Below, piece after piece: positions 1 to 64,000 of a stretch of 64,000 nt of DNA. Where the stretch lies: positions 7,181-71,180 of the forward strand of contig CALRHV010000001.1 in NCBI GenBank assembly GCA_943359525.1. The letters are read 5' to 3'. Source of the DNA: Candidatus Uhrbacteria bacterium. GTDB lineage: Bacteria; Patescibacteriota; Patescibacteriia; UBA9934. The position numbers were made by a program, and so were the translations under genes. The notes below the pieces were generated by a model. That model made no database searches and was not told the DNA's origin. It saw only the letters and a program-made list of their open reading frames with translations. How positions within the stretch are numbered: the first letter of the stretch is position 1; each line of letters begins with the position of its first letter.

Positions 1-615
1 TGTTCGTGTTGATGCAAGTTCAACGGACACGCCAACGACGCCTTCAGTATTGGAGAGAAATGCAATTGCGGCGCTGTACGGGACGTCGTCTGCGAGCAGA
101 ACCGTTTGATCAGTTCCTGCGTTTTGATAACGTTTCTCAAAATCGTCGGCGTTTACCATGAGCAATGTAGCGAGTTCTGTGAATCGTCTGGCGCGATCGG
201 CAGCATCGAGGGGAAGATCAGCACGGCTTGCAACGAGGTGAAATGCTGGGGTATTCCACGCAAGCAACACACCGTTGCGATCCGTCATCACACCGCGATT
301 CGGAAGGACGGTTCGTGTTCGTGTACGATTGTTGTCGGCGATCTGCCGGTATTCTTCTCCGTGCATTACTTGCCACGAACCGATGCGAAAGAGAAATGTT
401 CCGAACGTAACAATGAGAACAGCGATTCCAAATCGCTTCACGCGCCGTGCGGCAAAGTTTCCCACAAAGCTTCCGGTTGAAAGTTCCGCGACGGATCGTC
501 CAGACAGTGCGTCGTCGAACGTTGTATCTGCGTCGGAATCAGAAATGCGTCCGATGGCTTCGTCATCGAGTAGGGAAAAAAGTCGTCGGTCGTTGTGCTT
601 CTTTCGGAAGATCAT
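1..615 (-). CDS. mrdA: Penicillin-binding protein 2 / peptidoglycan transpeptidase MrdA, N-terminal part; gene continues beyond window start. Start uncertain: the ATG at 615 overlaps the mreD stop but is out of frame with the PBP2 body, and an in-frame GTG lies near 466
   Basis: Own translation of the minus strand at 1-560 gives ...FAARRVKRFGIAVLIVTFGTFLFRIGSWQVMHGEEYRQIADNNRTRTRTVLPNRGVMTDRNGVLLAWNTPAFHLVASR..., a typical PBP2 N-terminus with TM helix. It lies downstream of mreBCD. It is absent from the ORF track because its stop lies outside the window. Confidence 0.6.
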   Translation of the reverse strand, partial: MIFRKKHNDRRLFSLLDDEAIGRISDSDADTTFDDALSGRSVAELSTGSFVGNFAARRVKRFGIAVLIVTFGTFLFRIGSWQVMHGEEYRQIADNNRTRTRTVLPNRGVMTDRNGVLLAWNTPAFHLVASRADLPLDAADRARRFTELATLLMVNADDFEKRYQNAGTDQTVLLADDVPYSAAIAFLSNTEGVVGVSVELASTRT

Positions 616-1106
616 GGGAGGGATCTGAACGCGAAATGTGTAAATAGACGGCGCTCAATACTTCGAACAAGAATCACACCAACGAAAAGACTCGGAAGAA
701 GCAGCGCGCCTTCTTGCAACGCATGAACTACTGGGTGTTGTGAAAGAATCGTTGTTCCAAGTGCGTAGTCAAAAAGTTCCCCGAGAAGAATAAACATCAC
801 GCTCGCAACGGTGTACGCGACTGCGCCAAAGCCAAGGAGTGCATATATTGAGCGTGTCGTGAAAATCTGAAGAATGAGCATCGGACCAATAGTCGCAAGA
901 AGGAGCGCGATTCCGTCGCCTCGTACCATTGCAACAGCAAGGAACCATGCAACACCTTCTTCAATCCCAATGCGCTGCATGATGATCATTCCCGCGACGA
1001 TCATCACGGGAATGTGTGCAATGCTTCCCGCAAATGCATGAAAGAACGAGATCTCGATTAAGAGAAGGAAGAAAAATGTCAGAGCAAGAAGCCCGCCAGT
1101 TTTCAT
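612..1106 (-). CDS. mreD: Rod shape-determining protein MreD (polytopic membrane protein); true start at internal Met of ORF 612..1625
   Basis: Hydrophobic about 165 aa segment MKTGGLLALTFFFLLLIEISFF... directly downstream of mreC with a 4-nt ATGA-type overlap. The long N-terminal extension of the ORF overlaps mreC and is Arg-rich junk. Confidence 0.6.
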   Translation of the reverse strand: MKTGGLLALTFFFLLLIEISFFHAFAGSIAHIPVMIVAGMIIMQRIGIEEGVAWFLAVAMVRGDGIALLLATIGPMLILQIFTTRSIYALLGFGAVAYTVASVMFILLGELFDYALGTTILSQHPVVHALQEGALLLPSLFVGVILVRSIERRLFTHFAFRSLP

Positions 1107-1921
1107 AGTATTTCCTCCGGATATGGCAGCACAAATACCGTTGTCCATTCGCGAGGATCGTGAACGGTACTGATGGTTGCAGAAATAAATGGTGCACTTG
1201 GTGTGGCGAGAATGTTCGTCACCGTACCAATCACAATCCCTTGTGTGAGAGAACCGCTGAGTCCGCTTGTAACGACAATATCGTGGAGAGCGAGCAACGT
1301 GTCTTGCGGAATGTACTCCATTGAAAGAAGTGCACCCCCCTGCCCCGTCACGAGTCCGATGGTTTTTTGTTTTCCAAGAATTGCGCCAGGAATGGCACTC
1401 TTCGGATCCTCGGTAAGACGCACGGTTGCTGATGTTGTATTCACCGAATTGACGATGCCAAAGAGTGTGCCGTCGCCAATAACGACTGCGGCGCCAACGC
1501 GAACGCCAGCAACCTCTCCACGGTCGATCGTCACGACAGATTCTTCTGGAGTGTCGCGGGCGATGATTCGTGCAGCGACGCCTTTCACGTTCGTTCGCGC
1601 GACGTATCCCATGAGCGTTCGCCATTCTTGGACCTCGCGTGCATCAGCCTCAGACGACGCTGCGAGAACGGTTGAAGCGGTAAGACGATCGGTGCACACG
1701 TTCAGCTGGGCAGAAAGCGAGTCTTCATTTGCAAACAATCGCGACGTTGCACGGCCAAGGAGCGATCCCGCCTGATATGTACCACCTTCAATGGCATGAA
1801 AGAATGAGGAAAGAATTGGAACGAATGAACTGATCCAGAACGCAAAGATAACAAGGAAAAAAATGCCAATACGTTTAGCTGTTGATCTTGCTCTGTCGGT
1901 GTTATACCAGGCGCGTGGCAT
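1103..1921 (-). CDS. mreC: Rod shape-determining protein MreC
   Basis: N-terminal TM segment plus beta-rich periplasmic domain (…RGEVAGVRVGAAVVIGDGTLFGIVNSVNTTSATVRLTEDPKSAIP…) immediately downstream of mreB. Confidence 0.75.
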   Translation of the reverse strand: MPRAWYNTDRARSTAKRIGIFFLVIFAFWISSFVPILSSFFHAIEGGTYQAGSLLGRATSRLFANEDSLSAQLNVCTDRLTASTVLAASSEADAREVQEWRTLMGYVARTNVKGVAARIIARDTPEESVVTIDRGEVAGVRVGAAVVIGDGTLFGIVNSVNTTSATVRLTEDPKSAIPGAILGKQKTIGLVTGQGGALLSMEYIPQDTLLALHDIVVTSGLSGSLTQGIVIGTVTNILATPSAPFISATISTVHDPREWTTVFVLPYPEEIL

Positions 1922-1932
1922 AGGTCGAAGAA

Positions 1933-2985
1933 TTATCGATGACGATCAATGCCGGTAGTTGGAAGCGCGATGTCGCGAAGCAGGCGTTCGTCGCCAAGTA
2001 ACGCCCCACAACCACGAACCACGGCAGCATCAGGATTTTCGGCAAGGCGAACAGGAATATCGGTTTCTTTTGAAATGGATCGTTCTAAGCCGCGGAGCAT
2101 GCTTCCGGCGCCAACGAGAATAATTCCGCGTTCGTAAATATCTGCAACAAGTTCTGGGGGTGTGAGTTCGATGGTTGCTTTGATATTGTCGATAATCGAT
2201 CGAACGGATTTGTTGAGCGCTTCGCGGATCTGTCCGTCGTTCACTGTCACCTCTTTTGGAAGACCGGTAATGAGGTCGCGACCGCGCATCGTCATTCGCA
2301 ACGCCTCGCCGGTATCCAGACTGCTACCAATATGGCACTTCACGTCTTCCGCAACACGTTCGCCAAGCAGAAGATTAAACACATCGCGAGCATACTGCAG
2401 AATATGCTTCGTCATTTCGTCGCCAGCAACGGTGAGGGATTTCCATGTAACGATTCCGGAAAGTGAAATGACGGCAATTTCCGTGGTTCCTCCGCCAATG
2501 TCCACGATCATGTTGCCGAGGGATTCTTCGATTGGCAGTCCTGCACCAATTGCCGCAGCAATCGGAGCCTCTACAAGAAGTGCCTGACGAGCACCAGCAG
2601 CAAGTGCGGCATCTTCTACGGCTTTGCGCTCAACTTCAGTGATTTCCATCGGAACGGACATGACGATGCGAGGACGTGGAACGAGCGTGAATGCGTCGTC
2701 GTGGATTTTATCAATGAAATATTTCAACATTTTTTCCGTCACTTCAAAGTCGGAAATGACACCCTTCGTGAGTGGTCGAGTAATCTGAATATGCGGCGGG
2801 GTCTTCCCCACCATATCTTTTGCGGTTTTTCCAACGGCGAGAATGTGGTTTGTGCGTGTGTTGATTGCCACAATAGAAGGCTCGTTCATGACGATCCCTT
2901 TCTCCTTCACGAATACGCGAGTATTTGATGTTCCGAGGTCGATGCCGATATCCTCAGAAAATCGACCAAAAAAGCGGTTGAACAT
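1933..2985 (-). CDS. mreB: Actin-like rod-shape protein MreB (ORF begins with TTG at 2991; ATG two codons later is more likely)
   Basis: MFNRFFGRFSEDIGIDLGTSNTRVFVKEKGIVMNEPSIVA… is canonical MreB/Hsp70-actin fold N-terminus. Confidence 0.9.
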   Translation of the reverse strand: MFNRFFGRFSEDIGIDLGTSNTRVFVKEKGIVMNEPSIVAINTRTNHILAVGKTAKDMVGKTPPHIQITRPLTKGVISDFEVTEKMLKYFIDKIHDDAFTLVPRPRIVMSVPMEITEVERKAVEDAALAAGARQALLVEAPIAAAIGAGLPIEESLGNMIVDIGGGTTEIAVISLSGIVTWKSLTVAGDEMTKHILQYARDVFNLLLGERVAEDVKCHIGSSLDTGEALRMTMRGRDLITGLPKEVTVNDGQIREALNKSVRSIIDNIKATIELTPPELVADIYERGIILVGAGSMLRGLERSISKETDIPVRLAENPDAAVVRGCGALLGDERLLRDIALPTTGIDRHR

Positions 2986-3139
2986 AGGCAACCTTGATGT
3001 TGCCAGGGATTGGGAATCTTCGGAATGACTCTATCCACACCTGACGCAAACTGGCCCTGTGTTGGCCTTGGATGGATGTGATGGATCTGCGGCTGATTCT
3101 TTGAATGGGTTGTGACGAGGTGACGACGAAATATGCATC

Positions 3140-3350
3140 ATTGGCGATCCTCGAGTTCCGACCGGAGGGACTGATTTTCGATTTCACCGATGTTGTGTCG
3201 ACACGACATTTCATTTGCAAAAACACCAATGATTTTCACAATCAGATGTTGTGTCGACACAACATCCTTGATTTCGCAAAACGCACATACCAGGTCAGCC
3301 GACCACGTCAGTTGTTTGTATTTCCCGTCCATCCCGATCCACCCCTCCAA
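3140..3350. repeat. Repeat family copy 1 (approximate bounds): palindromic box tgttgtgtcgacacaaca x2 flanking a conserved 40-nt core, plus shared flanks
   Basis: Near-identical to 17745-17990; related to 49160-49370 and 61400-61640 (shared gatg-box-core-box architecture and 3' tail ccctccaaga.tcagttca). Confidence 0.8.
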
Positions 3351-3368
3351 GAATCAGTTCAGACCACT

Positions 3369-3749
3369 TCAAGCCTCCTTCCGTATACTCATCATAAGGA
3401 ATTCGATCAGTCCCACCAAAACCACTAGTAAAATCATGGTTCCGGAGGAGAACAGGTCGCGGGAAAGTAAGTAGAGACAGGCAAGGAAAAGAACAGAAAG
3501 CATCACGCCTTGTCGGAAAGAACGTGCAACGGCAGCATGAATAGCTTCTTCCGCGTATTTCTTTGACCGAATCATGGTTCCACCAATGGTAAAGACGCCG
3601 GCAATTCCCGCACCAAGCGTGAGATAGAAGATGAAAAAGGCTAATGTTCCTGCCGTTGCTGGATCAATTGAAATCATCACAATACACCATGCCGAAATAC
3701 TGATGGCGGTGCCAAGGGCGAGAGCGATGAGGTACTGATGGAGGGACAT
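3369..3749 (-). CDS. Hypothetical small integral membrane protein (3-4 TM helices)
   Basis: Hydrophobic segments; compact spacing with downstream operon. Confidence 0.5.
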   Translation of the reverse strand: MSLHQYLIALALGTAISISAWCIVMISIDPATAGTLAFFIFYLTLGAGIAGVFTIGGTMIRSKKYAEEAIHAAVARSFRQGVMLSVLFLACLYLLSRDLFSSGTMILLVVLVGLIEFLMMSIRKEA

Positions 3750-3761
3750 GAGAAGAGTATA

Positions 3762-4109
3762 TCAGAAATTTCCCTTCTCTTTCTGCACTCGTGCGATGAT
3801 TTTTGTGATATCTGCTTCTGGAATTTCCGACTGGATCCTCGCAAGGATTGTTGGAATCATCCCGTCGATGTCGAACGTGGCCGGTGCGTTGTCGCAGCCA
3901 AGAATGAGAATACCGGCGGCATAACTCGAGACACGAACGTCGTCTGCAAGCGGAGATCCCTCCAGCATTTCAGCGAGGATTTCTTTTGCGCTGTTGACGA
4001 TGATTGCCGCAGTTACCTGTTTTGTAATGCCATGTCGCATCAACGTGCCTTCGAGCATTTTGCTGATTTGTGTCAGCGAAGTCCGGCGGCGCTTAGGCTG
4101 GTCTTGCAT
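3762..4109 (-). CDS. DUF721 / DciA-like protein (true start at internal Met, so that the overlap with uvrD-like gene is only about 15 nt)
   Basis: C-terminal …DVRVSSYAAGILILGCDNAPATFDIDGMIPTILARIQ… resembles DUF721 core; located right after a helicase gene. Confidence 0.45.
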   Translation of the reverse strand: MQDQPKRRRTSLTQISKMLEGTLMRHGITKQVTAAIIVNSAKEILAEMLEGSPLADDVRVSSYAAGILILGCDNAPATFDIDGMIPTILARIQSEIPEADITKIIARVQKEKGNF

Positions 4110-7029
4110 ACGGGCAAATATCTTTAAAATCGCAGTACTGACAATGCGGGCCCGGGGTTGCCTGGAATGTGCTCGTGCGAATCTTTTCCATGCTGTCGCG
4201 AATCTGGAGCTTGAGCTTTTCCTTGTCCTTATCCGTTGGCTCAAAACTTACCGCCGTGTTCGATTCTAGGTAATAGTACGTCATCTTCTTCACGACGAGT
4301 GGCGGCACAAAACTTTCTTCTGCGGCAATAGCGTACAGCACCAACTGACGGCGGTCGTCCCAATCGAGTTTGGTTTTCGGCTGACCGGTTTTGTAGTCGA
4401 TAATCTCGATCCCACCATCGATGTCATCAATCCGGTCGATTCTACCTTTGACGAGAATTCCGTCGATCTTGAGCGTGAATCCTTTTTCGATGAATGTTGG
4501 CGACGGTGGATTTTCGGTGACCACGCGATAGTATTCCTTCATGATCTCGCCGCCGCGAGCCTGATACTCATCGCGAGTTTTGTCGTCTGGGTACCATTCA
4601 TCGATCCATGCCCGATCGTACATATCGAGCAAATCTTTCATTGTTGGCAGCGCGACGGCATCGTTTGAACCGTTGAATAGACTTGCTTGATGCGCAGCCT
4701 TCGACGCAATAATGCGTTCCATGAATGCCTGAAGTGCGTTGTGCATGGACTTTCCAAAGCTCATCTGGTGCTTGCCATACGACGGTACGCCAATAATGTG
4801 CGCGTATTTGTACTGCAACGGACACGTACTGAATGCAGCGATCTGCGAGAAACTGATCTTGTCCGGAATGTGAATGTTCGCGTCGCCCGTTGGTTTCTTG
4901 CCGACTTCGAGTGCGAGGCTGTCGGCGATATTCTCCGGTCGAGCAACAGTGATCGCGTTTGTGAATCCGAGTTCATCAAGAAACCGTGAGACTTTTCTCT
5001 TCCGAGCTCCTCCGTAATCCTCCGCACTCATCAGATACAATCCTTCCTTTGCGCGAGTCATCGCCACGTAAAACAGCCGACGCTCTTCTGCGACGTGATC
5101 ATTCCCCTCAACTTCATCCTTCATCAAACCCGCCGGAAAATCGATCGCCTGTGATCTGCTCACCGACGGGAAGCGTTGCTCGACCAAGTTGATCACGAAA
5201 ACGTATCGGAACTCGAGACCCTTCGATCCGTGCACGGTCATCACCGATACCACGTCTGGTCCTTCCTCAGGATCTTGAGCAACCGCGCCGTCTTCCCCCG
5301 CTGCACGCTCGGCATCGAACTCCTCAATGAATCTTGGGAGCGTCGCGTCGTCATTCATCGCAACAAAGCGCTTCAGGCGATTGAAAAAGCGTTCAAGAAA
5401 TCTATAGAGCTCTTGCTGCTCCATCTCGGAAGCGTGCTGACAGTCGCCGAGCAATCCTGTTTTCTTCATCATCGTCACGAACAATTCCGTGATCGGCAGT
5501 CGTTTTGCTGTATTTCGAAGTTCAGCAAGTTTCTGTTGGAGGTCGATAATCGTGTTTCGGCCGTGCATTGAAATGCGTGCCGCATCGGCGTACGTGAGCA
5601 AATCGAAGAGAGACATTCCCTTTCGTCGAGCATAGAACATCAGTGCCGTCAGATCTTCCTGCGATAACCCTAGTCGAGGATGCGAGAGGATCCGATATAA
5701 CGATGGTGAATCGTGCGGCGCGTTGATGACACGAAGGTAGCTGACTGCATCAAGAATAATCGGCATGGTGTACAGACCGGAGAGCGCCATGAATCGGTAC
5801 GGAATACCGGCACGTTCAAGGGCCTCGAGGAATGGATCAACGTGGTCGTTTCCACGCGCAAGCAGCGCGAAATCCTTCCAGCTTGCGCCAGACTCGTCGT
5901 GTAATTTCGTGATCGTCTCAACAACGGTAGCAACCTCGTCTTCGAGCGTTGCGGCATGAATGTGATGAACATTTCCCGCGTGTTCGATGTTCGAGATCAG
6001 TTGTTTCGATAAACCCTCGGAGACCTCGAGCCGATGGGGATTGTTCTTGGTGATCGATGAATATGCAATATCGAGAATCCCCCTGCCGCTGCGATAGTTG
6101 TGCACGAGCACGATCTTCTTTGTATCTGGAAAATCCGATCGGAACGTGAGAATATTCGCAAGCGCCGCACCGCGAAACTTATAGATCGCCTGATCATCGT
6201 CGCCAACGATTGTAAGGTTATTCCTCGGCGCCGCCAAAAGTTTGACGAGCTCGTACTGCACGCTGTTCGTGTCCTGAAACTCGTCCACCACGATGTATGT
6301 GAACCGTTTTTGATACTCGGCAAGAATGTTCGGACGAGTCTTGAAGAGTTCTACGGTGTACGCGAGTAAGTCGCCGAAATCGAGCGCGTCTTCGTTGATG
6401 AGAATGTCTTGATATGTTTTGTACGCACGAGCAACTTCACGGTGTTTTCTCCATTCAAGTCGTTCCTCTTCCGGCAACGCATCGAACGCTTCTTCCGATC
6501 CCGAAGTGATCGATGCGATCTGTGATTCGACTTGATCGATGTACTGATCTGGCGTTATTCCCTCGTCCTTCGCTCGCGAAAAGTGTGAAAGCAAAAGTTT
6601 GAAAAACTTCGTCGGCGTCCCCCGTGGCTTGTAGTAGTCGAGCGTGAAATCGGCAAGATGACGTCGCATGAACAGCCAGCCGTCCACTTCGGACGCGACC
6701 GTGAAATCTTGCGGGATGCCGATATCAACTCCGTGTTCGCGCAGCACTTTTTCGCAAAATGCGTGAAAGGTTGAGATGGAAAGATCGACGTATCCCATTG
6801 GCAGCAGCACGTCTACGCGTTCCTCCATTTCATTCGCGGCCTTGTCCGTAAACGTGAGTGCAAGAATATTTTCCGGCATCGCCTTACCTTGCTCAATAAG
6901 CCACGCAATGCGCTTGGTGATTACCGTCGTCTTCCCCGTCCCAGCCCCAGCAATAATCATGAGCGGCCCATCGCCATGGGTAACCGCTTGCTGTTGCTCA
7001 GCATTGAGATTATCGAGAAGCGAAGTCAT
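4093..7029 (-). CDS. UvrD/PcrA-family superfamily-1 helicase fused to a C-terminal PD-(D/E)XK, Cas4/AddB-like nuclease domain
   Basis: Walker A GAGTGKTT, UvrD motifs (LALTFTDKAANEM, VVDEFQDTN, the N-terminal part of the protein). C-terminal IDYKTGQPK nuclease motif and four Cys (…STCPLQYKY…CQYCDFKDICPY) typical of Fe-S RecB-family nucleases. Confidence 0.85.
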   Translation of the reverse strand: MTSLLDNLNAEQQQAVTHGDGPLMIIAGAGTGKTTVITKRIAWLIEQGKAMPENILALTFTDKAANEMEERVDVLLPMGYVDLSISTFHAFCEKVLREHGVDIGIPQDFTVASEVDGWLFMRRHLADFTLDYYKPRGTPTKFFKLLLSHFSRAKDEGITPDQYIDQVESQIASITSGSEEAFDALPEEERLEWRKHREVARAYKTYQDILINEDALDFGDLLAYTVELFKTRPNILAEYQKRFTYIVVDEFQDTNSVQYELVKLLAAPRNNLTIVGDDDQAIYKFRGAALANILTFRSDFPDTKKIVLVHNYRSGRGILDIAYSSITKNNPHRLEVSEGLSKQLISNIEHAGNVHHIHAATLEDEVATVVETITKLHDESGASWKDFALLARGNDHVDPFLEALERAGIPYRFMALSGLYTMPIILDAVSYLRVINAPHDSPSLYRILSHPRLGLSQEDLTALMFYARRKGMSLFDLLTYADAARISMHGRNTIIDLQQKLAELRNTAKRLPITELFVTMMKKTGLLGDCQHASEMEQQELYRFLERFFNRLKRFVAMNDDATLPRFIEEFDAERAAGEDGAVAQDPEEGPDVVSVMTVHGSKGLEFRYVFVINLVEQRFPSVSRSQAIDFPAGLMKDEVEGNDHVAEERRLFYVAMTRAKEGLYLMSAEDYGGARKRKVSRFLDELGFTNAITVARPENIADSLALEVGKKPTGDANIHIPDKISFSQIAAFSTCPLQYKYAHIIGVPSYGKHQMSFGKSMHNALQAFMERIIASKAAHQASLFNGSNDAVALPTMKDLLDMYDRAWIDEWYPDDKTRDEYQARGGEIMKEYYRVVTENPPSPTFIEKGFTLKIDGILVKGRIDRIDDIDGGIEIIDYKTGQPKTKLDWDDRRQLVLYAIAAEESFVPPLVVKKMTYYYLESNTAVSFEPTDKDKEKLKLQIRDSMEKIRTSTFQATPGPHCQYCDFKDICPYARPA

Positions 7030-7032
7030 GGC

Positions 7033-8163
7033 TTAAAGCGATGCGATATTTTCTGCGGCGGTAACAGCGAACTGAATTCCTTGTTGAGTGAGAAGATATG
7101 TTCCGGCGCCAAACATGATTGCAACGTGAACAGCGAGAACACCTGCGAGAATTTTCTGGTGCCTCGTCATTGGTGTTGATTCCGATGGTTCTGATCCCGC
7201 GGTGAGCGTTATAACGCCGCGAATCAAATACACGTTAATGATCGCGAGTGCAAAGAAGACAAGAAGTGCAAGGATAAGGTGTGCTTGAAGTGCATAACCA
7301 ACGCCAATAAGTTCGCTTACAAAAAGCACAGAAAATGGAGCGCCAAGAAGTGACGCGAAGAGCGCGCCAGAAAGATATTTCAGTGTGGTGTTTGATTGAA
7401 CCACTGCAGAGCTTTGTGTGGAGTACCACAGCCCAGAATGCGCAACGGCCTGACCAACAAGATGAATAATTGCAGGGATGGTCCCTGCTGGACCAGCGCC
7501 GATCATGAACGCAACAAGGCCAATGTGCTGAACGCTGGAAATTGATAGAAGCTGTCGTTTCTTTTTAAACACCAATTTCACCACCGCCATCAGTATAATG
7601 AGCGCACCAAAGCCAAGAAAAAAATTGTTCGTCCATACTCCGTCGTCTGCCATCGCTCCGTCGGTAATCTGTTTTACGCGGAGAAGCGCAATGAAGAACA
7701 CCACTGGCGCTGCGCCGCCAACAAAGCTTGTGAAACGCGTTTTCATGAAAAAGATCCCGAATGACGAGAGCGTTGCGACCGCCACCACAATAAATGCCCA
7801 TTGGATATATTGTGACGTGAAGAGCAATGCAGCTCCAATAGTGAAGAGACCAACCGAACCAATGCACAACGCGAGAATTGCCTTCCGTGCTTTTTCGTCT
7901 GCCGCACGCTGGGCGTGAAGCGCGAGGCACGTTGCCGCAAGAACGGCTAGCGCAAATGTCAGTGCAAGAACAGCGATGTTATTAGTGAACGCGGCCGCGA
8001 CAACCGCGACAAGTCCGGCGAAGGTGACGGAAAGTTCAGAACGATGTGCTCGTGCTCCATTGATGGTGAGCGCAAGCGTCCCAACCGCGAGTATTCCAAT
8101 CAACACCAACTGGCACCACACAAGGATGTCAACGTGCCACACAGAAAGGAATGCGTTCAACAT
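7033..8163 (-). CDS. Proton-conducting membrane transporter family (PF00361-like; NuoN/MnhD-like) polytopic membrane protein
   Basis: About 12 TM helices; …SSVQHIGLVAFMIGAG…IIHLVGQAVAHSGLWY… resembles NuoL/M/N core. Confidence 0.5.
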   Translation of the reverse strand: MLNAFLSVWHVDILVWCQLVLIGILAVGTLALTINGARAHRSELSVTFAGLVAVVAAAFTNNIAVLALTFALAVLAATCLALHAQRAADEKARKAILALCIGSVGLFTIGAALLFTSQYIQWAFIVVAVATLSSFGIFFMKTRFTSFVGGAAPVVFFIALLRVKQITDGAMADDGVWTNNFFLGFGALIILMAVVKLVFKKKRQLLSISSVQHIGLVAFMIGAGPAGTIPAIIHLVGQAVAHSGLWYSTQSSAVVQSNTTLKYLSGALFASLLGAPFSVLFVSELIGVGYALQAHLILALLVFFALAIINVYLIRGVITLTAGSEPSESTPMTRHQKILAGVLAVHVAIMFGAGTYLLTQQGIQFAVTAAENIASL

Positions 8164-8172
8164 ATGAGGCGA

Positions 8173-9900
8173 TTAGCGACGAAGTTTTTCAAGCGCACAG
8201 TTCCACAGCGTTTTGCATCGATTCCCCACCGTCAGTCGTGCGACGATTTTTTCGCGACATGCTTCGATTGCTTCAAATGTGGGGACGCGATCCAGCCACG
8301 ATGCACGGAAATACCATGCGATGAGTGCAATTGCGCCAGTAAGGATACCGATGATTCCCATGCGCAACGTCCCCATTGCAGTGACGATGCCTCCGTTAAA
8401 CGTTCCCGCAGCGCTGGTAAGTGGATCAGCACCGATAGCAGCGAAAAGTTGCGGCAGCGCGAATCCGCTCACGAGTGCGAGGAATGCGAGCAGCACAATG
8501 GGAGTGAGTTGCGAATCGGTTGCCTCGGTGATGACCTTCTCCGATTCTGCTCGCGATGAACCAAGGAATACGCCGATGATCACGCGACCAACACTCACAA
8601 TCGACAACAGCACACAAAGATCAAAGATAACGAGGATAGCACCAGAGATAATTGCCAGCGGAAGCGCTATGTCGGGAAAAGCCCCCCAAAGTGTTGTGGC
8701 AAACATCCAGGCGCTCGTGAACGTTGCAAACGGCGGAAAGCCAATGGCACAGAGGAGAAGAATGAACGCAGCAATCGTTAGCTTGGGCATTTTTTCTGCA
8801 AGGCCTCCGGTATGGTTGATGTTCGATCCCACAATATCGCCGACGAGGAAGAGGCCCGATCCTGCGATAGCACTAACCGTAATCTGTACGAATGCCGCAA
8901 ACAGCATCACATTCATTGCCTCATAGATTGCGACAGCTTGGAACGCCATTGCACCGGCAACCATCGTTATTGCAACACCCATGCTCTGTAAACTGATATT
9001 ACTGAAGATGCGTTGAATGTTCTTTTCATTCAGCGCACAAATTGCGCCGCACACAATCGTCAATACACCAAGCAAAGCCACAGGAAGAGCGAACCAGATG
9101 GACAACGGCGGAAGAATGAACAGAATACACCTTACGAATCCGTAAAAGGCCACGCCAGAAAGCACTCCTCGGAATAACGCGCTGATATGTGCAGGAACGG
9201 TTGCGTGGACGTTGCGGAGCCAGCGATGCATCGGGAACAGGCCAATGGTGCTCGCGAAGCCAAAGAGCAACAGACCGTAGCCAACAGTGAGCTGAATTGG
9301 ATCGATTTGGCCAGCGAGATATGCGAGCGTGCCGAAGTCGCTAAACAACGCGCCGGAAGAAAGAATAAAGAAACCAGCAGTGAGTGCCGCGATACCGAGT
9401 TGCGAGATGGTCAGAAATTGCAGCGCGACCGACTTTTCCGATCGCGAAAAAACGAGAAAGAACACGGAGAACATCATTACGGCCCAGGAGGCAATGAAAC
9501 CGATAATGTTTCCGGAGATGAACACCCACTGTGCACCAATGACGAAAAGCGCGCTGAGGATTCCGACGTGACGAAGATGCGCGAGATTGTTTTGGTGCTT
9601 TGCTCCATACACCAACGCGTAGAGACCAGCCGCTGCGATCACAATCGATATCCCAACAAAAAAGATCGCACTGAAGCGATCCAACGCGATCGTCATCCCA
9701 TAGAACATCGGAACGGACATAGTGAACGGTGCTTCGGCGACGGCGCCGTATGCACCAGCGATTGCTCCTCCAATTCCTGAAAGGGCAAGGAGAAGCGAGT
9801 TCCATTTGAACGACATCGCCGGCTTAAGGAACGCCGACACCACAAGGGCAAGCACCGGAGCAACCATGGCAATATAGAGTGTATTCTCAAAAGGTGTCAT
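8173..9900 (-). CDS. NADH-quinone oxidoreductase subunit L/M or Mrp antiporter MnhA/D-like membrane protein (PF00361)
   Basis: 575 aa, more than 14 TM helices; …FPMHRWLRNVHATVPAHISALFRGVLSGVAF… matches the WLPDA..GPTPVSAL region of complex-I antiporter-like subunits. Confidence 0.65.
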   Translation of the reverse strand: MTPFENTLYIAMVAPVLALVVSAFLKPAMSFKWNSLLLALSGIGGAIAGAYGAVAEAPFTMSVPMFYGMTIALDRFSAIFFVGISIVIAAAGLYALVYGAKHQNNLAHLRHVGILSALFVIGAQWVFISGNIIGFIASWAVMMFSVFFLVFSRSEKSVALQFLTISQLGIAALTAGFFILSSGALFSDFGTLAYLAGQIDPIQLTVGYGLLLFGFASTIGLFPMHRWLRNVHATVPAHISALFRGVLSGVAFYGFVRCILFILPPLSIWFALPVALLGVLTIVCGAICALNEKNIQRIFSNISLQSMGVAITMVAGAMAFQAVAIYEAMNVMLFAAFVQITVSAIAGSGLFLVGDIVGSNINHTGGLAEKMPKLTIAAFILLLCAIGFPPFATFTSAWMFATTLWGAFPDIALPLAIISGAILVIFDLCVLLSIVSVGRVIIGVFLGSSRAESEKVITEATDSQLTPIVLLAFLALVSGFALPQLFAAIGADPLTSAAGTFNGGIVTAMGTLRMGIIGILTGAIALIAWYFRASWLDRVPTFEAIEACREKIVARLTVGNRCKTLWNCALEKLRR

Positions 9901-9974
9901 AGCCTGGAAATATTACGGAATAAGTCCCTGTATATCAGCCGAAGTGTATGGTTTATAGGGTTCCCGATCAAGCA

Positions 9975-10015
9975 GGTTGTCCACTGCAAAAATGACCCTT
10001 CCCGGCCTTATGGCT
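9975..10015 (-). terminator. Rho-independent terminator of the atp operon
   Basis: About 15-bp GC-rich stem (aatgacccttcccggcc / ggctggggagggtcatt) followed on the minus strand by TTTTTGC. Confidence 0.7.
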
Positions 10016-10036
10016 GGGGAGGGTCATTGATCGCGT

Positions 10037-10477
10037 TTATCCCTCGGAACGGTGCTGTCTCGACTTCCCTTTTTTCATCGCTACACGATATCTCGCTAAT
10101 TCGCGTTCCAAGTGGGCCGCGGCGTCGGCGAACCCAACGTCGTTTTTGTCTCGGAGTTCTCGCAAATTGTCTTCCGCGAGTTTCTTTGCGGCTTCGATTG
10201 CGGCGATTTCGAGCTCTTCACTACGCTCTGCCGTGTCGGCGAGAACAACGATCGACGAACCGTCGCGAACCTCGAAAAGCCCGGTGGACGTTGCGAGGAG
10301 CGTTTCCTGTTTGTCGTTCATAATCCGCATCTCGCCAGCCTTCATGAGCGCCAAAAGCGGAATGTGATTCGGCAGAACAGTGATCTCGCCCATACTCGTC
10401 ATAACCGAAATTGAATCCGCCTCGCCTTCTTGGACGATGCGTTCTGGCGTAACGATTTGGTATTTGAGTTTTGGCAT
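10037..10477 (-). CDS. atpC: F0F1 ATP synthase subunit epsilon
   Basis: MPKLKYQIVTPERIVQEGEADSISVMTSMGEITVLPNHIPLL…; last gene of atp operon. Confidence 0.9.
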   Translation of the reverse strand: MPKLKYQIVTPERIVQEGEADSISVMTSMGEITVLPNHIPLLALMKAGEMRIMNDKQETLLATSTGLFEVRDGSSIVVLADTAERSEELEIAAIEAAKKLAEDNLRELRDKNDVGFADAAAHLERELARYRVAMKKGKSRQHRSEG

Positions 10478-10637
10478 AGAGTGGTGGATGCGAGCGATTC
10501 AACGGGTGGCACCGAGGGAGGCCCCCGTACGGAGCGCAACGAGCGCCGTAGTAACGTGATGATCGCCGATGAAGTGACGCGCGCGGTGAGCACCGTAACG
10601 GGGTCCGAGGTGACAGGACCCGTTGATGAGCTCGCAA

Positions 10638-12895
<2,258 letters not shown>

Positions 12896-12897
12896 AG

Positions 12898-14406
12898 TTA
12901 GGCCGTGAACGTTGAAAGGAATTTCTTCAGCTCCGCTTCGAGATTTGTTTTGATGTCGCCAGAAACGTCGCGAGCATCCACGATCGATTTCAACACCGAC
13001 GCACCGCTCGATTCAAAGTAGCGCAAACACTCTTCCTCGAACTTCTGCATGGCGGTGACTGGCAATGCGTCGAGCATGCCGGTGTTGAGTGCGAAGATGA
13101 CGATTGCCTGTTTCGCAAACGATATTGGCGAGTACTGTTTCTGTTTCATCAACTCCATCGCACGACGACCGCGTTCGATTTGTTTCTTCGTTGCCTCGTC
13201 GAGGTCGGAAGCGAACTGTGCGAACGCTTCGAGTTCGCGAAACTGCGCAAGGTCAACCTTGAGTGTCTTTGCAACGTTCTTCATTGCCTTGGTCTGTGCA
13301 GATGATCCAACACGCGACACGGAAAGACCAACGTTCAGCGCTGGGCGCTGTCCGCGGTAGAAGAGATCGGACTCCAGATAAATTTGTCCGTCAGTGATCG
13401 AGATAACGTTTGTTGGAATGTATGCTGACACGTCGCCACCTTGGGTTTCGATGATCGGCAATGCAGTGATCGATCCTCCGCCATGTTCTTCGTTCAAGCG
13501 CGCAGAACGCTCGAGCAAACGAGAATGCAGGTAGAAGACGTCGCCAGGATATGCCTCGCGGCCTGGTGGACGGCGGAGCAACAAGGAGATTTCGCGATAT
13601 GCCCACGCGTGCTTACTCAAATCATCGTACACAATAAGCACGTCTTCGCCCTTTGCCATGAAGTATTCAGCGATTGCACAGCCTGCGTACGGAGCAAGGT
13701 ACTGCATTGCGGCTGGATCCGATGCTCCAGCAAGAACGATGGTGGTGTAGTCCATTGCGCCAGCAGCTTCGAATCGCGCCATGATCTGCGCAACCTTCGA
13801 TTCTTTCTGTCCAATAGCAACGTAAATACACTTCACGTTCTCGCCCTTCTGGTTGAGAATCGTATCAATAGCGATTGCGGTCTTTCCCGTCTGACGATCG
13901 CCGATGATGAGTTCGCGCTGACCACGACCCACTGGAATAAGCGCATCGATTGCTTTGATTCCCGTATGCATTGGAACGGAAACAGATTTACGTGTCATGA
14001 CGCCTGGAGCAACCTTCTCCACTGGAGCAAGATTCTTTGTGGAGATCGCGCCCTTTCCGTCGAGTGCATTTCCCAATGGATCAAGAATACGTCCAACAGT
14101 TTCTTCACCGACAGGAATAGAAAGAATACGACCAGTGCTTCGCGCAGTGTCGCCGGCCTTCACACCACGTGCGTCACCGAGAATAATGACGCCGATCGTT
14201 TCTTCTTCAAGGTTGAGCGCGACGCCGAACACGCCGTTGCCGAAGTCGATCATTTCTTGGCTCATCGCATTGCCGAGGCCGGACAAGCGAGCAACGCCGT
14301 CGGACACGCTCATGACGGTTCCCACTCGCTCTTCGTGCGCTTCGACTTTAAACTCGTCGATGCGTTCGCGGAGTACTGCAATGATGTCTGCTTTTTTGGT
14401 TGCCAT
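12898..14406 (-). CDS. atpA: F0F1 ATP synthase subunit alpha (ORF begins with TTG at 14436; ATG at 14406 avoids overlap with atpH)
   Basis: GDRQTGKTA P-loop, full-length alpha subunit. Confidence 0.95.
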   Translation of the reverse strand: MATKKADIIAVLRERIDEFKVEAHEERVGTVMSVSDGVARLSGLGNAMSQEMIDFGNGVFGVALNLEEETIGVIILGDARGVKAGDTARSTGRILSIPVGEETVGRILDPLGNALDGKGAISTKNLAPVEKVAPGVMTRKSVSVPMHTGIKAIDALIPVGRGQRELIIGDRQTGKTAIAIDTILNQKGENVKCIYVAIGQKESKVAQIMARFEAAGAMDYTTIVLAGASDPAAMQYLAPYAGCAIAEYFMAKGEDVLIVYDDLSKHAWAYREISLLLRRPPGREAYPGDVFYLHSRLLERSARLNEEHGGGSITALPIIETQGGDVSAYIPTNVISITDGQIYLESDLFYRGQRPALNVGLSVSRVGSSAQTKAMKNVAKTLKVDLAQFRELEAFAQFASDLDEATKKQIERGRRAMELMKQKQYSPISFAKQAIVIFALNTGMLDALPVTAMQKFEEECLRYFESSGASVLKSIVDARDVSGDIKTNLEAELKKFLSTFTA

Positions 14407-14416
14407 AGATTGGGGT

Positions 14417-14812
14417 TCAAGATGCTGCGCTATCAAGGGACTGTTTCAATCGCTGAAGGATCCCTGCCACACTTGCGTCGATACGCCGGTCGTCGATGCG
14501 GATCACTGCGCCACCCATTAAGCGTTCATCGATACGTTCAGTAATATCTGCGCCAGGAGCATTTGCCTCGATCGCCTTTCGCATGGCAACGGTGAGTGGA
14601 TGTGCCGAGACGACGGTAACGTTCGCTGCGCCGAACTTTCGTTTCCAGGCGCCGTGAATTTCTCGTTCAACATCGCGCCATTTGTGCATCATGCCTCGTG
14701 TGGCAAGCTCGCCCACAAAGGCGTCGATAATTTTCACCAGCTCGGCGCGAGTGACATCGACACATTCATCGACGAGCACTGTGGCAAGATGACGTGGAGT
14801 AAGCTTTGGCAT
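14417..14812 (-). CDS. atpH: F0F1 ATP synthase subunit delta (OSCP), short form
   Basis: Position between atpF and atpA, helical 131 aa. Confidence 0.7.
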   Translation of the reverse strand: MPKLTPRHLATVLVDECVDVTRAELVKIIDAFVGELATRGMMHKWRDVEREIHGAWKRKFGAANVTVVSAHPLTVAMRKAIEANAPGADITERIDERLMGGAVIRIDDRRIDASVAGILQRLKQSLDSAAS

Positions 14813-14813
14813 A

Positions 14814-15365
14814 TTACGTCATCTTTCGCACAACCTCTTCTGCGAGTGATTGCGACTTCTTTTCCGTCAGCCCTTCCGTCACAATCTTCGCTGCTGCGCG
14901 AACCGCGATGTCAACAACATCCTTGCGCAACGCCGTAAGCGACGCCTCGCGTTCTGCTACGAGCTGTTCCTTGCCCTTTGCAATCACGCGCTCTACTTCA
15001 CGTTTCGCGGCCTCGAGCATTTCGTTCTTGCGGGCATCTGTTTCCTTCATTGCCCCTTCAATGATTGCTTGCGATTCTTTCAGCACAGATGCAAGCATTG
15101 CACTGCGCTCTGCTTCTGCTGCCTTCATACGCGCAGAAATGTCTTCCACGTCTTTCATGCTCTTCGCGATCGCTGCCTCGCGTTTATCGAGGATAGCGAG
15201 GATTGGTTTGTAAACAAAGCGCCACAACACAATAAGTACGAGAAGGAAGTTTACCAGTTGCGCAGCGAATAAATCGCCGCGAATACCAAAGGTTCCAAGA
15301 ACGCCGGTGTCGGACGCTGGCTGTTCGGATGCTGTTGCCGTAGGTGATTCGATTGCTAATGACAT
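14814..15365 (-). CDS. atpF: F0F1 ATP synthase subunit b
   Basis: Single N-terminal TM helix followed by long charged coiled coil. Confidence 0.8.
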   Translation of the reverse strand: MSLAIESPTATASEQPASDTGVLGTFGIRGDLFAAQLVNFLLVLIVLWRFVYKPILAILDKREAAIAKSMKDVEDISARMKAAEAERSAMLASVLKESQAIIEGAMKETDARKNEMLEAAKREVERVIAKGKEQLVAEREASLTALRKDVVDIAVRAAAKIVTEGLTEKKSQSLAEEVVRKMT

Positions 15366-15439
15366 AGAAGTTCGCTATTTCGATCTCATGACACGCAGAG
15401 GTTCGATGAATCGAATCCCCTGACGTGTAACGACATCGT

Positions 15440-15718
<279 letters not shown>

Positions 15719-16564
15719 TTATGCATGATGCTCTTCCTCGTGTCCGCCGTGTGGAGTACTTGCAATGACTAAGTATACCAACGTCAGCATAGAGAAGACG
15801 GTTGCCTGCACAATGCCGACGAGAATTTCAAGGAACATGAATGGGATTGGCAGAACATACGAAATAAGTCCGAGCATGACCGTCATTAAGATTTCTCCCG
15901 CAAATACGTTACCGAATAATCGAAGCGAAAGCGAGAGGACTTTCGCAATCTCGCCGATGATCTCCAGGAGGCCGACGCCGAATTCAATGACGGCAGTAAT
16001 GATGGCCATCGGACCGTGCTTCAGCGACTTCCAGATTCCCTTCACGTTCACGAACTTACTGAAATAGTTGAACACGCCAAATGCGCGAACGCCAATAAAG
16101 TGCGAAAAGAACACGGCCGTGAGCGCAATCGCCAACGTGAAGTTCAGGTCGCTCCCAGCGGATCGCAACAAGGGAACAAGTTCCACCTCGCCGTGCATAA
16201 TTTCGTAAATACCAATAGTGCCTGTGCCCGGAATCAATCCTAACCAGTTGTTTGCGAGTACGACCAAGAAGATCGTTGCGATCAGCGGCAAGAATTGACG
16301 GGCAAGCTTTCGGCTACCAGCAACTTTTTCAATTTCGTTTGAAAGTGTTTCGACAATAGCCTCGATGACATTTTGAATCCCCCGAGGAACAAGGCCTTGC
16401 CGACGGGTCGCAATACAAGCGACGACGACGAAAAAAGCTGTCACAATCCATGCGTTCACCATGGTGTTGGTGACGGGGAATGCGCCAATATGCGCGATTG
16501 GTTCCGCAGCAAGCGGAATAATTGCGTAATTAAGGAGCGATGAGTTTTTGATACTCTTTTGCAT
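15719..16564 (-). CDS. atpB: F0F1 ATP synthase subunit a
   Basis: Polytopic; conserved …LSLRLFGNVFAGEIL… Arg motif. Confidence 0.92.
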   Translation of the reverse strand: MQKSIKNSSLLNYAIIPLAAEPIAHIGAFPVTNTMVNAWIVTAFFVVVACIATRRQGLVPRGIQNVIEAIVETLSNEIEKVAGSRKLARQFLPLIATIFLVVLANNWLGLIPGTGTIGIYEIMHGEVELVPLLRSAGSDLNFTLAIALTAVFFSHFIGVRAFGVFNYFSKFVNVKGIWKSLKHGPMAIITAVIEFGVGLLEIIGEIAKVLSLSLRLFGNVFAGEILMTVMLGLISYVLPIPFMFLEILVGIVQATVFSMLTLVYLVIASTPHGGHEEEHHA

Positions 16565-16769
16565 ACTGCCGAACTTTTTTCACAAGAATGAACGCGGTGC
16601 CCAAGAATGTTGCCGTAAGCAGCACCACGAACAGGACTCGGCCTGTGCCATAGCGAGCATCCAGGAACTTTCCCACGATTGCCGCAACGAATGCTGGCAC
16701 AAGGATTGTTCCGGTGATGTCTACCATCGCCTTCAATGCAAACCGCATTGATTCCCGATAATCGTCCAT
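16530..16769 (-). CDS. ATP synthase protein I-like small membrane protein
   Basis: 79 aa, two TM helices, first gene of atp operon, overlaps atpB start. Confidence 0.5.
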   Translation of the reverse strand: MDDYRESMRFALKAMVDITGTILVPAFVAAIVGKFLDARYGTGRVLFVVLLTATFLGTAFILVKKVRQYAKEYQKLIAP

Positions 16770-16839
16770 AAAGCGGCATGAGTATACCGTACGCGCAAGA
16801 GAATTGAAAGATTACTGGTGGGAAAAGAAGATACAATGG

Positions 16840-17700
16840 CTAGGATAAGCGGAAAAGCTGGCGGGCGTTTTCCGTGGTAACGCGGGCAACCTCGGCAAGT
16901 GAAACGCCTTTTACGTCGGCGATGGCTTGGGCGACGAGGACGACGTTGGCGGGTTCGTTCCGTTTTCCTCGGAGTGGCACGGGGGAGAGATACGGGCAGT
17001 CTGTTTCGATCATCATCTGCTCCAAAGGGATCTCTCTTACTGCAGCAGCAAGGGATTTCCCGAAGGTTACGATCCCGGTGATTGAGATCAAAAAACCGAG
17101 ATCGGCATACTTCGCCGCATCGTCGATCGTGCCCGTAAAGCAATGAATCACTCCCCTACGCTCAATTCCCCCTCGGCCAATCTCCTCGGCAATGAGTGTT
17201 CGCATATCATCGTGCGCTCCGGTTACGTCGGCCGTTGCGCCACCACGACAATGAATCACGACAGGCTTGTTGTGTTTGGTGGCGAACTGAAGCTGTTGAC
17301 GGGCGACGTTGCGTTGATCGTTTTTGAACACTTCAACGTCCATTCCGTTCGGAATGCGAGAATAGTCGAGACCGAATTCGCCGATCGCGACAACCTTCGG
17401 ATGAGAGACGAGCGATTTGTAGCGTGCTTCATCGAATTCGCGCTCCGGCATCGGCTTATCGTGCGTCTCTTCGTTCTCGTCGACGAAGTTGTGATCGTGC
17501 ACATGTCCTGGATGCAAACCAATCGTGCACCACACACCGTCGTGCTGTTCGGCGAAGTCGATTCCAGACATACTCGTCGCGAATTTCGTTCCAACGGTAA
17601 TCAAAGAAATCCCGTTATCGCGAGCACGTTGCAACACCTCGGCACCATCGGCGCTGAAGGCTGGGAAATGAAGGTGGGCATGAGAGTCGATAAAGTCCAT
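16840..17700 (-). CDS. tatD: TatD-family metal-dependent hydrolase / DNase
   Basis: MDFIDSHAHLHF…, IGEFGLDY, HCFTG, ETDCPYL motifs. Confidence 0.85.
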   Translation of the reverse strand: MDFIDSHAHLHFPAFSADGAEVLQRARDNGISLITVGTKFATSMSGIDFAEQHDGVWCTIGLHPGHVHDHNFVDENEETHDKPMPEREFDEARYKSLVSHPKVVAIGEFGLDYSRIPNGMDVEVFKNDQRNVARQQLQFATKHNKPVVIHCRGGATADVTGAHDDMRTLIAEEIGRGGIERRGVIHCFTGTIDDAAKYADLGFLISITGIVTFGKSLAAAVREIPLEQMMIETDCPYLSPVPLRGKRNEPANVVLVAQAIADVKGVSLAEVARVTTENARQLFRLS

Positions 17701-17744
17701 AGAAGAAATAATCTGAAACTGATTCTTTGGATGGTGGTGAGAAT

Positions 17745-17990
17745 GATAAAAAAGTGCATTGTTGGCGATCCTTATGCTCCGACCGGCAGTTCAATTTCCA
17801 ATTTTGGCGATGTTGTGTTGACACAACATTTCGTGTGCAGAAATGCCAATGATTTTCACAATCAGATGTCGTGTCGACACAACATCCTCAATTTCGCAAA
17901 ACACACATGCCTGTCGCCGACGATGTCTGTCATTCGTTCGCCTCCGTCACCACGTCCCAACCCCCTCCAAAGATCAGTTTCAGAGCAGCC
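17745..17990. repeat. Repeat family copy 2 (approximate bounds)
   Basis: Aligns along about 240 bp with copy 1, including both tgt(c/t)gtgt(c/t)gacacaacat boxes. Confidence 0.8.
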
Positions 17991-18453
17991 CTGCATTGCT
18001 TTCAATATCGACCGCGCGGCTGACGACTGATGATGAGAGAAGCGAGATTCGTACATCGCCGATTGGAACAAGCGTTACAGCAACGTAGGCGAGAACAAGA
18101 ATCGCTACAGCAGATTGTGCTACGCCGAATGCAGCGCCGAGAAGATTGTTGATGAAGTTTACAAACGGAATAATTGCGATGATTTTTCGAACCAAATCGA
18201 GTGCGTCAACAATGTATTGCGCGAGGCGACTGACGATGAGGGTAAGAATCAAAAACGCAACAATCGTAATCCACGGATGCTCCGCAAACGACAGTCCGTA
18301 TGCTTCATCTAACCAATTCATGGCGTAGAACGACGCGACGACACTGGCGACGAGCGCAACCAAACTTCCGAACGACCGCACAAAACCACTTCGCCATCCA
18401 GCAAATGCCATGACAATAACGAAAATGATGATGAGAATGTCGACGATACCCAT
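17980..18453 (-). CDS. cvpA: CvpA-family membrane protein
   Basis: Four TM helices, MGIVDILIIIFVIVMAFAGWRSGFVRSFGSLVALV… pattern. Confidence 0.7.
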   Translation of the reverse strand: MGIVDILIIIFVIVMAFAGWRSGFVRSFGSLVALVASVVASFYAMNWLDEAYGLSFAEHPWITIVAFLILTLIVSRLAQYIVDALDLVRKIIAIIPFVNFINNLLGAAFGVAQSAVAILVLAYVAVTLVPIGDVRISLLSSSVVSRAVDIESNAGLL

Positions 18454-18454
18454 A

Positions 18455-19885
18455 TTATCGATCTCTTCGTGGGAACAACGGCTCTCCAGCTACAAGAATA
18501 TCACTTTCGTATCGGCGGAGAATTTCCGCAGCAGTTGTAGGAATAACTGGCTCAAGCGCAACGCCAATCCATCGAATCATCGCCGCAAGTTCGGACAGTG
18601 ACTTCTTTGCAGCAGCCGGGTCAACTTTGACGAGTTTGAAAGGTTCCTCGGTCCCGATTTTTACGTTCGCGACATCGACCACACTCCAAACGAGGTCAAC
18701 GTACTTTCGGAAATCGTATTCTCTGAGCGCTTCATCAAGTTCAGCACTAACTCCATCGTACACAACACGATCGATTCCCTCCGGAAAACTCTTCGCACAC
18801 ATCGCCGCGACACGACTTACCAAGTTACCGAGGCCGTTCGCAAGTTTCGTCGCGAAAAGAATTTCGAATTGTTCCTTTGAGTAGTCGCCATCTTGCCACG
18901 ACGGCATTCCGCCAAGGAGGTACAAACGTGTAGCGTCTGTTCCGTATTCCGCAACAAGATCGTACGGATTAATCACGTTCCCGATGGACTTACTCATCTT
19001 CTGTCCATCAGCCGTGACGTAACCATGAATGAATACTTGCTTCGATGGCTCGATCCCAACCGACATCACCATCGCTTGCCACATCGCGGTTTGCTGACGA
19101 AGATTGTCCTTCCCTGCCACCTGCACGCTTGGCCACGCAGAATCAAAAAGCGATCCAGACTTTGGCCAGCCGAGTGTTGAGATGTAGTTTACGAGCGCAT
19201 CGAACCACACATACATCACCTGCTCTTCATCGCCGGGTACAGAAACACCCCACGGCATTTTCGATTTCAGGCGCGAGATACTGAAATCGTTCAGTCCTCC
19301 CTCCACGAACGCTCGAATCTCATTCATGCGTGCCTGTGGCATCACGAAGTCTGGACGGTCACGATACAGATCGAGAAGCTTTTGCTGATATTTTGAAAAT
19401 GCGAAGAAATAATTTTCTTCCTCGATCAGGTCGAGATCACGATTCGGATGAATCGGGCAGCGGCCTTCAACGAGCTCAGAGTCTGTTTTTTCGAGTTCGC
19501 ACCCAACGCAATACTTAATCGAATACTGTTTCTTATAGATGTCGCCGTTCGCATCGCATCGCTTCCAGAATTCTTGCGCGGCCGCAATATGATGTTCGTT
19601 GGTTGTGCGAATGAAATGCGTGTAACTCAAATTCAACGACGACTTCAAACCATCAAACTTCGCCGCGTATTCGTCGCAATACGCCTTTGGATCGAGTCCG
19701 GCCTCAATAGCCTTCTGATAAATCTTCTGACCGTGTTCGTCTGTTCCTGTATTAAAAACAACATCTTCGCCCTTCGATCGATGATATCTCGCCAACATGT
19801 CGGCCTGCACAATCTCCAATGCAAACCCAATATGCGGATCAGCGTTAACGTACGGAAGCGTTGTGGTGATGGAATATGTCGACAT
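18455..19885 (-). CDS. metG: Methionine--tRNA ligase (start at internal Met; longer ORF would overlap rsmI)
   Basis: Class I HIGH-like (PHIGFAL) and KMSKS motifs, Zn knuckle CVGCELEK…CPIH. Confidence 0.93.
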   Translation of the reverse strand: MSTYSITTTLPYVNADPHIGFALEIVQADMLARYHRSKGEDVVFNTGTDEHGQKIYQKAIEAGLDPKAYCDEYAAKFDGLKSSLNLSYTHFIRTTNEHHIAAAQEFWKRCDANGDIYKKQYSIKYCVGCELEKTDSELVEGRCPIHPNRDLDLIEEENYFFAFSKYQQKLLDLYRDRPDFVMPQARMNEIRAFVEGGLNDFSISRLKSKMPWGVSVPGDEEQVMYVWFDALVNYISTLGWPKSGSLFDSAWPSVQVAGKDNLRQQTAMWQAMVMSVGIEPSKQVFIHGYVTADGQKMSKSIGNVINPYDLVAEYGTDATRLYLLGGMPSWQDGDYSKEQFEILFATKLANGLGNLVSRVAAMCAKSFPEGIDRVVYDGVSAELDEALREYDFRKYVDLVWSVVDVANVKIGTEEPFKLVKVDPAAAKKSLSELAAMIRWIGVALEPVIPTTAAEILRRYESDILVAGEPLFPRRDR

Positions 19886-19889
19886 ATGG

Positions 19890-20543
19890 TTATTCGCGAT
19901 CAACGACGATAACAAACTCCCCTCGCGTGCTCGTCTTTTCAAGATCGACCAGAATCGACTCTACGGTGCCACGATATATTGTCTCATGGATTTTTGTGAG
20001 CTCGCGGCAAACAATCAACTTTCGGTTCAATTCCTTCATCGCCTCGAGCGTTTTAACGATTCGATGCGTCGATTCATACATGACGACCGCATGATCGATC
20101 TCGCCAATTTCGCGGAAGAACCTCTCACGACCCTTCTTGTTCGGCGGAAAACCAACAAAGGTGAATCGATCGAGCGCAATTCCGGCAATCGAGAGTGCCG
20201 CGATTGCTGCGCTCGCACCAGGAATCGGCGACACTTTTACGCCGGCTATAACAGCATCGGCAACAAGGAATCCACCGGGATCCGAAATACACGGCGTTCC
20301 TGCATCCGTAATAATCGCCATGTCGATTCCAGAAACGAGTTGGTCAACAATCTTTTTTCGCGCCAACTGATCGGTATGCTCATGAAATGCCATGAGTGTT
20401 GGGCGTACTTGAAGATGCGCCATCAACTTGCTCGACACTCGCGTGTCCTCGCACAACACAATTTCAACACTCGCAAAAATTGCCTTTGCTCGTTCGGTTA
20501 CATCGCCAAGATTTCCGATCGGAGTCGCGACGACGTACAGCAT
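19890..20543 (-). CDS. rsmI: 16S rRNA (cytidine1402-2'-O)-methyltransferase RsmI
   Basis: MLYVVATPIGNLGDVTERA…, tetrapyrrole-methylase fold. Confidence 0.88.
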   Translation of the reverse strand: MLYVVATPIGNLGDVTERAKAIFASVEIVLCEDTRVSSKLMAHLQVRPTLMAFHEHTDQLARKKIVDQLVSGIDMAIITDAGTPCISDPGGFLVADAVIAGVKVSPIPGASAAIAALSIAGIALDRFTFVGFPPNKKGRERFFREIGEIDHAVVMYESTHRIVKTLEAMKELNRKLIVCRELTKIHETIYRGTVESILVDLEKTSTRGEFVIVVDRE

Positions 20544-20549
20544 AAATTC

Positions 20550-21692
20550 TTAATTCGTTTCACTCGTCGTTACCGCTTTCCACGTTGGATGCATTGCTGC
20601 CAAGCAGAACCAGTAGCCGCGAACTGCTGGAATCTCGATCAGTGCGTGCTCTTCGTCGTTATTCTTCACATTCCATCCATCGGCGTACCATGCGCTTCCC
20701 GTTTCGTTATCCGTCAACCGCTTCTTCGCAAAATCGAACGAAAATGTGTGAACGTCACCATTCCTCGATTTCGTTTCGAATACGCGCACTGTGTCTGTTT
20801 CAAAATTATAGATGGCAATCACCGGAACTTCGCCGAGTTTTGCAGTCATGATTCCCGTTCCAGAAAGTGCGATTGTCGCAAACGCAAGACCATTCGTTCC
20901 ATCGGTGACGCCGTACGTAATCCACTTCGATGTGAAATCGGGGCTCGTGTGGTTAATTGGGAAATACAGTCCTTTGCTCGTATCGTAATTTCCGTATGGG
21001 TGACGAGTGTAGTCACGGGCAATACCCGTGTTTGTGGAAAGGACCAAGCCAGATGGATACAAATTTTTCCACACACTCCACGTCATCATCTGTGAAGGAA
21101 TGACCGCGAGGGATTCACCGATCCATGATCCTTGAATCGACTGTCCAGTCGCCTGGATCCAAAGCGATCCCGACTCCTCATCCTTTAACACGGTGTTGTT
21201 GTTATATACCTGTCCGGTTGCAGACAATGTTGCTGTGCCCATGTTGATGTGACGGTCATACACAACTCCCGTTCCGCAAAGCGGACAATATGTCACTGCA
21301 AAGCTCTGGCCACCGACCGAATCATTTACTACTTCATGCCAGTTCATGATTTGTACCGGGTAGAAACGATGCTGTCCTTCGATCTCGAGATCAATTCCCA
21401 TCAGTGAATCGGCAATCACCGAATCTGACGCAAGAACGGAATCGTATGTTGGATTCGTCAGTGCGGGAATGCCGCCTTCAACAACGCCGCTGTCGTACAA
21501 CTGATCACCCGGAACCAGCGATGTTACGCCGTCGCGAGTCACTGCCGATGTATACACACCGCCATCCAACACCGGCCACGCTGAAGCGTTCGCTTTACTC
21601 GACTGATACGCACTGAAGGCCAACGAAATGCCAGAAATAACCACGATCGCCCCAACGAACAGTCCAATATTTTGCTTTTGTGCTTGGGTCAT
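20550..21692 (-). CDS. DUF3179-family secreted/membrane-anchored protein
   Basis: N-terminal TM anchor, …YPVQIMNWHEVVND…VTYCPLCGTGVVYDRH…LWIQATGQ… signature. Confidence 0.6.
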   Translation of the reverse strand: MTQAQKQNIGLFVGAIVVISGISLAFSAYQSSKANASAWPVLDGGVYTSAVTRDGVTSLVPGDQLYDSGVVEGGIPALTNPTYDSVLASDSVIADSLMGIDLEIEGQHRFYPVQIMNWHEVVNDSVGGQSFAVTYCPLCGTGVVYDRHINMGTATLSATGQVYNNNTVLKDEESGSLWIQATGQSIQGSWIGESLAVIPSQMMTWSVWKNLYPSGLVLSTNTGIARDYTRHPYGNYDTSKGLYFPINHTSPDFTSKWITYGVTDGTNGLAFATIALSGTGIMTAKLGEVPVIAIYNFETDTVRVFETKSRNGDVHTFSFDFAKKRLTDNETGSAWYADGWNVKNNDEEHALIEIPAVRGYWFCLAAMHPTWKAVTTSETN

Positions 21693-21805
21693 AGATGGAA
21701 GGAGTGTAGCGGATAACCGGTTGATTGTAAAAGTTTTTCGCGGTATCTTTGGGTCTGATCAGGGAGCAAAACGTAAAAAAATTTATCTATTAGTGTCGTA
21801 AAACT

Positions 21806-22330
21806 ATGATCTCGATCAACAAGCCAGCACCAAGCTTTGAAAACATCACGTCGTACACCAAGGGCGAGTTTACGAAAACAAGCCTCAGCTCGTACAAAGG
21901 AGGCTGGGTGGTGCTGTTCTTCTACCCTCGCGACTTCACCTTCATCTGTCCAACCGAAATTAAGGGCTTCCAAAAGCACGAAGCGGACTTTGCCGCCCTC
22001 AACGCAAAAGTCATCGGCGCATCCACAGACAGCGAATGGAGCCACAAAGCATGGTTTGAAAAGGATCTCCCTGAAGTGGCCTACCCTATCCTTGCCGACA
22101 CAACGCAAAAAGTTTCCCGCGACTACGGCGTGCTCAACGAAGACGACGGCAGTTCCGATCGCGGCTTGTTTATTATCGATCCAGAAGGTGTAGTGAAATA
22201 CGCCCTAGTCTCTGCCGGCTCCGTCGGCCGATCAGTCAAAGAAGTGCTCCGCGTTCTCACAGCACTTCAATCCGGCGAACTCTGCCCAATGGAATGGGAG
22301 CCGGGCGAGAAAACATTGGGAAAGGCGTAA
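21806..22330 (+). CDS. Typical 2-Cys peroxiredoxin (AhpC/Tsa family)
   Basis: FTFICPTE peroxidatic Cys motif and resolving Cys near C-terminus (GELCPMEW). Confidence 0.92.
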   Translation: MISINKPAPSFENITSYTKGEFTKTSLSSYKGGWVVLFFYPRDFTFICPTEIKGFQKHEADFAALNAKVIGASTDSEWSHKAWFEKDLPEVAYPILADTTQKVSRDYGVLNEDDGSSDRGLFIIDPEGVVKYALVSAGSVGRSVKEVLRVLTALQSGELCPMEWEPGEKTLGKA

Positions 22331-22344
22331 ACGTCACATATCAT

Positions 22345-22383
22345 CAGTAAAAAACTGGAGCCACAACAGGCTCCAGTTTTTTA
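22345..22383. terminator. Bidirectional Rho-independent terminator (prx / relE convergent)
   Basis: aaaaaactggagcc-acaaca-ggctccagtttttt. Confidence 0.8.
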
Positions 22384-22641
22384 CACCGACCGATAGATAT
22401 CGTGATCACCAACAGCAAGAAGGATTATTCCGTCAGTCGATCGTTCAAAAACAATTCTGGTTTTATAGTTTACCGAAAAACTCCACAAGTCATGAAGATT
22501 CCCTTTTAATTTATGTACTTTTAACGTGCTGTGATGTTCGGGGTTGCGAAACATCTCAACCTTCTCATAGACATCTTGTCGAAGATCTTCCGGCAAAGAA
22601 CTCGTCATTTTTATAAATTGCTTCGTAAACTGAATTCGCAT
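22381..22641 (-). CDS. Type II toxin, RelE/ParE superfamily
   Basis: 86 aa; …KVHKLKGNLHDLWSFSVNYKTRIVFERSTDGIILLAVGDHDIY… is the RelE/ParE fold signature. Confidence 0.8.
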   Translation of the reverse strand: MRIQFTKQFIKMTSSLPEDLRQDVYEKVEMFRNPEHHSTLKVHKLKGNLHDLWSFSVNYKTRIVFERSTDGIILLAVGDHDIYRSV

Positions 22642-22644
22642 ACG

Positions 22645-22866
22645 TTATGAAACCGCTTCAACGAGGGCCTTCAGATCTCCTTCGTAAAGCTCACCATTCC
22701 GGGCTTGTCGTTGCGAAATCAACACTGCGTTTAAAGCCTCTTCCTCAGAAAGCCGAATAATCGCTTTTCGCACAACTTCGGCTTTTGTTTCTGCAAAACC
22801 CATCTTTACCAAGCGCTCAATGATATTCTCCAGTGTTGGAGTAAGTGGTACAGAAAGTGTAGACAT
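22645..22866 (-). CDS. Type II antitoxin (RHH/ParD-like), cognate of downstream toxin
   Basis: 73 aa, gene immediately upstream of and 4 nt from toxin; N-terminal beta-strand plus helices. Confidence 0.65.
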   Translation of the reverse strand: MSTLSVPLTPTLENIIERLVKMGFAETKAEVVRKAIIRLSEEEALNAVLISQRQARNGELYEGDLKALVEAVS

Positions 22867-22965
22867 ATAGTAATGTTATGTCATCATATTACATTGCTAA
22901 CACGGTGAAGTCAAACGTGCTCCTCATTTACCTCATCTCCGCCGGCAGGGAGTGCCGATCGGTAA

Positions 22966-23060
22966 AGAAAGCGATGCGTGTACTGACGGCACTTCAATCC
23001 GGCGAACTCTGCCCAATGGAATGAGAACCAGGAGAGAAGACATTAGGAAAGGCGTAAACG
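22966..23060 (+). pseudogene. Diverged duplicate (about 85% identity) of the last about 95 nt of the peroxiredoxin gene, with its stop codon
   Basis: Direct repeat of 22239-22333; translates …VLTALQSGELCPME* vs native …VLRVLTALQSGELCPMEWEPGEKTLGKA*. Confidence 0.8.
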
Positions 23061-23073
23061 AAAACACGGTCAC

Positions 23074-23170
23074 CCCAATTGTTCAGGATGACCGTGCGAG
23101 TGGTCACCCCTATCTTTCGGGATGACGTTGTAAGTGTCACTCCTATTGCGTTGGAGTGACCGTGTTTGCT
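23074..23170. repeat. Array of three consecutive related hairpins (stems cacggtcacc/ggtgaccgtg-like)
   Basis: acacggtcacccc…ggatgaccgtg / gtggtcacccc…gggatgacg / gtgtcactcc…ggagtgaccgtgt; lies in the 3' region of gene 23179..23895. Confidence 0.6.
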
Positions 23171-23178
23171 GCCTTGGC

Positions 23179-23895
23179 CTAGGACTTTTTGGCGTCGATG
23201 GCCTTCTGCAGGGCGGCCAGCCCCTCAAACTTCATAGCCTTGGGTGCCTTCTTCGCTTCGGCCTTTTTGGCGACCGCCTTCTCCTTTTCCTTCGCCATCT
23301 TGATTGCGCGGGCCTCATCGGTGATCTTCTTGGCCTGACCGGCTTCGAGGAACCCGTGACGCACCATGCTTTCGCGGTAGCTCCGGTAGGATCCGGCCAG
23401 CTCGTCATTCTTGGCCATGCAGATCGAGCGCAGGTGCCGCTCGGCCGCTTCGGCATAGGTCTCGACACGCACCCGGTTCTGGGACTGGGACCACCGGACG
23501 ATGAGCACCGGTCGCTTCGTCATCTGGGAATAGTCGAGGAGCTTGCGCGCCTGATTCTCCCCGGAGTCCGAACGCCGTTTCATCTCGTGGTAGGCCTCGG
23601 TCGCGGCGTCGTCCGGCTTGCCGTACTGGCTCAGGATGGCAAATGCCACATCCCAGGCCTCCTTCTCCTTCCCGCCGTCAAGCAGGTCGTAGAAGTGGAA
23701 CGCGAGGTTCCACACGGTGTTGCGGCTGATCGACATACGACGACCGAACTCTGCGCCGAGCTTCTTCTCCGGACAGCAGATGAACCCACGCACAAAGTCG
23801 AAACGGCCGTGATCCTTCCCTTCGCGGGCCTTGAGGTTGGGGTGAATGAGGACGCCGAGCTTGCCGGCGTTGAGGGAGGGCTTATTGTCGGACAT
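23179..23895 (-). CDS. Hypothetical protein with C-terminal Lys/Ala-rich histone-H1-like tail; gene is about 60% GC vs about 50% for the surrounding genes
   Basis: Tail …MAKEKEKAVAKKAEAKKAPKAMKFEGLAALQKAIDAKKS; marked local GC elevation. Confidence 0.55.
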   Translation of the reverse strand: MSDNKPSLNAGKLGVLIHPNLKAREGKDHGRFDFVRGFICCPEKKLGAEFGRRMSISRNTVWNLAFHFYDLLDGGKEKEAWDVAFAILSQYGKPDDAATEAYHEMKRRSDSGENQARKLLDYSQMTKRPVLIVRWSQSQNRVRVETYAEAAERHLRSICMAKNDELAGSYRSYRESMVRHGFLEAGQAKKITDEARAIKMAKEKEKAVAKKAEAKKAPKAMKFEGLAALQKAIDAKKS

Positions 23896-23976
23896 GGTGA
23901 ACTCCGTATCTCTACTGATGAATGGAACGTGACAGGCGGGATATGACCGATTGCCGTTGGAACGGCTTTCAGATCA

Positions 23977-24020
23977 ACAAACTACTATACCACAAAATCA
24001 GCTCCTCGTCAAGTGACGAT
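23977..24020 (-). terminator. Rho-independent terminator downstream of the 841-aa gene
   Basis: 9-bp stem aatcagctc/gagctgatt followed on minus strand by TTTTGTGG. Confidence 0.55.
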
Positions 24021-24076
24021 GAGCTGATTCTTGGCTAATATTAGCTAAAAGTAATGTTAATATATCCTTCAGTTCA

Positions 24077-26602
24077 CTATCGTGCTCGCACCAAACCATC
24101 CAAAAGACGACGATCAAGAGAATCTGCTTTATTACTTTTCCTGAACCAGTCTGCGAATTGATGAATCACAGCCTGCTTCGTCGGACCACGCTGAAGCTGG
24201 ATTTGACGTTGGTATACGCTTAAGGAATCCATAATCCCCTTCAATGCAATCTTCTTGAGAATACGGTGGTTCGCAATAAACTCAAGTCCAGGAATTACAT
24301 CCGGTCTTCCTTCGACATAATTATGTAATTCCATCGTTGAACCCGTCCAATTTTTTGGACGTACCTGTCCTTCCTTATGACGAACCAGGGGTTCAGCAGA
24401 AGCAAAAATTCCATTCCAAATATCTTCGTGACCATGAACAGCGTCACTCGAAAATAATGAAAGCGCATCTGTTTTATTCACATCCGTCCGTATACCAATC
24501 CTATCCCACATCTCCATAAACGAACCGTCCTTCTGTTTTTTTAATAACGGCATCCCCGTATCCGGATCAATACGTAATTTGCATTCTTCTTCCAGAATAA
24601 ACCCATGCTTCTGATTGCGGTTTACATCATGAGAAAGTTTTCGCGCAAAAAGATATTCCCCAATAAACTCTTTCTCCGGGTAAAGTTCTGCAAATCGATT
24701 TTGAATCGTTCCCGAAATACCGTTATCAATCAAAATGATTCGCTGTGCGTTTTCTACACCGAGCCCTCTCAATTGTTCTCGCACAAGATCGTCGCTTGAT
24801 TTCACTGCGGACGCTCGAGATACTGGAATGTATTGAATCCTGTCCGCAGTGAGTCCAGGAAATCGTTCCGGAAAAAGTTTAAGTAATTGTCGTTGAATAA
24901 GAAACATCGCAATAGCGTCTCGACCAAGGCAAAGACTCATAGTTCCCTTTGGGCTCTCAGCCAAGCGTTGCAATGTATGTTCGGCAAACTGAATGACTAA
25001 AGGACCATATTTGTCTCGACTCATTTCATACACTCGCTCGGCAAATGGCCGAAGGGCCTCCGGAGTGATAGTTTTTTTCACGCGATCGAAATATTCATTT
25101 GCACCGCCAGTGAGGTATTCTCGCTGAGTTTGCAGTGCGATATCTGCATACTTCTCAGAATGAATGTCCATTGATTGGAACGCTTTGTTTTGAATCAGCG
25201 CGTTTGGGCGTTTCAGAACTACGCCTTTTGCCCCAATACGCTGCGGAGCCTTTTGGTCGTTTTCTGAATGATCACCAACGTGAACCAGCGCTTCCGGAGC
25301 CACACCAAGTCTCCGGCAGGCTTCTCGAAAAATTGTACCATTTGGATCCTTTGGGGATTTCAACATGCCGTGTTCAGATGACACGATAACCTCATCAAAA
25401 TAGTCAAAAAGTCCAAAGCGTTTCAACAAACGCTCAACAGATTCTTGACTATATGAAAAGTTTGAAATGACCGCGAGCTTTTTTCCACGTGATCGCAAAT
25501 CCTCAAGCGTCGATTTTGCGCCTGGCATTACCACAGCTGTCGCCCCATCCGCTAAGCAGTACACACCTTCAAGCTCTTGAGCCAATGCCCGAATCTGTAC
25601 TGGGTCGATAGGACGCCTTTCGTTCAGCGCAATTTTTTGAATAACAAGCTCGAGAGCATCCACTTGCTTATAGTCTCGCAACGTCTGTTCCCTTCGCAGT
25701 CGAAAATCGTGTAGCACACTATCTCGAAGCTTCCGAAGGTCCTTCTCAGAAATTCCAAAACCCTTTTCACGTAAAAAAGCAGTTGCATCACTATTCATTC
25801 GTTCTTGACGCTCAGCCGAATTGGAGGAGAATTGTACAAGCGTATCGAACATGTCATACGTTACCGCCTTTACTCGCTCACCTGCACGGGCAACATACGG
25901 AAGGATATCTGCGTGCTCCTGAATATTCTGAGGAAACTTTGCTTCACGCAATTCCTGCAGCACTTCGTCACGATCTGTTCTCACTCGCGCCGCGTATCCA
26001 GAAACGGATCGCGCAATATTCATCATTTCTGCGCGATCAATAAACGATCTACGTGGCTGACCATCAGCGCGCATCGGCCATTCAAGACCTTTCATTCCTA
26101 CCGCCTCAAGCTGATGATACGACTCAAGGATATCCCGAATTCGCTCCTTATGATGCTGTACGTGCGCTGGAGTGATGCCATCCAATGTAATAACTCGTTC
26201 ATACGCAACCTTTTTTCGCGCATGAAATGCCTGAAGATCCTCCTCTCGTCCGCGTGCGGGAAAGCACAGCGCAATAATTTCAATGTGCTTTTGTGGCGAT
26301 CCTCTCATTTCCTGAACAACTGCAATAGCTGCTTCGCGCCCAATCGATCCACGCTCTACTGCCACGGACAACGGAACAGAAAATACCGCGAGACTCGTTC
26401 TCTCCTGCAAAAAGCGGGCAACAACAGCTTGCTCACCTTCCATGAGAAACGTATCCATTGATTTTTTCAAACACCGCCGTGATTCCTGCTCAAAGCCACC
26501 TTCCTGCACAACACACTGAACATCCTGAATATGCCGTTCCTTTCGAACAGTTTCACCCTTATTCACTGTCACGATTTTTGAATCAGCAAATCCAATAGCC
26601 AT
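24077..26602 (-). CDS. Large multidomain protein with central HAD-superfamily hydrolase domain flanked by unknown N- (about 230 aa) and C-terminal (about 370 aa) regions
   Basis: HAD motif I VTYDMFDTLV, motif II ISNFS, motif III/IV K…GDHSENDQ. Confidence 0.7.
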   Translation of the reverse strand: MAIGFADSKIVTVNKGETVRKERHIQDVQCVVQEGGFEQESRRCLKKSMDTFLMEGEQAVVARFLQERTSLAVFSVPLSVAVERGSIGREAAIAVVQEMRGSPQKHIEIIALCFPARGREEDLQAFHARKKVAYERVITLDGITPAHVQHHKERIRDILESYHQLEAVGMKGLEWPMRADGQPRRSFIDRAEMMNIARSVSGYAARVRTDRDEVLQELREAKFPQNIQEHADILPYVARAGERVKAVTYDMFDTLVQFSSNSAERQERMNSDATAFLREKGFGISEKDLRKLRDSVLHDFRLRREQTLRDYKQVDALELVIQKIALNERRPIDPVQIRALAQELEGVYCLADGATAVVMPGAKSTLEDLRSRGKKLAVISNFSYSQESVERLLKRFGLFDYFDEVIVSSEHGMLKSPKDPNGTIFREACRRLGVAPEALVHVGDHSENDQKAPQRIGAKGVVLKRPNALIQNKAFQSMDIHSEKYADIALQTQREYLTGGANEYFDRVKKTITPEALRPFAERVYEMSRDKYGPLVIQFAEHTLQRLAESPKGTMSLCLGRDAIAMFLIQRQLLKLFPERFPGLTADRIQYIPVSRASAVKSSDDLVREQLRGLGVENAQRIILIDNGISGTIQNRFAELYPEKEFIGEYLFARKLSHDVNRNQKHGFILEEECKLRIDPDTGMPLLKKQKDGSFMEMWDRIGIRTDVNKTDALSLFSSDAVHGHEDIWNGIFASAEPLVRHKEGQVRPKNWTGSTMELHNYVEGRPDVIPGLEFIANHRILKKIALKGIMDSLSVYQRQIQLQRGPTKQAVIHQFADWFRKSNKADSLDRRLLDGLVRAR

Positions 26603-26604
26603 AC

Positions 26605-29600
26605 CTACACATCGAGAGTCAAAATTTGAGCAATCTCAACTGCGCGATCGATGTCCTCTTGCCTCGTCATATCCGGATGCTCAGAGAGGTACAGAGACAC
26701 GATATCAACGATTTCGTCACGTTCAGTGTCAGTTGCTAACAAGGAAACTCTTTCATTTACAGCGGCGCCGTGCATGGTTCGCGCAACGTCGTACTCAACG
26801 TGGCCAAAGTGCCGCATACGTTCAACTTCTCCAACCATCTTCATGAATGCCTTTTGCTCAGATGCCGGAGTTTTCTGGAAAAGTACCTGCAGTAATTCAA
26901 CCATCATTTCCTGAACTTCTACGGGCTCATCGCCAAACTTTTCCGACACAAATGTGCGAATGGATTTCGCGTTCTTTTCCCTTGATTTCGAACGTCCAAC
27001 TTCAGCCCCCGAAATTGGACTCTCATCTCCAGATTCTGTTCCGCTTTCAACACCAGAAATCACTGGCTCAAATTCAGATCCTCCCGGCGGCAGATCGTCC
27101 CCACCCGGTGGCGGCATGCGAGGTGTCCTTCTCTTCCTTGGCTCCATTGGTGTGCGAACGTTGCCCGGAAGGAACCATGGAACCGCGACTGGTGGGACGT
27201 TCGGGCCGGTTGCAAAGTCAATTTGAGTGACGTGCTGGTTAACACTTTCGCTGATATCGGTGGAGGTGATTCCGGAATGCACTCCTTCGCCCTGTGCTGT
27301 TGCAAGAATATTAAAGTGGTTCACGCCGTGCGCGTCGAAGCCCTTTGAGATTCCGATCTCAGCGTGGTGATACAGCGGAACAACCTTACCGTGTTCAATA
27401 CGGAAGAAGGTCTTGCCGATATCGGAATCCGGATCAATGTGGAACTGACCATGCTGATCACACAGAACCTCAATGACACTATTCTGCGAACCACTGTTCA
27501 TTGTGAGCAAAAGGCGAAGTTTGCGCTCCACAATTTCCTTAGGTGCGTCTTCACTGAGCGCGTCGTGGAAGGAACCATCCGACGTCATATAGCCCGCGGA
27601 CATCACAATCTGGCCGTTTGCATCCAATCCGGTTTCGTTTACTCCACCCCATTCTAATTTCAGCTCGTTCCAATCTGCCCCAAGCCACTTTTGCAGCGCA
27701 TCAGAAAAATGCATTGGTGTGTCATTGTCCATCCAATGGTCGCGATACACTTTTTGCATTGCATGATGACGCAACCAATCCCACGTGCTTTCGGTGCTCG
27801 TCACCGTTGATGACGAATTCACCCACTGATCGGACTCAACAATATTTGCGCTAGCACCTCGCAACGTTGCCTCCGATGCAGCGTCGAGATGACCGAATTC
27901 GTTGATGTGCAATCCCGAAGCAATTGTACGATGATCGGCAACCGACTCAAGAACGTAGCTTCCGTCGGCTTGAGGAACGAGATCGGTTCCCGCTGGGGTG
28001 GTGAACATTCCCCCGCCAATCGTCTCCACATTCGCTGGTCCGACCGCCGCAACAGGCGCATTGTCAAAGTACGCCATAAGTGCTCGTCCAGCACTTGCAA
28101 TAGTCGTGTCTGCTCCCGAAACAAAATGGCTCCAAAGATCATGAACAACCGTTCCAACGACGGCACCAATCACCATCGTCGTTGCGCCACGCTTCAACGC
28201 GACACGATTCGACCACGAAGCAAAAGCGCTATGTTGCTTCTGAACAGCGCTTTCTTTTCCGTACAACGCACCTTCGCTCATCGCGAGTCTTTCATTGAAC
28301 ACCTCAGTGAAATTCCCCATCGCTTCAGCATATCTCGATCGAAGTGCAGCCTTCAGTTGTGCTCGAGCAAGATCGAGATCCATTCGCTCAACCTCGGCTT
28401 CGGCAACGTTTGTATATTTCAGCAAATCAACCTTTTCGCGATCGCTGATGCGAATCCTTGCCTCGATGTCCGCAAGCGCAGACATCGCGTCTCTGTCGTC
28501 AACATCACCACGTAATTCGCGACCGCTCAGGAATCCACGGGCACTTTCCGCGAGCCCCTTTGCACTTTCACGAGCAAGTTCAAACTGCTCCATCTCGGCA
28601 CGCCGAGGCTGAACCGCGCGACCGCTATCCAATTCCTTAATCTCATTCTCAATCGCGTGTCGCTCCATGACATTCCACCACTTGAGGTTTCCCATCTGAT
28701 TGAGCAACTCCGATTTCCTCGCGAGGAGGTCGTCATTCCGCGTTTCCCCACCAAGCGCCATCTGACGCTCATGGAGCGATCGTTCGCGACCCAGTCGGCT
28801 CTTTTCTTTATACGCGCTGTACGCACCAGTCACAACCAAGGACGATCCAGATGATGCGAGCGCAGCAGCACCAGCTTTCACACGTCCGTAAATTCCACCA
28901 ACTACCCAGGCCGTGCCAAGCGCCACAGAAATCTCATTGTGAAACACGTTCAAAACGCCAGAACCAACTCGTGTTGTTGAGCCGTATCGTTGTAATCCGT
29001 CGAGCGCCTTATCGAGAAGATTCCTGTCTCGTTCCGTTCGTGCACCAAGTTTTGCTTTACCGATAACAATTTCAAGATCGATATCGAGATTCGCAATACC
29101 ACCAGCGTGCGCTGCGTGTTGACGAACTTGTTCGGCGAGCTTTTCCAAATTGTCGGCGTACATCACGCCACGGCCCTTTGCGTCGCCAGCGAGTTTGTTG
29201 GCTGCTGCGAAAATCTCATCTTTTCTTGCGTTGAGTTCACCCGCATCCATTTCTGGATTCGTCGCGTACTCACGAACGAGTGCCTCAAGATCCTTTTTGA
29301 CCGCCTTCTCTGCAGCACTGTCGCCAAAGACCTTCTTCTTTTCCGCAGTCTTCCCTTCTCCATGAAGGAATCCATCGTACTCGGTAACAAACCGATCAAC
29401 AACAGCACCGGTTGCTCGGCGATGCGCGTCGCGGTCGAAATTATCGGACGCGTACAGGTTCTTCTCGTTAAGAATCTTGGCGCGCGATCGCGAGATGGCG
29501 ATTTGACGATAGATTTCGTAGCAAATGTTGTGTTTGAAAATCTTTGCAAAAAATCCCGCATCTATTTTTTCAGCGTGCAACGACTCTTCCGCAGTGTCGC

Positions 29601-30099
29601 GAGCCCTATCCTCGACAGCTTCCGAAACATCCACAGCGCCGTATCGTAATTTCAATGGCACCTTTGGAGCCTCGTCATCCTCAAGCTCGGCGACCACTGG
29701 CGTTGGCGGCACTCGTGTTGTACCCGTTGGCACAACCTCGGGACCTTCTGGAACCGGATCCCCGTCAACCGATCCAATCAACCGCGCGGCAATCTCCACG
29801 CGCTCAAGATCAAGCGAGGCAATGGAACGGTGAAGTTTTCCGTTCTCAATGAGCACCGGAGCTTCGTCGTCGCCCTTGCTGACAGCAACAATTTTCCAGT
29901 CTTCGCCGTCGAGATGAATAATGTCGTTCTTTCCAATGCGCCGCGCAAAACGTGCCTGTGCCTCCGCGCTGGCTTCTGCAGATTGATTGTAGTCTGTCCA
30001 TCCTGCGTGGACCGCCTTCAAGACGCGATCCAACATACTCATCGTTGGTCGCGATTCTCTGGACGATTCTGGCGAATGAGATCGTGCTGGTGCAACCAT
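26605..30099 (-). CDS. Giant hypothetical protein (1164 aa), coiled-coil-rich N-terminal half, one predicted TM segment mid-protein, Pro/Gly/Ser-rich linker near C-terminus
   Basis: Long uninterrupted ORF, 2 nt from downstream gene; no recognisable catalytic motifs. Confidence 0.6.
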   Translation of the reverse strand: MVAPARSHSPESSRESRPTMSMLDRVLKAVHAGWTDYNQSAEASAEAQARFARRIGKNDIIHLDGEDWKIVAVSKGDDEAPVLIENGKLHRSIASLDLERVEIAARLIGSVDGDPVPEGPEVVPTGTTRVPPTPVVAELEDDEAPKVPLKLRYGAVDVSEAVEDRARDTAEESLHAEKIDAGFFAKIFKHNICYEIYRQIAISRSRAKILNEKNLYASDNFDRDAHRRATGAVVDRFVTEYDGFLHGEGKTAEKKKVFGDSAAEKAVKKDLEALVREYATNPEMDAGELNARKDEIFAAANKLAGDAKGRGVMYADNLEKLAEQVRQHAAHAGGIANLDIDLEIVIGKAKLGARTERDRNLLDKALDGLQRYGSTTRVGSGVLNVFHNEISVALGTAWVVGGIYGRVKAGAAALASSGSSLVVTGAYSAYKEKSRLGRERSLHERQMALGGETRNDDLLARKSELLNQMGNLKWWNVMERHAIENEIKELDSGRAVQPRRAEMEQFELARESAKGLAESARGFLSGRELRGDVDDRDAMSALADIEARIRISDREKVDLLKYTNVAEAEVERMDLDLARAQLKAALRSRYAEAMGNFTEVFNERLAMSEGALYGKESAVQKQHSAFASWSNRVALKRGATTMVIGAVVGTVVHDLWSHFVSGADTTIASAGRALMAYFDNAPVAAVGPANVETIGGGMFTTPAGTDLVPQADGSYVLESVADHRTIASGLHINEFGHLDAASEATLRGASANIVESDQWVNSSSTVTSTESTWDWLRHHAMQKVYRDHWMDNDTPMHFSDALQKWLGADWNELKLEWGGVNETGLDANGQIVMSAGYMTSDGSFHDALSEDAPKEIVERKLRLLLTMNSGSQNSVIEVLCDQHGQFHIDPDSDIGKTFFRIEHGKVVPLYHHAEIGISKGFDAHGVNHFNILATAQGEGVHSGITSTDISESVNQHVTQIDFATGPNVPPVAVPWFLPGNVRTPMEPRKRRTPRMPPPGGDDLPPGGSEFEPVISGVESGTESGDESPISGAEVGRSKSREKNAKSIRTFVSEKFGDEPVEVQEMMVELLQVLFQKTPASEQKAFMKMVGEVERMRHFGHVEYDVARTMHGAAVNERVSLLATDTERDEIVDIVSLYLSEHPDMTRQEDIDRAVEIAQILTLDV

Positions 30100-30103
30100 A
30101 CGA

Positions 30104-30403
30104 TTAGCTTAAGTATGACGTACGGAAATCCATGAGCGTTCGTGCGAGCACTTCTTGGTAGTTTGGCACATTGCTGACGAAAAACTCGCGAACAATATCC
30201 GGTTCAGCATCCGCATCAAGGAGATCGTTCAGCTCCTCAACCTTGTCTGTTTCGAGCAAGGCAACCATTTCTGCGTTCAAACGTTCGCCGATACGCGTGA
30301 GAAGATCCGCACGAAGCTCGGCAAGAACCGCCTCGTCAACCGATGCAAGCCCACGTTCCACGAGCAAATTTTCTACGAACTGTTCAAGCGTTGGAGCTGC
30401 CAT
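30104..30403 (-). CDS. Small acidic all-helical hypothetical protein, first gene of the giant-protein operon
   Basis: About 100 aa, pI acidic (…LNDLLDADAEPDIVREFF…), 4-nt gap to giant ORF. Confidence 0.45.
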   Translation of the reverse strand: MAAPTLEQFVENLLVERGLASVDEAVLAELRADLLTRIGERLNAEMVALLETDKVEELNDLLDADAEPDIVREFFVSNVPNYQEVLARTLMDFRTSYLS

Positions 30404-30481
30404 AGCAAAAAGCAAAGAGTATTGCTTCAAGTATAACAAATGCACACCTCATCGATGTGATGAGGTGTGCATGGTTCCGGT

Positions 30482-31987
30482 CTACATTCGTTCTACCAGC
30501 TCCACCAAAGTTCGCACGCCGTGACCGGTTCCGCCTTTACCGAGGTAACTCGCCATCGGCTTTTCTGCGAAGGCGGGGCCCGCGATGTCCAAATGAACCC
30601 ACGGCTGACCGTCGACAAATTCTTCGAGGAAAAGACCAGCAGTGAGCGATCCGCCGTATCGCGACGTTGGGATGTTCCGAAGATCTGCGATATCGGATTC
30701 GATGAGTGATCGATACCGTTTCTCCAAAGGCATGCGCCACATTTTCTCGCCAGCGTCGTCGGCAGAATCGAGAACCGACTGTGCGAGCTCGTCATTGTTG
30801 CTCATCAATCCGGTGATCTCCTCACCGAGCGCAACGACACAGGCGCCGGTCAGCGTTGCGAGATCCACCATAGCGGTCGGTTCAAGCTTCTTTGCATACG
30901 TCAGCGCATCGGCCAGCGTAAGGCGACCTTCAGCGTCGGTGTTAAGGATTTCGATCGTTTTTCCGTTGCTTGCTTTTACGATATCGCCTGGTCGAATCGC
31001 TTTACCGGAAGGCATGTTCTCGACGGCCGCAACGATGCCGTGCACTTCGCAGCGAGGTTGAAGCTGGCCGAGAACCGTGAAGAATCCAAGTACTGCCGCA
31101 GCGCCGGCCATGTCGCACTTCATGGTCATCATTCCGTCGCCTGGCTTCAGCGACAATCCACCGGAGTCGAACGTGACGCCTTTACCGATGACGGCTAGGC
31201 GCTTTCGGCTCGATCGTTCTGGAGTGTAGGTAAGATGCAAGAACTTCAACGGTTCATCGGATCCATTCCCTACCGCGACGTACGAACCCATGCCGAGCTC
31301 TTCGCATTCTGCGCGATCGAGAACCTTCAACGAGAAATTCTTTCCCGCTTCCTTCACGATGCGCTCCGCAGCCTCGGCGAGTGCAGACGGCGTCATCACT
31401 TGCGCTGGCATATTCACAAGATCACGCGCAACAGCAACGCCACCAGCAATCGCACAGCCTCGCTCGACGGCTTTCCGAACGCGAAGCACGTCGCGACCCT
31501 CGCGAATCACCAACGTCATTTCCTTCATGCGTTTTGCGCCGTTCTTTTCCTTGTACGTATCGAACGCGTAGTCAGCAAGCTGTGCTGCAACCACCATCGC
31601 TTCCGCAACATCCGCGACATCGCCTTCATCGGACACGGGGATTTCGACCGCGAGCGTCTTGGCTCCAAATCGGCGGGTGCAAGCAATCGCGGTGCCAATC
31701 ATTTCGCGAGCAGATTCGAGCGTGGCGTCTTTCATTAATCCCAGACCGATCACCAAGATGTGGTGGTGCGCAGCATCGTGGACGTCGATCGCAACAGCCT
31801 CTCCAACCTTGCCCACGAACTCTGTTGCTTTCATCGATCGCGCCGCAGTCTTTCGGACCGATTCTGGCAATCGCGCAACGATCGATTCCGTCGAGAATCC
31901 CTCGCCAGCAAACACCGGAAGTACGAGCACCTCGGCTTTTGCGGAAAACAGATCCATTTTTTCTCCAAGGATATTCATAGCATTCAT
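30482..31987 (-). CDS. pepA: Leucyl aminopeptidase (M17 family)
   Basis: NTDAEGRLTLADAL signature, 501 aa. Confidence 0.92.
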   Translation of the reverse strand: MNAMNILGEKMDLFSAKAEVLVLPVFAGEGFSTESIVARLPESVRKTAARSMKATEFVGKVGEAVAIDVHDAAHHHILVIGLGLMKDATLESAREMIGTAIACTRRFGAKTLAVEIPVSDEGDVADVAEAMVVAAQLADYAFDTYKEKNGAKRMKEMTLVIREGRDVLRVRKAVERGCAIAGGVAVARDLVNMPAQVMTPSALAEAAERIVKEAGKNFSLKVLDRAECEELGMGSYVAVGNGSDEPLKFLHLTYTPERSSRKRLAVIGKGVTFDSGGLSLKPGDGMMTMKCDMAGAAAVLGFFTVLGQLQPRCEVHGIVAAVENMPSGKAIRPGDIVKASNGKTIEILNTDAEGRLTLADALTYAKKLEPTAMVDLATLTGACVVALGEEITGLMSNNDELAQSVLDSADDAGEKMWRMPLEKRYRSLIESDIADLRNIPTSRYGGSLTAGLFLEEFVDGQPWVHLDIAGPAFAEKPMASYLGKGGTGHGVRTLVELVERM

Positions 31988-31997
31988 AATCCTCCGA

Positions 31998-32405
31998 TTA
32001 AGAACTCAAGTACTTACGCATCTTAGTCACAAGCTCGGGGATATCGTCAATGTGAACATCCCCAAACATCGCGTCCATTGGCATGAAGGCGACGGTCGGG
32101 CCTTCTTTGCAATGATCCATGCACGAGGTCGATAAGACGCGGACGGGCAATCCGGCAGTTTTCATCGCCTCTTTGATTGCCGCCCGAAGTCCTGGCTCGG
32201 TAACACCACAGGATTCCCGGCCATCATCCCTGCGGTTTTCGCACACCAGAACAAAGGCTTTGTGTAGTTTTTGGCTAATATCATGCATATTTGGTTGACG
32301 ATAATCGAACGATACGGCATACTCTACACCATCATTCGATTCCCATTTCATTATGCCAAGTCGCCACCACCTTTCGAGAAAGTCCCAAAACGCCCTTTTC
32401 GCCAT
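31998..32405 (-). CDS. Thioredoxin-like [2Fe-2S] ferredoxin (start ambiguous: TTG 32462, ATG 32405 or ATG 32351)
   Basis: Four-Cys pattern VLVCENRRDDGRESCG…STSCMDHCKEGPTVAF typical of NuoE/Trx-like ferredoxins. Confidence 0.65.
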   Translation of the reverse strand: MAKRAFWDFLERWWRLGIMKWESNDGVEYAVSFDYRQPNMHDISQKLHKAFVLVCENRRDDGRESCGVTEPGLRAAIKEAMKTAGLPVRVLSTSCMDHCKEGPTVAFMPMDAMFGDVHIDDIPELVTKMRKYLSS

Positions 32406-32487
32406 TAAACGCGTGGTCGGTTTTGCCAAGCGCCGTAAGGCTAAGGCCATCCGTATGCGCAAGCTGGAAGCAAAGGCAGTTGCGAAG

Positions 32488-32525
32488 TAAGAAAAAAGAC
32501 CCTCCGAGCGATCGGAGGGTCTTTT
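32488..32525. terminator. Bidirectional Rho-independent terminator after proS
   Basis: aaaaaagaccctccga-gcga-tcggagggtcttttt. Confidence 0.85.
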
Positions 32526-32543
32526 TGTTTGATGATCGACCGA

Positions 32544-33977
32544 CTAATAGCTCCGCGCAAACACAACGCGTTGATTCGATGGCTTTCCTGAGAATACGCA
32601 GGTTCCCGATGAGGAAGCCTCGGAGAATGGAATACAGCGGATCGTCGCGTTCGTTGCCTCCTTAATCTTCTTTTCATCGTCCGCATCGCCAGACCAATGT
32701 GCGGTCACAAACTTTCCAACCTCGATCGCGGTTACGAATTCGTCCCATGTAGAAACACCCACCGAGTTCGATTCACGGTGCGCGAGCGCACGATCGAAGA
32801 GATTCTTCTGGATCGTGACCATGAGATCGGAGACTATTGCTGCAGCATCGCCGATCGCCACACGAGACTTTTCACTGGTATCACGACGCGCAATGACAAC
32901 CTCGCCAGCCGCGATATCCTTCGGCCCGATCTCAACACGGACAGGAATCCCCTTCTTCTCCCAGTGAAAAATCTTCTCGCCAGGACGACCGTCGCGAGTA
33001 TCAATCTTGCCTCGAACGCCAGCAGCCTGGAGCTCGGCGAGCAATGCGTTCGCCTTTTCCATAACCGGTGCGCGCTCCTCGTCCTTGAACCACAATGGAA
33101 TAATGATCGCCTGAACCGATGCAACCTTCGGCGGAAGAACGAGACCCTGATCATCAGAGTGCGTCATGATCAGTCCACCGATCATGCGTGTTGAAACACC
33201 CCAGCTTGTCTGCCACGCAAGTTGTTCGACATTATTTTCGTCGCTAAATTTTACGTTGAATGCTTTTGCGAAATTCTGTCCAAGGTTGTGCGAGGTGCCG
33301 AATTGCAACGCTTTGCCGTCCTGCATCATCGCTTCGACACAATATGTGCGGAGCGCACCGGCAAATCGCTCGCTGTCAGACTTTTGCCCAGGGATCACCG
33401 GAACCGCCATCACGTTCTCGGCAAAGTCCACGTAGATATCGAGCATCTTTCGCGCAAACGCGTCAGCCTCGTCGTGGGTTGCGTGAACCGTGTGCCCTTC
33501 CTGCCACAAGAATTCTGTCGTCCGAAGGAACAAGCGCGTTCGCATCTCCCAGCGCACCACATTTGCCCACTGGTTGATGAGCAGAGGAAGATCGCGATAC
33601 GAATGGATCCAACCGCTGAACACTTCGTACATGATGGTTTCCGATGTTGGACGGACAACCAACGGTTCGTCGAGCTTCTTTCCGCCAGCATGTGTAACAA
33701 CAGCAACTTCTGGCGCGAATCCTTCGACGTGTTCAGCTTCACGACTCAAAAAACTCTGTGGAATAAATAATGGGAAATAGGCATTCTCAACGCCAATGGC
33801 TTTAAAGCGAGCATCAAGATCCTTTTGGATCATCTCCCAAATGGCATAGCCGTGCGGCTTAATAATCATGCAGCCCTTCACCGGCGAATGCTCGGCCATG
33901 TCTGCGGCAGAGATCACGTCGAGGTACCACTGGCTGTAATCTTCAGCACGAGGAGTGATGCGAGTATTGGAAGCCAT
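32544..33977 (-). CDS. proS: Proline--tRNA ligase, archaeal/eukaryotic-type (class IIa, no editing insertion)
   Basis: 477 aa, class II motifs (…FRTTEFLWQEGHT…, GGLIMTHSDD), C-terminal Zn-binding-like domain …NATIRCIPFSEASSSGTCVFSG…. Confidence 0.9.
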   Translation of the reverse strand: MASNTRITPRAEDYSQWYLDVISAADMAEHSPVKGCMIIKPHGYAIWEMIQKDLDARFKAIGVENAYFPLFIPQSFLSREAEHVEGFAPEVAVVTHAGGKKLDEPLVVRPTSETIMYEVFSGWIHSYRDLPLLINQWANVVRWEMRTRLFLRTTEFLWQEGHTVHATHDEADAFARKMLDIYVDFAENVMAVPVIPGQKSDSERFAGALRTYCVEAMMQDGKALQFGTSHNLGQNFAKAFNVKFSDENNVEQLAWQTSWGVSTRMIGGLIMTHSDDQGLVLPPKVASVQAIIIPLWFKDEERAPVMEKANALLAELQAAGVRGKIDTRDGRPGEKIFHWEKKGIPVRVEIGPKDIAAGEVVIARRDTSEKSRVAIGDAAAIVSDLMVTIQKNLFDRALAHRESNSVGVSTWDEFVTAIEVGKFVTAHWSGDADDEKKIKEATNATIRCIPFSEASSSGTCVFSGKPSNQRVVFARSY

Positions 33978-33999
33978 AAAAAAGAAGGAAAGAATGCCA

Positions 34000-34900
34000 C
34001 GATGGTACCGGAAAACAAAAAACTCTCCAAATGGAGAGAATGATAAAGCCCCATGAGCATTCCGATTTTCACGTCGGCGATCTCATGGGGCATCGTTTGG
34101 TTCACGTGTCACTCGTTGGCCGAAACTGTTTTTTTAGGTTGGGGCCGGTCGTTGTCGGGAAGAAACTCCCCTTAGGCGACCGGCCTTGCCCCAGTGGAGA
34201 TGTTCGCGTCGGCCGACGCTACTTATCTTTGATGCTCCGTTTGCACCCCACACGTTTCTGCCCCGGTTGGAGCGTCCACTTTGTTCAATCCTGCTTGCAA
34301 GGCTAGGACTAAACCGGATGCTCTGCACTCCTCACTCATGTTGACCTCCCGGCCAATGAATGGCTACAGAACTTGGGGAGGGCTTTCTCTGCCGGTATGG
34401 TTTGCGGCCACCCACTGCAAAGTCTTCTCCTCGCCATTGATGAATCTACCGATGGGAAGCAATCTTTTCAGATTACGCCATCGTGTAGTGTCGTTCACCA
34501 ACTTCCAGGCGACAACCTGGGCGGTGATCGGACTATTGGTCCGTCACCTTTCGCGCCGATGGTCCTCAGGCGGACCCACAGGAGCCCAATGGCCCCCACA
34601 CGCCCATTGGCACGTGCAATCCTCATCCCCTTGCGAGGGACTCGCCTGACCGGGATGAGACCCGGCATGAAAAGGCGTGGCCCATCGGGCCGGAGGAGCT
34701 TATTGCTGTTGAAGGTCGATGCTGCTGTCGCATCGCTATGTGACCATCGCCGCGGGGCTCAGGTACGAGAACTAGCATACCACATTTTCCCACTTTGGTC
34801 AAGTGGATTAGCGTATAAAACACAAGAATATCCTTTAAATAGGCACTTTTTGTCTTCTCCGCTCTCTCTCAATCATCCTCGCGTAAGCGGAGATCCAGCG
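34000..34900. other. About 0.9-kb GC-rich (about 58%) region with no ORFs and many hairpins; candidate structured non-coding RNA locus or decayed foreign DNA (identity unresolved)
   Basis: No convincing ORF in six frames. Multiple perfect hairpins (ggggccggtcg…cgaccggcc..cccc; gcgtcggccgacgc; ggcccatcgggcc; ccgggatgagacccgg). It lies between the divergent genes proS and msrB. Confidence 0.3.
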
Positions 34901-35003
34901 TGTTTCTAAGACTACTCAGAACAGTGAATCGATTTCCATGTATCATCGATGCAGCGACAGAATCCGCAAAAATTCTTATCTACAAGTGTCGCAAAATACA
35001 TCT

Positions 35004-35384
35004 ATGATCGAACAACTCAATCCCAATCTCTCAGAAGAACAAAAGAACGTCTGTTTTTTGAAAGGAACCGAGGCGCCGTTTAGTGGAAAGTATTACAAAA
35101 CCACGGATTCTGGGATGTACGTTTGCGCCAATTGTGGCCATGAATTGTTCGGATCGGACACAAAATTTGACTCTGGAACGGGTTGGCCAAGCTTTTGGGA
35201 TACTGCAAATTCGGAGAATGTTGCGACGGAGACGGACCGCGAGCTCGGCATGGCACGAACCGAAATTCTCTGCGCGAACTGTCGTGCACACCTTGGCCAC
35301 GTGTTCCCCGATGGGCCGAAACCGACCGGAAAACGATATTGTGTGAATTCGCTGTCGCTGGATTTTCAGCCGAAGCAGAGTTGA
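35004..35384 (+). CDS. msrB: Peptide-methionine (R)-S-oxide reductase MsrB
   Basis: Two CxxC pairs (CANCGHELF…, CANCRAHLGHVF) and GWPSF catalytic region. Confidence 0.9.
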   Translation: MIEQLNPNLSEEQKNVCFLKGTEAPFSGKYYKTTDSGMYVCANCGHELFGSDTKFDSGTGWPSFWDTANSENVATETDRELGMARTEILCANCRAHLGHVFPDGPKPTGKRYCVNSLSLDFQPKQS

Positions 35385-35569
35385 GCCGACCGAGCGTAGC
35401 GAGCGATTCAACGAGTGGCACCGAGGACATCACAAGCGCCAGTGGCGAGGATACATTCTTCCAACGAGCACGCGCCCCTCAGCTGCAGTCGAGTGTAAAC
35501 GAGACGTCGCAGCGTAGGGGATTCGCGCGGAGTGCAGAAGAATGTATCCGAGCCACCAGCTTGCGATGA

Positions 35570-37381
35570 TTATTTCGCCGCTTTCAACATCTCAATCTCT
35601 TCACACAACACAAGCCATTGATGCTCGAATCGGCTGAGTTCGTCGTCGAGTTCGGAAAGGCGACGATTCTTTTCTGGCGAGTAATCTGTTGGGTTCTCGA
35701 AAAAGTACGCGAGGATTCCACTTTTTTCTTTGTCGAGCTTTTCAATCTGCAGTTGCATCCGTTCTGCGAGGCGTTGTTTTTCTTTGAGGAGTTGTCGGCG
35801 AAGCGATCGTGTTTCTGCGTCGTCAGACATTTCCTTCGGCAACACCGCGACATCATCAGCATCCATGATCGATTCGAGATCGCGAACATAATCCTCGTAC
35901 GTTCCAACGTAGTGACGCAACGTTCCTCCTCGAATCTCGTAGATCCGATCGGCAAGAGCATTCACGAAGGTTCGTGCGTGAGAAACGAAGAGCACCGTTC
36001 CGCCGCATTCCTTCAGCGCCGATGCGAGCGATTCTGCAGTCTCGACGTCCAGGTGGTTTGTTGGTTCGTCGAGGATGAGTACGCTGTGTTCGTGCAGCAG
36101 CATTCCCGCCAAACACAAACGGGCACGCTCTCCCCCAGAAAGCACACTCGTCGTTTTTTCCAAGTCGTCACCACGGAACAGGAAGTTCCCCGCCATCATC
36201 AAAATGCGCTCCCCCGATGCCATTGCCGGTGAAAGGCGCGTAAGGTACTGCAGGATAGTCTCCGATGGGACCAATGTCGCATCCGTCTTCTGGTCGTAAT
36301 ACCCAATGTCGGCGCGATGCCACCATTTTACGCTTCCCTCGAGAGGCTCGAGAATTCCCGCGAGCGTTTTCAGTAACGTCGATTTTCCTTTTCCGTTCTC
36401 CCCAGCAATAACTACCTTTTCTCCGCGATTGAACGTAAACGAGATGTTCGAGGCAATAACTACGGGAGATCCTTCACTCCGTTCAGGATGACTGAAATAT
36501 CCAATCGACAGCTTCTCTACACGAACAGCGATGCCCGGAATAATCACCGGCGTGGGAATGACGATGCGCGTGGTCGACAGGTCTTTTTTAATCTGCACGA
36601 TCGATCGTCGGAGTTTCTCGATATGCTTGATCTTACTCTGTGCTCGCGACGCCTGGCTCGCCTTGTACTGAAACCGATTCACAAATTCCTGGTGATGCGC
36701 CATCTCTCTGGCAACACGCTTATTACTCTTCCGAAGAAACTCCAATTGCTCTGCCTTCCATACAAGATAATCCTCAACAGTTCCCGGGTACGCCGTCATC
36801 GCCGCGCGCTCAATCTCCATGGTGGAAGTACAGGTGTTCTGAAGAAATTCGCGATCGTGCGCAGTCATGATAAAGCTCCCCTCGTAATCAGCGAGGAAAC
36901 GTTCGAGCAAAAGCAACGTCGGCAGATCGAGATAGTTCACTGGTTCGTCGAGGAGAAGCAAATTCGGATCGCACAACAACATTGCAACAATCTTTACGCG
37001 CATTTGGTAACCCCCCGATAGTGCAGTTGGCGGCTTCTCAAGATCGGTGCCATGCAATCCAAACTTCGCGGCAAGCTTGCGGACGTCCCACGTCGGCTTC
37101 CCCGAGATCGATGAGCAGTATTCTTCGGTGGTGACGTCGCCGGGAAGAATGTCGTGTTGCGCAACCATGCCGAGCTTCGTCCATGGCATGAGTTTTACTG
37201 TTCCAGCATCGGGCTCCTCGATTCCCATGAGCATATTCAACAGCGTCGACTTCCCGGCACCGTTGCGGCCGATCAACGCGATATGCTCACCTTCACCCAC
37301 CACAAATCCAATATCGTCACAGACAATTTGCTTGCCGTACGATTTCCGTAAACCTTTTACATCGAGGAGTGGTCGAGACAT
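35570..37381 (-). CDS. ABC-F family ATPase (tandem ABC domains, C-terminal coiled coil; Uup/EttA-like)
   Basis: Two Walker A sites (GRNGAGKST, GENGKGKST), two LSGG signatures, no TM domain. Confidence 0.88.
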   Translation of the reverse strand: MSRPLLDVKGLRKSYGKQIVCDDIGFVVGEGEHIALIGRNGAGKSTLLNMLMGIEEPDAGTVKLMPWTKLGMVAQHDILPGDVTTEEYCSSISGKPTWDVRKLAAKFGLHGTDLEKPPTALSGGYQMRVKIVAMLLCDPNLLLLDEPVNYLDLPTLLLLERFLADYEGSFIMTAHDREFLQNTCTSTMEIERAAMTAYPGTVEDYLVWKAEQLEFLRKSNKRVAREMAHHQEFVNRFQYKASQASRAQSKIKHIEKLRRSIVQIKKDLSTTRIVIPTPVIIPGIAVRVEKLSIGYFSHPERSEGSPVVIASNISFTFNRGEKVVIAGENGKGKSTLLKTLAGILEPLEGSVKWWHRADIGYYDQKTDATLVPSETILQYLTRLSPAMASGERILMMAGNFLFRGDDLEKTTSVLSGGERARLCLAGMLLHEHSVLILDEPTNHLDVETAESLASALKECGGTVLFVSHARTFVNALADRIYEIRGGTLRHYVGTYEDYVRDLESIMDADDVAVLPKEMSDDAETRSLRRQLLKEKQRLAERMQLQIEKLDKEKSGILAYFFENPTDYSPEKNRRLSELDDELSRFEHQWLVLCEEIEMLKAAK

Positions 37382-37528
37382 GGCAGGAAGGGTACACTAG
37401 AATCAACAAAATCGTTAAATAATTCCCTCAGTCTTTGCGAGGAGAATGTAATCGTTCGACGAAGCAATCTAGGTTTAGCCTGGATTGCCACGTCGGGATT
37501 ACCCTCCTCGCAATGACGAATCAATTTC

Positions 37529-38041
37529 ATGAGACTTCCTACCAGAAAGAAAGAACTCGAACGTCAGCAAACCGAGGAGCCTGATTTGCATTTCACTCCG
37601 GAAAAGATTGAGGCGATGAAGCGTGAACTTCAACGGCTCATCGATACTGAACGCGGTGTTGCCGCTGCAGAAGTGGTTCGCACCGGAGAGATGGGCGATT
37701 TTTCGGAGAATGCTGGCTATCAGTGGGCCAAACAAAACCTTCGACGAGTCAACGGACGAATTCTCTCCCTTACCGAAAAGATCAACCACGCGATTCCGAT
37801 CATTCATGAAGTCGGATCCACCCGCGTCCGCATCGGCTCCATCGTCACCGTAAAGCTCGAACCTGGTTCAGCTACCTACACCTACGAAATCCTCGGCTCG
37901 CAGGAAAGCAATCCGATGAAAGGGAAAATCTCCCATCACTCCCCCATCGGTAAAGCGCTTCTTGGCGCAGAGATCGGCGACGCGGCGGATGTCCAGGTCG
38001 GCGACCGGACAACGCGATACACTGTTCTTGCAATCAACTAA
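37529..38041 (+). CDS. greA: Transcription elongation factor GreA
   Basis: N-terminal coiled coil plus C-terminal FKBP-like domain (…VGSTRVRIGSIVTV…YEILGSQESNP…). Confidence 0.85.
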   Translation: MRLPTRKKELERQQTEEPDLHFTPEKIEAMKRELQRLIDTERGVAAAEVVRTGEMGDFSENAGYQWAKQNLRRVNGRILSLTEKINHAIPIIHEVGSTRVRIGSIVTVKLEPGSATYTYEILGSQESNPMKGKISHHSPIGKALLGAEIGDAADVQVGDRTTRYTVLAIN

Positions 38042-38044
38042 CAA

Positions 38045-38080
38045 AAAATCACCCGGCCGAATTGGCCGGGTGATTTTTTA
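38045..38080. terminator. Bidirectional Rho-independent terminator
   Basis: aaaaaatcacccggcc-gaat-tggccgggtgatttttt. Confidence 0.85.
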
Positions 38081-38081
38081 C

Positions 38082-38585
38082 CTATTCACTCTTTCGTTCC
38101 TCTCCGCGATGCATTCCCTCTGGCCCACGACCCTTCGGCCCGTGCCCTGGCGCGAATCGTTTTGGGAGGTTATTTTTCTCTGCCCATGCCTTCTGCGTTT
38201 CCGCATTCGCTTTCACGGCGGCCTGACGTTCTTCCTTCGTCATGTCCTTCAAACTCTCGAAGAAGGTTTTTTGCGAAGCGATATTTGCGGCGATTGCGTC
38301 AGCCTGCGATTGTGTGAGCTTTCCTTTTTCGACGGCCTTCGCAAGATGCTCTGCAGCCTTCTCTTCATGCTTCTCCTGCTTCACTTCGCGCTGTTCATCA
38401 AATACCGCCTGAACCTCGCCGGCATTCAAATGAAACTTCTCTGCGATTGCTGTCACAAGACGATCCATCCGACCGTGAGTATCAGAAGGTGCCGATGCCG
38501 CAAATGCGGACGACGCCCCAAATACTCCCATCCCGAGCGTTGCGACAATTGCTGTTGCAATCACCGATTTCTTTGTCATGCTCAT
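38082..38585 (-). CDS. Secreted helical hypothetical protein (signal peptide; Spy/CpxP-like periplasmic stress protein is a possibility)
   Basis: Signal peptide …GVFGASSAFAASAPS, Lys/Glu/Ala-rich helical repeats, adjacent to two-component system. Confidence 0.45.
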   Translation of the reverse strand: MSMTKKSVIATAIVATLGMGVFGASSAFAASAPSDTHGRMDRLVTAIAEKFHLNAGEVQAVFDEQREVKQEKHEEKAAEHLAKAVEKGKLTQSQADAIAANIASQKTFFESLKDMTKEERQAAVKANAETQKAWAEKNNLPKRFAPGHGPKGRGPEGMHRGEERKSE

Positions 38586-38640
38586 AGAACAATGAGGTTA
38601 AGACTAACGCTGGCACTATAGAAAAGGTGCCATGAAGCAA

Positions 38641-39675
38641 TCATGAAGCCTTGTGGATAGGAAGAGTGATACTCACCGTTGTGCCAACATCTACAGTACT
38701 TTTCATCGAGATCGCCCCACCAAAAGACTCGATGATCGACCGCGCAATCGACAACCCCAATCCACTTCCACCGGTACGTCGCGAACGGCTCTTGTCGGCG
38801 CGATAAAACCGATCGAAGATTTTTTGTACGTCCTTTTCCGCAATCCCAACTCCAGTATCAACGATATCAATCTTCACCGTCTCGTCTTCGCGCTCCATGG
38901 AAACCGTTACCGATCCATGTGGTCGGTTGTACAGAATCGCGTTTTCAATAACGTTCGTCAGCACGCGAATCATCGGTTCCTCGGCGGCAAGAATCGTGAA
39001 TGTTTCCGATGCATCCTCAAGCGTGAGTGTAACGTGATGGCTTACGGCTATCAACGAAAGACGATCAGCAACTTTTTGAAGAACATCATTCACCACCATC
39101 GGAACTCGCAAAGTTTCCGATCCCGCATGTTCAAGCTTCGAGAGCGAAAGCACGTCACTCACCAACACACTCATTCGCTTCACTTCCTCGAGATGACTCT
39201 TTGCAGACGAACGAAGATCGACCGATCCACCGTCACGTTCATTTTCTAAATTCGCCTGAAGAATAGCCAACGGAGTGCGAAGTTCGTGCGATGCGTCGCT
39301 CAAGAACTGTCGTTGGCGCTCATACGCCTCCTCGATCGGCCTCAGAGTTCGTGTGGCAAGCCGATAACTGATGAACACAGAAATACACACAAGAATGCCG
39401 TTCACAATGAGCAACGTCTCAGAAAGTTCTTCAGTCACATCGCGAACATCCACAGGAAATACCACGGGATGAATCCGATCATTCCGATCGATGACCAGCG
39501 CAAATCTCTGACTGAGCCGTTCAGAGAACACGGTACGAGTCACGCCGCTAGAAATCAGCAAAAGAATAACGAGAATCCCCGTATATATTGCTGTCAGCGC
39601 AATGCGTGTTTTAAAATACTGCTCACGAAATGAGCCGGTATCCTTTTCCCCAAACGGTTTGAATACGTTTCGCAT
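38641..39675 (-). CDS. Two-component sensor histidine kinase
   Basis: Two N-terminal TM helices, HisKA H-box SDASHELRTPL, HATPase N/G1/G2 boxes. Confidence 0.9.
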   Translation of the reverse strand: MRNVFKPFGEKDTGSFREQYFKTRIALTAIYTGILVILLLISSGVTRTVFSERLSQRFALVIDRNDRIHPVVFPVDVRDVTEELSETLLIVNGILVCISVFISYRLATRTLRPIEEAYERQRQFLSDASHELRTPLAILQANLENERDGGSVDLRSSAKSHLEEVKRMSVLVSDVLSLSKLEHAGSETLRVPMVVNDVLQKVADRLSLIAVSHHVTLTLEDASETFTILAAEEPMIRVLTNVIENAILYNRPHGSVTVSMEREDETVKIDIVDTGVGIAEKDVQKIFDRFYRADKSRSRRTGGSGLGLSIARSIIESFGGAISMKSTVDVGTTVSITLPIHKAS

Positions 39676-40288
39676 ACTCCTTTGGCAATTTCTTTCGAAG
39701 ATTTTTCAAGTGCACATCAACCACGTTACTCAATGAGTCGAAGAACCTGTCCCACACGTGCGACAAAATGTCTTCTCGAGTGACGACCGCATCCTGGTTC
39801 CGAAGGAAGTATTCAAGCAGGGCGTATTCACGAAGCGTGAGATCGATCACCTTCCCGTTGATGGTAACAATCTGCGATCGGGTATCGAGTGACAGTGCAT
39901 TCAGTGTGAGGACGTCGCCTTGCACTGTTGGCGCACGACGAGTAATTGCACGGATGCGAGCAACAAGCTCATCGAATGAAAATGGTTTCACCATGTAATC
40001 GTCGGCACCAACGTTAAAGCCGGAAACCTTTTCATGCACATCGCTCTTTGCCGTCAAAAAGAGCACTGGAGTTTGTACGCCAACAGCTCGGAGCTTCTTA
40101 CACATCAAGAACCCGTCCATAATGGGCATCATCACATCGAGCACAATACAATCGTAAGAGTGTTCGCGAGCGATTCGTTCGCCCTCCGCACCGTCGAACG
40201 CCGCATCAACCGTGTATCCACGACTTCGCAAGCCCTGAACGATCGCTGCATTTAATTTCTGCTCATCTTCGACAACGAGGATCTTCAT
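39623..40288 (-). CDS. OmpR-family response regulator (start at internal Met MKILVVEDE; ORF begins with TTG at 40360)
   Basis: Receiver domain with conserved Asp pocket (VEDE…ILDVMMP…), winged-helix C-terminus …WGKGYRL. Confidence 0.9.
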   Translation of the reverse strand: MKILVVEDEQKLNAAIVQGLRSRGYTVDAAFDGAEGERIAREHSYDCIVLDVMMPIMDGFLMCKKLRAVGVQTPVLFLTAKSDVHEKVSGFNVGADDYMVKPFSFDELVARIRAITRRAPTVQGDVLTLNALSLDTRSQIVTINGKVIDLTLREYALLEYFLRNQDAVVTREDILSHVWDRFFDSLSNVVDVHLKNLRKKLPKEYAKRIQTVWGKGYRLIS

Positions 40289-40630
40289 ACGCGATAAGTA
40301 TACCGAAGCCACATGAAGCAACAGTGAAGACACAATATCCACAATTGCCTTGCAAAGCAAAAAATGTGTGGTATTCTCAATACATCCTTATGAACGCTCA
40401 GTCGACCACAATGAAGTACGCCGCATGCGCGATGCCGATTCACGGCAAGTGCGATTTTACGCGTTTTCTTCCTTGTGCCAACGACAGATCGATTCATTCT
40501 GCATAACGCATCGTGCAAACGTGCGTGACTGAAGAAAAACGATCTGTCTCCCCGATAGGTCGTTTTTCTTCAGGCGTCACTCACTCCCACCGGCCCGCCT
40601 GAGGCCACAACCCCGCAGAGGTTACTGTCC

Positions 40631-40948
40631 ATGGCACGTTTGACTCCCCAGCAGAAGAAAAACCGCGAAGCGCTCCGCGCTCTCGGCCACAAGACTGTCG
40701 CAAGTGCAATTACCGAGATCCGTTCGGTGATGCCTCGCTTCAACATGCAACAGGGCTACCCGAAGGTGAAGGGTATCTGTCTGCCGCTCGCGGACATCGT
40801 ACTGTTTGTACGTGGTCAGAAGGTGCTCGAGTTCGATCACCAGACCGGCTTCGTCTCCGGAAACGCTCGCGATCGTGCGGCACGACTCTCACTCCCTCGC
40901 GAGGAGCGCTTCCCGAGCTTCACCGCACCCTGGCAGATCAGCAGCTAG
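40631..40948 (+). CDS. Small hypothetical basic protein (105 aa) in a GC-rich intergenic island
   Basis: ATG-initiated ORF followed 25 nt later by a strong terminator hairpin; no homology recognised. Confidence 0.3.
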   Translation: MARLTPQQKKNREALRALGHKTVASAITEIRSVMPRFNMQQGYPKVKGICLPLADIVLFVRGQKVLEFDHQTGFVSGNARDRAARLSLPREERFPSFTAPWQISS

Positions 40949-40974
40949 GGCACTACTCACGACGGATCGGCTTC

Positions 40975-41012
40975 GGTCGATCAACGAAACGGGACGGATC
41001 GCGAAGATCCGT
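40975..41012 (+). terminator. Rho-independent terminator
   Basis: acgggacggatc-gcgaa-gatccgtcccgt followed by tcaacgtttt. Confidence 0.65.
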
Positions 41013-41025
41013 CCCGTTCAACGTT

Positions 41026-42480
41026 TTAACTCAATGTACTCATGTCGAGCGTTTGGGTGAAATGGATTTGCGAAACGAATTCCGGTGCGTGACTCACCAT
41101 GATCACACAGCCTTGGTACTCGTCGATAGCTTTGGCGATAACCGGAAGATGCCGGAAATTGATGTGGTTTGTTGGTTCATCGAGAATCAACAGTCCTGGA
41201 GCTTGCAACACGAATCGCGCGAAGCAGAGCAAACCTTTCTGTCCCTCAGACAACGATCCGACCGTATTCTGGAGTACGGCACCGGTGAGCAAAAACTGCG
41301 ATGCAACCGCACGAAGCGTTTCGTTCGACTTTAACTCCATCACCGATGCAAGCGAGTCGTACGCGGTTTGTTCAAAATCGAGTCCGGAGAAATCTTGCTT
41401 GTAATACCCAACCTTCACACCAGGATCGATCGAAAGCCCTTCTGTCTTTCCCGCAGCCAATGCGCGGAGCAACGTACTCTTGCCGATACCGTTCGTTCCA
41501 GAAACGAGGAGCTTCTGACGGCGACGCAATTTGATGTGTACCTTTGCATCACGTGGTTCGTGATTCTTGATTACTTTCACCGATGACATCGTCACCATTG
41601 TTTCGATAAAATCCTGGGTTGGAATCGTAAAATCTTTAATGGTTCGATCATCGCGACGAACCTCCACCATATTCTCCTCCGCCTCTTCCGCTTGATCCTT
41701 CAACTTACTTGCGAGCTTACGCATTTTTCCACCCTTGTTCGCGAAGAAGTTCACTTTGTCTTTACGGTCTTGAATCTCCTTCAACAGCTGTGCGTTCTTC
41801 GCACGGTCCCGTTCAACACGAGCAGCGATCTCTTCGATCACATCAGAATAGTTTCCAACGTAAATATCCGTTTGATGACGGTAAACGTCCAGGTGCAACA
41901 CGCCTTCAGTAAATGCATTCAAGAAATCCGCATCGTGGGAAATAACGAGAACGGTTTTTGGGTACATCATCAAGAAACCAGTGAGGTGCTCAATACCGTC
42001 GTGGTCAAGGTTGTTTGTTGGCTCGTCAAGCAACAAGATGTCTGGGTTTTGAATCAACGCGTATGCAAGAAGCAATCGCGCCTGCTGACCACCAGAAAAC
42101 TCGCCGATGATCTTTTCGAGCGGCGCAACAAGGTTCACCGCTTCAAGAACTTCCGCGATGCGCCGATCAAGATCGTACGTAATTTCTGGAAACGCGTGAG
42201 CAAAGAAATCGCGTACGGATTCCGTGAGATGCTCGCGACTCATCACCTGACGGCCGATGGCGATCGTGGATCCTTTCTGAATGTGAATCTGCCCAGCGTC
42301 GGGCTTGATCTCCCCCAGAATCATTTTAAAAATCGTGCTCTTCCCAGCACCATTCTGGCCCATCACCGTAATTTTGCTGTTCTCACGAATCGAAAAATTT
42401 GCATCGTCAAGAATAGGATATTCCCCGTCGTAGGCGTATGACGTGTTTTCGAATCGAACAATGACGTTGCCGTGGTCCAT
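41026..42480 (-). CDS. ABC-F family ATPase, second paralogue (start at internal Met MDHGNVIV…)
   Basis: Tandem ABC domains: GQNGAGKST…LSGGQQ and GTNGIGKST…LSEGQK; no TM. Confidence 0.85.
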   Translation of the reverse strand: MDHGNVIVRFENTSYAYDGEYPILDDANFSIRENSKITVMGQNGAGKSTIFKMILGEIKPDAGQIHIQKGSTIAIGRQVMSREHLTESVRDFFAHAFPEITYDLDRRIAEVLEAVNLVAPLEKIIGEFSGGQQARLLLAYALIQNPDILLLDEPTNNLDHDGIEHLTGFLMMYPKTVLVISHDADFLNAFTEGVLHLDVYRHQTDIYVGNYSDVIEEIAARVERDRAKNAQLLKEIQDRKDKVNFFANKGGKMRKLASKLKDQAEEAEENMVEVRRDDRTIKDFTIPTQDFIETMVTMSSVKVIKNHEPRDAKVHIKLRRRQKLLVSGTNGIGKSTLLRALAAGKTEGLSIDPGVKVGYYKQDFSGLDFEQTAYDSLASVMELKSNETLRAVASQFLLTGAVLQNTVGSLSEGQKGLLCFARFVLQAPGLLILDEPTNHINFRHLPVIAKAIDEYQGCVIMVSHAPEFVSQIHFTQTLDMSTLS

Positions 42481-42488
42481 AGAAGAAA

Positions 42489-43385
42489 TTATCGAACCGG
42501 AACTCCACTCGCTGCGCCAACCATACAGTCGTCCGTACACCAGATTCCCTTTGAGTGTTTTGCGCAGTTGAAACAGATGAGCAATTGTTTGTGACAATCG
42601 TTCCATGCGCAGTTTCCGAAACGCTCCGTTTTGGAGGAGCACGATGTACATTCACCAATCACCATATACTTTGTTGTAAATTGCTCCGTCATGCGTCCGT
42701 CAAAGACGTACAGGGATCCTAAAAAGTCTTCGCCGGGAAACTGCTTCATGTACGTGCCGATACCGCCGTTGAGTTGATAGACGTCTTCGAATCCTTCTTG
42801 CTTGAGGAATCCCGACGCTTTCTCACATCGCACGCCGTACGTACACACCGTGAGCACTTTTTTCTTTTTCAATCCTTCAAACTTTGCAGCAATAGTCGGC
42901 AAGTCTCGGAAGTTCCCCATTGTACTATTTTTCGAACCCGCAAAGTGGCCTACAGCGTACTCGTAATCGTTGCGCATGTCGATGATTTCAAAGTCTTCGC
43001 CGTTTGCAATCCACTGTTTCAGCTCGGCAGCATCGATGTGCTTTCCGGTAATGACATTCGGGTCGATATCCTGATCCTTCAATAACCCAGTCGCGACGAT
43101 TTCCGATCGGAGCTTCACAACAAGCTTCTTGAACGCCTCGCCCGTTCCAGGACTCGATTTGAACCAGAGGCCCGCAAATTCTGGCCGAGCGTGCATCCGT
43201 GCCTCGTACTCAGCAATGACTTCCACCGATCCTTCGAGGGTACCGTTGATTCCCTCGGCCGCAATGAGGATTCGACCGAGCAGGCCAAGCTCCTCACACG
43301 TGTTTCGCTGCCACGTCACAAACGCCGCAGGATCCGCAATCCGCGTGTATTTGTAGAAGATTATGATTTCAGTCAGCGATGACAT
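42489..43385 (-). CDS. trhO: Rhodanese-domain protein of the TrhO/YceA (UPF0176) family, tRNA U34 hydroxylase-like (start at internal Met; 120-aa ORF extension rejected)
   Basis: …ILIAAEGINGTLEG… N-domain, rhodanese Cys loop CTYGVRCEKA, C-terminal Cys cluster. Confidence 0.75.
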   Translation of the reverse strand: MSSLTEIIIFYKYTRIADPAAFVTWQRNTCEELGLLGRILIAAEGINGTLEGSVEVIAEYEARMHARPEFAGLWFKSSPGTGEAFKKLVVKLRSEIVATGLLKDQDIDPNVITGKHIDAAELKQWIANGEDFEIIDMRNDYEYAVGHFAGSKNSTMGNFRDLPTIAAKFEGLKKKKVLTVCTYGVRCEKASGFLKQEGFEDVYQLNGGIGTYMKQFPGEDFLGSLYVFDGRMTEQFTTKYMVIGECTSCSSKTERFGNCAWNDCHKQLLICFNCAKHSKGIWCTDDCMVGAASGVPVR

Positions 43386-43464
43386 ATTCGGCAGAAGTGT
43401 ACCGGGAAAGTTGAAAGAAATCAAAAAAACTGCTAGTGTTTGCGAATACTTCTCATCAATCAAT

Positions 43465-44262
43465 ATGTTTATCTCCATCATTACGGACTGCCAGGACGGC
43501 AACGCGCAGGTTAGACAGCAAACGCGGTATAGCGTGCTGTTTCCTGGGGTTCCGTCGAGCTTTACAGGCGCCTTCTCTGATATCGAAGCTGCCGGGAATC
43601 TTATCGACGTCCTCGACGCTTCGGACGATGAGGAAGGCATTATCGCGGTCAACGTAGCCCCACGGCATGGCGCCGCACGAAAATGGCCAAACGGTACACC
43701 ATTTGGGTATCTCTGGGTTGGGAAAATTCTCGTGGTCTGCACCATCGACGGCGAGGTGCTGTCTCTCTTGAAGAAATTTGGTCTTGCAGATCATGTGAAC
43801 GTGACCGACATTCGTACCGTCCTTACATTCGGAGGCTACGCTCAAGAAATCATCGACCGTGCGGCAACGTCGCAGTTCCGTAGCTTTGACTATCTTCCTC
43901 GCCTTGCACGAATCGTGTGGGACAAAAAAGATGCTCCATCGGAGAAGCTTATGTTCACCGATATTCCAAACGCTGCTCTGGACGTATGGCGCATCGATTC
44001 CTTCGGCAACTGCAAAACAACATTGCTCGCTGAAGACATTGCATTCGAAGAAGGTGCAGAACGTGAAATTATCTTGAACGGCCTCGCGATTAAAGCAACG
44101 TGCTACAAGCAGCTTCGCACCGTTCCGAACTATCAAACTGGGTTAACCATGGGAAGCTCGGGCTACGGCGCAAAGCGATTCCTCGAACTCGTCGTTCAAG
44201 GATCGAGCGCGGCAAAGCATTACAACATTACACAGAAAGATACATTTCAGATCGCAAAATAA
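43465..44262 (+). CDS. SAM hydroxide adenosyltransferase family protein (DUF62; fluorinase/chlorinase-related)
   Basis: MFISIITDCQDGNAQ… N-terminus and overall size/beta-rich C-domain typical of DUF62. Confidence 0.6.
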   Translation: MFISIITDCQDGNAQVRQQTRYSVLFPGVPSSFTGAFSDIEAAGNLIDVLDASDDEEGIIAVNVAPRHGAARKWPNGTPFGYLWVGKILVVCTIDGEVLSLLKKFGLADHVNVTDIRTVLTFGGYAQEIIDRAATSQFRSFDYLPRLARIVWDKKDAPSEKLMFTDIPNAALDVWRIDSFGNCKTTLLAEDIAFEEGAEREIILNGLAIKATCYKQLRTVPNYQTGLTMGSSGYGAKRFLELVVQGSSAAKHYNITQKDTFQIAK

Positions 44263-44274
44263 CTCCCCATTTTC

Positions 44275-45210
44275 CTATCTCACTGCCGGGTAGAGATCTG
44301 GATCGATGGTTCGCTCGAAGCACGTTCGGCCAACGCCATGTGTCCAATTCTCATCGAAACGATTGTAGCCATCGTAATACGGTATCGCCTTGATAACGCT
44401 ACTGCCGTTGCTCACCGATTCGGCTTCGAATGTTGCACACAGTTCAAACGTTAATGGAGATTTCACGGTGTATTCGAACGCGGCGCCACCGTTTGGATCT
44501 ACCGGCACGGAATACCCGATCAACGAGTTCGTGAGGTCTTCTAACTTTGCAGGAAGTGCTTGCTTAATGGAGTAATAGTTCGTGATCTGACTTTGGATGG
44601 TCGAGAGCTGCGATACACGCTGATCATCGAACCGCACCTTGCGCTGCTGTGCTGGTGAACCAACAAGGAGGAAACCGAGAACGATCATCGCAGCAACCAC
44701 GATCGATGCGGCGATCGCCGTCTTCTTTGGAACCGTGGACTTCCCGAGAGATTCTGTGCGCAAGTCCCAGAAGTAATACGCGAACACGGCAGCGGCCGTT
44801 GCGAGGACGACAAAAATCTTGAGGATGAATCGTGTCGTGATTTCACCGTTCAAGAAGTAGTTCACCAAGGTGATGAGATCGACGACAATCGTAATTGCCG
44901 TCACGAAAAGTGTGAGATAGAGCAACCACTTGCGAATACCAATCTCGCGCTTCTCGGAATCTGCTTTTGCGTCCTTGTGCATGAACCACGAAATTCCCAC
45001 GAACGCTGGCCACATCACAATGAGGCTTGCCATGCCACCACGAATCGCATCGAGTGCGCCGGTGTAGTAGAAGCTCAACGCATCAGGAAACGTGACGTCG
45101 ATGTACTGAAAACCGAGGATGATGAATGACACAACGGAGACGTACAGCGTCACAATAGCGAACAAATGCGAGAACACGTCTCTTGCCGTTGAGCGTGGAA
45201 GTGCCTTCAT
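44275..45210 (-). CDS. Hypothetical membrane protein (about 5 TM helices in N-terminal half, extracytoplasmic C-terminal domain)
   Basis: Hydropathy pattern; no motif recognised. Confidence 0.5.
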   Translation of the reverse strand: MKALPRSTARDVFSHLFAIVTLYVSVVSFIILGFQYIDVTFPDALSFYYTGALDAIRGGMASLIVMWPAFVGISWFMHKDAKADSEKREIGIRKWLLYLTLFVTAITIVVDLITLVNYFLNGEITTRFILKIFVVLATAAAVFAYYFWDLRTESLGKSTVPKKTAIAASIVVAAMIVLGFLLVGSPAQQRKVRFDDQRVSQLSTIQSQITNYYSIKQALPAKLEDLTNSLIGYSVPVDPNGGAAFEYTVKSPLTFELCATFEAESVSNGSSVIKAIPYYDGYNRFDENWTHGVGRTCFERTIDPDLYPAVR

Positions 45211-45274
45211 ATGGAAAGATTATTATGACTTGAGCATAACACAAAGCCGCCATTTTAGGCGGCTTTGTGGAATT

Positions 45275-45652
45275 TTATCCTTCGTCTGCGTCTAGCAACT
45301 CGAGAATCTGGTCGAGCTTGCGTTCAATAGCGGCAAGACGCGAGCTATCATTACCGGCTGGGCGCTCAGAACGATCTGAATACGAAGGCTTACGGTCGAA
45401 CGCCGGACGACGATCGTCGCGGTCGTTGCCAAAGGATGGGCCGTCGGTACGGAAACAGTCGCGGCACTTTACCGCGCGTCCTTCACTTGGGAAGAACGGT
45501 ACCTGACATGGCTTTCGGCACTCGCTACACACAGCATCGTGAAGCTCACGAGGTGCAGGACGGCCGGCACCGGCACGGTTCCAGGTGCCACGATCATTGG
45601 ACTTTCGGTCGCTTGAACCACCAGAACGCTGACTTTGGTATTTGTTGTACAT
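45275..45652 (-). CDS. Zinc-ribbon hypothetical protein (CxxC…CxxC) with basic N-terminus and C-terminal coiled coil
   Basis: …CSECRKPCQVPFFPSEGRAVKCRDCF…. Confidence 0.5.
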   Translation of the reverse strand: MYNKYQSQRSGGSSDRKSNDRGTWNRAGAGRPAPRELHDAVCSECRKPCQVPFFPSEGRAVKCRDCFRTDGPSFGNDRDDRRPAFDRKPSYSDRSERPAGNDSSRLAAIERKLDQILELLDADEG

Positions 45653-45695
45653 ATGATTCCGCGAATGTTAGCAGAAAAAGTGGGATAGCGCAAGC

Positions 45696-46778
45696 TTATT
45701 CCCCCGTTACCACCGTAAATGTCATTCGCCCGAGGACCTGCCCCGTCGTCGTCTCCACGCTTACACGCCACTTTCCTGCGGCCAAGGAAGAGACCATGGA
45801 GTAGCCACGGTAGCCGTCTGGTCTGCCGCCGCTGATCTGAAATGGAAGCTCGTGCTCCGTTTCCCAGCGATGCGCGTCGGTATCGTATCGTTGCCATACG
45901 TGAACAATTGTGGCCGTGAGATCATCGGGAGCATAAATCGCCGTGTACGCGTAAAGCGCGTCGCCGGGAGTGACGAGAATCGTTTCACCAAAAAAGAGTG
46001 TATCGAGCCAGGATTCTTCCGGTGTAACGAGAACGTAATCCGACGTCACACTGTACGCCATCGTTGCGTCGCGGAGCGCGAGAGGAATCGGCGGAATAAT
46101 GTTCAAGAAGTAACACGTGTTCATGAACACAAACACGCCGGCGATAACAAGCCACATTCGTACACGATCCTTGTACAGATCACCGAGATTGATGAGAAGC
46201 GCCAACAGCAACGTCATCACAATCATGCTCGCCAAACCTCCAGCTAAAAACACCGGCCAGCTCAAGGATGCGAAGAGGTGCGCGAACCAAATTGCGAACA
46301 ACGAGAACAATGCAAAATACAGCATGCCAATCTGTACTAGCGGTCGAAGAACAATGTGCCGAAGTGTTTCGTTCGAGATCATGAGTATCGCCACAAGCGC
46401 GATCAGCGGCCACGTCACGGAAAACGTTCCGCTAAACCAGTAGAACAACAATGCGGTGCTGAGCAGTCCTCCCATCGCAAACTGCTGTGCGAACGGCGCA
46501 ACGAGCTTGATGTAGCGTAACTTTGGCACTTCTTCGGCGCGTTTGTACGCGGTAAGCGCCATTGATCCCATTACCACCGCAACGTACACGCTCATAACAA
46601 TAAACTTCTCACGCAAATCCAACACACGGAACTGCCACACATCAAACGCAGTTCCCATTAAAAGCATCGTCGGCATGAACCATCGTTCATATCGACTCAA
46701 AAATTCACGAACTCGCTTATATGTTTGCAACGCTTGCCGCGACCCCAAAATCATAGAAGTATGCGCTGAGCATACCAT
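45696..46778 (-). CDS. Hypothetical membrane protein (about 7 TM helices plus C-terminal beta-rich soluble domain)
   Basis: Hydropathy; C-terminal domain …TATIVHVWQRYDTDAHRWETEHELPFQISGGRPDGYRGYSMVSSLAAGKWRVSVETTTGQVLGRMTF…. Confidence 0.5.
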   Translation of the reverse strand: MVCSAHTSMILGSRQALQTYKRVREFLSRYERWFMPTMLLMGTAFDVWQFRVLDLREKFIVMSVYVAVVMGSMALTAYKRAEEVPKLRYIKLVAPFAQQFAMGGLLSTALLFYWFSGTFSVTWPLIALVAILMISNETLRHIVLRPLVQIGMLYFALFSLFAIWFAHLFASLSWPVFLAGGLASMIVMTLLLALLINLGDLYKDRVRMWLVIAGVFVFMNTCYFLNIIPPIPLALRDATMAYSVTSDYVLVTPEESWLDTLFFGETILVTPGDALYAYTAIYAPDDLTATIVHVWQRYDTDAHRWETEHELPFQISGGRPDGYRGYSMVSSLAAGKWRVSVETTTGQVLGRMTFTVVTGE

Positions 46779-47008
46779 CGAAAGAAAAACGAAAACACCG
46801 TGATTACATAATCTTCTCTCCGCGAATCACACGGATGAGCACGACAATGATTGCAAGCACAAGGAGCAAGTGAATGAACCCGCCCAACGTATACGACGAC
46901 ACCAGCCCCAAGAACCAAAGCACAAGAAGAATCACAGCGATGGTCCACAACATAGGAATAGTGTTACCTCACAAGATTCCGCATAGACGATCATGCAATC
47001 ACCATGCG

Positions 47009-47605
47009 CTACAACCCACAATAAAGCAACAAGGTGTTAAATTTGTATTTCCACATCTCGACACGAGAAAGATGTTGATCGAACACCGGAAGAAGACTCA
47101 AAGACACAAATGCGTTCAGCAAACAATATCCATTCGGCGCAACCACGCTTGCAATAGCCTTCACCATCGGGTGATCTCCGAGCTGTTTTGGTGTTTCATT
47201 TCCTTTAAAAAGATCGACGATGACAAGATCGAACTTCACTGCCATTGCCGGAACAAGAGCGGTTGCGTCACCTTCGAGGATAGTGATCGGTTCGTTATTC
47301 GGATTGAGCTCGTAATACAGCCCGATCATCGCCGGATCCCATTCGATGACGGTTATCACGCAATCATGAAATCGCTTCTGGAGTTCGCGAACGGCTGACC
47401 CTCCCCCAAGACCGAGCATGAGTACGGTTTTGATTGGAACCGAGCGAGGAACGTGCTTCAGCGCCTTCCGCCACATTCGCTGAATATAGCCCGAGGATTG
47501 ATGGAATCCGCCAACAAACACATCGGATTTCCCAAAAGTTGAGCAGACGACAATCTTCCCATTCTTTTCCGACGTCATCGTCTTTTGGTTGAAGATATTC
47601 CACAT
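47009..47605 (-). CDS. Spermidine/spermine synthase-like class I SAM-dependent methyltransferase-fold protein
   Basis: …VLMLGLGGGSAVRELQKRFHDCVITVIEWDPAMI…IVDLF… pattern of aminopropyltransferases. Confidence 0.55.
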   Translation of the reverse strand: MWNIFNQKTMTSEKNGKIVVCSTFGKSDVFVGGFHQSSGYIQRMWRKALKHVPRSVPIKTVLMLGLGGGSAVRELQKRFHDCVITVIEWDPAMIGLYYELNPNNEPITILEGDATALVPAMAVKFDLVIVDLFKGNETPKQLGDHPMVKAIASVVAPNGYCLLNAFVSLSLLPVFDQHLSRVEMWKYKFNTLLLYCGL

Positions 47606-47648
47606 ACGCGGTACAGAATAACACTTTTATGCTACACTCGCCCCTTCT

Positions 47649-48323
47649 ATGATCTCTGCGTCTTTTTTCACGGCAACCACCAAGCTCTCGGATCTTCCCA
47701 TTGATGCCAAACCGCACATCGCGATGGTTGGGCGTTCCAACGTGGGAAAGTCATCGATGATCAACCATCTTACCGGGCAAAAGAAGCTCGCTCGCGTCAG
47801 CTCTGATCCTGGCCGCACACAAACCATCAACCTCTATACTATTGCCGATCGCTTCTATCTCGTCGATCTTCCCGGCTACGGATACGCACAAACATCAAAA
47901 GAAAAGCGTGTCATGTTTGCGGAAATGATCCACGAATATCTGTTGCTCACGCCGCAGCTTCGGCTCGTCCTGCTCATCATCGACGCACGTATTCCTCCAA
48001 CAGACCTTGATGCCGACATGGCTGCGTGGCTGCAAGACAACGGCATCCCGTTCGTCGTCATCACAAACAAAATGGATAAGCTCTCAACATCGGAAGCTTC
48101 AAAGCTTCATCACGCACTTGAGATGAAATATCCTGGTATCCGTCAGATTGAGCACTCCATCACTTCTGGACGAAATCGTAATGAAGTGTGGGGCGCGATT
48201 GAAGCAGCGACACGAACTCCGCCGCGAGATATGACTATTACTGGAGAACTCTCTTGGACTGCACCGTCGTTCAATGGAGATCTTACAACGCCAGAACCAG
48301 AAACGAACGAACACGTTGAGTAA
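47649..48323 (+). CDS. engB: Ribosome biogenesis GTP-binding protein EngB/YsxC
   Basis: G1 GRSNVGKSS, G3 DLPGYG, G4 TNKMDK. Confidence 0.88.
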   Translation: MISASFFTATTKLSDLPIDAKPHIAMVGRSNVGKSSMINHLTGQKKLARVSSDPGRTQTINLYTIADRFYLVDLPGYGYAQTSKEKRVMFAEMIHEYLLLTPQLRLVLLIIDARIPPTDLDADMAAWLQDNGIPFVVITNKMDKLSTSEASKLHHALEMKYPGIRQIEHSITSGRNRNEVWGAIEAATRTPPRDMTITGELSWTAPSFNGDLTTPEPETNEHVE

Positions 48324-48328
48324 CGCGA

Positions 48329-49084
48329 CTATACAGAAATCCATGTCGGTTCGTACGCTAGCCGTCCATTCTCGATGTCGAAGCGACGAAACGCGCGGAG
48401 CGAGGTGGACGAACCAGCGTTGGAGATTGTGAGCGGTCGTTGGGCGTACGGGAAAATAATTTCCGACGGAACATGACGATGGCCGTGAAGCACAAGGTCG
48501 CAATGGCCTTTTATTTTCTCCAGAAGTCGCGAGCCGTAAGAAAGATTTTCAGCGAACGGAAGAGAGAACCAGGATGAAATGTGTTCAATAAGGAGCTCTG
48601 CAGGAAGCGGCAACGGATGATGATGGAGCGCGACGATGACGAAAGTGTTTTCTGGAATTTGCGTAAGAAGTCGATCTACCTCATTGAGCATCGCCGAGGA
48701 AATGTTTCCGTGACTCGCGAACCTGATACGGTTGTACCAAATCGTTGTATCGATGCGAAGTACCGCGATCTCATCGCGTATAACAAGGCTCACTCGTGCA
48801 CCGTCCATCATGCGATTGGAAATATTCGCTCGAGAACGGTCGTGATTTCCCGGAAGAAGAATGACCGAACGATCTCTGCGGAGATCTGAGGTGATCGAAA
48901 GAAACTCCTCGAACTCTGCAACACTCCCCCGATTCGTGATATCTCCAGTAACGATCACTGTTCCGATATCGCTTGCCAGAATCGCGTCGCAAATCTCTTT
49001 GAATGCCAACGAGCGCTCGGGCAAGGAGTCGATGTGCAGATCGGAAATATGAGCGACGGAATGCAGATGGGGATATTCTAGCAC
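48329..49084 (-). CDS. Calcineurin-like metallophosphoesterase (start probably GTG about 49084 preceded by GGAGGA; ORF's first 54 codons overlap the repeat element)
   Basis: Motifs ISDLHID, GDITNRG, GNHD, ALHHHP, GHRH. Confidence 0.75.
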   Translation of the reverse strand: MLEYPHLHSVAHISDLHIDSLPERSLAFKEICDAILASDIGTVIVTGDITNRGSVAEFEEFLSITSDLRRDRSVILLPGNHDRSRANISNRMMDGARVSLVIRDEIAVLRIDTTIWYNRIRFASHGNISSAMLNEVDRLLTQIPENTFVIVALHHHPLPLPAELLIEHISSWFSLPFAENLSYGSRLLEKIKGHCDLVLHGHRHVPSEIIFPYAQRPLTISNAGSSTSLRAFRRFDIENGRLAYEPTWISV

Positions 49085-49159
49085 TCCTCCGCCTGAACTG
49101 AAGTGAGCTGATCTTGGAGTGGGTTGGGATGGGGGCTCGTCATTGCGAGGAGGGTAATC

Positions 49160-49370
49160 CCGACGCGGCAATCTAGAGAATTTTGCATCATCGGCGTCAT
49201 CGGGGTGGTCGATTTCGTGATATCCTCGATGTGCGGTCCACCGCACATTTCGTTCATCAATTCATTGGGCTTTTTGCAAATAAAATGTGCGGTGGACCGC
49301 ACATGCTCAAAACCGGAAATCGAGCACTCCGATCGCAACACGAGGATTGCCGATTAAGATTCATTTTCTT
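49160..49370. repeat. Repeat family copy 3 (approximate), boxes gtgcggtccaccgcac / gtgcggtggaccgcac, directly upstream of XRE gene
   Basis: Shared upstream flank (ttttgcatcat.ggcg…gatttcgtgatatcctcgatg), core and 3' tail with copies 1, 2, 4. Confidence 0.75.
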
Positions 49371-49374
49371 TTCT

Positions 49375-49590
49375 ATGAAACAACCAAAATTTATTTCGCA
49401 CCTCTATTCCTTTCGGATCGTTGAACCGATCTCACAGTTCGATCTCGCAAAAGAACTCGGAATCCGCAGGCAAACGCTCGCCGCCATCGAAAAAGGTACA
49501 GCTCAGCCTTCGCTACTCACTGCCTTCCGCCTCGCAAAATATTTCAAAACCCCAATTGAAAACCTTTTTTCTTTCAAAGACCGTCCGTAG
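49375..49590 (+). CDS. XRE-family (Cro/C1-type) helix-turn-helix transcriptional regulator, 71 aa
   Basis: …ISQFDLAKELGIRRQTLAAIEKGTAQPSLLTAFRLAKYFKTPIENLFSF…; paralogue of 61642..61857. Confidence 0.8.
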   Translation: MKQPKFISHLYSFRIVEPISQFDLAKELGIRRQTLAAIEKGTAQPSLLTAFRLAKYFKTPIENLFSFKDRP

Positions 49591-49642
49591 CGTTCTGTAC
49601 AATTTCCCATTTTTCTGCTATCCTTCGCGGTTATTTTCTTCT

Positions 49643-50047
49643 ATGGCCTACATGCCCCGCAAAACCGCCTTCACCGTTGTACCGCGCAAAAGCGCTGCGG
49701 GTTTAGGCGTATTTACCAACGTTGCTATTCCCAAGCGTCGGTTCATTATTGAATACTGGGGCGACATCGTGACGGAAGACCAAGCAAACCGCATTGCCGG
49801 AAAGTATCTTTTCGAAATTGGCAACGGCAAAACCATCAACGGCACCACGCGCAAAAACATCGCACGCTATATCAACCACTCTTGTCGTCCAAACTGCGAG
49901 GTGGAGGTAAAGGGCAACAAAGTGTTTGTATTCTCAAAACGCGCTATCAAGCCCGGCGAAGAGTTGTGCTACAACTACGGCCGCGAATATTTCACCCATT
50001 TCATCAAACCACACGGCTGCCGCTGCGCGAAGCACACTTCTGCCTAA
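49643..50047 (+). CDS. SET-domain protein (putative protein lysine methyltransferase), about 134 aa
   Basis: SET motifs: GLGVFT, RYINHSCRPNCEV, GEELCYNYG, post-SET Cys (HGCRCAKH). Confidence 0.8.
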   Translation: MAYMPRKTAFTVVPRKSAAGLGVFTNVAIPKRRFIIEYWGDIVTEDQANRIAGKYLFEIGNGKTINGTTRKNIARYINHSCRPNCEVEVKGNKVFVFSKRAIKPGEELCYNYGREYFTHFIKPHGCRCAKHTSA

Positions 50048-50385
50048 GTTCGCAGATTTCGAAACACGATAAAGGAGATGTCACGGACCAGCTCGCCACG
50101 GTCCTCGGATTCCATTGCATCAAAAAATCCCTGGCGAATCCCGTCACGATGACTGAGGTCCGAAAGAATACGTTTCGCGATTGGCTGTGGCTTGTCGAAA
50201 ATTGTGGAATCGGCAACCACAGTCCCAACAATATGCTCGAGTGACTTTTGAATCGTGACAATCTCCGACGCGCTGATTGCTGAATATTCCTCGTGAAATT
50301 CAGGAAACGTATTCAAGAATTCCAACACAGCACTAATAATCATCTGACTTCGTTCCTGCGGTGATCGTTCGACGGGTTTTGCCAT
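50044..50385 (-). CDS. Hypothetical helical protein (113 aa), convergent with SET gene
   Basis: Clean ORF with 4-nt tail overlap; no motif recognised. Confidence 0.4.
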   Translation of the reverse strand: MAKPVERSPQERSQMIISAVLEFLNTFPEFHEEYSAISASEIVTIQKSLEHIVGTVVADSTIFDKPQPIAKRILSDLSHRDGIRQGFFDAMESEDRGELVRDISFIVFRNLRT

Positions 50386-50462
50386 AGATTATTTCGTGGA
50401 CGGTATCATCTTTTCCTCCGCATCAGCAACAATGGACTCTACATACAAAACCTCAAGTTCGC

Positions 50463-51767
50463 ATGTACACTGTGAATACTATGAGAAACAACCGCGTTGC
50501 AGTCGTTGGAGCAGGGCTCGCGGGACTTACTGCCGCGTATCGGATTCTCAAGGAAGGAAAGCATATCGTCGATATTTATGAATCCCAACCAGATATTGGC
50601 GGACGAGTCCAAAGCCGAACCATCCAAGGTCAGAAGGTGGATTTTGGTGGTTTCCTCATGTATCCGTGGTATGAACATGCGCATCAACTTTTTTCCGATC
50701 TTCAGATTGCCGATATCCTCGTGAGTACCCCTCACAGTGATATCTTCTACTTCTTAGACGATTCCGGTGTTGCATTACGAGAAAATGAGATCCCATTTCC
50801 TGTTGGCGACGGACTGCGGATCTGGACGAAGTCGTTCTTTAAAATTCTTCCAAAGTCCGATCTTGCCGCACCAGACCTTGAACGATTCGAAAACAAAACA
50901 ACTTCTGAATATCTCCGATCCGTCCTTGATACTCAAGGCCATGCAGGACTTTACGAAACATTTTTCGACACGGTAAACCAGGGATACTGTTATGGACCGG
51001 TGAATCAAGGCAAGGCAGCTTTTATGATGCCGATTGTTCGGCAGATCCAGTTTCACGGAGACATTCGTACCACATCATTTTTTCCTCAAGGCGCGGAAAC
51101 GCTCACTGAACATCTCAAAAGAGAAATCTTTTCCCTTGGCGGAAATATTCACTGCAACACCTTGATTACCGGCATCGGAGAGAAAGCACTTACATCTGAA
51201 TCGAAGACATTCGATTTCGATTCCGTTGTTTTTGCGCAAAATGTATCGCACGAAATCTATCAATCGCTTCTTCCAAACATCCAGATCCAATGCACGTACA
51301 CTCGATTTATCGCCGTTGCCGTGCGACTTCCAAAAATACCAATCGTCGGCAATTCCCAAGATTGGGGCGCGGCGTTCTATGTGCCAACTGCGCAACCATC
51401 GTTTCAAACGCTTTCCATCATCAATCTTGGCGCGCTCTACGGCGCCGCTCTCGACGGCTGCGTGCTCATGAACATTGTTCTTCGCGACGACGAAACGACT
51501 ACATATACAATTGCCGACGCTACGCGCATCGCACACGCCGAACTTCACCGACTCTTTGCCGACATCCATTCCGTGGAGACGCTTGATTTCGTTCACTGGA
51601 AAACCACCATGCCTATTGCGCAAGAAGCATTCATTCACGCGGTTCGCGACGCACATGGAAAGAACGGAATCTACTTCGCAGGCGATTTTCTTGGCGCTCC
51701 GTCAATCGAAACCGCCATTGCAACCGGAGACATGGCGGCCGAAAGCGTTATCGCTGCTCTGGATTAG
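50463..51767 (+). CDS. FAD-dependent oxidoreductase, amine oxidase / protoporphyrinogen oxidase-like (alternative start at 50481)
   Basis: N-terminal Rossmann dinucleotide motif VAVVGAGLAGLTAAYRI…IYESQPDIGGR. Confidence 0.8.
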   Translation: MYTVNTMRNNRVAVVGAGLAGLTAAYRILKEGKHIVDIYESQPDIGGRVQSRTIQGQKVDFGGFLMYPWYEHAHQLFSDLQIADILVSTPHSDIFYFLDDSGVALRENEIPFPVGDGLRIWTKSFFKILPKSDLAAPDLERFENKTTSEYLRSVLDTQGHAGLYETFFDTVNQGYCYGPVNQGKAAFMMPIVRQIQFHGDIRTTSFFPQGAETLTEHLKREIFSLGGNIHCNTLITGIGEKALTSESKTFDFDSVVFAQNVSHEIYQSLLPNIQIQCTYTRFIAVAVRLPKIPIVGNSQDWGAAFYVPTAQPSFQTLSIINLGALYGAALDGCVLMNIVLRDDETTTYTIADATRIAHAELHRLFADIHSVETLDFVHWKTTMPIAQEAFIHAVRDAHGKNGIYFAGDFLGAPSIETAIATGDMAAESVIAALD

Positions 51768-52564
51768 GATTTCCGAATGCCAATCTTTCCGTTGATCGGA
51801 AGGGTGTTCATGAATGCATCTGAAACTATTTTCACCTCACTGAAATCTGCATTCCACGAAAGAAAGATTGTTTCTGTTGGGAACAAGTATCGTCCACCGT
51901 CGCGACCACAGAAATACACGTTGGGACTGTTTTGTGTACGAATCATGTCTCCTGGAGCGCACGCATCAGGATCTTTCGTGATCGTTTCGTGAACCGTTGT
52001 TTCTTCTGTTTCCGCAGCACTCGCGGCTAAAGTTTTTGTTTCCGCCTTTTGGGCAGCCTTCAGAATAGAGTACGGATTGATTGGAACATTCTTGGGATTC
52101 AGGATTTCAAAGTGCACATGTGCTCCCGTACGTTCCGCGTTCCCCGAATCACCCACGTACCCAATATGCTGACCGCGCTTCACATGAACGCCTTTCTTGA
52201 TTCCCTCGGCGTACGCGTGTTCTGGTCCGCCCAACCCGTCGTCGGTTCCTGGGGTGTCGTTGTTCAAATGCACGTAGTTGTACTGATAGCCGTCGTCGCC
52301 ACCAAGCATGATCATGAACCCGTAGCTTGGCTGTGCCATTGGAGCAAAGAGAATAACACCGTCGACTGCCGCCACCACGGGCAGCATCTTTGCCGCCATA
52401 ATATCGGTGGCGTGGTGAATGCGGCCACCACTTCGTGCCGCGGTAAAAGTGTCTGTGTACGCTACGTCACCAATCACCGGAAAGGTAATGTCGTGAACTC
52501 CCTCAGCACGCGCCGCCATCGGAAAACCTACGAGCAAAAGCACGCCCCATATCCAATACTTCAT
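51764..52564 (-). CDS. Secreted M23-family (LytM-type) metallopeptidase with C-terminal YF.GxDG.R…F module (ATG two codons inside TTG-initiated ORF)
   Basis: Signal peptide; HxxxD (HHATD) and HVHFE motifs; C-terminal about 60 aa similar to the C-terminal domains of 53576..54685 and 57171..58310. Confidence 0.8.
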   Translation of the reverse strand: MKYWIWGVLLLVGFPMAARAEGVHDITFPVIGDVAYTDTFTAARSGGRIHHATDIMAAKMLPVVAAVDGVILFAPMAQPSYGFMIMLGGDDGYQYNYVHLNNDTPGTDDGLGGPEHAYAEGIKKGVHVKRGQHIGYVGDSGNAERTGAHVHFEILNPKNVPINPYSILKAAQKAETKTLAASAAETEETTVHETITKDPDACAPGDMIRTQNSPNVYFCGRDGGRYLFPTETIFLSWNADFSEVKIVSDAFMNTLPINGKIGIRKS

Positions 52565-52690
52565 AGGCAACTAGTGTATCGCTTTTGTCAACATTTTAAA
52601 AGAAAACATGTGGACACGATGGTGATATTCCCATAGACAGAACGGACGACATCAGCTACACTTCCCCGTCCGATTTCACATGGAGATTCA

Positions 52691-53482
52691 TTGGCAACTC
52701 GCATCATTCCTCTCGACCTCAGCAATGAGGACGTTCTACAAGAATTCGAAACGCAACAGCACGCCTTCTGGCGCGGCAACTGCATCTCCTTCGCGGCCGC
52801 CGTCCATCGCATCACTGGCTGGGAGGTGATCGCCATCGACACCGATCAATACCAATTTTCGCACTGCGGCGTTCGTTCGCCGGAAGGGGTGATCTGGGAT
52901 GGGCGCGGGCCGGTGACGGCGGAACTGTTCATCGAAGGCCACGTGAGCACGGTTCCGGAAGCATTCCGCGTTCCAGCGTGGGACGAGCTGAAAACGGTAT
53001 GGCCGGCGGTCGACCTCCCCGGCACCGAACGCATCGTCTCGCAGATGTTCCCTCACCTCCCCCACCTGCCGTCCAGCGATCGTTCGCGAAACCTCACCTT
53101 CATGGACCGCGTGGAGGCATTAAGCCGACGGTGCAACGTGTGGATTCGTGGAGCACACGCTCCGCACATGAGGCCGGTGATCGGCGAGGCGTTCGGAGAG
53201 GAAGTCGGCTACCGAGCAGCAAAGACTGATGGGCGTATCACGATGGATCGAATGCTTCGGTCGGATGTGGTGCGGGGGCCCAGCCACCTCTCACAACCGT
53301 TCGACCGGTTCCTCGGAGAACTTGCCAATCTCAGCCATCAGCACGGACTGTGGATCCGCGCCGGGCTGCCCACCACGTGGCCAAGAATCGTGCGGCTCGA
53401 TCCGGAGCGCATCAACGCCAACACGCACTACGTGATGCGTCAGACCGACAACGCAGCGGGATTTCTCATCACGCTCCCCTGA
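52691..53482 (+). CDS. Hypothetical protein, strongly GC-rich (about 62%) gene, TTG start
   Basis: 263-aa ORF with own terminator downstream; atypical composition. Confidence 0.45.
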   Translation: MATRIIPLDLSNEDVLQEFETQQHAFWRGNCISFAAAVHRITGWEVIAIDTDQYQFSHCGVRSPEGVIWDGRGPVTAELFIEGHVSTVPEAFRVPAWDELKTVWPAVDLPGTERIVSQMFPHLPHLPSSDRSRNLTFMDRVEALSRRCNVWIRGAHAPHMRPVIGEAFGEEVGYRAAKTDGRITMDRMLRSDVVRGPSHLSQPFDRFLGELANLSHQHGLWIRAGLPTTWPRIVRLDPERINANTHYVMRQTDNAAGFLITLP

Positions 53483-53488
53483 AACGCG

Positions 53489-53525
53489 AAGGCCGCCCTC
53501 ACCGGCGGCCTTCATGCTTTTTCAT
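53489..53525 (+). terminator. Rho-independent terminator
   Basis: aaggccgcc-ctcacc-ggcggcctt then catgcttttt. Confidence 0.7.
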
Positions 53526-53575
53526 CCACAGAAATGCGTTGACAGCTGGGTGGAACAGGCATGAAATGACTGTAT

Positions 53576-54685
53576 ATGACAAATCTTTTCCTCCGTAAGG
53601 TGCTCGGAGTTACAACAATCTTCGCAATGTTCCTTACTTTTGTTCCGCTTTCTGCCAGCGCCTCCTGGCTTGGCGCACCAAGTAACGTCACGCTCGAAGA
53701 TGGCATTTACACAAATGACACCACGCCAACCGCCACCTGGACTCGTCCAGCTAACGCAACGTGGTACCAAGTTCTTGTCGACAACGGCGAGTGGCAAAAC
53801 CTGTCCAACGTTGGTTCGTACACGCTGTTAACGCAAACAAACGGCTGGCATACGTTCTACGTTCGCGCTCGTGGCAATAACAACACCGTGAGCACATCGG
53901 GATCCGTCACCTTCGAAATCGACACCATCGGCCCAACAGTCTCGACGGTATCTCCCTCATCGGCGATCGAGGATGTATCAACCGCGTTCTCAATTTCAAC
54001 CTCTGGCGAAGCTGCAACATCGTTCTGTGATCTGTACGTTAGTGGATCGTTCACTGGATCGATGACGAAAAGTGGGTCAACCTTCAGTAAGTCCTACACG
54101 TTTGCGAATGACGGAAGCTATACCGTATACGCACGCTGCACCGATGGCGACGGCAACTCCACCACGGGAACATCGCGCACCGTAACCGTGAGCAACCAAT
54201 CAACCACATACACCGGCGCAGTTCGCGGATCGCTCATCAAAATTCCTTGCGGCGTGTACGCACGAACGTCGGAAACGTGTAAGGCGGTGTACTACTTCGG
54301 CAACGACGGCAAGCGCCATGTGTTCGCAAACGAAAGCGTGTTCTACACGTGGTACTCCGATTTTGACGACGTGGTGAACGTAAGCCAAGACTTCATGTCG
54401 TCACTGACGATCGGGAAAAATGTCACATATCGCCCAGGAAGCGTCGTCGTAAAATTCGACAGCTCATCCAAGGTGTACGCCATTCAAGCGGATCACACGC
54501 TTCGTCACTACACCACACTCTCGCTCCTGAAATCCGATTACGGTACATACTGGACGAACGTTCTCGCGAAAGTTCCAGATTCCCTCTACAGCAACTACAC
54601 CATCGGCTCCGTGATCGACAACGTCCGAGACTACGACCGCGACGATGCGTACTATTCCGTCGACTCCATCGACGACGTGCTCTAA
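53576..54685 (+). CDS. Secreted Ig-like/fibronectin-like repeat protein, paralogue A
   Basis: Signal peptide MTNLFLRKVLGVTTIFAMFLTFVPLSASA. Beta-rich repeats (…TWTRPANATWYQVLVDNGEWQ…FEIDTIGPTVS…). About 45% identical to 57171..58310. Confidence 0.65.
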   Translation: MTNLFLRKVLGVTTIFAMFLTFVPLSASASWLGAPSNVTLEDGIYTNDTTPTATWTRPANATWYQVLVDNGEWQNLSNVGSYTLLTQTNGWHTFYVRARGNNNTVSTSGSVTFEIDTIGPTVSTVSPSSAIEDVSTAFSISTSGEAATSFCDLYVSGSFTGSMTKSGSTFSKSYTFANDGSYTVYARCTDGDGNSTTGTSRTVTVSNQSTTYTGAVRGSLIKIPCGVYARTSETCKAVYYFGNDGKRHVFANESVFYTWYSDFDDVVNVSQDFMSSLTIGKNVTYRPGSVVVKFDSSSKVYAIQADHTLRHYTTLSLLKSDYGTYWTNVLAKVPDSLYSNYTIGSVIDNVRDYDRDDAYYSVDSIDDVL

Positions 54686-54707
54686 ACGCGATCGATCAGA
54701 TCGGCAA

Positions 54708-54733
54708 GACACCAAAACCGGCTCTGCGCCGGT
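54708..54733 (+). terminator. Rho-independent terminator
   Basis: caaaaccggc-tctgc-gccggttttg. Confidence 0.7.
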
Positions 54734-54764
54734 TTTGTGATTGCAATTTGTTATACTGCTCTGC

Positions 54765-55907
54765 ATGAAGATCGCAACAAATGTTCATCGTGATGCTTTT
54801 GGCGGAATTACCATTTCAAACCTCGCATTATTTGATTGGCTCAAAGACAAGGACACCACGATTGTTGGTATTGAGTACATCAATTCCCGCCATTTTCTTG
54901 GAGCAGTCATTTTTCGTCACTATCTTCCCTCATTTTTTAGTCATCACATCATTAATGGCATCGACATTGTTCCTCGCTATTCATGGGAGACAACATCGAA
55001 CATAAAAAAACGATGGAGAGTACTTATCGAAACAACAAAAAAAGTATTACAGCAAGAGGCGCCGGACGTTGTATTGATTAACGGAACCTATTCTTCCCCG
55101 TGGATTCTGGCTCAAGCGGCTCATGAACTTGGCATTCCTATTGTTTTACGATATGCAGGAGTACTGCAAAAAGAGGTTGTGCATAAAGGATATTTCGTTC
55201 GCAGGCGCCTTTTAGGCTATGAACGATGGATCGTTTCCAGCGCGACGGCGATTATTTTTCCCTCTGCTCTCTGTAAAAAAGTTGTTGAAGAAGACGTTCT
55301 CAAACACGTCGTATCGCAGGGCGTCATTATTCCGAATCCCGTGAGCGCTCTTGGTGCGATGCGGAGAAGAACAAAAAAGAGTCGCTTTACCATTGCCACG
55401 ATTGGACGCTGGACCCCAATTAAAAATTTCCAAGCTTTCATTGCCCTCCACACAAAACTTCTTAAAGACCGATGGCCGCATCGTGCGGTGATGGTCACGT
55501 CGTACTGGGACAATAAATTTGGCATTCCAGAAACCATCGAGCGAAAGGAGCCGATGAGTCAGGAAGATCTTCGGAAATTTTACCAATCCATTGATCTCCT
55601 TGTTGTCCCTTCTCATTTTGAAACATTCTGTAACGTTGCCGCTGAGGCATTGGTTCATGGATCTTCAGTGCTCGTTTCCGAAAATGTCGGCTTTGCGGAA
55701 GTACTGAAACAGGCCGGGCTCGGACGCATGGTTATTCCGTCATTCGAAAATCCCGCAATAGTTGCCACTGCAGTCAAACGCATCGCAAAAACGACTCTCA
55801 CAAAAAAGGAACGAGATGCCGTCGCACGTATTGTGCGTCCTCAAGAAATTCACGAAAATATTATTCGTGTCTTGGAATTGGTTCTTAAGGGCGAATTACT
55901 CAAGTAG
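54765..55907 (+). CDS. Glycosyltransferase family 4 (GT-B)
   Basis: C-terminal …VVPSHFETFCNVAAEALVHGSSVLVSENVG… EX7E-like motif. Confidence 0.8.
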   Translation: MKIATNVHRDAFGGITISNLALFDWLKDKDTTIVGIEYINSRHFLGAVIFRHYLPSFFSHHIINGIDIVPRYSWETTSNIKKRWRVLIETTKKVLQQEAPDVVLINGTYSSPWILAQAAHELGIPIVLRYAGVLQKEVVHKGYFVRRRLLGYERWIVSSATAIIFPSALCKKVVEEDVLKHVVSQGVIIPNPVSALGAMRRRTKKSRFTIATIGRWTPIKNFQAFIALHTKLLKDRWPHRAVMVTSYWDNKFGIPETIERKEPMSQEDLRKFYQSIDLLVVPSHFETFCNVAAEALVHGSSVLVSENVGFAEVLKQAGLGRMVIPSFENPAIVATAVKRIAKTTLTKKERDAVARIVRPQEIHENIIRVLELVLKGELLK

Positions 55908-56043
55908 CACTCCCGGATTTCTCCGGGAGTGCGTGGCACATGTTAGTGCGTTCCTTGGTTGTACAATTTGAGCGCGTAGTCAGACCACCACGCTCCGGCG
56001 CTCGGGCCGCCACTGCAGTTGCCGTCGGAATCGCCTGGTGCTT

Positions 56044-56505
56044 TCACCCATAATCCTGCATCTTGATATCACTGACGGCTTTCATGAATTCGTCGTAATG
56101 TGCTGCGATCATCGAACGATTGATAGTGTAGCCGAGCGTGATGTGCTGACTCAGGACTTTTGTAGCCCATTGACGGAATTTGGTTGCTCGTTGGGAATTC
56201 ACCCGGTATCCAACAGAAATAATCACGTCGAGATTGTAGTACTCAATTTCACGTGTTACTTCGCGTTTGCCTTCCTTTTGAACTGTTGCGATTTTTGCAA
56301 CAGTTGCCTTTTGGCCAAGTTCGCCACTTTCAAAAATATTCTGGATATGACGAGAGACACCGGATTTATCCGTATCAAAAAGATCAGCCATTTGCTGAAG
56401 ACTGGCCCAAAGCGTTTGTTTTTTTGTATCTGTGCGCAGCTCGATAGCTCCGGATTTCGCCTGATAAACAGCGAGCTGATTCGTGATATTCCTCTTGGAT
56501 TTCAT
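56044..56505 (-). CDS. RhuM-family protein (virulence-associated / Fic-DOC neighbourhood family), N-terminal conserved domain only
   Basis: …GAIELRTDTKKQTLWASLQQMADLFDTDKSGVSRHIQNIFESGEL…YYNLDVIISVGYRVNSQRATKFRQWATKVL… matches RhuM core. Confidence 0.75.
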   Translation of the reverse strand: MKSKRNITNQLAVYQAKSGAIELRTDTKKQTLWASLQQMADLFDTDKSGVSRHIQNIFESGELGQKATVAKIATVQKEGKREVTREIEYYNLDVIISVGYRVNSQRATKFRQWATKVLSQHITLGYTINRSMIAAHYDEFMKAVSDIKMQDYG

Positions 56506-56551
56506 ACGGAGGCATTATAACAAAATCCCAGCATTTCTGCTGAGATTTCGT

Positions 56552-56626
56552 TGGCTCCGGGGGTGGGGATCGAACCCACGACCTGAGGATTAACAGTCCT
56601 TCGCTCTGCCGCTGAGCTACCCCGGA
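56552..56626 (-). tRNA. tRNA-Asn (anticodon GTT), CCA encoded (coordinates approximate within 2 nt)
   Basis: Own fold: acceptor TCCGGGG/CCCCGGA, D-arm GCTC…GAGC, anticodon loop CTGTTAA, T-arm GTGGG-TTCGATC-CCCAC, discriminator G, CCA. Confidence 0.85.
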
Positions 56627-56728
56627 ACGAATAATGAACGGGGGCAGAATATCATGATTGGCGCAGAGGATCAAGCGGGTGTGCCCACAGAGCCAGGCCG
56701 TCTTCGTGTTAAAATACGAACATATCCT

Positions 56729-57118
56729 ATGCAAAAATCTACCATATTCGGCATCAAGGTCAGCGTCGGCTCAACACTTCTCCTCTTCGCGCTCGTTGTT
56801 CTCTCCTATTACGTCCTCGGCGAAGGATATCGCGAAGCTATTCACAATAAGGTTTTTATAGGTGCGTACACAACCGTTCTCTCTTTCCTCACCGCGCTAT
56901 TCACCGCAAATACTCTGTTAAAGAATTCAAAGCTCTCAAAACAAGAGGCTATCGATCACCTGAATCGAGGCTGGCGGGTATATGCAGGAATTGCGGCGAT
57001 CTTCTTTTTTATCAACTTCAACCAGGCACTGATGAATGGACCGATCTTCACCTTGTTCTCAATTCTCTCAATCGCCGCTGGTTCTGCAGCGTTCTTTGTT
57101 CTGAGGGCTCGACAGTAA
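56729..57118 (+). CDS. Small hypothetical membrane protein (4 TM helices)
   Basis: Hydropathy. Confidence 0.45.
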   Translation: MQKSTIFGIKVSVGSTLLLFALVVLSYYVLGEGYREAIHNKVFIGAYTTVLSFLTALFTANTLLKNSKLSKQEAIDHLNRGWRVYAGIAAIFFFINFNQALMNGPIFTLFSILSIAAGSAAFFVLRARQ

Positions 57119-57170
57119 ACAAAAAAGACGAAGCATTGCTGCCCCGTCTTTTTCTCATCGTGATCGATGA

Positions 57171-58310
57171 TTAGTCGATAACGACGCCATTGTCCCAGTT
57201 CTGATCAATGGTAGTTGTTCCGTAAAATTCCTTTGTTTTGCTGTAATCGGCAGAGGAATAAATCTTGCTGCCGATGGTGTAGTTGTTCCAATATGCCTGC
57301 GGAAGCGTCACAACGTAACTCGTCCAGCGCGAACCGTAAATGGCCTTTGCTGCAGCTTCATTAACAATGGGACGGAGCACCTGACCATCGGCCACCGCGT
57401 ACACCGTGCTGGAATTTGAGAATTTCACAAGCGACGTGCCAGGACGATACGTCACATTCCGGCCGCTCGGCATATTATTAAGTGTTGCCTTACTCACGAT
57501 GATCACGTTCGAAAACGAACTGTACCAGGTTTTGTACACGCTTTCTGATGGGAAAAGGTGCTTCTTACCGTCCAAACCGTAGTAATACACGATATGACAA
57601 TCGTCAGAAGTTGGCGCGTATGATCCGCACTGGGTCTTCACCACTGTTCCCTTTACGACGTTCGCGACCGGATAGTCGTCATACAAAATGACGCCCTTGC
57701 TCACACCAACAAACGATACCGGGCCGTTGCTCCAATTATTATCAGCATCAACACACGTTGACTGAATAACATTGCGTCCAAGCGCGTTCAAGGTGACGCT
57801 CTGAGACCATCTCGATCCATCGATCGCCATCCGCTCACCGAGCGTGCCGTTCACACGGAGTTTGCAATACTGCACCGGAGCCTCTCCCGATGTTGTCACA
57901 TAAAAACGCGTTAAGACTCCAGCTACTGCAGTGGTCGGAGTAACAACCGACACCACTGGCCCCTGCGTATCGATCTCAAAGGTCAGCCCAGAGGAAACGC
58001 TTACGCCGTTCACGCTGTCGTGGGAACGAACGTAGAAGGTGTGCCATCCGGTTGTGAGGGTGTTGTATGTATACGTAGAAACGTTGCCGATTCCAGCCCA
58101 TTCGCCGTTGTCGAGCAACACTTCGTACCAGGTTGCGCCCGCTGAAGGCGTCCAGGTGAAGGTTGGGGTAACGTCATTGGTGTACTTTCCGCCAACAATC
58201 GCAAGGTTTACTGGAGCTACAGGAGCCGCAAATGCTGGCAACGCTGGGCCGAACACCGAACCAATAATCATCACCGCTACTGCGAAACGTGACACAAGCG
58301 TCTTTTGCAT
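57171..58310 (-). CDS. Secreted Ig-like/fibronectin-like repeat protein, paralogue B (inverted relative to A)
   Basis: Signal peptide …AVMIIGSVFGPALPAFAAP; collinear similarity to paralogue A throughout. Confidence 0.65.
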   Translation of the reverse strand: MQKTLVSRFAVAVMIIGSVFGPALPAFAAPVAPVNLAIVGGKYTNDVTPTFTWTPSAGATWYEVLLDNGEWAGIGNVSTYTYNTLTTGWHTFYVRSHDSVNGVSVSSGLTFEIDTQGPVVSVVTPTTAVAGVLTRFYVTTSGEAPVQYCKLRVNGTLGERMAIDGSRWSQSVTLNALGRNVIQSTCVDADNNWSNGPVSFVGVSKGVILYDDYPVANVVKGTVVKTQCGSYAPTSDDCHIVYYYGLDGKKHLFPSESVYKTWYSSFSNVIIVSKATLNNMPSGRNVTYRPGTSLVKFSNSSTVYAVADGQVLRPIVNEAAAKAIYGSRWTSYVVTLPQAYWNNYTIGSKIYSSADYSKTKEFYGTTTIDQNWDNGVVID

Positions 58311-58405
58311 AGTTGAATGACCCTCCGATTACTTTTCTATTGATATTGCACGTTATTTAGGCACTTCTGTCAATAATTTCAGGGGTAGGCTATCCTTACG
58401 CGACT

Positions 58406-59302
58406 ATGAATCCACTCTCAATCCAACACGTTTCAAAAACGTACAAAACACCCAAAAAAGAAGATTTGTTGGCCGTGGACGACGTTTCGCTCGTTATTGC
58501 CCCTGGAAGCATTCATGGGCTGCTCGGCCCCAATGGCGCCGGAAAATCCACGCTCATCAGCCTTATTGCCGGAATCAATACGCCAACACATGGTTCAATT
58601 ACGCTTTTCGGCCTTGATGTGATCAAAAACCCCGAGGCCGCAAAAGGGCTCATCGGCGTTGTCCCACAGGAGGTGGTGGTGGAAATGGCTTTCACTGTTC
58701 AAGAAGTGCTGTATTACTTTTCTGGAATGTACGGCGTACCACAGGCCCAGCGACAAGCGCGAATCGACCAAGCACTTGACGACCTCCAACTCACAGAAAA
58801 GAAACACGAAAAAGCAAAGAATCTTTCCGGCGGAATGAAACGTAGGCTGATGATCGCAAAGGCGATTCTTCATCAACCAAAATTACTCATCCTCGACGAA
58901 CCAACAGCGGGCGTCGACGTCGCGTTGCGACAAAAGATCTGGGAACTCGTCCGCAGGCTCAACGCATCCGGCACAACGATTCTCTTTACCACGCACTATC
59001 TTGAAGAAGCCGAACAGCTTTGTGATGCGATTACGCTCGTGAATCATGGAAAGGTGATCAAGGAAGGAAAGCTTAAGGATATTCAGCAGGAATTCTCCAA
59101 GAACATCATTCACTTTGAGCTGTTTAATAAATCTGTTTCACATCCAAGCGACGTTGTTGCTACCGGTTCTGAATTCGAATTCCCGATGACGAATCTTGCG
59201 CAAGACATGAACATGATCACCACGCATTACGGCGATAATCTCAAAAATATTCGAAGCGAAGCTGCATCGCTTGAGCAGATCTTCCTGACGCTGACGAAAT
59301 AA
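58406..59302 (+). CDS. ABC transporter ATP-binding protein (ABC-2 exporter type)
   Basis: Walker A GPNGAGKST, LSGGMKRR, Walker B LILDEPT. Confidence 0.9.
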   Translation: MNPLSIQHVSKTYKTPKKEDLLAVDDVSLVIAPGSIHGLLGPNGAGKSTLISLIAGINTPTHGSITLFGLDVIKNPEAAKGLIGVVPQEVVVEMAFTVQEVLYYFSGMYGVPQAQRQARIDQALDDLQLTEKKHEKAKNLSGGMKRRLMIAKAILHQPKLLILDEPTAGVDVALRQKIWELVRRLNASGTTILFTTHYLEEAEQLCDAITLVNHGKVIKEGKLKDIQQEFSKNIIHFELFNKSVSHPSDVVATGSEFEFPMTNLAQDMNMITTHYGDNLKNIRSEAASLEQIFLTLTK

Positions 59303-59308
59303 TTCTCT

Positions 59309-60076
59309 ATGAGTATCTCCCTCCCCCAAACCGGAATGTGGGCGCTGTATGCCCGCGAAGTGAAACGTTTCCAAAAACTTTGGATGGACACCATCTTTAA
59401 CCCGATTGTTTCCATCGGACTGTATCTTGCAGTGTTTGGAGTCGTTGCTGGTGATCGCGTGATTCACGGCGTTCCGTACCTCGCGTTCATCTACATTGGA
59501 CTGCTCAGCATGAATCTGATCAACGCGAGTATTTCAAACCCCGCGTTCGCGCTCATCATCAGCAAAAATCTCGGAACGATCATCGACCTACAGCTTGCGC
59601 CAATTTCCCCATGGCGCGTTGGACTGGCTTACGCCCTTGCTGCTCTCACTCGCGGAGTCATCACGCTCTTCGTTGGAGTCCTGCTCACGGCGTGGTTCAT
59701 TCCGCTTGGAGGCATTGCTCACCCATTCCTGCTCCTCCTTGCGATTGCCTTAACCGGCATTCAATTCGGCATTGTTGGCGTTGCGTTCGGCATGTGGGCG
59801 AAGAATTTTGAGGCCCTCACATTCCTAACAACGTTCGTTCTACAACCGATGATCTTTCTTGCCGGCGTGTTCTACCCTATCGATAGTTTGCCATCGCCGT
59901 GGAACATCATCAGCCAGTTCAATCCCCTGCATCACAACGTAAATCTTCTCCGTTTCGCCGTTACCGATTACGCCGACGGCAATCCATGGAGATCGCTCAT
60001 TATCGTTATCACTCTTCTTGTCGCCGCAACCGTCGCGATGCATTACATCGTGAAGAAAAAACTTCGCGCGGAGTAA
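59309..60076 (+). CDS. ABC-2 family transporter permease
   Basis: Six TM helices, immediately downstream of ATPase. Confidence 0.8.
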   Translation: MSISLPQTGMWALYAREVKRFQKLWMDTIFNPIVSIGLYLAVFGVVAGDRVIHGVPYLAFIYIGLLSMNLINASISNPAFALIISKNLGTIIDLQLAPISPWRVGLAYALAALTRGVITLFVGVLLTAWFIPLGGIAHPFLLLLAIALTGIQFGIVGVAFGMWAKNFEALTFLTTFVLQPMIFLAGVFYPIDSLPSPWNIISQFNPLHHNVNLLRFAVTDYADGNPWRSLIIVITLLVAATVAMHYIVKKKLRAE

Positions 60077-60079
60077 TCT

Positions 60080-61354
60080 ATGCCATACGATATTTGTATT
60101 ATAGGCGCGAGCTTTTCTGGACTGACCCTCGCCCATCATCTTCCAAAAGAACTCAGCGTCCTCATCGTCGACGCGAAGCCGGAAGCAGGATCGACGGTTG
60201 AATCAACGGGACTTATTACCGTCAAAACTCGCGACGAATTCGCGACGTTTTTCCCGATCCATGATTTCATCACGAACCCTATTTCCGCGATTGCTGTCAT
60301 CGCGCCAGGACTCGAGGACATGTTCGTCTCAACTGTGCCCGAACCATGGATTTATCAGACAGATACCAAAGCGCTCGTGAAAGCGCTCGCCGATCGCTTG
60401 CCGCCGAATGTGACACTCCGAACGAAGACGGTATTCCTCGGAGTTAATAATACTGATCAGCCGACCAGGGTTCGTGTGCGATCGCTGGGCTCCGATGAAG
60501 AGGAGATCGATATTGCGTTCCTCGTTGGCGCCGACGGCGGGCATTCGAAAGTTGCGCAATGCGTGAATGGACTATCGAAAAATACGAAGTTTCTCTTCGG
60601 CTACGAACAAGTGTTCTTCGGAGATGTTTTGCGAGGCCCGAAACCGGAGGAAACGATCTTTCACTATTGGTTCGGCGAGTTCTCGCTTGGGTACGGCGGA
60701 TGGCTGTCGCCAACTATTGTTGATGGAAAGAAAGCATTCCGCATCGGGCTCGCAAAGATGATGAAAGATCGCGGGGATGCAAAACAGCTCACGGAAACAT
60801 TCGTCAAGCAGCTTGTTGATCGCGGCGATATTCGGATTGATGGTGATGTTACGAAACCTGGATATGTATTTGGAAGTCATATTCCCATCGGCGGAACGCG
60901 TTCAAAGATTTCGAAAAACAACGTGCTCCTCATTGGTGACGCCGCCGGATTCTGCGGAGCGTTTGCAGCCGACGGTATTAAGGGATCGGTGATTTCGGGA
61001 AAGGAAGCCGCAATTCTCATTCCACAGTTTCTTCGAGGAAAAACTGATGCGCTCGATCAACTTCACACACGAATGAACACCCACGGCGGCATCATGAGCT
61101 ACTACCGCCGGCAAATGCTGTATCGATTCATTTGGAGCGTGATGCAAAGGAACCGAACATTCCGCGCAATGTACGACATTATCGCCGTAGAACACGCAAC
61201 GTTCCTGGATCAATTTTGTGATAGTAAAGACAAGCACCGCAGCCTCGCGTGGACGGTGTTAAAGTGGAGGCATACGGCGAAGCTGATACGGTACTCGGCG
61301 TATTGGGCGTACGATGCGGTGTTATGGTTATTACAGAAGACAAAACTGAACTGA
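60080..61354 (+). CDS. FAD-dependent oxidoreductase, geranylgeranyl reductase-like family
   Basis: N-terminal MPYDICIIGASFSGLTLA Rossmann motif, …LIGDAAGF… motif. Confidence 0.75.
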   Translation: MPYDICIIGASFSGLTLAHHLPKELSVLIVDAKPEAGSTVESTGLITVKTRDEFATFFPIHDFITNPISAIAVIAPGLEDMFVSTVPEPWIYQTDTKALVKALADRLPPNVTLRTKTVFLGVNNTDQPTRVRVRSLGSDEEEIDIAFLVGADGGHSKVAQCVNGLSKNTKFLFGYEQVFFGDVLRGPKPEETIFHYWFGEFSLGYGGWLSPTIVDGKKAFRIGLAKMMKDRGDAKQLTETFVKQLVDRGDIRIDGDVTKPGYVFGSHIPIGGTRSKISKNNVLLIGDAAGFCGAFAADGIKGSVISGKEAAILIPQFLRGKTDALDQLHTRMNTHGGIMSYYRRQMLYRFIWSVMQRNRTFRAMYDIIAVEHATFLDQFCDSKDKHRSLAWTVLKWRHTAKLIRYSAYWAYDAVLWLLQKTKLN

Positions 61355-61399
61355 TCCTTTGAGGATTGGAATGGAGAAATGCAGTGCGATATGTGTGAC

Positions 61400-61640
61400 T
61401 TGCCCAGCTTGGGTGTGCAATTTTGCATTTCTCGAGTGTAAAGACCTCTTTACATTCCTTTTGCAACTTTTATTGGGCTTTTCGATCGAAGAAGTGTAAA
61501 CTCCTCTTTACACTCCTGGATTGTGAAATTGAACACCCCAAGCCACCGATAATACCACCGTCTCGTCGCCACAACCCCATTAAAAGATCAAGATCACTCC
61601 CCTCCCAACCCATTCCAAGATTCAGTTCACTTCATATTCC
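61400..61640. repeat. Repeat family copy 4 (approximate), boxes gtgtaaagacctctttacat / gtgtaaactcctctttacac, directly upstream of second XRE gene
   Basis: Shares aattttgcat…ctcga.gtg head, attgggctttt/tttgcaa core words and ccctccaa…agattcagttca tail with other copies. Confidence 0.7.
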
Positions 61641-61641
61641 T

Positions 61642-61857
61642 ATGCCCCTCCGATATATCTCTCGACTGAACTTCTATCGATCCTCCGATCGGATCTCCCA
61701 GCTCGCTCTCTCAAAGGCGCTCGGAGTCTCCCGTCAAACACTTTCTGCATTGGAATCTGGAAAAACCCAGCCAACATTGCTCATTGCTCATAAAATCGCC
61801 GCATACTTCGCGATTCCGATCGAGGATATCTTCTCCTTTAAGGATCTCAAATCCTAA
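61642..61857 (+). CDS. XRE-family HTH transcriptional regulator, 71 aa (paralogue of 49375..49590)
   Basis: MPLRYISRLNFYRSSDRISQLALSKALGVSRQTLSALESGKTQPTLLIAHKIAAYFAIPIEDIFSFKDLKS aligns gap-free with the other copy. Confidence 0.8.
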   Translation: MPLRYISRLNFYRSSDRISQLALSKALGVSRQTLSALESGKTQPTLLIAHKIAAYFAIPIEDIFSFKDLKS

Positions 61858-61948
61858 ACACTATCCCCGTCATTCCTTGACCCCAATCCCAAAAACTGGC
61901 ATACTTTGGCCAAGTTTTGGGGCATTGCCCCTTTTGATTTTCGCCAGT

Positions 61949-63748
61949 ATGGAATTTCGCAACATCGCAATTATCGCTCACGTTGACCACGGCAAGACCA
62001 CCTTGGTCGACGCCATGCTCAAGCAGTCCGGAACCTTCACGGATCGCGATGTTATCCAGGACTGTGTCATGGATAGCAATGAATTGGAGCGCGAACGCGG
62101 CATCACCATTTATGCCAAGAACACCGCGATCATGGTGGACGGCATCAAAATCAACATCGTGGACACCCCAGGCCACGCCGACTTTGGAAGCGAGGTTGAG
62201 CGCGTGCTCCGCATGGTGGACTCGGTGCTTATTCTCGTCGATGCGTACGAAGGCCCAATGCCACAAACGAAGTTCGTGCTCCGCAAGAGTCTCGCGCTCG
62301 GCTTGAAGCCAATCGTCGTTATTAACAAAATCGACAAACCAACCGCACGCCCAGATCACGTGCTGAACATGATTTTCGACCTTTTCGTGGAACTTGGCGC
62401 AACCGATGCACAGCTCGACTTTAAGCACATCTACACTATTGGTCGTGACGGCGTTGCAAAAATGGAACTTTCCGACGAAAGCAAGGATCTTCGTCCCCTC
62501 TTCGACCTCATTTTGAAGACGGTTCCCCCAGCGCAGAGCAACACCACAGCGCCAATGCGCATGCAGGTTGCAAACTTGAAGTACGACAACTACGTCGGTC
62601 GTATCGGTGTAGGTCGTATTGTTGAAGGAATCATCAAAAGCGGAATGAGTGTCACTGTTATTAAACAAGACGGTACCCGCGAAACACAAAAAGTCACCAA
62701 GCTCTACACGCACAAAGGCTTACAGAAAGTAGAGGTTGAGACTGCTGAAGCCGGAGACATTGTGCAGGTTGCTGGTATCCCAAATATCTACGTAGGTGAA
62801 ACCATCGCGGAAAAAGCAGATGCAGAAGCATTGCCAACACTTTCCATTGACGCACCAACGCTTGCCATGAACTTCATGGTGAACGATTCCCCATTCGCTG
62901 GCCGCGAAGGAACGCTTGTGACATCGCGTCAGATTCGTGACCGTTTGGAACGCGAGCTTGAAGTAAACGTTGGCTTGCACGTGGAATTCCCAAGCGCTGG
63001 AGACGATTTCAAAGTCTCTGGTCGTGGTGAAATGCACCTTTCTGTTCTTATCGAACAAATGCGCCGTGAAGGGTTCGAACTGCAGGTTTCCCAGCCAGAA
63101 GTTATTATGCGCGAGGAAAATGGCGTAAAAATGGAACCAATGGAAGCCATCATCGTCGACGTCCCAGATGAATACTCTGGAACCGTCATTGAAAAGCTCG
63201 GCAAGCGCAAAGGCGAAATGACGAATCTCATGAGCGAAAATGGTTCAACACGACTGGAGTACGTCATGCCAACACGTGGATTGCTCGGCTACCGCACAGA
63301 GTTCATGACCGATACGAAAGGCGAAGGAACACTTTCCCACATCTTCTCGCACTACGCCGCACACAAAGGCGAAATCAATCGCCGTTCTACAGGAAGCATC
63401 ATTTCTGGATTCCCTGGAACCACCACTCCATACGCTCTTGCAATGGTTCAGGAACGCGGCCCACTGTTCGTCGCCCCTGGAACGGAAGTGTACGAAGGCA
63501 TGGTGATTGGTGCATCCATGAAAGAGACAATGACCGTGAACCCAGTGCGTGAAAAGAAACTCACCAACATGCGTGCATCGAGCGCCGACCACATCGTCGT
63601 TATGGTTCCGCCAATCGACATGAACCTTGAACGCTCCCTGGAATACATCGACCGCGACGAATACGTTGAAGTCACCCCAAAGAACGTCCGCATCCGCAAA
63701 CAACACCTCACCGAACACGGCCGAAAGAAAGCTGGAAACACGGCGTAA
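61949..63748 (+). CDS. typA: Translational GTPase TypA/BipA
   Basis: [24 protein letters not shown]…, [13 protein letters not shown]; about 599 aa. Confidence 0.95.
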
Positions 63749-63756
63749 TTCACACA

Positions 63757-63792
63757 AAAAAACCGGACTCATCATGAGTCCGGTTTTTTTAC
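63757..63792. terminator. Bidirectional Rho-independent terminator (typA / sigma convergent)
   Basis: aaaaaaaccggactcat-catg-agtccggttttttt. Confidence 0.85.
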
Positions 63793-63802
63793 TTATCGAT
63801 CG

Positions 63803-64000
63803 TTAGTAATCCCTCAACTTCTGAATAATATCCTTCTGCTGAATTTTTTCGAGTGCCTTTGCTTCAATCTGACGAATGCGTTCGCGGGTGACGTCGAATT
63901 CGCGACCAACTTCTTCCAAGGTGTGTGAGACGCCGTCTTCAAGGCCGAAACGCATTTCGAGAATCTTCTGTTCGCGAGGGGTGAGATCACGCATTGCCTC
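63803..64000 (-). CDS. RNA polymerase sigma-70 family factor (RpoD/SigA-like), C-terminal region 4 only; gene continues beyond window end
   Basis: …[48 protein letters not shown]… is the region 4.2 HTH. Confidence 0.85.

Follow-up and report, generated by a model that had tools for sequence, protein, structure and literature searches.

What are the four related loci that lie dispersed in this 64-kb stretch of a Candidatus Uhrbacteria genome (hereafter, the window): copies of a small mobile element, or operators of the regulators that are encoded next to two of them? The shared architecture of the four, as initially annotated at roughly these positions, was indeed borne out. A pattern holding part of the architecture matched exactly those four places, against a chance expectation of 0, and a profile built from 30 family members found exactly four copies in the 64 kb, with E of the order of 1e-29 to 1e-35 (5e-35, 3e-33, 5e-32 and 2e-29), and no further copy in the window. 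When 596 Gb of genomes were scanned with a pattern, 20 matches were obtained, and a metagenome scan yielded additional members; in all, 31 distinct relatives were gathered, and both these and the genome-scan matches came nearly all from Ca. Uhrbacteria/Patescibacteria assemblies. It is to be noted that the conservation of ATTGG, TTT and RAARTGT is in part imposed by the search pattern; the pattern made no demand for box 1, though, and a matching box 1 was present in 18 of the 20 genome-scan matches. True members, in which the identity of box 1 and box 2 was at least 15/20, were separated by a clean gap from chance matches, in which it was at most 12/20. The loci constitute a dispersed repeat family of one clade of the uncultured Candidatus Uhrbacteria (Patescibacteria/CPR), non-coding and 214-319 bp (roughly 270 bases) in length.

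Each element is a pseudo-palindrome, made of an outer inverted repeat, an arm, a 20-bp box, an asymmetric core of 36-38 nt, a second box, an arm and an outer inverted repeat. The initial annotation was correct in giving each copy a core and a pair of near-palindromic boxes, which measure 36-38 nt and 20 nt, respectively, and in the box sequences that it quoted, and its positions were about right, but the terminal inverted repeats (TIR), 20-45 nt long with the consensus CTGAACTGATCTTGGAGGGGTTGGGA, had been overlooked. Inter-copy homology stops at these repeats, and the actual extents are 3087-3363, 17712-17984, 49092-49368 and 61346-61630. Inverted repeats are in fact nested throughout the element, comprising the terminal repeats, ATCATCGGCGAC/GTCGCCGATGAT, GTGTG-TTTTGCGAAAT with its complement, and the boxes. 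In each box a 2-nt centre separates two half-sites, (A/G)TGT-nnn-G-W, in inverted arrangement, and the centres of the two putative operators are 56-58 bp apart. Because the whole element is pseudo-palindromic and TTTGCAAA equals its own reverse complement, all copies had been assigned the same orientation, which is wrong: the profile placed copies 1 and 2 on the minus strand (117.4 bits vs 53.1 on the plus strand, and 111.8 vs 45.0, respectively) and copies 3 and 4 on the plus strand (107.8 bits vs 28 on the minus strand, and 99.2 vs 24).

Read on the minus strand, copy 1 (3087..3363 from TIR to TIR, by profile hit and alignment) is located upstream of mreB (1933..2991, minus; Pfam MreB_Mbl, E = 2e-130). 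Its gene-distal repeat, TIR-L (3342..3363, TCTGAACTGATTCTTGGAGGGG), is an exact match to the TIR consensus; then come box 1 of the TGT class (3246..3265, ATGTTGTGTCGACACAACAT), whose centre TCGACA (3257-3252) is a candidate -35, the asymmetric 36-nt core (3210..3245) with a candidate -10, AATCAT, at 3234-3229, box 2 (3190..3209, ATGTCGTGTCGACACAACAT) and the gene-proximal TIR-R (3087..3113). Copy 2 (17712..17984, minus; profile hit) is an insertion between cvpA (17980..18453, minus; Pfam Colicin_V), which lies upstream on the same strand, and tatD (16840..17700, minus; Pfam TatD_DNase, E = 3e-72, and synteny), after which the ATP synthase operon follows, also on that strand. TIR-L of copy 2 (17961..17984) includes the cvpA stop codon (17980-17982), and is followed by box 1 (17866..17885, minus-strand reading ATGTTGTGTCGACACGACAT; candidate -35 at 17877-17872), the core (17830..17865; candidate -10 AATCAT at 17854-17849), box 2 (17810..17829) and TIR-R (17712..17738), which ends 11 nt short of the tatD ATG. 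These two copies had been described as lying between convergent housekeeping genes, including over the 3' end of cvpA; the cvpA stop is indeed within an outer repeat, but the neighbours of both copies are all on the minus strand. It was the wrong orientation, together with this supposedly convergent context, that caused the promoter position of the two copies, before mreB and tatD, to be missed.

The other two copies lead into paralogous 71-aa XRE genes, as originally proposed, and the HTH_3 assignment of both was confirmed; the copies end 8-14 nt before the ATG. Copy 3 (49092..49368, plus; profile hit), with a divergent metallophosphoesterase gene on its left, has a partly duplicated TIR-L whose full length is 44 nt (49092..49135, CTGAACTGAAGTGAGCTGATCTTGGAGTGGGTTGGGATGGGGG), a GCG-class box 1 (49229..49248, ATGTGCGGTCCACCGCACAT), the core (49249..49284), a box 2 that is the exact reverse complement of box 1 (49285..49304; inverted repeat 20/20) and a degenerate TIR-R (49352..49368, GATTAAGATTCATTTTC). 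Downstream is XRE-G (49375..49590, plus), a 71-aa CylR2-like HTH_3 protein (Pfam HTH_3 E = 2e-11; CylR2, 1utx, E = 1e-8) with IRRQTL at the start of its recognition helix. Copy 4 (61346..61630, plus; profile hit) occupies a locus conserved in L002, L003, L016 and L020. Its 29-nt TIR-L (61346..61374) provides the final two codons and the stop (CTG AAC TGA) of an FAD-dependent oxidoreductase gene (60080-61354), and the AAA-class box 1 (61436..61455, GTGTAAAGACCTCTTTACAT), the 38-nt core (61456..61493), box 2 (61494..61513, GTGTAAACTCCTCTTTACAC) and TIR-R (61599..61630, CCCCTCCCAACCCATTCCAAGATTCAGTTCAC) follow, the last ending 11 nt short of the ATG of XRE-A (61642..61857, plus; Pfam HTH_3 E = 2e-12), likewise a 71-aa CylR2-like HTH_3 protein, with VSRQTL at the start of the helix and typA/bipA as the next gene. 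The two XRE genes are 52% identical.

The boxes of an element resemble each other far more than those of different elements do. Box 1 agreed with the reverse complement of box 2 at 17.5/20 positions within elements vs 12.8/20 between elements, and the variable nnn triplet was nearly alike at all four half-sites (2.60/3 within, 1.10/3 between), whereas the 70-nt arms adjoining the boxes scored 9.1 within and 9.0 between elements, and are thus not homogenised. Three relatives (L039, L045 and L051) have diverged cores, yet their boxes are identical or one base apart. The matched boxes are under selection. In every XRE-linked copy examined, moreover, the triplet corresponds to the residues on either side of the invariant RQ where the recognition helix of the neighbouring CylR2-like XRE protein (65-75 aa) starts: AAA is paired with S-RQ-T (in two deep lineages), CAA or AAA with S-RQ-A, YGT with G-RQ-A, and GCG with R-RQ-T. 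This correspondence extends over four classes and about 16 XRE-linked loci, which represent just three or four independent co-changes of protein and operator, because the box classes equal the paralogue clades. Three loci retrieved after the rule had been stated all agreed with it, namely L064 (IRRQTL with GCG boxes), L065 (ISRQAL with CAA boxes, which also occur at L004b of the same genome) and L058-63 (IGRQAL with CGT boxes). XRE-Y and XRE-G share 72% identity, and two recognition-helix positions distinguish them. Among solved structures, the nearest homologue of the family is a promoter-binding repressor, CylR2, with E = 1e-8 over the full length (residues 7-68 of 71). The alternative in the initial annotation, that these are operator pairs which co-evolved with regulator paralogues, is supported by this tracking of triplet and helix, including at the three later loci. 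The G-RQ-A paralogue cognate to the boxes of copies 1 and 2 is absent from the window, and was not located in the source genome.

The distribution of the element bears on its mobility. In L056 and L057 (TatD identity 84%) cvpA and tatD overlap (ATGA), and in L055 (70%) they abut, whereas the same junction in the window contains a 279-nt insert, which is exactly the TIR-bounded unit plus 11 nt; the site is filled here and empty in those three relatives. L057 shares an assembly with L017, which has a family member, and the family is therefore present where the cvpA-tatD site is empty. About 10 of the 31 copies point at a real convergent gene, towards its 3' end, three are upstream of a gene but reverse-oriented, and terminal repeats provide stop codons or C-termini of adjoining genes. 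Repeats in the flanks averaged 1.38 nt, against 1.49 +/- 0.31 in randomly re-paired flanks, so that no target-site duplication was found. In the 456 kb of fetched sequence and the window ORFs checked, there was neither a transposase or recombinase nor a terminal repeat outside an element. The MITE-like cassette suggested at the outset is supported as to mobility, since the site of copy 2 is empty in relatives, but not as a carrier of the regulator: in XRE-linked elements the gene starts 8-14 nt outside the gene-proximal terminal repeat, hence beyond the repeat unit. Since the TIR-bounded unit excludes the XRE gene, the solo copies are not forms that have lost it, as had been supposed, but copies of the cassette that stand before or beside other genes.

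Taken together, the element is probably a MITE-like promoter/operator cassette that has co-diversified with its repressors and spread before different genes. A homodimer of the 65-75-aa CylR2-like XRE protein would bind each box as an operator, and would repress rather than activate. There would be several such paralogues, each encoded next to an 'anchor' copy of its own, 8-14 nt past the gene-proximal terminus, and, because of that location, proposed to be autoregulated; each would recognise its own nnn triplet through changes next to the invariant Arg-Gln, at the flanking residues where the recognition helix starts. The asymmetric core would set the direction of the cassette, with a sigma-70-type promoter whose -35 falls at the middle of box 1 and whose -10 (AATCAT) lies within the core; a repressor on box 1 would then mask the -35, and box 2, which would span about +12 to +31, could be a second operator or a roadblock. 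This promoter is the sole positionally consistent sigma-70-like match: it lies on the sense strand with a 17-nt spacer and scores at least 8/12 in 15 of the 31 elements, while no comparable match was found on their antisense strand, and promoters of the TTGACA/TAnAnT type are used in the source genome. For elements of the AAA and GCG classes the candidate is a weak one, with ACCTCT as the -35 of copy 4 and ATTCAT as the -10 of copy 3, and a promoter-prediction tool reported no promoter in copies 3 and 4. It implies leaders of 100-230 nt, against 6-28 nt for other genes of the same genome, and the 56-58 bp spacing of the operator centres is out of helical phase. Copies of the cassette presumably dispersed into other intergenic sites, and a gene with a copy landing upstream in the right orientation would become part of the regulon of whichever XRE paralogue matches the boxes of that copy; mreB and tatD in the window, and topA, recG and trhO-like and mraY/wecA-like genes elsewhere, would be recruited examples, whereas copies between convergent genes probably do nothing. 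The element resembles a movable switch that places genes under a chosen regulator.

Could the same features arise in an ordinary regulon without mobility, composed of vertically inherited promoters and old segmental duplications, in which the 'terminal repeats' are functional parts of the promoter? Anchor copies are indeed stable at orthologous positions, the FAD-oxidoreductase/XRE-A/typA locus in five genomes, the XRE-Y/RecB-like nuclease locus in at least five, one of them a deep lineage, and the XRE-G/SET locus in three; mreB is accompanied by a copy in Ike-50m-33 as well as in the window, and the failure to find a target duplication or a transposase would also be natural. This reading is nonetheless unlikely, considering that the precise filling of a junction where the relatives have overlapping genes, the substitution of neighbours' C-termini or stop codons by terminal repeats, and the ending of inter-copy homology at those repeats are features of insertion, and that about a third of the copies point at a convergent 3' end, where a promoter is not needed. 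If mobility is granted, the boxes might still serve the element itself, as sites for a transposase or an architectural protein, with the adjacency of XRE genes being incidental or an insertion preference. The nested inverted repeats do resemble transposon ends with subterminal binding sites, and the core, judged by eye, imperfectly resembles what we take to be an IHF-type site as in Correia elements. In the asymmetric cases L011 (20/20 as inverted repeat vs 12/20 as direct repeat), L039 and L051 (both 20/20 vs 16/20) the boxes relate as an inverted repeat; L008 is the opposite, with 20/20 as direct repeat vs 16/20 as inverted repeat, which fits four equivalent half-sites for a homodimer. Given, in addition, that the triplet co-varies with the adjacent recognition helix in every case, the three later loci included, and that boxes but not arms are homogenised within elements, we regard self-serving boxes as distinctly unlikely.

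A structured RNA, a cis-regulatory leader or small RNA in which the palindromes form hairpins or box 1 pairs with box 2 around a 36-nt loop, would be expected to show compensatory changes, and pairing is indeed kept despite the sequence change between classes, with 439/496 within-box stem positions being Watson-Crick. Permissive Rfam matches to generic long-hairpin (miRNA precursor) models also span box-core-box, and a terminator-like scan flags the boxes. However, no Rfam family attains even a third of its gathering score, and the non-Watson-Crick positions (22 G-U, 13 A-C, 22 other) show no clear G-U preference on either strand. Same-class boxes are sequence-identical across loci with diverged cores, and therefore point to sequence-specific recognition rather than structure; the class follows the recognition helix of a protein, and box 1 would be untranscribed under the best promoter candidate, all of which makes an RNA very improbable. 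Hardly credible is an invertible promoter, a switch in which site-specific recombination between the boxes, as its inverted repeats, would flip the core. Inverted repeats do surround a promoter-like core, and in a plus-strand reading copies 1 and 2 appear to have the core of copies 3 and 4 turned round, between heads and tails that are alike, but this inversion vanishes once copies 1 and 2 are reverse-complemented as wholes, whereupon the arms also align better. One locus has a single orientation in six independent assemblies, no recombinase was found nearby, and to our knowledge all known invertible segments are far longer than 36-38 bp between the repeats.

The cassette reading has parallels in known systems. 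Correia repeat-enclosed elements (CREE/NEMIS) of Neisseria are likewise small, non-coding and TIR-bounded, with a conserved core, and are dispersed intergenically beside genes. CREE are about 100-155 bp long and duplicate a TA target, whereas the Uhrbacteria element is 214-319 bp long and no target duplication was found for it. Filled/empty differences between genomes are known for CREE, which can create promoters and bind IHF, so that adjacent genes are controlled (PMC2649163; review PMC10969869). The CREE site thus serves a general architectural protein, in contrast to paired putative operators for a dedicated repressor, and CREE have neither paralogue-matched subfamilies nor a regulator gene anchored beside a copy; they belong to another phylum, and the likeness is drawn from descriptions. 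Putative mobile promoters, defined solely as 50-100 nt of at least 80% identity (Matus-Garcia, Nijveen and van Passel 2012, PMC3488235), similarly are near-identical upstream regions before non-homologous genes of one genome, i.e., propagated regulatory DNA that rewires transcription. They come without a defined anatomy or cognate regulator, whereas the Uhrbacteria unit has terminal repeats, two putative operators, a core and identifiable regulator-operator specificity classes. On the protein side, CylR2, the Enterococcus faecalis cytolysin repressor (PDB 1utx), is of equal size to the window XREs, with a single HTH_3 domain and an SRQT recognition-helix start, and, according to the 1utx work, binds as a homodimer to an inverted repeat of the promoter that it targets. 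It differs in having one promoter and a partner, CylR1, with no specificity-switched paralogue family and no repeat element, and its identity to the window proteins is merely moderate. Cro/CI-type proteins and the controller (C) proteins of R-M systems, small HTH_3 dimers, control their own promoter through a pair of palindromic operators that overlap it, and owe their specificity to a few residues of the recognition helix; the same is proposed for the Uhrbacteria XREs. The window shows neither a phage nor an R-M context. Cro/CI-type and C-protein operators are separated by a few bp and serve a single phage or R-M locus, whereas the putative operators of the Uhrbacteria element lie 56-58 bp from each other on both sides of a conserved core, and have been copied to housekeeping genes on a TIR-bounded element.

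Four related elements are present in the window, namely copy 1 at 3087-3363 and copy 2 at 17712-17984 on the minus strand, and copy 3 at 49092-49368 and copy 4 at 61346-61630 on the plus strand; there is no doubt about the family, the anatomy of its elements or their orientation as corrected here. A partial pattern, which specified how box 1 ends, a segment of the core and the box 2 frame, matched exactly these four loci, with 0 matches expected in shuffles, and a profile HMM of 30 family members retrieved the four copies with E values of 5e-35 to 2e-29 and no further copy in the 64-kb window. The relationship proposed in the initial annotation was indeed upheld by this formal comparison, and its box sequences were correct, i.e., two 20-nt near-palindromic boxes per copy were read directly at all four loci, spaced by 36 nt in copies 1-3 and by 38 nt in copy 4. 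In order, each element comprises a left terminal inverted repeat (TIR-L), an arm, box 1, an asymmetric core, box 2, a second arm and the gene-proximal TIR-R, and measures 214-319 bp from TIR to TIR. The terminal repeats are of the CTGAACTGATCTTGG type, with the consensus CTGAACTGATCTTGGAGGGGTTGGGA; copies 1, 2 and 4 have a CTGAACTGATCTTGGAGGGG-type TIR at either end, the right-hand TIR of copy 3 is degenerate, and the TIRs bound the homology. Nested within them are internal inverted repeats, ATCATCGGCGAC/GTCGCCGATGAT as well as GTGTG-TTTTGCGAAAT and its complement. The open reading frames within the elements, such as 3138-3350, had no Pfam match. Across 456 kb of loci fetched from other assemblies (designated L0xx), TIR-like words were found only at elements. 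It is to be noted that TIR-L is partly tandem-duplicated in the upstream regions of L008 and L021 and at 49092-49135 of the window, where two CTGATCTTGGA-type words lie 25-35 nt apart. A lone TIR-like 17-mer, ATGAGCTGATTCTTGGC, occurs at window 24018-24034 between convergent genes, with neither boxes nor core nearby; it is an element-end remnant or a chance match, 3.6 of which are expected at that stringency.

The initial annotation had assigned one orientation to all four copies and convergent neighbors to copies 1 and 2, and neither assignment held. On the minus strand, copies 1 and 2 had profile scores of 117 and 112 bits, respectively, versus 53 and 45 bits on the plus strand. When their plus-strand cores were compared with that of copy 3, the score was 18 in reverse complement and 8 directly; likewise, the ‘head’ of copy 1 scored 25 against the reverse complement of the copy 3 ‘tail’ and 14.5 against the copy 3 head. 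Since copies 1 and 2, once reverse-complemented, align much better with copies 3 and 4 across the full length, in agreement with the minus-strand profile scores, copies 1 and 2 are inverted as wholes. What led the earlier reading astray is the pseudo-palindromic build of the element, in which TTTGCAAA is self-complementary. The neighbors of copies 1 and 2 are in fact co-directional and, once correctly oriented, all four copies point toward a gene start: mreB (1933-2991, minus strand) for copy 1, tatD (16840-17700, minus strand) for copy 2, and XRE genes for copies 3 and 4. The last two copies do precede 71-amino-acid HTH_3 genes, as originally described; these are XRE-G after copy 3 and XRE-A after copy 4, and their products are 52% identical.

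The family extends well beyond the window. In a word-indexed protein collection, only three relatives of XRE-A were found; down to 76% protein identity, their contigs share the order FAD-dependent oxidoreductase, element, XRE, and the boxes and core are better conserved there than the remaining spacer. When 596 Gb of species-representative genomes were scanned with the pattern, 20 matches were obtained. In 18 of them box 1, although not demanded by the pattern, agreed with box 2 at 15-20 of 20 positions; the remaining two, scoring 10-11, are chance. The 18 true matches were in MAGs of Ca. Uhrbacteria/Patescibacteria, with six in Ike-50m-33, five in H41-bin182_1, two in MaH-04nov19-6 and one in TrH-25oct19-103. 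Six new members, clearly apart from the chance matches, came from a metagenome scan (loci L029-L034 derive from Hainich H41 groundwater), and the profile recovered one copy that the pattern had missed (L004b), so that 31 distinct elements were collected. Copy number reaches at least eight in Ike-50m-33, at least five in H41-bin182_1, and four within the 64 kb studied here. No match to the element was found in a plasmid collection, and in a tree of the elements, examined for grouping by genome versus by locus, the noise was too high for interpretation. Four members reside on contigs assigned to unrelated phyla (L007, L019 and L022 in MAGs labeled Gammaproteobacteria, and L014 in one labeled Kapaibacterium) with Uhrbacteria-type gene neighborhoods; these contigs are probably mis-binned.

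The mobile cassette considered in the initial annotation gained support, in modified form, from the cvpA-tatD junction, which is filled in the window and empty in L056 and L057. In these two assemblies (84% TatD identity) cvpA and tatD overlap as ATGA; in L055 (70% TatD identity) the two genes are 2 nt apart, in L054 (81%) two unrelated small genes lie between them, and the profile detected no element in the 20-kb loci of L054 and L055, all of which constitutes a filled/empty comparison at one site, the cvpA-tatD junction. L057 and L017 are from one assembly, CALRGY01, and L017 has a family member; the family thus occurs in a genome where this site is empty. In the window, the 279 nt from the cvpA stop to the tatD ATG equal the TIR-bounded unit plus 11 nt, and next to a 90% identical tatD relative (P0008) the corresponding gap is 439 nt. 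By this insertion, tatD and the ATP synthase operon that follows it became uncoupled from cvpA. The element ends also contribute to coding sequence: the terminal repeat of copy 2 (17980-17984) supplies the cvpA stop, that of copy 4 (61346-61354) ends the FAD-dependent oxidoreductase gene with its last two codons and stop (CTG AAC TGA), and the TIR-R region of L023 (Ike-50m-33) supplies the last 14 codons of murG.

Genes found downstream in the sense orientation are mreB (three loci), tatD, topA, recG, a trhO-like rhodanese gene, a glycosyltransferase-4 gene (mraY/wecA-like) and the XRE genes themselves; behind one XRE class lies the gene of a RecB-like nuclease that has an RNase_H_2 domain. 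About 10 of the 31 copies, however, run toward the 3' end of a genuine convergent gene (murG, recO, a PBP2-type transpeptidase, a GT4 glycosyltransferase, ABC transporters), and three lie upstream of a gene but reversed, which fits an inserting element and not a purpose-built promoter. In 13 elements, the longest direct repeat of the flanks averaged 1.38 nt versus 1.49 +/- 0.31 nt for randomly re-paired flanks, a comparison in which the element ends are uncertain by a few nucleotides and the insertions may be old. The window ORFs checked and the 456 kb of fetched loci contained no transposase, nor did the latter contain any stray terminal repeat. Since neither target-site duplication, transposase nor stray repeat was found, we prefer the term MITE-like to MITE for the element, and consider it likely that the TIR-bounded unit was mobile in the past.

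Each box consists of two inverted half-sites, (A/G)TGT-nnn-G-W, around a 2-nt center, and the variable triplet nnn, by which the box classes are named, occurs as YGT, GCG, AAA, CAA, TAA and a few others. Box 1 and the reverse complement of box 2 agreed at 17.5 of 20 positions within elements and 12.8 between elements, and their triplets at 2.60 and 1.10 of 3 positions, respectively. Such matching could come from a general homogenisation of palindromes; however, the 70-nt arms beside them showed none, with a likeness of 9.1 within and 9.0 between elements, and since the matching is confined to the boxes, general homogenisation cannot account for it. Pairing in an RNA hairpin would also keep two inverted boxes matched. 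Among the non-Watson-Crick box positions, 22 were G-U, 13 A-C and 22 other, and the lack of a strand-specific G-U excess argues against an RNA helix. Nor was an Rfam family found: the Rfam search proposed in the initial annotation yielded, for the whole window, only a tRNA at the gathering score (Rfam 15), and a permissive search of the same release gave at most 25 bits against thresholds of 50-140. The inverted core could suggest a flipping promoter (inverton), a reading that was rejected since the arms also align better when reversed, six assemblies of one locus share a single orientation, and the inversion in the window is that of the whole element. No integrase or invertase domain was present in the neighbors or unknown ORFs checked for a site-specific recombinase.

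Within a class, the boxes are near-fixed while the core drifts; in L039, L045 and L051, for example, the boxes are identical or differ by one base, and the cores have clearly diverged. The asymmetric boxes of L011 match at 20/20 as an inverted repeat and 12/20 as a direct one, whereas those of L008 match at 20/20 as a direct repeat and 16/20 as an inverted one, a mixture that four roughly equivalent half-sites would give. The box-confined matching, the fixed boxes with drifting cores and the absence of a G-U excess point to recognition by a sequence-specific protein, and we hold it highly probable that the boxes are operators of the adjacent XRE paralogs.

The XRE proteins of the window consist of a single HTH_3 domain (PF01381, E = 2e-11 and 2e-12), and their closest solved homolog, over residues 7-68 and thus at full length, is CylR2 of Enterococcus faecalis (1utx, E = 1e-8). 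CylR2 has 66 amino acids and represses as a dimer, bound to an inverted repeat of its target promoter. In every XRE gene of the family that was inspected, the element ends 8-14 nt before the ATG, and the residues on either side of an invariant RQ, with which the recognition helix begins, track the box triplet: (V/I)S-RQ-T occurs with AAA (copy 4, L002 and L016, and independently the deep lineage L022 and L032), IS-RQ-A with CAA/AAA (L003, L020), (I/V)G-RQ-A with YGT (L010, L015, L019) and IR-RQ-T with GCG (copy 3). Three loci fetched through protein homologs after this rule was stated all fit, without exception, with IRRQTL at GCG boxes (L064), ISRQAL at CAA boxes (L065) and IGRQAL at CGT boxes (L058-63). 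In addition, Ike-50m-33 encodes an ISRQAL protein and carries a CAA-class element elsewhere (L004b). Considering that the box classes coincide with the paralog clades, the independent co-changes number three or four, not sixteen. XRE-G and XRE-Y, a YGT-class paralog of the G-RQ-A type, are 72% identical and differ within the helix only by G/R and A/T; the co-occurrence of arginine with the G-rich triplet is chemically plausible. With 20-bp palindromes upstream and a triplet that follows the recognition helix, the XRE proteins are putative dimers binding a palindromic operator in their own or a target promoter. When a third XRE paralog, of the G-RQ-A type, was sought for the source genome, the nearest G-RQ-A proteins found came from other samples. 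In H41-bin182_1, the GCG-class XRE gene (L021 ~2019-2300; duplicate, L029) is cut down to its C-terminal third (…AQPSLLTAFRLAAYFKVPVEKLFSFKERP), and GCG-box elements persist upstream of it and of a trhO-like gene (L005); because of this persistence, the GCG regulon of this genome may be orphaned.

Only one sigma-70-like match recurs at a fixed position of the element. It lies on the sense strand, takes the hexamer in the middle of box 1 as its −35 (TCGACA, TTGACT, TTGACA and similar) and, after a spacer of 17 nt, has AATCAT in the core; in 15 of the 31 elements its score is 8/12 or higher, with the qualification that the promoter assignment is weak for the AAA and GCG classes and that core conservation is partly forced by the search pattern. 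On the antisense strand, no position recurred in more than three of the 31 elements. Box 1 would then cover the −35 and box 2 would lie at about +12 to +31, as is classical for a repressor, and the asymmetry of the core would give the cassette its direction. This candidate promoter implies unusually long leaders, and we put the chances of an internal, outward promoter under repression slightly short of even. A promoter beside the start codon, inside TIR-R, was rejected for want of a −35-like sequence and of a consistent position; as judged by eye, a sigma-54 promoter in the core was also rejected, the GG-GC spacing in TGGCAT-TTTT-TGCA being 9 nt and not 12, and a Bacteroidetes-type −7/−33 promoter and a canonical IHF site matched the core only partially. 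In this genome, recognizable TTGACA/TA(C/T)ACT promoters lie 6-28 nt ahead of start codons; many window genes have a TACACT, TATACT or TAATAT −10 box just 6-28 nt before the ATG, with the leader ending in CT ATG, and Shine-Dalgarno-like sequences are scarce in the window (6 of 43 gene starts). This suggests that the organism uses very short leaders or leaderless mRNAs.

Overall, we moderately favor the combined explanation, in which a mobile promoter/operator cassette is paired with matched XRE repressors. Candidate phyla radiation bacteria have very small genomes with few recognizable regulators, and to our knowledge almost nothing is known about their control of transcription. One speculative suggestion, which we think rather unlikely to be right, is that a minimal genome has a programmable wiring system made up of the cassette and the mini-repressors, and these may equally reflect an arms race between repeat and repressor. 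In a wiring system, subfamilies of a mobile promoter/operator module would each be addressed by an orthogonal CylR2-like repressor through one or two residue changes, and a moved copy would put any gene under a chosen paralog; the genes affected would include those of cell shape, DNA topology and repair, such as mreB, topA, recG and tatD, along with the ATP synthase operon. In an arms race, each paralog would have arisen as a silencer of the outward promoter in one subfamily of elements. If the wiring reading is true, at least four orthogonal repressor/operator pairs would exist as a natural set, differing by one or two amino acids and by three base pairs per half-site, in which the co-evolution of specificity and regulon is directly testable by residue and triplet swaps and which could serve synthetic biology as compact orthogonal parts. 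It would also be a bacterial repeat that distributes specific repressor operators to new genes, beyond promoters or IHF sites. In eukaryotes, such a role of transposable elements is well documented.

Functionally, the systems nearest to the element are the Correia elements, ‘putative mobile promoters’ and small autoregulated repressors of the Cro/C/CylR2 type. Correia elements of Neisseria, bounded by TIRs and with a conserved core, give rise to promoters and contain an IHF site (PMC2649163); the ‘putative mobile promoters’ were defined by sequence (PMC3488235). In a 2024 review of prokaryotic MITEs, the regulatory roles given are promoters, IHF sites and RNase processing, and the words operator, repressor, regulon and transcription factor have zero occurrences in it (PMC10969869). 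We found no description in the literature of a TIR-bounded cassette combined with paired operators for a dedicated repressor and with subfamilies that match, by operator triplet, paralogous repressors anchored beside copies, and nothing relevant on regulators and repeats of Patescibacteria/Uhrbacteria.

Two other repeats were noticed in the window. A 130-nt direct repeat, about 80% identical, occupies 22204-22333 and 22931-23060 and flanks 22381-22866; it represents the 3' end of an AhpC-like gene (21806-22330), duplicated beyond a RelE/HigB-like toxin gene and its small partner, and looks like the insertion of a toxin-antitoxin cassette with duplication of the ahpC 3' end. Lastly, a 28-nt word, GCGAGCGATTCAACGRGTGGCACCGAGG, is 27/28 identical at 10490-10517 and 35399-35426, in regions that are otherwise unrelated.

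Follow-up and report, generated by a model that had tools for sequence, protein, structure and literature searches.

A toxin-antitoxin cassette between an intact and a stranded peroxiredoxin 3' end in Candidatus Uhrbacteria, most likely a scar of recombination

Introduction

Genomic islands integrate at the 3' ends of tRNA and protein genes, where they are bordered by att direct repeats, and their integrase-less derivatives are known as cis-mobilisable elements (CIMEs). Insertion-duplication of the Campbell type, in which a circular DNA is integrated by a single homologous crossover, is used in pneumococcal genetics.

In Rhs, CDI and T6SS effector-immunity loci, C-terminal (3'-end) displacement has been described and is proposed to occur via homology-facilitated illegitimate recombination (Kirchberger et al. 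2017, PMC5361080, where Jackson et al. 2009 is cited for 3'-end displacement at such loci). The logic of the T6SS and Rhs cases joins a homologous anchor to an illegitimate end, the old 3' end being moved downstream (PMC5361080). As appears to be the case in the locus described here, the conserved part of a gene acts as the anchor, a new 3' end arrives with a toxin/protective-protein pair, the old 3' end is displaced downstream, persisting as an orphan with homology, no integrase takes part, and a single locus undergoes repeated events with different cargo. Unlike in those systems, the gene concerned here is a housekeeping peroxiredoxin with a conserved 3' end and not a polymorphic toxin with a variable one, the toxin-antitoxin (TA) operon is separate and convergently transcribed instead of being the tip of the displaced gene, and the host is a CPR bacterium, Candidatus Uhrbacteria, in which the mechanism is read from sequence alone.

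The window is the whole stretch of DNA analysed, 64 kb in length, and L numbers denote the related loci and contigs compared. An earlier note on the window had proposed that a TA element integrated site-specifically into the 3' end of the peroxiredoxin gene (prx), supplied a replacement 3' end and left the original as a decaying remnant.

The peroxiredoxin gene and its direct repeat

The features of the locus are the following (window positions, strand, description).

21806-22330, plus strand: intact 2-Cys peroxiredoxin gene (prx), 174 aa; Pfam AhpC-TSA (PF00578), 130.8 bits, and NCBIfam peroxiredoxin models
22204-22333, plus strand: repeat copy 1, running from prx codon 134 through codon 174 and the stop codon to 3 nt beyond
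22262-22296, plus strand: exact 35-nt block, equal to 22989-23023, with states specific to this genome (CCAATGGAA)
22347-22380, no single strand: bidirectional intrinsic terminator, A6-CTGGAGCC-loop-GGCTCCAG-T6, common to prx and the toxin gene
22381-22641, minus strand: toxin gene, 86 aa, RelE/YoeB/YafQ fold predicted from AlphaFold, Foldseek and sub-threshold HMM matches
22387-22891, minus strand: homology block of the TA cassette (TA1), 86% nt identical to contigs L163-L167 of another Uhrbacteria lineage
22645-22866, minus strand: antitoxin gene, 73 aa, ParD/CopG-like ribbon-helix-helix (RHH), its stop codon 3 nt before the toxin start
22886-22914, minus strand (22914 to 22886): putative TA operon promoter, TTGACT-17-TAATAT, from its sequence pattern
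22931-23060, plus strand: repeat copy 2, a 5'-truncated prx pseudogene fragment of a diverged allele
23064-23160, minus strand: array of three stem-loops of the GTCACCCC-N8-GGGATGAC type, 3' end and terminator of orf238; z -6.8
23179-23895, minus strand: orf238, an orphan gene of 58% G+C without Pfam or NCBIfam match
24077-30099, minus strand: rest of the variable region, encoding an 841-aa HAD-domain protein and an 1164-aa protein without known domains
30107-31987, minus strand: genes for a DUF5663 protein and an M17 leucyl aminopeptidase, which form the conserved right-hand limit of the variable region

The product of prx is a typical 2-Cys peroxiredoxin of the AhpC/Prx1 type, as indicated by its domain, the peroxidatic Cys in FTFICPTE and a C-terminal resolving Cys160 in GELCP; in the translation, the latter falls within the repeat. 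Peroxiredoxins of the closest Uhrbacteria genomes (L003-L012) are 88-96% identical to this protein. The gene is followed by the bidirectional terminator, whose folding energies are -26.5 and -29.5 kcal/mol (z -10 and -7), and terminators of the GAGCC/GGCTC type are also present 3' of prx in relatives without the TA genes. A scan of positions 21500-24200 against Rfam returned no known RNA family.

The recurrence of the last 95 nt of prx, first noticed at 22239-22333 and 22966-23060, is real (84% identical, 80/95) and forms part of a longer direct repeat, obtained by repeat search and MAFFT, of 130 nt (22204-22333 against 22931-23060), 80% identical, ungapped and with a spacing of 727 nt. Random 130-mers taken from the window reach at best 51% ungapped identity in the following 2 kb, and the repeat is therefore far above chance. 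An assembly artefact is excluded, because the same arrangement of prx, TA genes and prx fragment appears, identical, in the independent assemblies L001 and L002. The two copies bracket the terminator, the toxin gene and the antitoxin gene, as had been proposed. Their longest exact run is the 35-nt block (22262-22296 and 22989-23023), around which the copies diverge by 18-34%; among relatives, this region shows 74-97% identity. The block represents either the crossover point or a gene-conversion patch.

Copy 2 translates as ...VLTALQSGELCPME up to a TGA at 23022-23024, where prx has TGG (Trp164); apart from this codon, EPGEKTLGKA* is retained in frame. Recoding of this TGA as Trp or Gly was considered and rejected, since TGA terminates 5 of 40 genes here and is thus a normal stop in this genome. 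Clustered changes in copy 2 have converted GSVGRS, unaltered in almost every relative, into GRECRS, and the copy-2 peptide gives a weak match to PF10417 (1-cysPrx_C). A 6-nt direct repeat, CCTCAT..CCTCAT, can be read at the junction (22922-22936) and is a candidate for the microhomology of an illegitimate join. The stem-loop array of orf238 adjoins the copy-2 stop codon.

Copy 2 as a diverged allele

The differences between the copies had been described as mostly G to A changes. On counting, G to A accounts for 5 of the 15 differences in 95 nt and 6 of the 26 in 130 nt, and it prevails solely over the last 37 nt of the repeat (4 of 6 differences). Among the 22 codons that differ, 14 changes are synonymous and 8 non-synonymous, and the stretch 3' of the exact core has 5 synonymous changes out of 6, where about 21% would be expected for random change in those last codons. 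Taking the window alone, the synonymous excess is moderately significant (p about 0.02, an estimate, against an expectation of 40%). The 'A' states of copy 2 (GAACCAGG..AAGACATTAGG) are those that prevail in L003, L005 and L007. Copy 2 is the remnant of a different, once-functional prx allele, with divergence that is allele-like and not decay-like; the idea of a remnant decaying in place by G to A drift does not agree with differences that are mainly synonymous and base states that belong to other lineages. As the intact gene and the remnant hold different alleles, the pair fits incoming DNA having supplied or displaced a 3' end.

A chimeric copy 2, in which a decayed arm on the 5' side would be joined to a fresh 3' part, was also considered and rejected, the synonymous and non-synonymous counts of the two parts showing no significant difference (Fisher p=0.35). 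Segment-wise identity to 13 relatives, over segments of 34-58 nt, gave no clear phylogenetic signal of donor or recipient.

The toxin-antitoxin cassette

An AlphaFold2 model of the toxin, built from 37 homologues, has a pLDDT of 94.3 and a pTM of 0.84, and its best PDB matches in Foldseek are YoeB, RelE and YafQ (TM 0.69-0.76, probability 1.00), with a TM of 0.76 to both YoeB and RelE. Pfam scores lie below the cut-offs (given in brackets) for HigB-like, 20.8 (27), ParE_like, 18.6 (24.4), and YafQ, 18.2 (30) bits, as does the score of 23.8 bits (27.9) against TIGR02385 (RelE/StbE), and the HMM match holds at the level of the RelE/ParE superfamily only. K27, K41, R62, H80 and Y83 are invariant across the 37 homologues; H80 and Y83 are located in the C-terminal helix and may be the counterpart of His83/Tyr84 of YoeB. 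Basic residues together with a C-terminal His/Tyr are the catalytic set of the mRNA-interferase branch, in distinction from the ParE gyrase poisons, and the invariant residues are candidates for such a set. There are 335 toxin homologues, of which those with a named source come nearly all from Patescibacteria; plasmid homologues are just 32-35% identical and occur in cyanobacteria.

The antitoxin itself has no Pfam match and scores 26.5 bits over residues 4-46 against TIGR02606 (ParD family), below the cut-off of 46.2, while several of its homologues have a PF03693 match or bear the names ParD, CopG or RHH in their sources. The TA operator may be a short inverted repeat that spans the -10 and start region. 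The pair of adjacent, co-oriented genes of 73 aa and 82-86 aa is kept in different contexts (downstream of prx, between radical SAM and histidine kinase genes, between RuvC and T2SSE genes, and between infB and truB), as expected of a type II TA operon. As in the RelE/ParE-superfamily operons YefM-YoeB, DinJ-YafQ, RelBE and ParDE, the toxin gene lies within 3 nt behind the antitoxin gene, the 86-aa toxin is predicted to have a RelE/YoeB fold with conserved C-terminal His/Tyr, and the antitoxin is of RHH type. Unlike in typical members, HMM scores of the single sequences do not reach the curated cut-offs, the pair seems to be a 'mixed' one, with a ParD-like antitoxin and a RelE/YoeB-like toxin, and the named family members are almost confined to Patescibacteria.

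TA1 is accessory and horizontally transferred. None of the related Uhrbacteria prx loci that were compared closely (L003-L040, the nearest relatives among them) has it, and on this point the earlier interpretation is supported. At third codon positions, the window and L163 share an identity of 0.70 over TA1 (161 codons) and of 0.52 over prx (79 codons; Fisher p=0.006); TA1 is thus less diverged at silent sites than the adjacent prx, which indicates a horizontal transfer later than the divergence of the hosts. A second type of cassette, TA2, has diverged to the same degree as host genes (0.53 identity at third positions, versus 0.61). The homology of the TA1 block with L163 does not reach either repeat, leaving a gap of about 50 nt from copy 1 and one of 40 nt from copy 2, and therefore acquisition of the TA genes and duplication of the prx end may be separate events. 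A shared junction of TA1 and prx fragment in the window and L163 was considered and rejected, the alignment beyond 22891 being at shuffle level (1124 of 2000 shuffles reach the score).

No gene-fragment repeats were found flanking the TA-family members at L168, L175, L178, L181, L188, L192 and L184, and the 727-bp unit had no match in phage genomes.

Related peroxiredoxin loci

Within this clade of Uhrbacteria, a variable region prone to recombination is bounded on its left by the conserved prx; the region extends over 7.9 kb in the window, about 4.4 kb in L003 and no more than 0.7 kb in L004. The presence of the 841-aa HAD and 1164-aa genes varies between relatives. Homologues of orf238 are placed likewise in L184; in L087, a homologue is found downstream of prx, with a single copy of the orf238-type stem-loop behind it. 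Together with the HAD and 1164-aa genes, orf238 belongs to the older backbone; L184 has this same backbone following prx, with a TA2-type cassette in the slot instead.

Among roughly 100 related loci, a stranded prx fragment is also present in two other lineages (L005/L083 and L163), and the phenomenon is accordingly seen in three lineages only, the window included. Both the cargo and the starting point of the fragment differ among them (prx nt 399 in the window, 433 in L005 and 315 in L163), as do the exact blocks, at prx nt 457-491 in the window, 478-497 in L005 (20 nt) and 315-338 in L163 (24 nt). That the start differs in each lineage matches illegitimate joins. In L005/L083, prx and its terminator are followed by two unrelated genes (392 and 131 aa) and then by a 93-nt prx fragment, which in L005 differs from the intact gene by 19 nt, with only 2 aa changed. 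This fragment and the next gene, X, are collinear with the prx-X junction of the insert-free L102 (69% over 403 nt), which is the empty-site analogue for the L005 event. In L163, the order is prx, terminator, TA2, TA1 and a prx fragment read only up to the contig end (nt 315-369), which includes the 24-nt exact block. The stranded fragments of the window and L005 resemble each other no more than they resemble intact genes.

A 62-codon ORF fragment to the right of TA2 in L184 was rejected as a decayed prx, its DNA alignment being at shuffle level and without Pfam match; it bears a weak resemblance to the L163 flank (14 of 1000 shuffles). In L163, nt 82-116 of prx may also be retained, with an alignment score reached by 2 of 500 shuffles.

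The earlier note had predicted an empty site with a single prx end followed directly by position 23061. Among the relatives compared there is no such locus, the nearest being L007 (prx, then HAD), L004 (a 0.7-kb gap) and L087 (prx, then an orf238-family gene within about 115 nt), nor was an insert-free strain of the window species found, all four contigs encoding an identical Prx containing the TA genes. A duplicated arrangement without the TA genes had been named as the observation that would speak against the proposed insertion; L005/L083 come halfway to this, showing the duplication without TA genes, with other cargo in their place.

No recombinase, integrase or transposase domain was detected in the 38 ORFs of the window, in line with the initial reading of the locus, nor was an integrase seen at L005, L163 and L184, the three further loci with cargo in this slot, in the genes that were called or read there. 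The structure recurs with other cargo, and a recognisable recombinase is absent from these loci.

Origin of the arrangement

The best explanation, to which we assign a probability of roughly 60%, is an integrase-independent, homology-anchored and imprecise recombination with the DNA of a relative ('3'-end displacement') at an exchange hotspot. DNA of a related Uhrbacterium would have recombined at prx, with homology on one side only, by one of two routes. One would combine a homologous anchor with an illegitimate join, as in homology-facilitated illegitimate recombination; in the other, a fragment that had become circular would integrate through one homologous crossover (insertion-duplication). 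Both routes would yield an intact prx with its terminator, then the cargo and then a 5'-truncated prx 3' end, which would remain connected to the hairpins of orf238 and to orf238 as its own neighbours downstream. Only products with a whole prx, resolving cysteine included, would survive, and no integrase would be involved. As insertion-duplication leads to, the window has an intact gene, cargo and a 5'-truncated second copy, and a crossover in the longest identical stretch would fit the 35-nt core; this route requires a circular intermediate with a prx 3' fragment, and none was observed here. Alternatively, the core may be a later gene-conversion patch. The slot is occupied by an operon of about 0.5 kb, encoding a RelE-fold toxin and a ParD-like antitoxin, which moves horizontally among lineages, and TA addiction may guard the arrangement against deletion via recombination between the two prx copies. 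Competence and pilus genes have been reported as common in Patescibacteria (PMC12455944), and the incoming DNA may have been taken up by competence. We infer the route, the incoming side, this uptake and the stabilising role of the TA genes.

Displacement is favoured by an orphan 3' fragment that derives from a diverged functional allele, both in the window and in L005, and that is contiguous with its natural downstream neighbourhood (the L005-L102 collinearity and the orf238 array of the window). Against it, a 35-nt exact core amid diverged sequence also resembles a site-specific core. It could be thought that a site-specific integrative element, its integrase lost or acting in trans, entered the 3' end of prx as a CIME-like TA islet, the copies being attL and attR. 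Direct repeats do stand at both ends of the cargo (130 nt, 80% identical, with the exact core), with prx intact; the longest identical block of L005 overlaps the window core; and the non-conservative changes of GSVGRS in the 5' part of copy 2 would suit a never-coding arm. Islands and CIMEs likewise have a 3'-end direct repeat around cargo, an intact target gene and TA genes as a possible stabiliser. Unlike them, the locus has no recombinase in the 38 ORFs of the window, its repeat borders differ between events, and the repeat is 130 nt of diverged coding sequence and not a short identical core with recombinase-binding arms. Neither a constant crossover core nor arms travelling with the cargo were found: the exact block of L163 lies elsewhere, the TA block stops outside the repeats, which stay apart from the moving cassette, members of the TA family are situated between housekeeping genes in other CPR genomes without flanking repeats, and the cargo of L005 is unrelated. 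Site-specific integration is therefore quite improbable. Of the integration model first put forward, the accessory TA genes, the stranded prx 3' end and the difference between alleles stand, while decay and site-specific integration are not borne out.

An old vertical structure is also unlikely, if a little easier to entertain. It would place prx, TA2-TA1 and a near full-length prx pseudogene in the ancestor of the window, L163 and L184, followed by differential loss and gene-conversion patches, which would account for TA cassettes in the same slot in three lineages (both types in tandem in L163), for short exact patches (35 nt in the window, 24 nt in L163) within diverged sequence, for the possible retention of prx nt 82-116 in L163, for the weak hints of shared derived states in the L163 and L184 flanks, and for a TA2 divergence like that of host genes. 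Such descent is at odds with a TA1 significantly less diverged than prx at silent sites, and the closer relatives L003, L004, L006 and L102, which are without all parts, would require several independent losses; moreover, the homology of the window and L163 past 22891 is not significant, the L184 fragment has no significant similarity to prx, and copy 2 of the window is no closer to that of L005 than the two are to intact genes. An in-place tandem duplication of the prx 3' end, with random decay of copy 2 and an unrelated TA insertion, would explain a simple direct repeat and a nonsense codon in copy 2, yet it is scarcely credible given mostly synonymous differences (14 versus 8 codons in the window; 19 nt and only 2 aa in L005), a copy 2 that shows the states of other lineages instead of a degraded copy 1, and homology that ends 3 nt past the stop codon, a point at which different lineages likewise cease to be alignable.

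It has also been considered that the prx 3' end, terminator and TA genes (or the TA genes with a prx-derived arm) constitute an integrase-free selfish unit homing to prx in Uhrbacteria, a proposal that we regard as very doubtful. If true, such a unit would exploit a homology arm, host RecA and natural DNA uptake, with the TA genes enforcing retention, and would represent a minimal 'recombination-hitchhiking' class of mobile element in CPR bacteria. Under homology-anchored displacement, the locus is most likely an instructive recombination scar and not a new kind of mobile element.

Significance

To our knowledge, genetic handling of CPR/Patescibacteria is not yet possible, and, as far as we know, gene gain by their tiny genomes is known mostly from statistics. 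The locus gives a base-level example of a conserved housekeeping gene anchoring a gene-exchange hotspot, in which stranded fragments of foreign alleles are a record of past recombination, and small TA cassettes pass between lineages into the same slot without a recombinase. For annotation, it advises caution, as a direct repeat of a gene 3' end around cargo does not by itself prove an integrative element. The pattern fits DNA uptake by competence followed by one-sided homologous recombination, and it suggests that TA cassettes might fix duplications that would otherwise be unstable.

The repeated 3′ end of prx

The last 127 nt of the peroxiredoxin gene prx plus 3 nt (22204-22333, copy 1) are found again as a direct repeat at 22931-23060 (copy 2), with a toxin-antitoxin (TA) pair between the copies.

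Features of the prx locus (window coordinates, strand)
21806-22330, +, peroxiredoxin gene (prx), 174 aa (Pfam AhpC-TSA, 130.8 bits)
22347-22380, both strands, strong bidirectional terminator (dG -26.5 and -29.5 kcal/mol, z -10 and -7)
22381-22641, -, toxin gene, 86 aa, between the copies
22645-22866, -, antitoxin gene, 73 aa, its end 3 nt upstream of the toxin start
22914->22886, -, promoter-like sequence motif TTGACT-17-TAATAT
23064-23160, -, three tandem stem-loops at the 3′ end of orf238, directly 3′ of the gene
23179-23895, -, orf238, 58% G+C against ~50% in the genome

The copies align over 130 nt without gaps, at 80% identity and a spacing of 727 nt, which bears out the proposal of the earlier note that the prx 3′ end is duplicated around the terminator and the TA pair. 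The 95-nt repeat named there, at about 85%, was right in identity (84%) but short in length, the true repeat being 130 nt. The longest exact run between the copies comprises 35 nt (22262-22296, equal to 22989-23023); as a chance control, random 130-mers of the window reach at best 51% identity within the next 2 kb. In copy 2, a TGA at 23022-23024, an ordinary stop codon in this genome, takes the place of prx Trp164, and the rest stays in frame down to the same stop. The identical arrangement is present in two independent assemblies (locus L001 from ENA and L002 from GCA_964685005.1), ruling out an assembly artefact. A 6-nt direct repeat, CCTCAT-tta-CCTCAT (22922-22936), stands exactly where the unique spacer meets copy 2, possibly as a trace left by microhomology at the join.

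It had been suggested that the stranded fragment is the displaced original gene end in decay, mostly by G->A changes. However, G>A accounts for only 5 of the 15 differences within the 95 nt and 6 of the 26 within the 130 nt. Synonymous changes make up 14 of the 22 differing codons and, 3′ of the exact core, five of the six differences, the sixth being the nonsense codon, where random change in those last codons would give ~21% synonymous. At the positions taken for decay, the copy 2 bases (GAACCAGG..AAGACATTAGG) are those commonly present in three close Uhrbacteria relatives (L003, L005 and L007), copy 1 being the unusual one. Taken together, the mostly synonymous changes and the base states of the relatives contradict the decay reading and indicate that copy 2 comes from another prx allele, under purifying selection until recently. 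Later damage is seen in a SVG->REC cluster (codons 139-141), in codons 146-148 and in W164*.

The toxin-antitoxin cassette

The cassette of the window (TA1) belongs to a RelE/ParD-type family rich in Patescibacteria: of the 335 toxin homologues, nearly all of the source-named ones belong to this group. The toxin scores slightly under the curated cut-offs of the RelE/StbE, HigB, YafQ, YoeB and ParE-like profiles. Its structure model, built with 37 homologues (pLDDT 94), matches the folds of YoeB, RelE and YafQ (TM up to 0.76 on superposition). K27, K41, R62, H80 and Y83 are invariant across the family, which would fit a toxin of the mRNA-interferase branch. The antitoxin resembles ParD/CopG ribbon-helix-helix antitoxins with a profile score below cut-off, and PF03693 is present in several of its homologues. 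In other CPR genomes the pair is flanked by a radical SAM gene and a histidine kinase, by ruvC and a T2SS ATPase gene, or by infB and truB, or lies inside a TA-rich islet; gene-fragment repeats flanking it were looked for at these sites and none were found.

A variable region bordered by prx

The closest prx proteins (88-96% identical) come from Candidatus Uhrbacteria MAGs, in which the left-hand synteny is kept (rsmI-like methylase, DUF3179 gene and a divergently transcribed prx), whereas the right side, up to the DUF5663 and M17 aminopeptidase genes (30107-31987), is highly variable. Thus, prx marks the conserved left edge of a variable region. The interval from prx to the right border measures ~0.7 kb in the relatives L004 and L006, ~4.4 kb in L003, with one giant gene, and 7.9 kb in the window, where two large proteins, of 841 aa (HAD) and 1164 aa, are encoded alongside the TA pair, copy 2 and orf238. 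Against L003-L008, window 22331-30254 is a hypervariable interval of 0.7-7.9 kb. The giant protein evolves fast (1164 aa in the window, 1246-1481 aa elsewhere) and has no known domains, its C-terminus being sometimes glycosyltransferase-like.

The TA pair is absent from all the closest relatives, and the exact empty site predicted previously (a single prx, then ~23061) was not found in the loci compared. In L007 the HAD gene starts 58 bp after prx, and in L087, another related locus, prx is followed by two orf238-family genes. A more distant Uhrbacterium, L184, has the backbone of the window (prx, orf238 homologue, HAD, giant gene) with a different cassette, TA2 (75-aa antitoxin and 89-aa YafQ-like toxin), between the prx and orf238 terminators. 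Hence, orf238, HAD and the giant gene belong to an old backbone, and TA cassettes have their slot in the gap that the two convergent terminators enclose. Cassettes of TA2 type (toxin of 89-90 aa) occupy this slot in L163 (1-1503), in tandem with TA1, and in L184 (7434-8314), where a 62-codon ORF fragment with its own terminator lies to the right. The prx of L087 (2297-2875, 192 aa) carries ~18 extra aa near the N-terminus (…DYQPEYDIDSIDEHGMMEYTHHGFW…), present in none of the other orthologues examined.

The orf238 gene has no Pfam or NCBIfam match, and a search space of 5.8 billion proteins yielded only two detectable homologues (64-67%), each at the same place beside the HAD gene. Public gene calls annotate instead an opposite-strand 270-aa ORF (23134-23946), which probably hides the family. 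The stem-loops behind orf238 have near-identical stems (GTCACCCC-N8-GGGATGAC, GTCACTCC-N9-GGAGTGAC), fold on the minus strand at -59 kcal/mol (z -6.8) and have no Rfam match, the array being more elaborate than a plain terminator; one copy lies behind an orf238 homologue of L087 (3987-4010). Elsewhere in the window, a 118-nt intergenic element occurs twice (3174-3291 and 17794-17911, 86% identical), each copy internally palindromic (51-nt arms, 76% complementary). A 40-nt sequence (…TCGTCATTGCGAGGAGGGTAATCCCGACG…) forms an inverted pair 11.6 kb apart (37480-37519 and 49137-49176, 95% complementary) and, with the related TCGTCATTGCGAGCG…GCAATC motif after prx in locus L015 (about 5000-5035), may represent a dispersed repeat family of these genomes.

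The same scar in other lineages

Self-comparison of ~100 prx loci revealed stranded fragments of Uhrbacteria prx in only two further lineages, both of the same tight subclade. In L005/L083, prx and its terminator are followed by two unrelated opposite-strand genes (392 and 131 aa), an intact 93-nt prx fragment (codons 143-174) and a gene X. This fragment differs from the intact L005 prx at 19 positions, affecting only 2 amino acids. Together with X it is collinear with the insert-free prx-X junction of L102 (69% over 403 nt), so that it represents a prx 3′ end still joined to its natural downstream neighbour. In L163-L167, prx and its terminator precede TA2, which is followed by TA1 and a prx fragment (nt 315-369) with a 24-nt exact block. 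Both the cargo and the fragment start (nt 399 in the window, 433 in L005/L083, 315 in L163) differ among the three lineages.

At the DNA level, the TA1 of L163 shares 86% identity with window 22387-22891. Third-codon-position identity between window and L163 is 0.70 for TA1 (161 codons) and 0.52 for the adjacent prx (79 codons; Fisher p=0.006), the latter near the level between any two lineages of the clade. Thus, TA1 was exchanged between these lineages after their split. The shared block stops short of both prx repeats, with no significant window-L163 homology past it, indicating that the repeats do not move with the cassette; duplication and TA arrival may be separate events. TA2 has diverged between L163 and L184 as much as host genes.

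Mechanism and alternatives

The lack of a recombinase domain in the window ORFs and in the corresponding intervals of L005, L163 and L184, the varying fragment borders, the varying cargo and the diverged-allele character of copy 2 argue for recombination that needs no integrase and engages DNA from a related Uhrbacterium through homology on one side only. In one variant, homology in prx or to its left would serve as the anchor, and an illegitimate join would fall within the recipient's prx; such 3′-end displacement has been put forward for T6SS effector-immunity and Rhs loci (PMC5361080). Alternatively, the anchor would lie in the right-hand conserved genes, and the imported island would be ragged on its left side, with copy 2 as the tip there. 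A third option would be insertion-duplication, in which a circularised fragment with a prx 3′ piece enters by a single crossover at the 35-nt core. All three fit, and the data do not tell them apart. The first two would need a later short gene-conversion patch to account for the core, which is plausible given the 24-nt exact patch inside otherwise decayed sequence in L163. DNA could have been taken up by competence, as the literature on Patescibacteria suggests (PMC12455944). Since the resolving Cys160 lies inside the repeated part, only outcomes leaving prx whole would be expected to persist, and, with a TA pair placed between direct repeats, losing the interval would carry a penalty.

An in-place duplication of the prx end followed by decay is highly improbable, being disfavoured in the window by the allele-like differences of copy 2 and clearly excluded for L005 by its nearly silent divergence. 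The site-specific element that lost its integrase, as envisaged in the earlier note, is quite unlikely. An exact core exists and repeats bracket the cargo, but no integrase, transposase or other recombinase domain is encoded by the 38 ORFs of the 64-kb window, and none was seen in the corresponding intervals of L005, L163 and L184; moreover, fragment starts and cargo vary by lineage, and the repeats do not travel with TA1. That picture stands in so far as the TA cargo is accessory, prx is intact and an old 3′ end is left stranded. An old, vertically inherited structure with differential loss and gene conversion would agree with a slot common to several lineages and with the tandem TA2-TA1 of L163; it is unlikely, taking into account the lower silent-site divergence of TA1, the several independent losses needed and the lack of significant shared junctions.

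At this hotspot border, a CPR bacterium provides a new example of a recombination scar of known type, together with a TA cassette that moves horizontally; the locus does not amount to a new class of element. The prx scar provides base-level evidence of gene exchange in uncultured, reduced genomes, and raises the testable idea that TA cassettes stabilise insertion-duplications.

Follow-up and report, generated by a model that had tools for sequence, protein, structure and literature searches.

A three-gene unit in the 64,000-nucleotide stretch of Candidatus Uhrbacteria DNA analyzed here (hereafter the window) pairs a small acidic DUF5663 protein with a giant protein whose conserved core belongs to a previously unannotated family and whose C-terminal end is exchanged among relatives. 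The gene that follows encodes, judging by sequence and predicted fold, a homolog of the dual-domain (PRP + gPRT), PRPP-dependent ribofuranosyltransferases with its catalytic motifs intact. Our preferred reading, to which we give slightly less than an even chance, is that the conserved part is a probably membrane-associated scaffold that holds a glycosyltransferase, different from strain to strain, in place to glycosylate an acceptor in the cell envelope. A large part of bacterial diversity belongs to the Patescibacteria, whose lineage-specific proteins are mostly without an assigned role; the locus links DUF5663, so far an orphan among Pfam families, to a giant-protein family of ~1000 clusters at 50% identity that had no annotation, and presents that family as carrying exchangeable glycosyltransferase modules, joined to it at a defined recombination point.

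The unit consists of three co-directional open reading frames on the minus strand, separated by intergenic gaps of 4 nt and 2 nt: gene 1 (30104..30403; 99 aa from its ATG), gene 2, the big gene (26605..30099; 1164 aa), and gene 3, the HAD gene (24077..26602; 841 aa). This bears out the description in an earlier note, made from the letters alone, of a co-directional unit of a small acidic protein, a giant without known domains and an enzyme. Upstream, a minus-strand hairpin after pepA (30440..30472; dG -25.1 kcal/mol, z -5.7), with a 14-bp stem followed by UUUGUU, marks the boundary of the unit, and a TATACT -10-like hexamer lies after it, ~26 nt ahead of the ATG at 30403; a GTG start at 30445 is unlikely because it falls inside this hairpin. 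At the other end, the terminator previously placed after the operon corresponds to a strong minus-strand hairpin closing the unit after gene 3 (23989..24035; dG -28 kcal/mol, z -6.5), in which a UUUU run directly follows the core stem, inside the 3' arm of its extended form, and which overlaps a promoter-like TTGACG-17-TGgTATAGT site of the next gene. The neighboring DNA is compositionally heterogeneous, as had also been remarked, with a GC content of 42.6% at 24001-25000, 58.0% at 23001-24000 and ~47-55% elsewhere. No paralogs of genes 1-3 were found elsewhere in the window.

The gene 1 product, earlier described as an acidic helical protein of about 100 aa, is acidic (pI 4.1) and helical, and matches Pfam DUF5663 (PF18908) with 29.4 bits over model positions 1-81 of 84, against a Pfam gathering cut-off of 23.7 bits; identical and related genes bear the same assignment in precomputed annotation. 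It is 96% identical to its counterpart in the closest relative, L003. The pairing with the big gene is invariant: in every locus that has sufficient upstream DNA (at least ~300 nt), 27 distant metagenome loci among them, a DUF5663 ORF of the same orientation lies immediately 5' of it. Comparison of the DUF5663 profile with the PDB gave chance-level matches only (e.g. trigger factor, E 0.02), and a literature search on DUF5663 found no paper.

The conserved core of gene 2 (aa 1-985; 27145..30099, minus strand) comprises a small N-terminal beta domain, helical regions, three hydrophobic segments and a beta-rich domain at aa ~690-960. Residues ~40-985 define a very large family of Patescibacteria, with 961 clusters at 50% identity. 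Scans of the big protein and its sub-regions with Pfam, NCBIfam, PADLOC and PHROGs gave no match, as did a PDB sequence search with the big protein, and similarity of the core to WbdD, WbbB or any solved structure was undetectable, the core model being of moderate confidence (pLDDT 61). The AlphaFold model of the big protein has long helices, though at moderate confidence only, which leaves the coiled-coil-rich N-terminal half proposed in the earlier note plausible. In place of the single hydrophobic segment near aa 640 that the note had described, there are three moderately hydrophobic ones (aa ~382-400, 409-430 and 633-660). Each is marginal, with a Kyte-Doolittle mean over 19 residues of 1.15-1.38, but their positions are conserved in the family and 94 of 160 members reach 1.6, and the core protein is probably membrane-associated via these weakly hydrophobic helices. 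The big protein has neither a signal peptide nor a wall-anchor motif, and that of one relative (P0005) carries an N-terminal J-domain.

Beyond the core, gene 2 ends in an exchangeable region that we call the class C tail (aa 986-1164, 179 aa; 26605..27144, minus strand). It runs from a Pro-rich linker through SG-x-E repeats (aa 1015-1026; nt 27022-27057) and a basic stretch to a ~130-aa acidic helical domain modeled with low confidence; the Pro/Gly/Ser-rich acidic linker noted earlier is present, and the linkers of the big proteins are disordered and of low complexity. SG-x-E repeats occur in six of six class C tails and in none of 95 other tails, and the other tail classes are without Ser-rich repeats. 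Among relatives, 110 tails (~72%) are GT2-like, 17 (~11%) are GT9 and 6 are of the window type, besides others, so that GT2-like and GT9 together account for 83% of heads; some heads carry Ser/Thr-kinase-like domains. The same slot may hold separate genes: a GT2-like module forms a separate downstream gene in L003, and a cupin/mannose-6-phosphate-isomerase-type gene occupies the slot in L015. The class C tail was seen only where a ribofuranosyltransferase gene comes next. When the transferase N-terminal domain and the class C tail were compared by hhalign with every other tail class and with each other, no relationship emerged (probabilities below 1%).

Heads are exchanged independently of cores. 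The cores of L013 and P0016 are 88% identical while their tails are unrelated, and the pairs P0011/P0016 (core 77%) and window/P0001 (core 81%) are likewise incongruent. Relatives share the order pepA-small-big-[slot]-ahpC, with ahpC-DUF3179-rsmI downstream. DNA homology to the close relatives L057 and L016 stops at 27172 and picks up again at 22331, where ahpC has its 3' end, delimiting a replaceable 4.8-kb cassette (22332..27171). The cassette starts at codon 976 of the giant gene and holds the class C tail, the genes for the ribofuranosyltransferase and for a 238-aa protein, a decayed remnant of the 3' part of ahpC and a toxin-antitoxin pair of the RelE type; its GC content is atypical, with 42.6% within it. 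In L005, L016 and L057, a convergent ahpC follows directly after the big gene with no ORF between. The flanks are 94-96% identical to those of L003 and the core 59%, a divergence typical of variable surface loci. The suggestion that the operon as a whole is accessory or horizontally acquired therefore has to be narrowed to the replaceable 22332-27171, as all relatives have the DUF5663 gene and the core in synteny.

Gene 3 divides into three domains on the minus strand: an N-terminal helical domain (aa 1-240; 25883..26602; pI 8.0; residues 36-210 modeled with pLDDT ~85), a HAD phosphatase domain of the PRP/CrpP kind (aa 244-470; 25193..25873; PF00702, E 2e-20) and a gPRT/CriT-like phosphoribosyltransferase domain, assigned from PDB and fold matches and motifs (aa 480-841 plus stop; 24077..25165). 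The HAD domain had been recognized in the earlier note, where its motif I was given as DxDxT; it reads D-M-F-D-T. Of the two flanking domains left unassigned there, the C-terminal one is of the gPRT/CriT type, and the N-terminal one is still without a match in domain scans: Pfam, NCBIfam, PADLOC and PHROGs returned nothing for either, and for gene 3 Pfam and NCBIfam show only a generic HAD-IA domain. The N-terminal domain is present in five close homologs (P0019-P0023) and absent from the distant P0024. The HAD motifs (I, D250-MF-D253-T254; II, S380; III, K415; IV, G443-D444...D449) are invariant in the homolog alignment, and the motif I variant aligns with DIFDT of 7SHG and Bcs3 CrpP; in the latter, the first Asp of DxD alone is conserved (nucleophile D386; PMC10299916).

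A profile of six gene 3 homologs matched 7SHG, a polysaccharide ribofuranosyltransferase, best in the PDB (E 5e-23) in two stretches, the second of them in the gPRT domain, and also matched Bcs3 across CrpP and CriT (residues 385-868; E 3e-12). For the C-terminal domain alone, 7SHG was the sole PDB match below E 0.01 (E 0.006), a weak but specific hit. With the AlphaFold model of gene 3 (pLDDT 79), Foldseek placed 7SHG (E 5e-13, 685 columns) and Bcs3 (E 5e-12 to 3e-10) above all single-domain HADs, with TM-scores that are low (0.26/0.37) because domain orientation differs. R561-D562 and S595-R596 align with R679-D680 and S707-R708 of Bcs3, whose catalytic residues were taken from published work (PMC10299916), and D626...G631-T632-I-Q aligns with Bcs3 E818 and the phosphate-binding loop 821-825 as well as with VDVGWKGTIQ of 7SHG. 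Only S595 among these aligned active-site residues is not kept in the distant member P0024, and the position of Bcs3 S678 is Gly in the gene 3 protein. The transferase gene always lies 3' of a class C-tailed big gene. This holds across five lineages and two genomic contexts, where the spacing of the two genes ranges between ~15 nt and an overlap of 1 nt; a second homolog search with the transferase alignment added one further distant GT2+HAD protein only.

Taken together, we picture a Patescibacteria-specific module made of the small acidic DUF5663 protein, a core of ~985 residues and, beyond a Pro-rich linker that is disordered, an exchangeable enzymatic head. This head is a fused GT2-like or GT9 glycosyltransferase in the majority of relatives. 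In this genome it is split off: a short SG-x-E-repeat/helical tail closes the big protein, and the next gene encodes the predicted enzyme on its own. We propose that this enzyme docks on the class C tail through its extra N-terminal helical domain, a proposal drawn from co-occurrence and opposite charge. By homology, the enzyme would move ribofuranose-5-phosphate from PRPP onto an acceptor hydroxyl, after which its HAD phosphatase would strip the 5-phosphate to leave beta-ribofuranose. The core may supply or position a common acceptor, either a cell-envelope glycoconjugate or a protein, with the head setting the sugar added, and cassette replacement at a fixed locus would then yield strain-specific surface chemistry in the style of a serotype locus.

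Several known systems resemble parts of this arrangement. Closest to gene 3 are the dual-domain ribofuranosyltransferases, namely 7SHG of Thermobacillus composti, the Klebsiella O4/O7 enzymes and CrpP-CriT of Haemophilus influenzae Bcs3 (8A0C/8A0M), which are its best PDB matches in both sequence and fold. Like them, gene 3 has a HAD phosphatase followed by a phosphoribosyltransferase, with a D-x-F-D-T motif I, motifs II-IV and aligned R-D, S-R and D/E...G-T-I-Q active-site elements. Unlike them, it is only ~13-15% identical, carries the extra 240-aa N-terminal helical domain and lies outside a polysaccharide cluster with transporter and polymerase modules, a difference of context and not of structure; its neighbors are pepA, ProRS, ahpC, DUF3179 and rsmI. 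It is encoded next to a giant protein that is not a GT and with which it co-varies, in a Patescibacteria host. To our knowledge, PRPP-dependent ribofuranosyltransferases have so far been characterized in O-antigen and capsule synthesis only, and gene 3 adds an apparent one from Patescibacteria.

For the big protein, the likeness that comes to mind, by analogy only, is to the coiled-coil scaffolds of ABC-transporter-dependent O-antigen synthesis, such as E. coli O9a WbdD, Klebsiella O12 WbbB and the Klebsiella O7 protein with its stand-alone ribofuranosyltransferase. In Klebsiella O-antigen synthesis, GT modules are either fused C-terminally to a coiled-coil scaffold or provided as a stand-alone ribofuranosyltransferase, and serotypes differ in how the modules are distributed (PMC11231755). 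The big protein would share with these scaffolds an elongated, membrane-associated, helix-rich form and GT modules (a kinase in WbdD) that are fused or separate; unlike them, it has no detected sequence or fold similarity and is not accompanied by genes for an ABC transporter or other glycan functions, and its beta-rich domain and obligatory DUF5663 partner have no counterpart there. Variable surface-glycan loci (O-antigen, capsule, wall teichoic acid glycosyltransferase variation) likewise have housekeeping flanks, replaceable low-GC GT content, sharp recombination breakpoints and much higher divergence inside than in the flanks, but the slot here holds one or two enzymes and no pathway, and one breakpoint is intragenic, at an interdomain linker.

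Several points count against the scaffold reading. In the window and its syntenic relatives, no other polysaccharide-assembly genes (initiating transferase, Wzx/Wzy, ABC transporter or flippase) lie by the module, which matters because one transferase alone cannot make a polymer; only L011 has PMT_2-type and GT4 genes near the module. Moreover, if all three hydrophobic segments were membrane-spanning, they would place the head on the outer side, separated from PRPP and nucleotide sugars. The lack of similarity between the core and WbdD/WbbB or any solved structure, together with its moderate model, counts against it as well, and the kinase-like head domains and the J-domain of P0005 fit a glycan role only loosely. 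A broader reading, which we consider somewhat unlikely, is that DUF5663 and the core form an undescribed Patescibacteria-wide machine with interchangeable heads (GT2, GT9, PRPP-dependent ribofuranosyltransferase, kinases) on a flexible linker and a target outside classical polysaccharide pathways, such as its own SG-x-E repeats, through protein O-ribofuranosylation, or a component of the host cell that the episymbiont attaches to; the locus would then diversify rapidly and help to determine partner specificity or the recognition of phage and host. It is improbable, in our judgment, that the big protein is itself the substrate, a surface or envelope structural protein with DUF5663 as assembly chaperone and a Ser-rich linker (here the SG-x-E repeats) glycosylated by its own head or the adjacent transferase in protein O-ribofuranosylation. 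The strict tie of the repeats to the transferase-associated tail class, the disordered, low-complexity linkers, the absent glycan-assembly neighbors and a fast divergence like that of exposed proteins all speak for it; however, characterized gPRTs act on glycans, with none known to act on protein, and the missing Ser-rich repeats of other tail classes and the lack of both signal peptide and wall-anchor motif speak against it.

The earlier note had seen a resemblance to effector or toxin-delivery and surface-layer systems, which the results do not sustain: there are no toxin-type domains and, in relatives, no space for an immunity gene, and among the loci examined secretion linkage is confined to L011/L012. 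We think it quite unlikely that an episymbiont delivers the big protein into a host cell, with DUF5663 as chaperone, the hydrophobic hairpin inserting into the host membrane and the heads (glycosyltransferases, kinases, ribofuranosyltransferase) altering host targets at the expense of host PRPP, UDP-sugars or ATP. The constant adjacency of a small acidic partner, the missing signal peptide together with heads that require cytoplasmic donors, a core that evolves fast relative to its flanks, the bilobed hydrophobic segment and the J-domain of P0005 would all suit such an effector, as would the VirD4-like coupling protein adjoining a second DUF5663 gene in L011 and the commonness of orphan VirD4 homologs in Patescibacteria (PMC12102498). 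Against this, a VirD4-like gene lies near the module in L011/L012 only among the loci examined, with no coupling or secretion gene among the window ORFs examined; gene 3 is a separate polypeptide without an export signal and would need its own delivery; its known relatives all work in the producer's cytoplasm on the producer's own glycans (PMC11127046); and 83% of heads are of ordinary GT2/GT9 types. A polymorphic toxin locus, with an N-terminal delivery region, variable C-terminal toxins and downstream immunity genes, is highly improbable and was rejected. The conserved N-terminal region, disordered linker, swappable C-terminus, sharp breakpoints, variable downstream genes and nearby toxin-antitoxin pair do recall Rhs, CDI and MafB-type systems, but the tails are ~72% GT2-like and 11% GT9 and lack nuclease, deaminase, peptidase and pore-forming domains; L005, L016 and L057 have no space for an immunity gene, none cognate to the heads was found, secretion-system domains are absent, PADLOC gave no hits, and the product of gene 3, an 841-aa transferase whose catalytic motifs are intact, is no immunity protein. 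Closest to negligible is the chance that gene 3 is a neighboring metabolic phosphatase, functionally unrelated to genes 1-2 and tightly spaced by accident. Pfam and NCBIfam taken alone, with their generic HAD-IA domain, would permit it, but the gPRT domain with conserved catalytic residues and the restriction of the gene to positions behind class C-tailed big genes led us to reject it. A defense system was set aside for lack of PADLOC hits, prophage or plasmid cargo because there were no phage hits and neither a tblastn search of phages with the core nor one of plasmids with the gPRT domain returned a match, and an S-layer or cell-division complex because no support for it was found; nor did the searches place all three genes in a housekeeping pathway, the core and DUF5663 having no functional assignment.

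Under the scaffold reading, the putative enzyme, the candidate docking pair and the candidate acceptor motif offer a testable handle on surface variation of ultrasmall episymbionts, which bears on host attachment and phage pressure. The cassette also includes the gene for the 238-aa protein (23179..23895, minus strand), which has a Lys/Ala-rich C-terminus and was without a match in Pfam, NCBIfam, PADLOC and PHROGs scans. It is 64% identical in L013/L014, where it accompanies the transferase gene, and does not do so in L009/L011, which makes it a cassette passenger.

Three co-directional minus-strand open reading frames with short spacing, described in the earlier note, are present in the window: the gene for a small DUF5663 protein (30104..30403, 99 aa counted from its ATG), the big gene (26605..30099, 1164 aa) and the HAD gene (24077..26602, 841 aa), with 4 nt between the small and big genes and 2 nt between the big and HAD genes. 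A GTG at 30445 is unlikely to be the start of the small gene, since it lies inside a 14-bp hairpin 3' of the pepA stop. Judged against shuffled controls, three minus-strand hairpins far exceed the control stability: those 3' of pepA (30472-30440, dG -25.1, z -5.7), of the HAD gene (24035-23989, dG -28, z -6.5) and of a 238-aa gene further downstream (23097-23064, dG -23.3, z -5.3). The spacing and the terminal hairpin of the operon proposed earlier are thus as described, and a single three-gene transcription unit is the simplest reading of where the hairpins fall. The compositional heterogeneity reported near the operon is also evident, with GC of 42.6% at 24001-25000 next to 58% at 23001-24000 and about 47-55% in the rest of the window. 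The region exists in identical copy in the NCBI MAG assembly GCA_964685005.1.

The first two genes are not, as had been suggested, accessory or horizontally acquired material. In every long-contig relative the gene order is ProRS or another aminoacyl-tRNA synthetase, small ORF, pepA, DUF5663, big gene, a variable slot, ahpC, DUF3179, rsmI and MetRS. The small product is acidic, as previously noted (pI 4.1), and scores above the Pfam threshold for DUF5663. The big protein found no match among Pfam, NCBIfam or PDB sequences, and its homologues align across aa ~40-990 only. An exhaustive profile search with this conserved core returned 961 clusters at 50% identity (E <= 1e-3; 556 at E <= 1e-30), with members of ~760 to 2066 aa. 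At 33 distant metagenome loci and at 7 loci from GTDB genomes, a DUF5663-like ORF lies directly upstream on the same strand wherever the sequence extends ~300 nt or more in that direction, the sole exceptions being genes truncated at contig ends. The pepA/ahpC context is absent from these distant loci, so it is the DUF5663-big gene pairing itself that is conserved. The pair is an undescribed family: a literature search found no paper that mentions DUF5663. The core contains three conserved hydrophobic segments, all marginal, and no recognizable fold was found in it. Downstream of the module in one relative, L011 (12793-19569), are an 882-aa protein, a second, more divergent DUF5663 gene, a 147-aa gene, a VirD4/TraG-like protein (DUF8128) and a Y1 transposase; this second copy, near the 882-aa and VirD4/TraG-like proteins, suggests that DUF5663 may have other large partners.

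Within this conserved frame the big gene diverges rapidly. Compared with the closest genome, L003, the pepA, ProRS, ahpC, rsmI and DUF5663 products are 94-96% identical, while the core is merely 59% identical. The portions C-terminal to a disordered linker rich in Pro and Gly form mutually unrelated classes: of ~152 tails examined, 110 carry a GT-A domain of GT2-like type that has an NDAD motif and 17 a GT9 domain, with six members each for an uncharacterized type and for the short class C found in the window, and several singletons. Some long tails (6/33) add a Ser/Thr-kinase-like domain, and the homologue P0005 has an N-terminal J-domain. Tail class switches between close cores, with unrelated tails in L013 and P0016 at 88% core identity, and further switches between the window and P0001 (81%) and between P0011 and P0016 (77%). 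The L003 module (10001-17060) carries a DnaJ J-domain at its N-terminus and a GT2-like tail as a fusion. It is accompanied by three extra genes, one of 113 aa on the opposite strand, one of 131 aa and one of 392 aa, the last a GT2-like module as a separate downstream gene. In L015 the variable slot (5046-7984) lies behind a GT9-tailed big gene and is filled by a 171-aa gene, one of cupin/mannose-6-phosphate-isomerase type, and a 652-aa opposite-strand gene.

The DNA of the window stays homologous to that of L057 or L016 as far as 27172 (codon 976 of the big gene) and becomes so again at 22331, the 3' end of ahpC, which delimits a replaceable cassette of 4.8 kb. Besides the HAD gene it contains the 238-aa minus-strand ORF (23179..23895), which has a good promoter-like site; in L013/L014 a 64%-identical homologue comes right after the counterpart of the HAD gene. 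Public annotation instead calls a Leu/Gly/Arg-rich plus-strand ORF of 270 aa here (23134..23946), which is probably a shadow ORF. A 34-nt tandem duplication (23068-23135, 76% identity) takes in one arm of the hairpin 3' of the 238-aa gene. A 130-nt direct repeat (22204-22333 and 22931-23060) has as its second copy a decayed duplicate of the ahpC 3' end (80% identity, with an in-frame stop), which marks an older cassette/ahpC junction. Between the copies sits a minus-strand toxin-antitoxin pair, a candidate 73-aa antitoxin (22645..22866) preceding by 3 nt an 86-aa RelE/YoeB/ParE-like toxin (22381..22641); L013/L014 have a RelE-like homologue at the equivalent place.

The HAD gene has only five close homologues among 5.8 billion proteins. 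Its family profile best matches 7SHG in the PDB (E 5e-23) in two stretches, one in the HAD and one in the gPRT domain, and also aligns with Bcs3 residues 385-868 (CrpP plus CriT). 7SHG is the Thermobacillus composti polysaccharide ribofuranosyltransferase. In a Foldseek search with the AlphaFold model (pLDDT 79), the top-ranking structures were 7SHG (E 5e-13 over 685 aligned columns) and chains of Bcs3, above all single-domain HAD proteins. The HAD domain recognized earlier is clear, with motif I D250-M-F-D-T resembling the DIFDT of 7SHG and Bcs3, and motifs II-IV at S380, K415 and G443-D444...D449; of the DxD in motif I, Bcs3 retains the first Asp alone (PMC10299916). Of the two flanking domains that had seemed unassignable, the C-terminal one is gPRT-like, 7SHG being its sole PDB match below E 0.01 (E 0.006), while the N-terminal one (240 aa, helical, basic, pI 8.0) still has no assignment. 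C-terminal residues R561-D562, S595-R596 and D626...G631-T632-I-Q align with R679-D680, S707-R708, E818 and the phosphate loop of Bcs3, which bind PRPP. From these matches the product is predicted to be a novel and divergent representative of a known class of ribofuranosyltransferases. Such enzymes are described as cytoplasmic, taking beta-Ribf-5-P from PRPP and removing its phosphate once it has been transferred (PMC11127046).

In L009, L011 and L013 the homologue of this gene again follows a DUF5663 gene and a class C-tailed big gene, L011 being a different genomic context. P0059 and P0077 have class C tails as well. Class C tails share SG-x-E repeats (6/6, against 0/95 other tails), a basic stretch and an acidic helical domain (pI 5.0). 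This strict co-occurrence suggests either that the tail recruits the separately encoded transferase or that the repeats are its acceptor. Self-glycosylation of the big protein's linker is, as an overall account, improbable in our estimation. We tentatively favor, at somewhat below even chances, a conserved core acting as a scaffold that would bring a sugar transferase, variable between strains, to a shared envelope acceptor. The great majority of the heads are glycosyltransferases, and the locus resembles a serotype locus in its conserved flanks, replaceable low-GC interior and sharp breakpoints. There is also precedent in Klebsiella O-antigen systems, where a coiled-coil scaffold carries glycosyltransferase modules as C-terminal fusions or a ribofuranosyltransferase stands alone (PMC11231755), the same organizational logic of fused or stand-alone heads. 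Counting against the scaffold reading, genes for a transporter, an initiating enzyme or a polymerase are absent from the vicinity of the module, the core shows no recognizable fold, and its hydrophobic segments are marginal.

Delivery of the big protein as a type IV secretion effector would fit the VirD4-like gene, but among the loci examined this is confined to L011/L012; a host-directed effector that reaches its target by another route is unlikely. A polymorphic toxin was rejected, the heads being non-toxin and no gene fitting between the big gene and ahpC in L005, L016 and L057, and no matches pointed to a defense or phage origin. The whole arrangement is best called a variant of modular scaffold-plus-glycosyltransferase systems, with a real chance that it lies further from known systems.

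Relatives are labeled Candidatus Uhrbacteria or Patescibacteria, and the MAGs come from groundwater and lake samples; L020 and L023, MAG records titled 'uncultured Gammaproteobacteria bacterium', have Uhrbacteria-type synteny and the module, and those labels are probably wrong. At the ProRS position, the window (32544-33977), L003 and L005 encode a ProRS of 477-517 aa with a ProRS-C_1 domain; the same syntenic position is occupied by a different synthetase gene in L007, L009, L016 and L057, a class II enzyme of 415-417 aa that is ~22% identical to ProRS. Elsewhere, 44275-45210 and 45696-46778 encode orphan families typical of Patescibacteria (DUF5671, DUF2914), and the remaining window, as sampled, is core genome, including MreB, a UvrD/PD-(D/E)XK helicase-nuclease, an Mrp-type antiporter subunit, an ABC-F protein and a histidine kinase.
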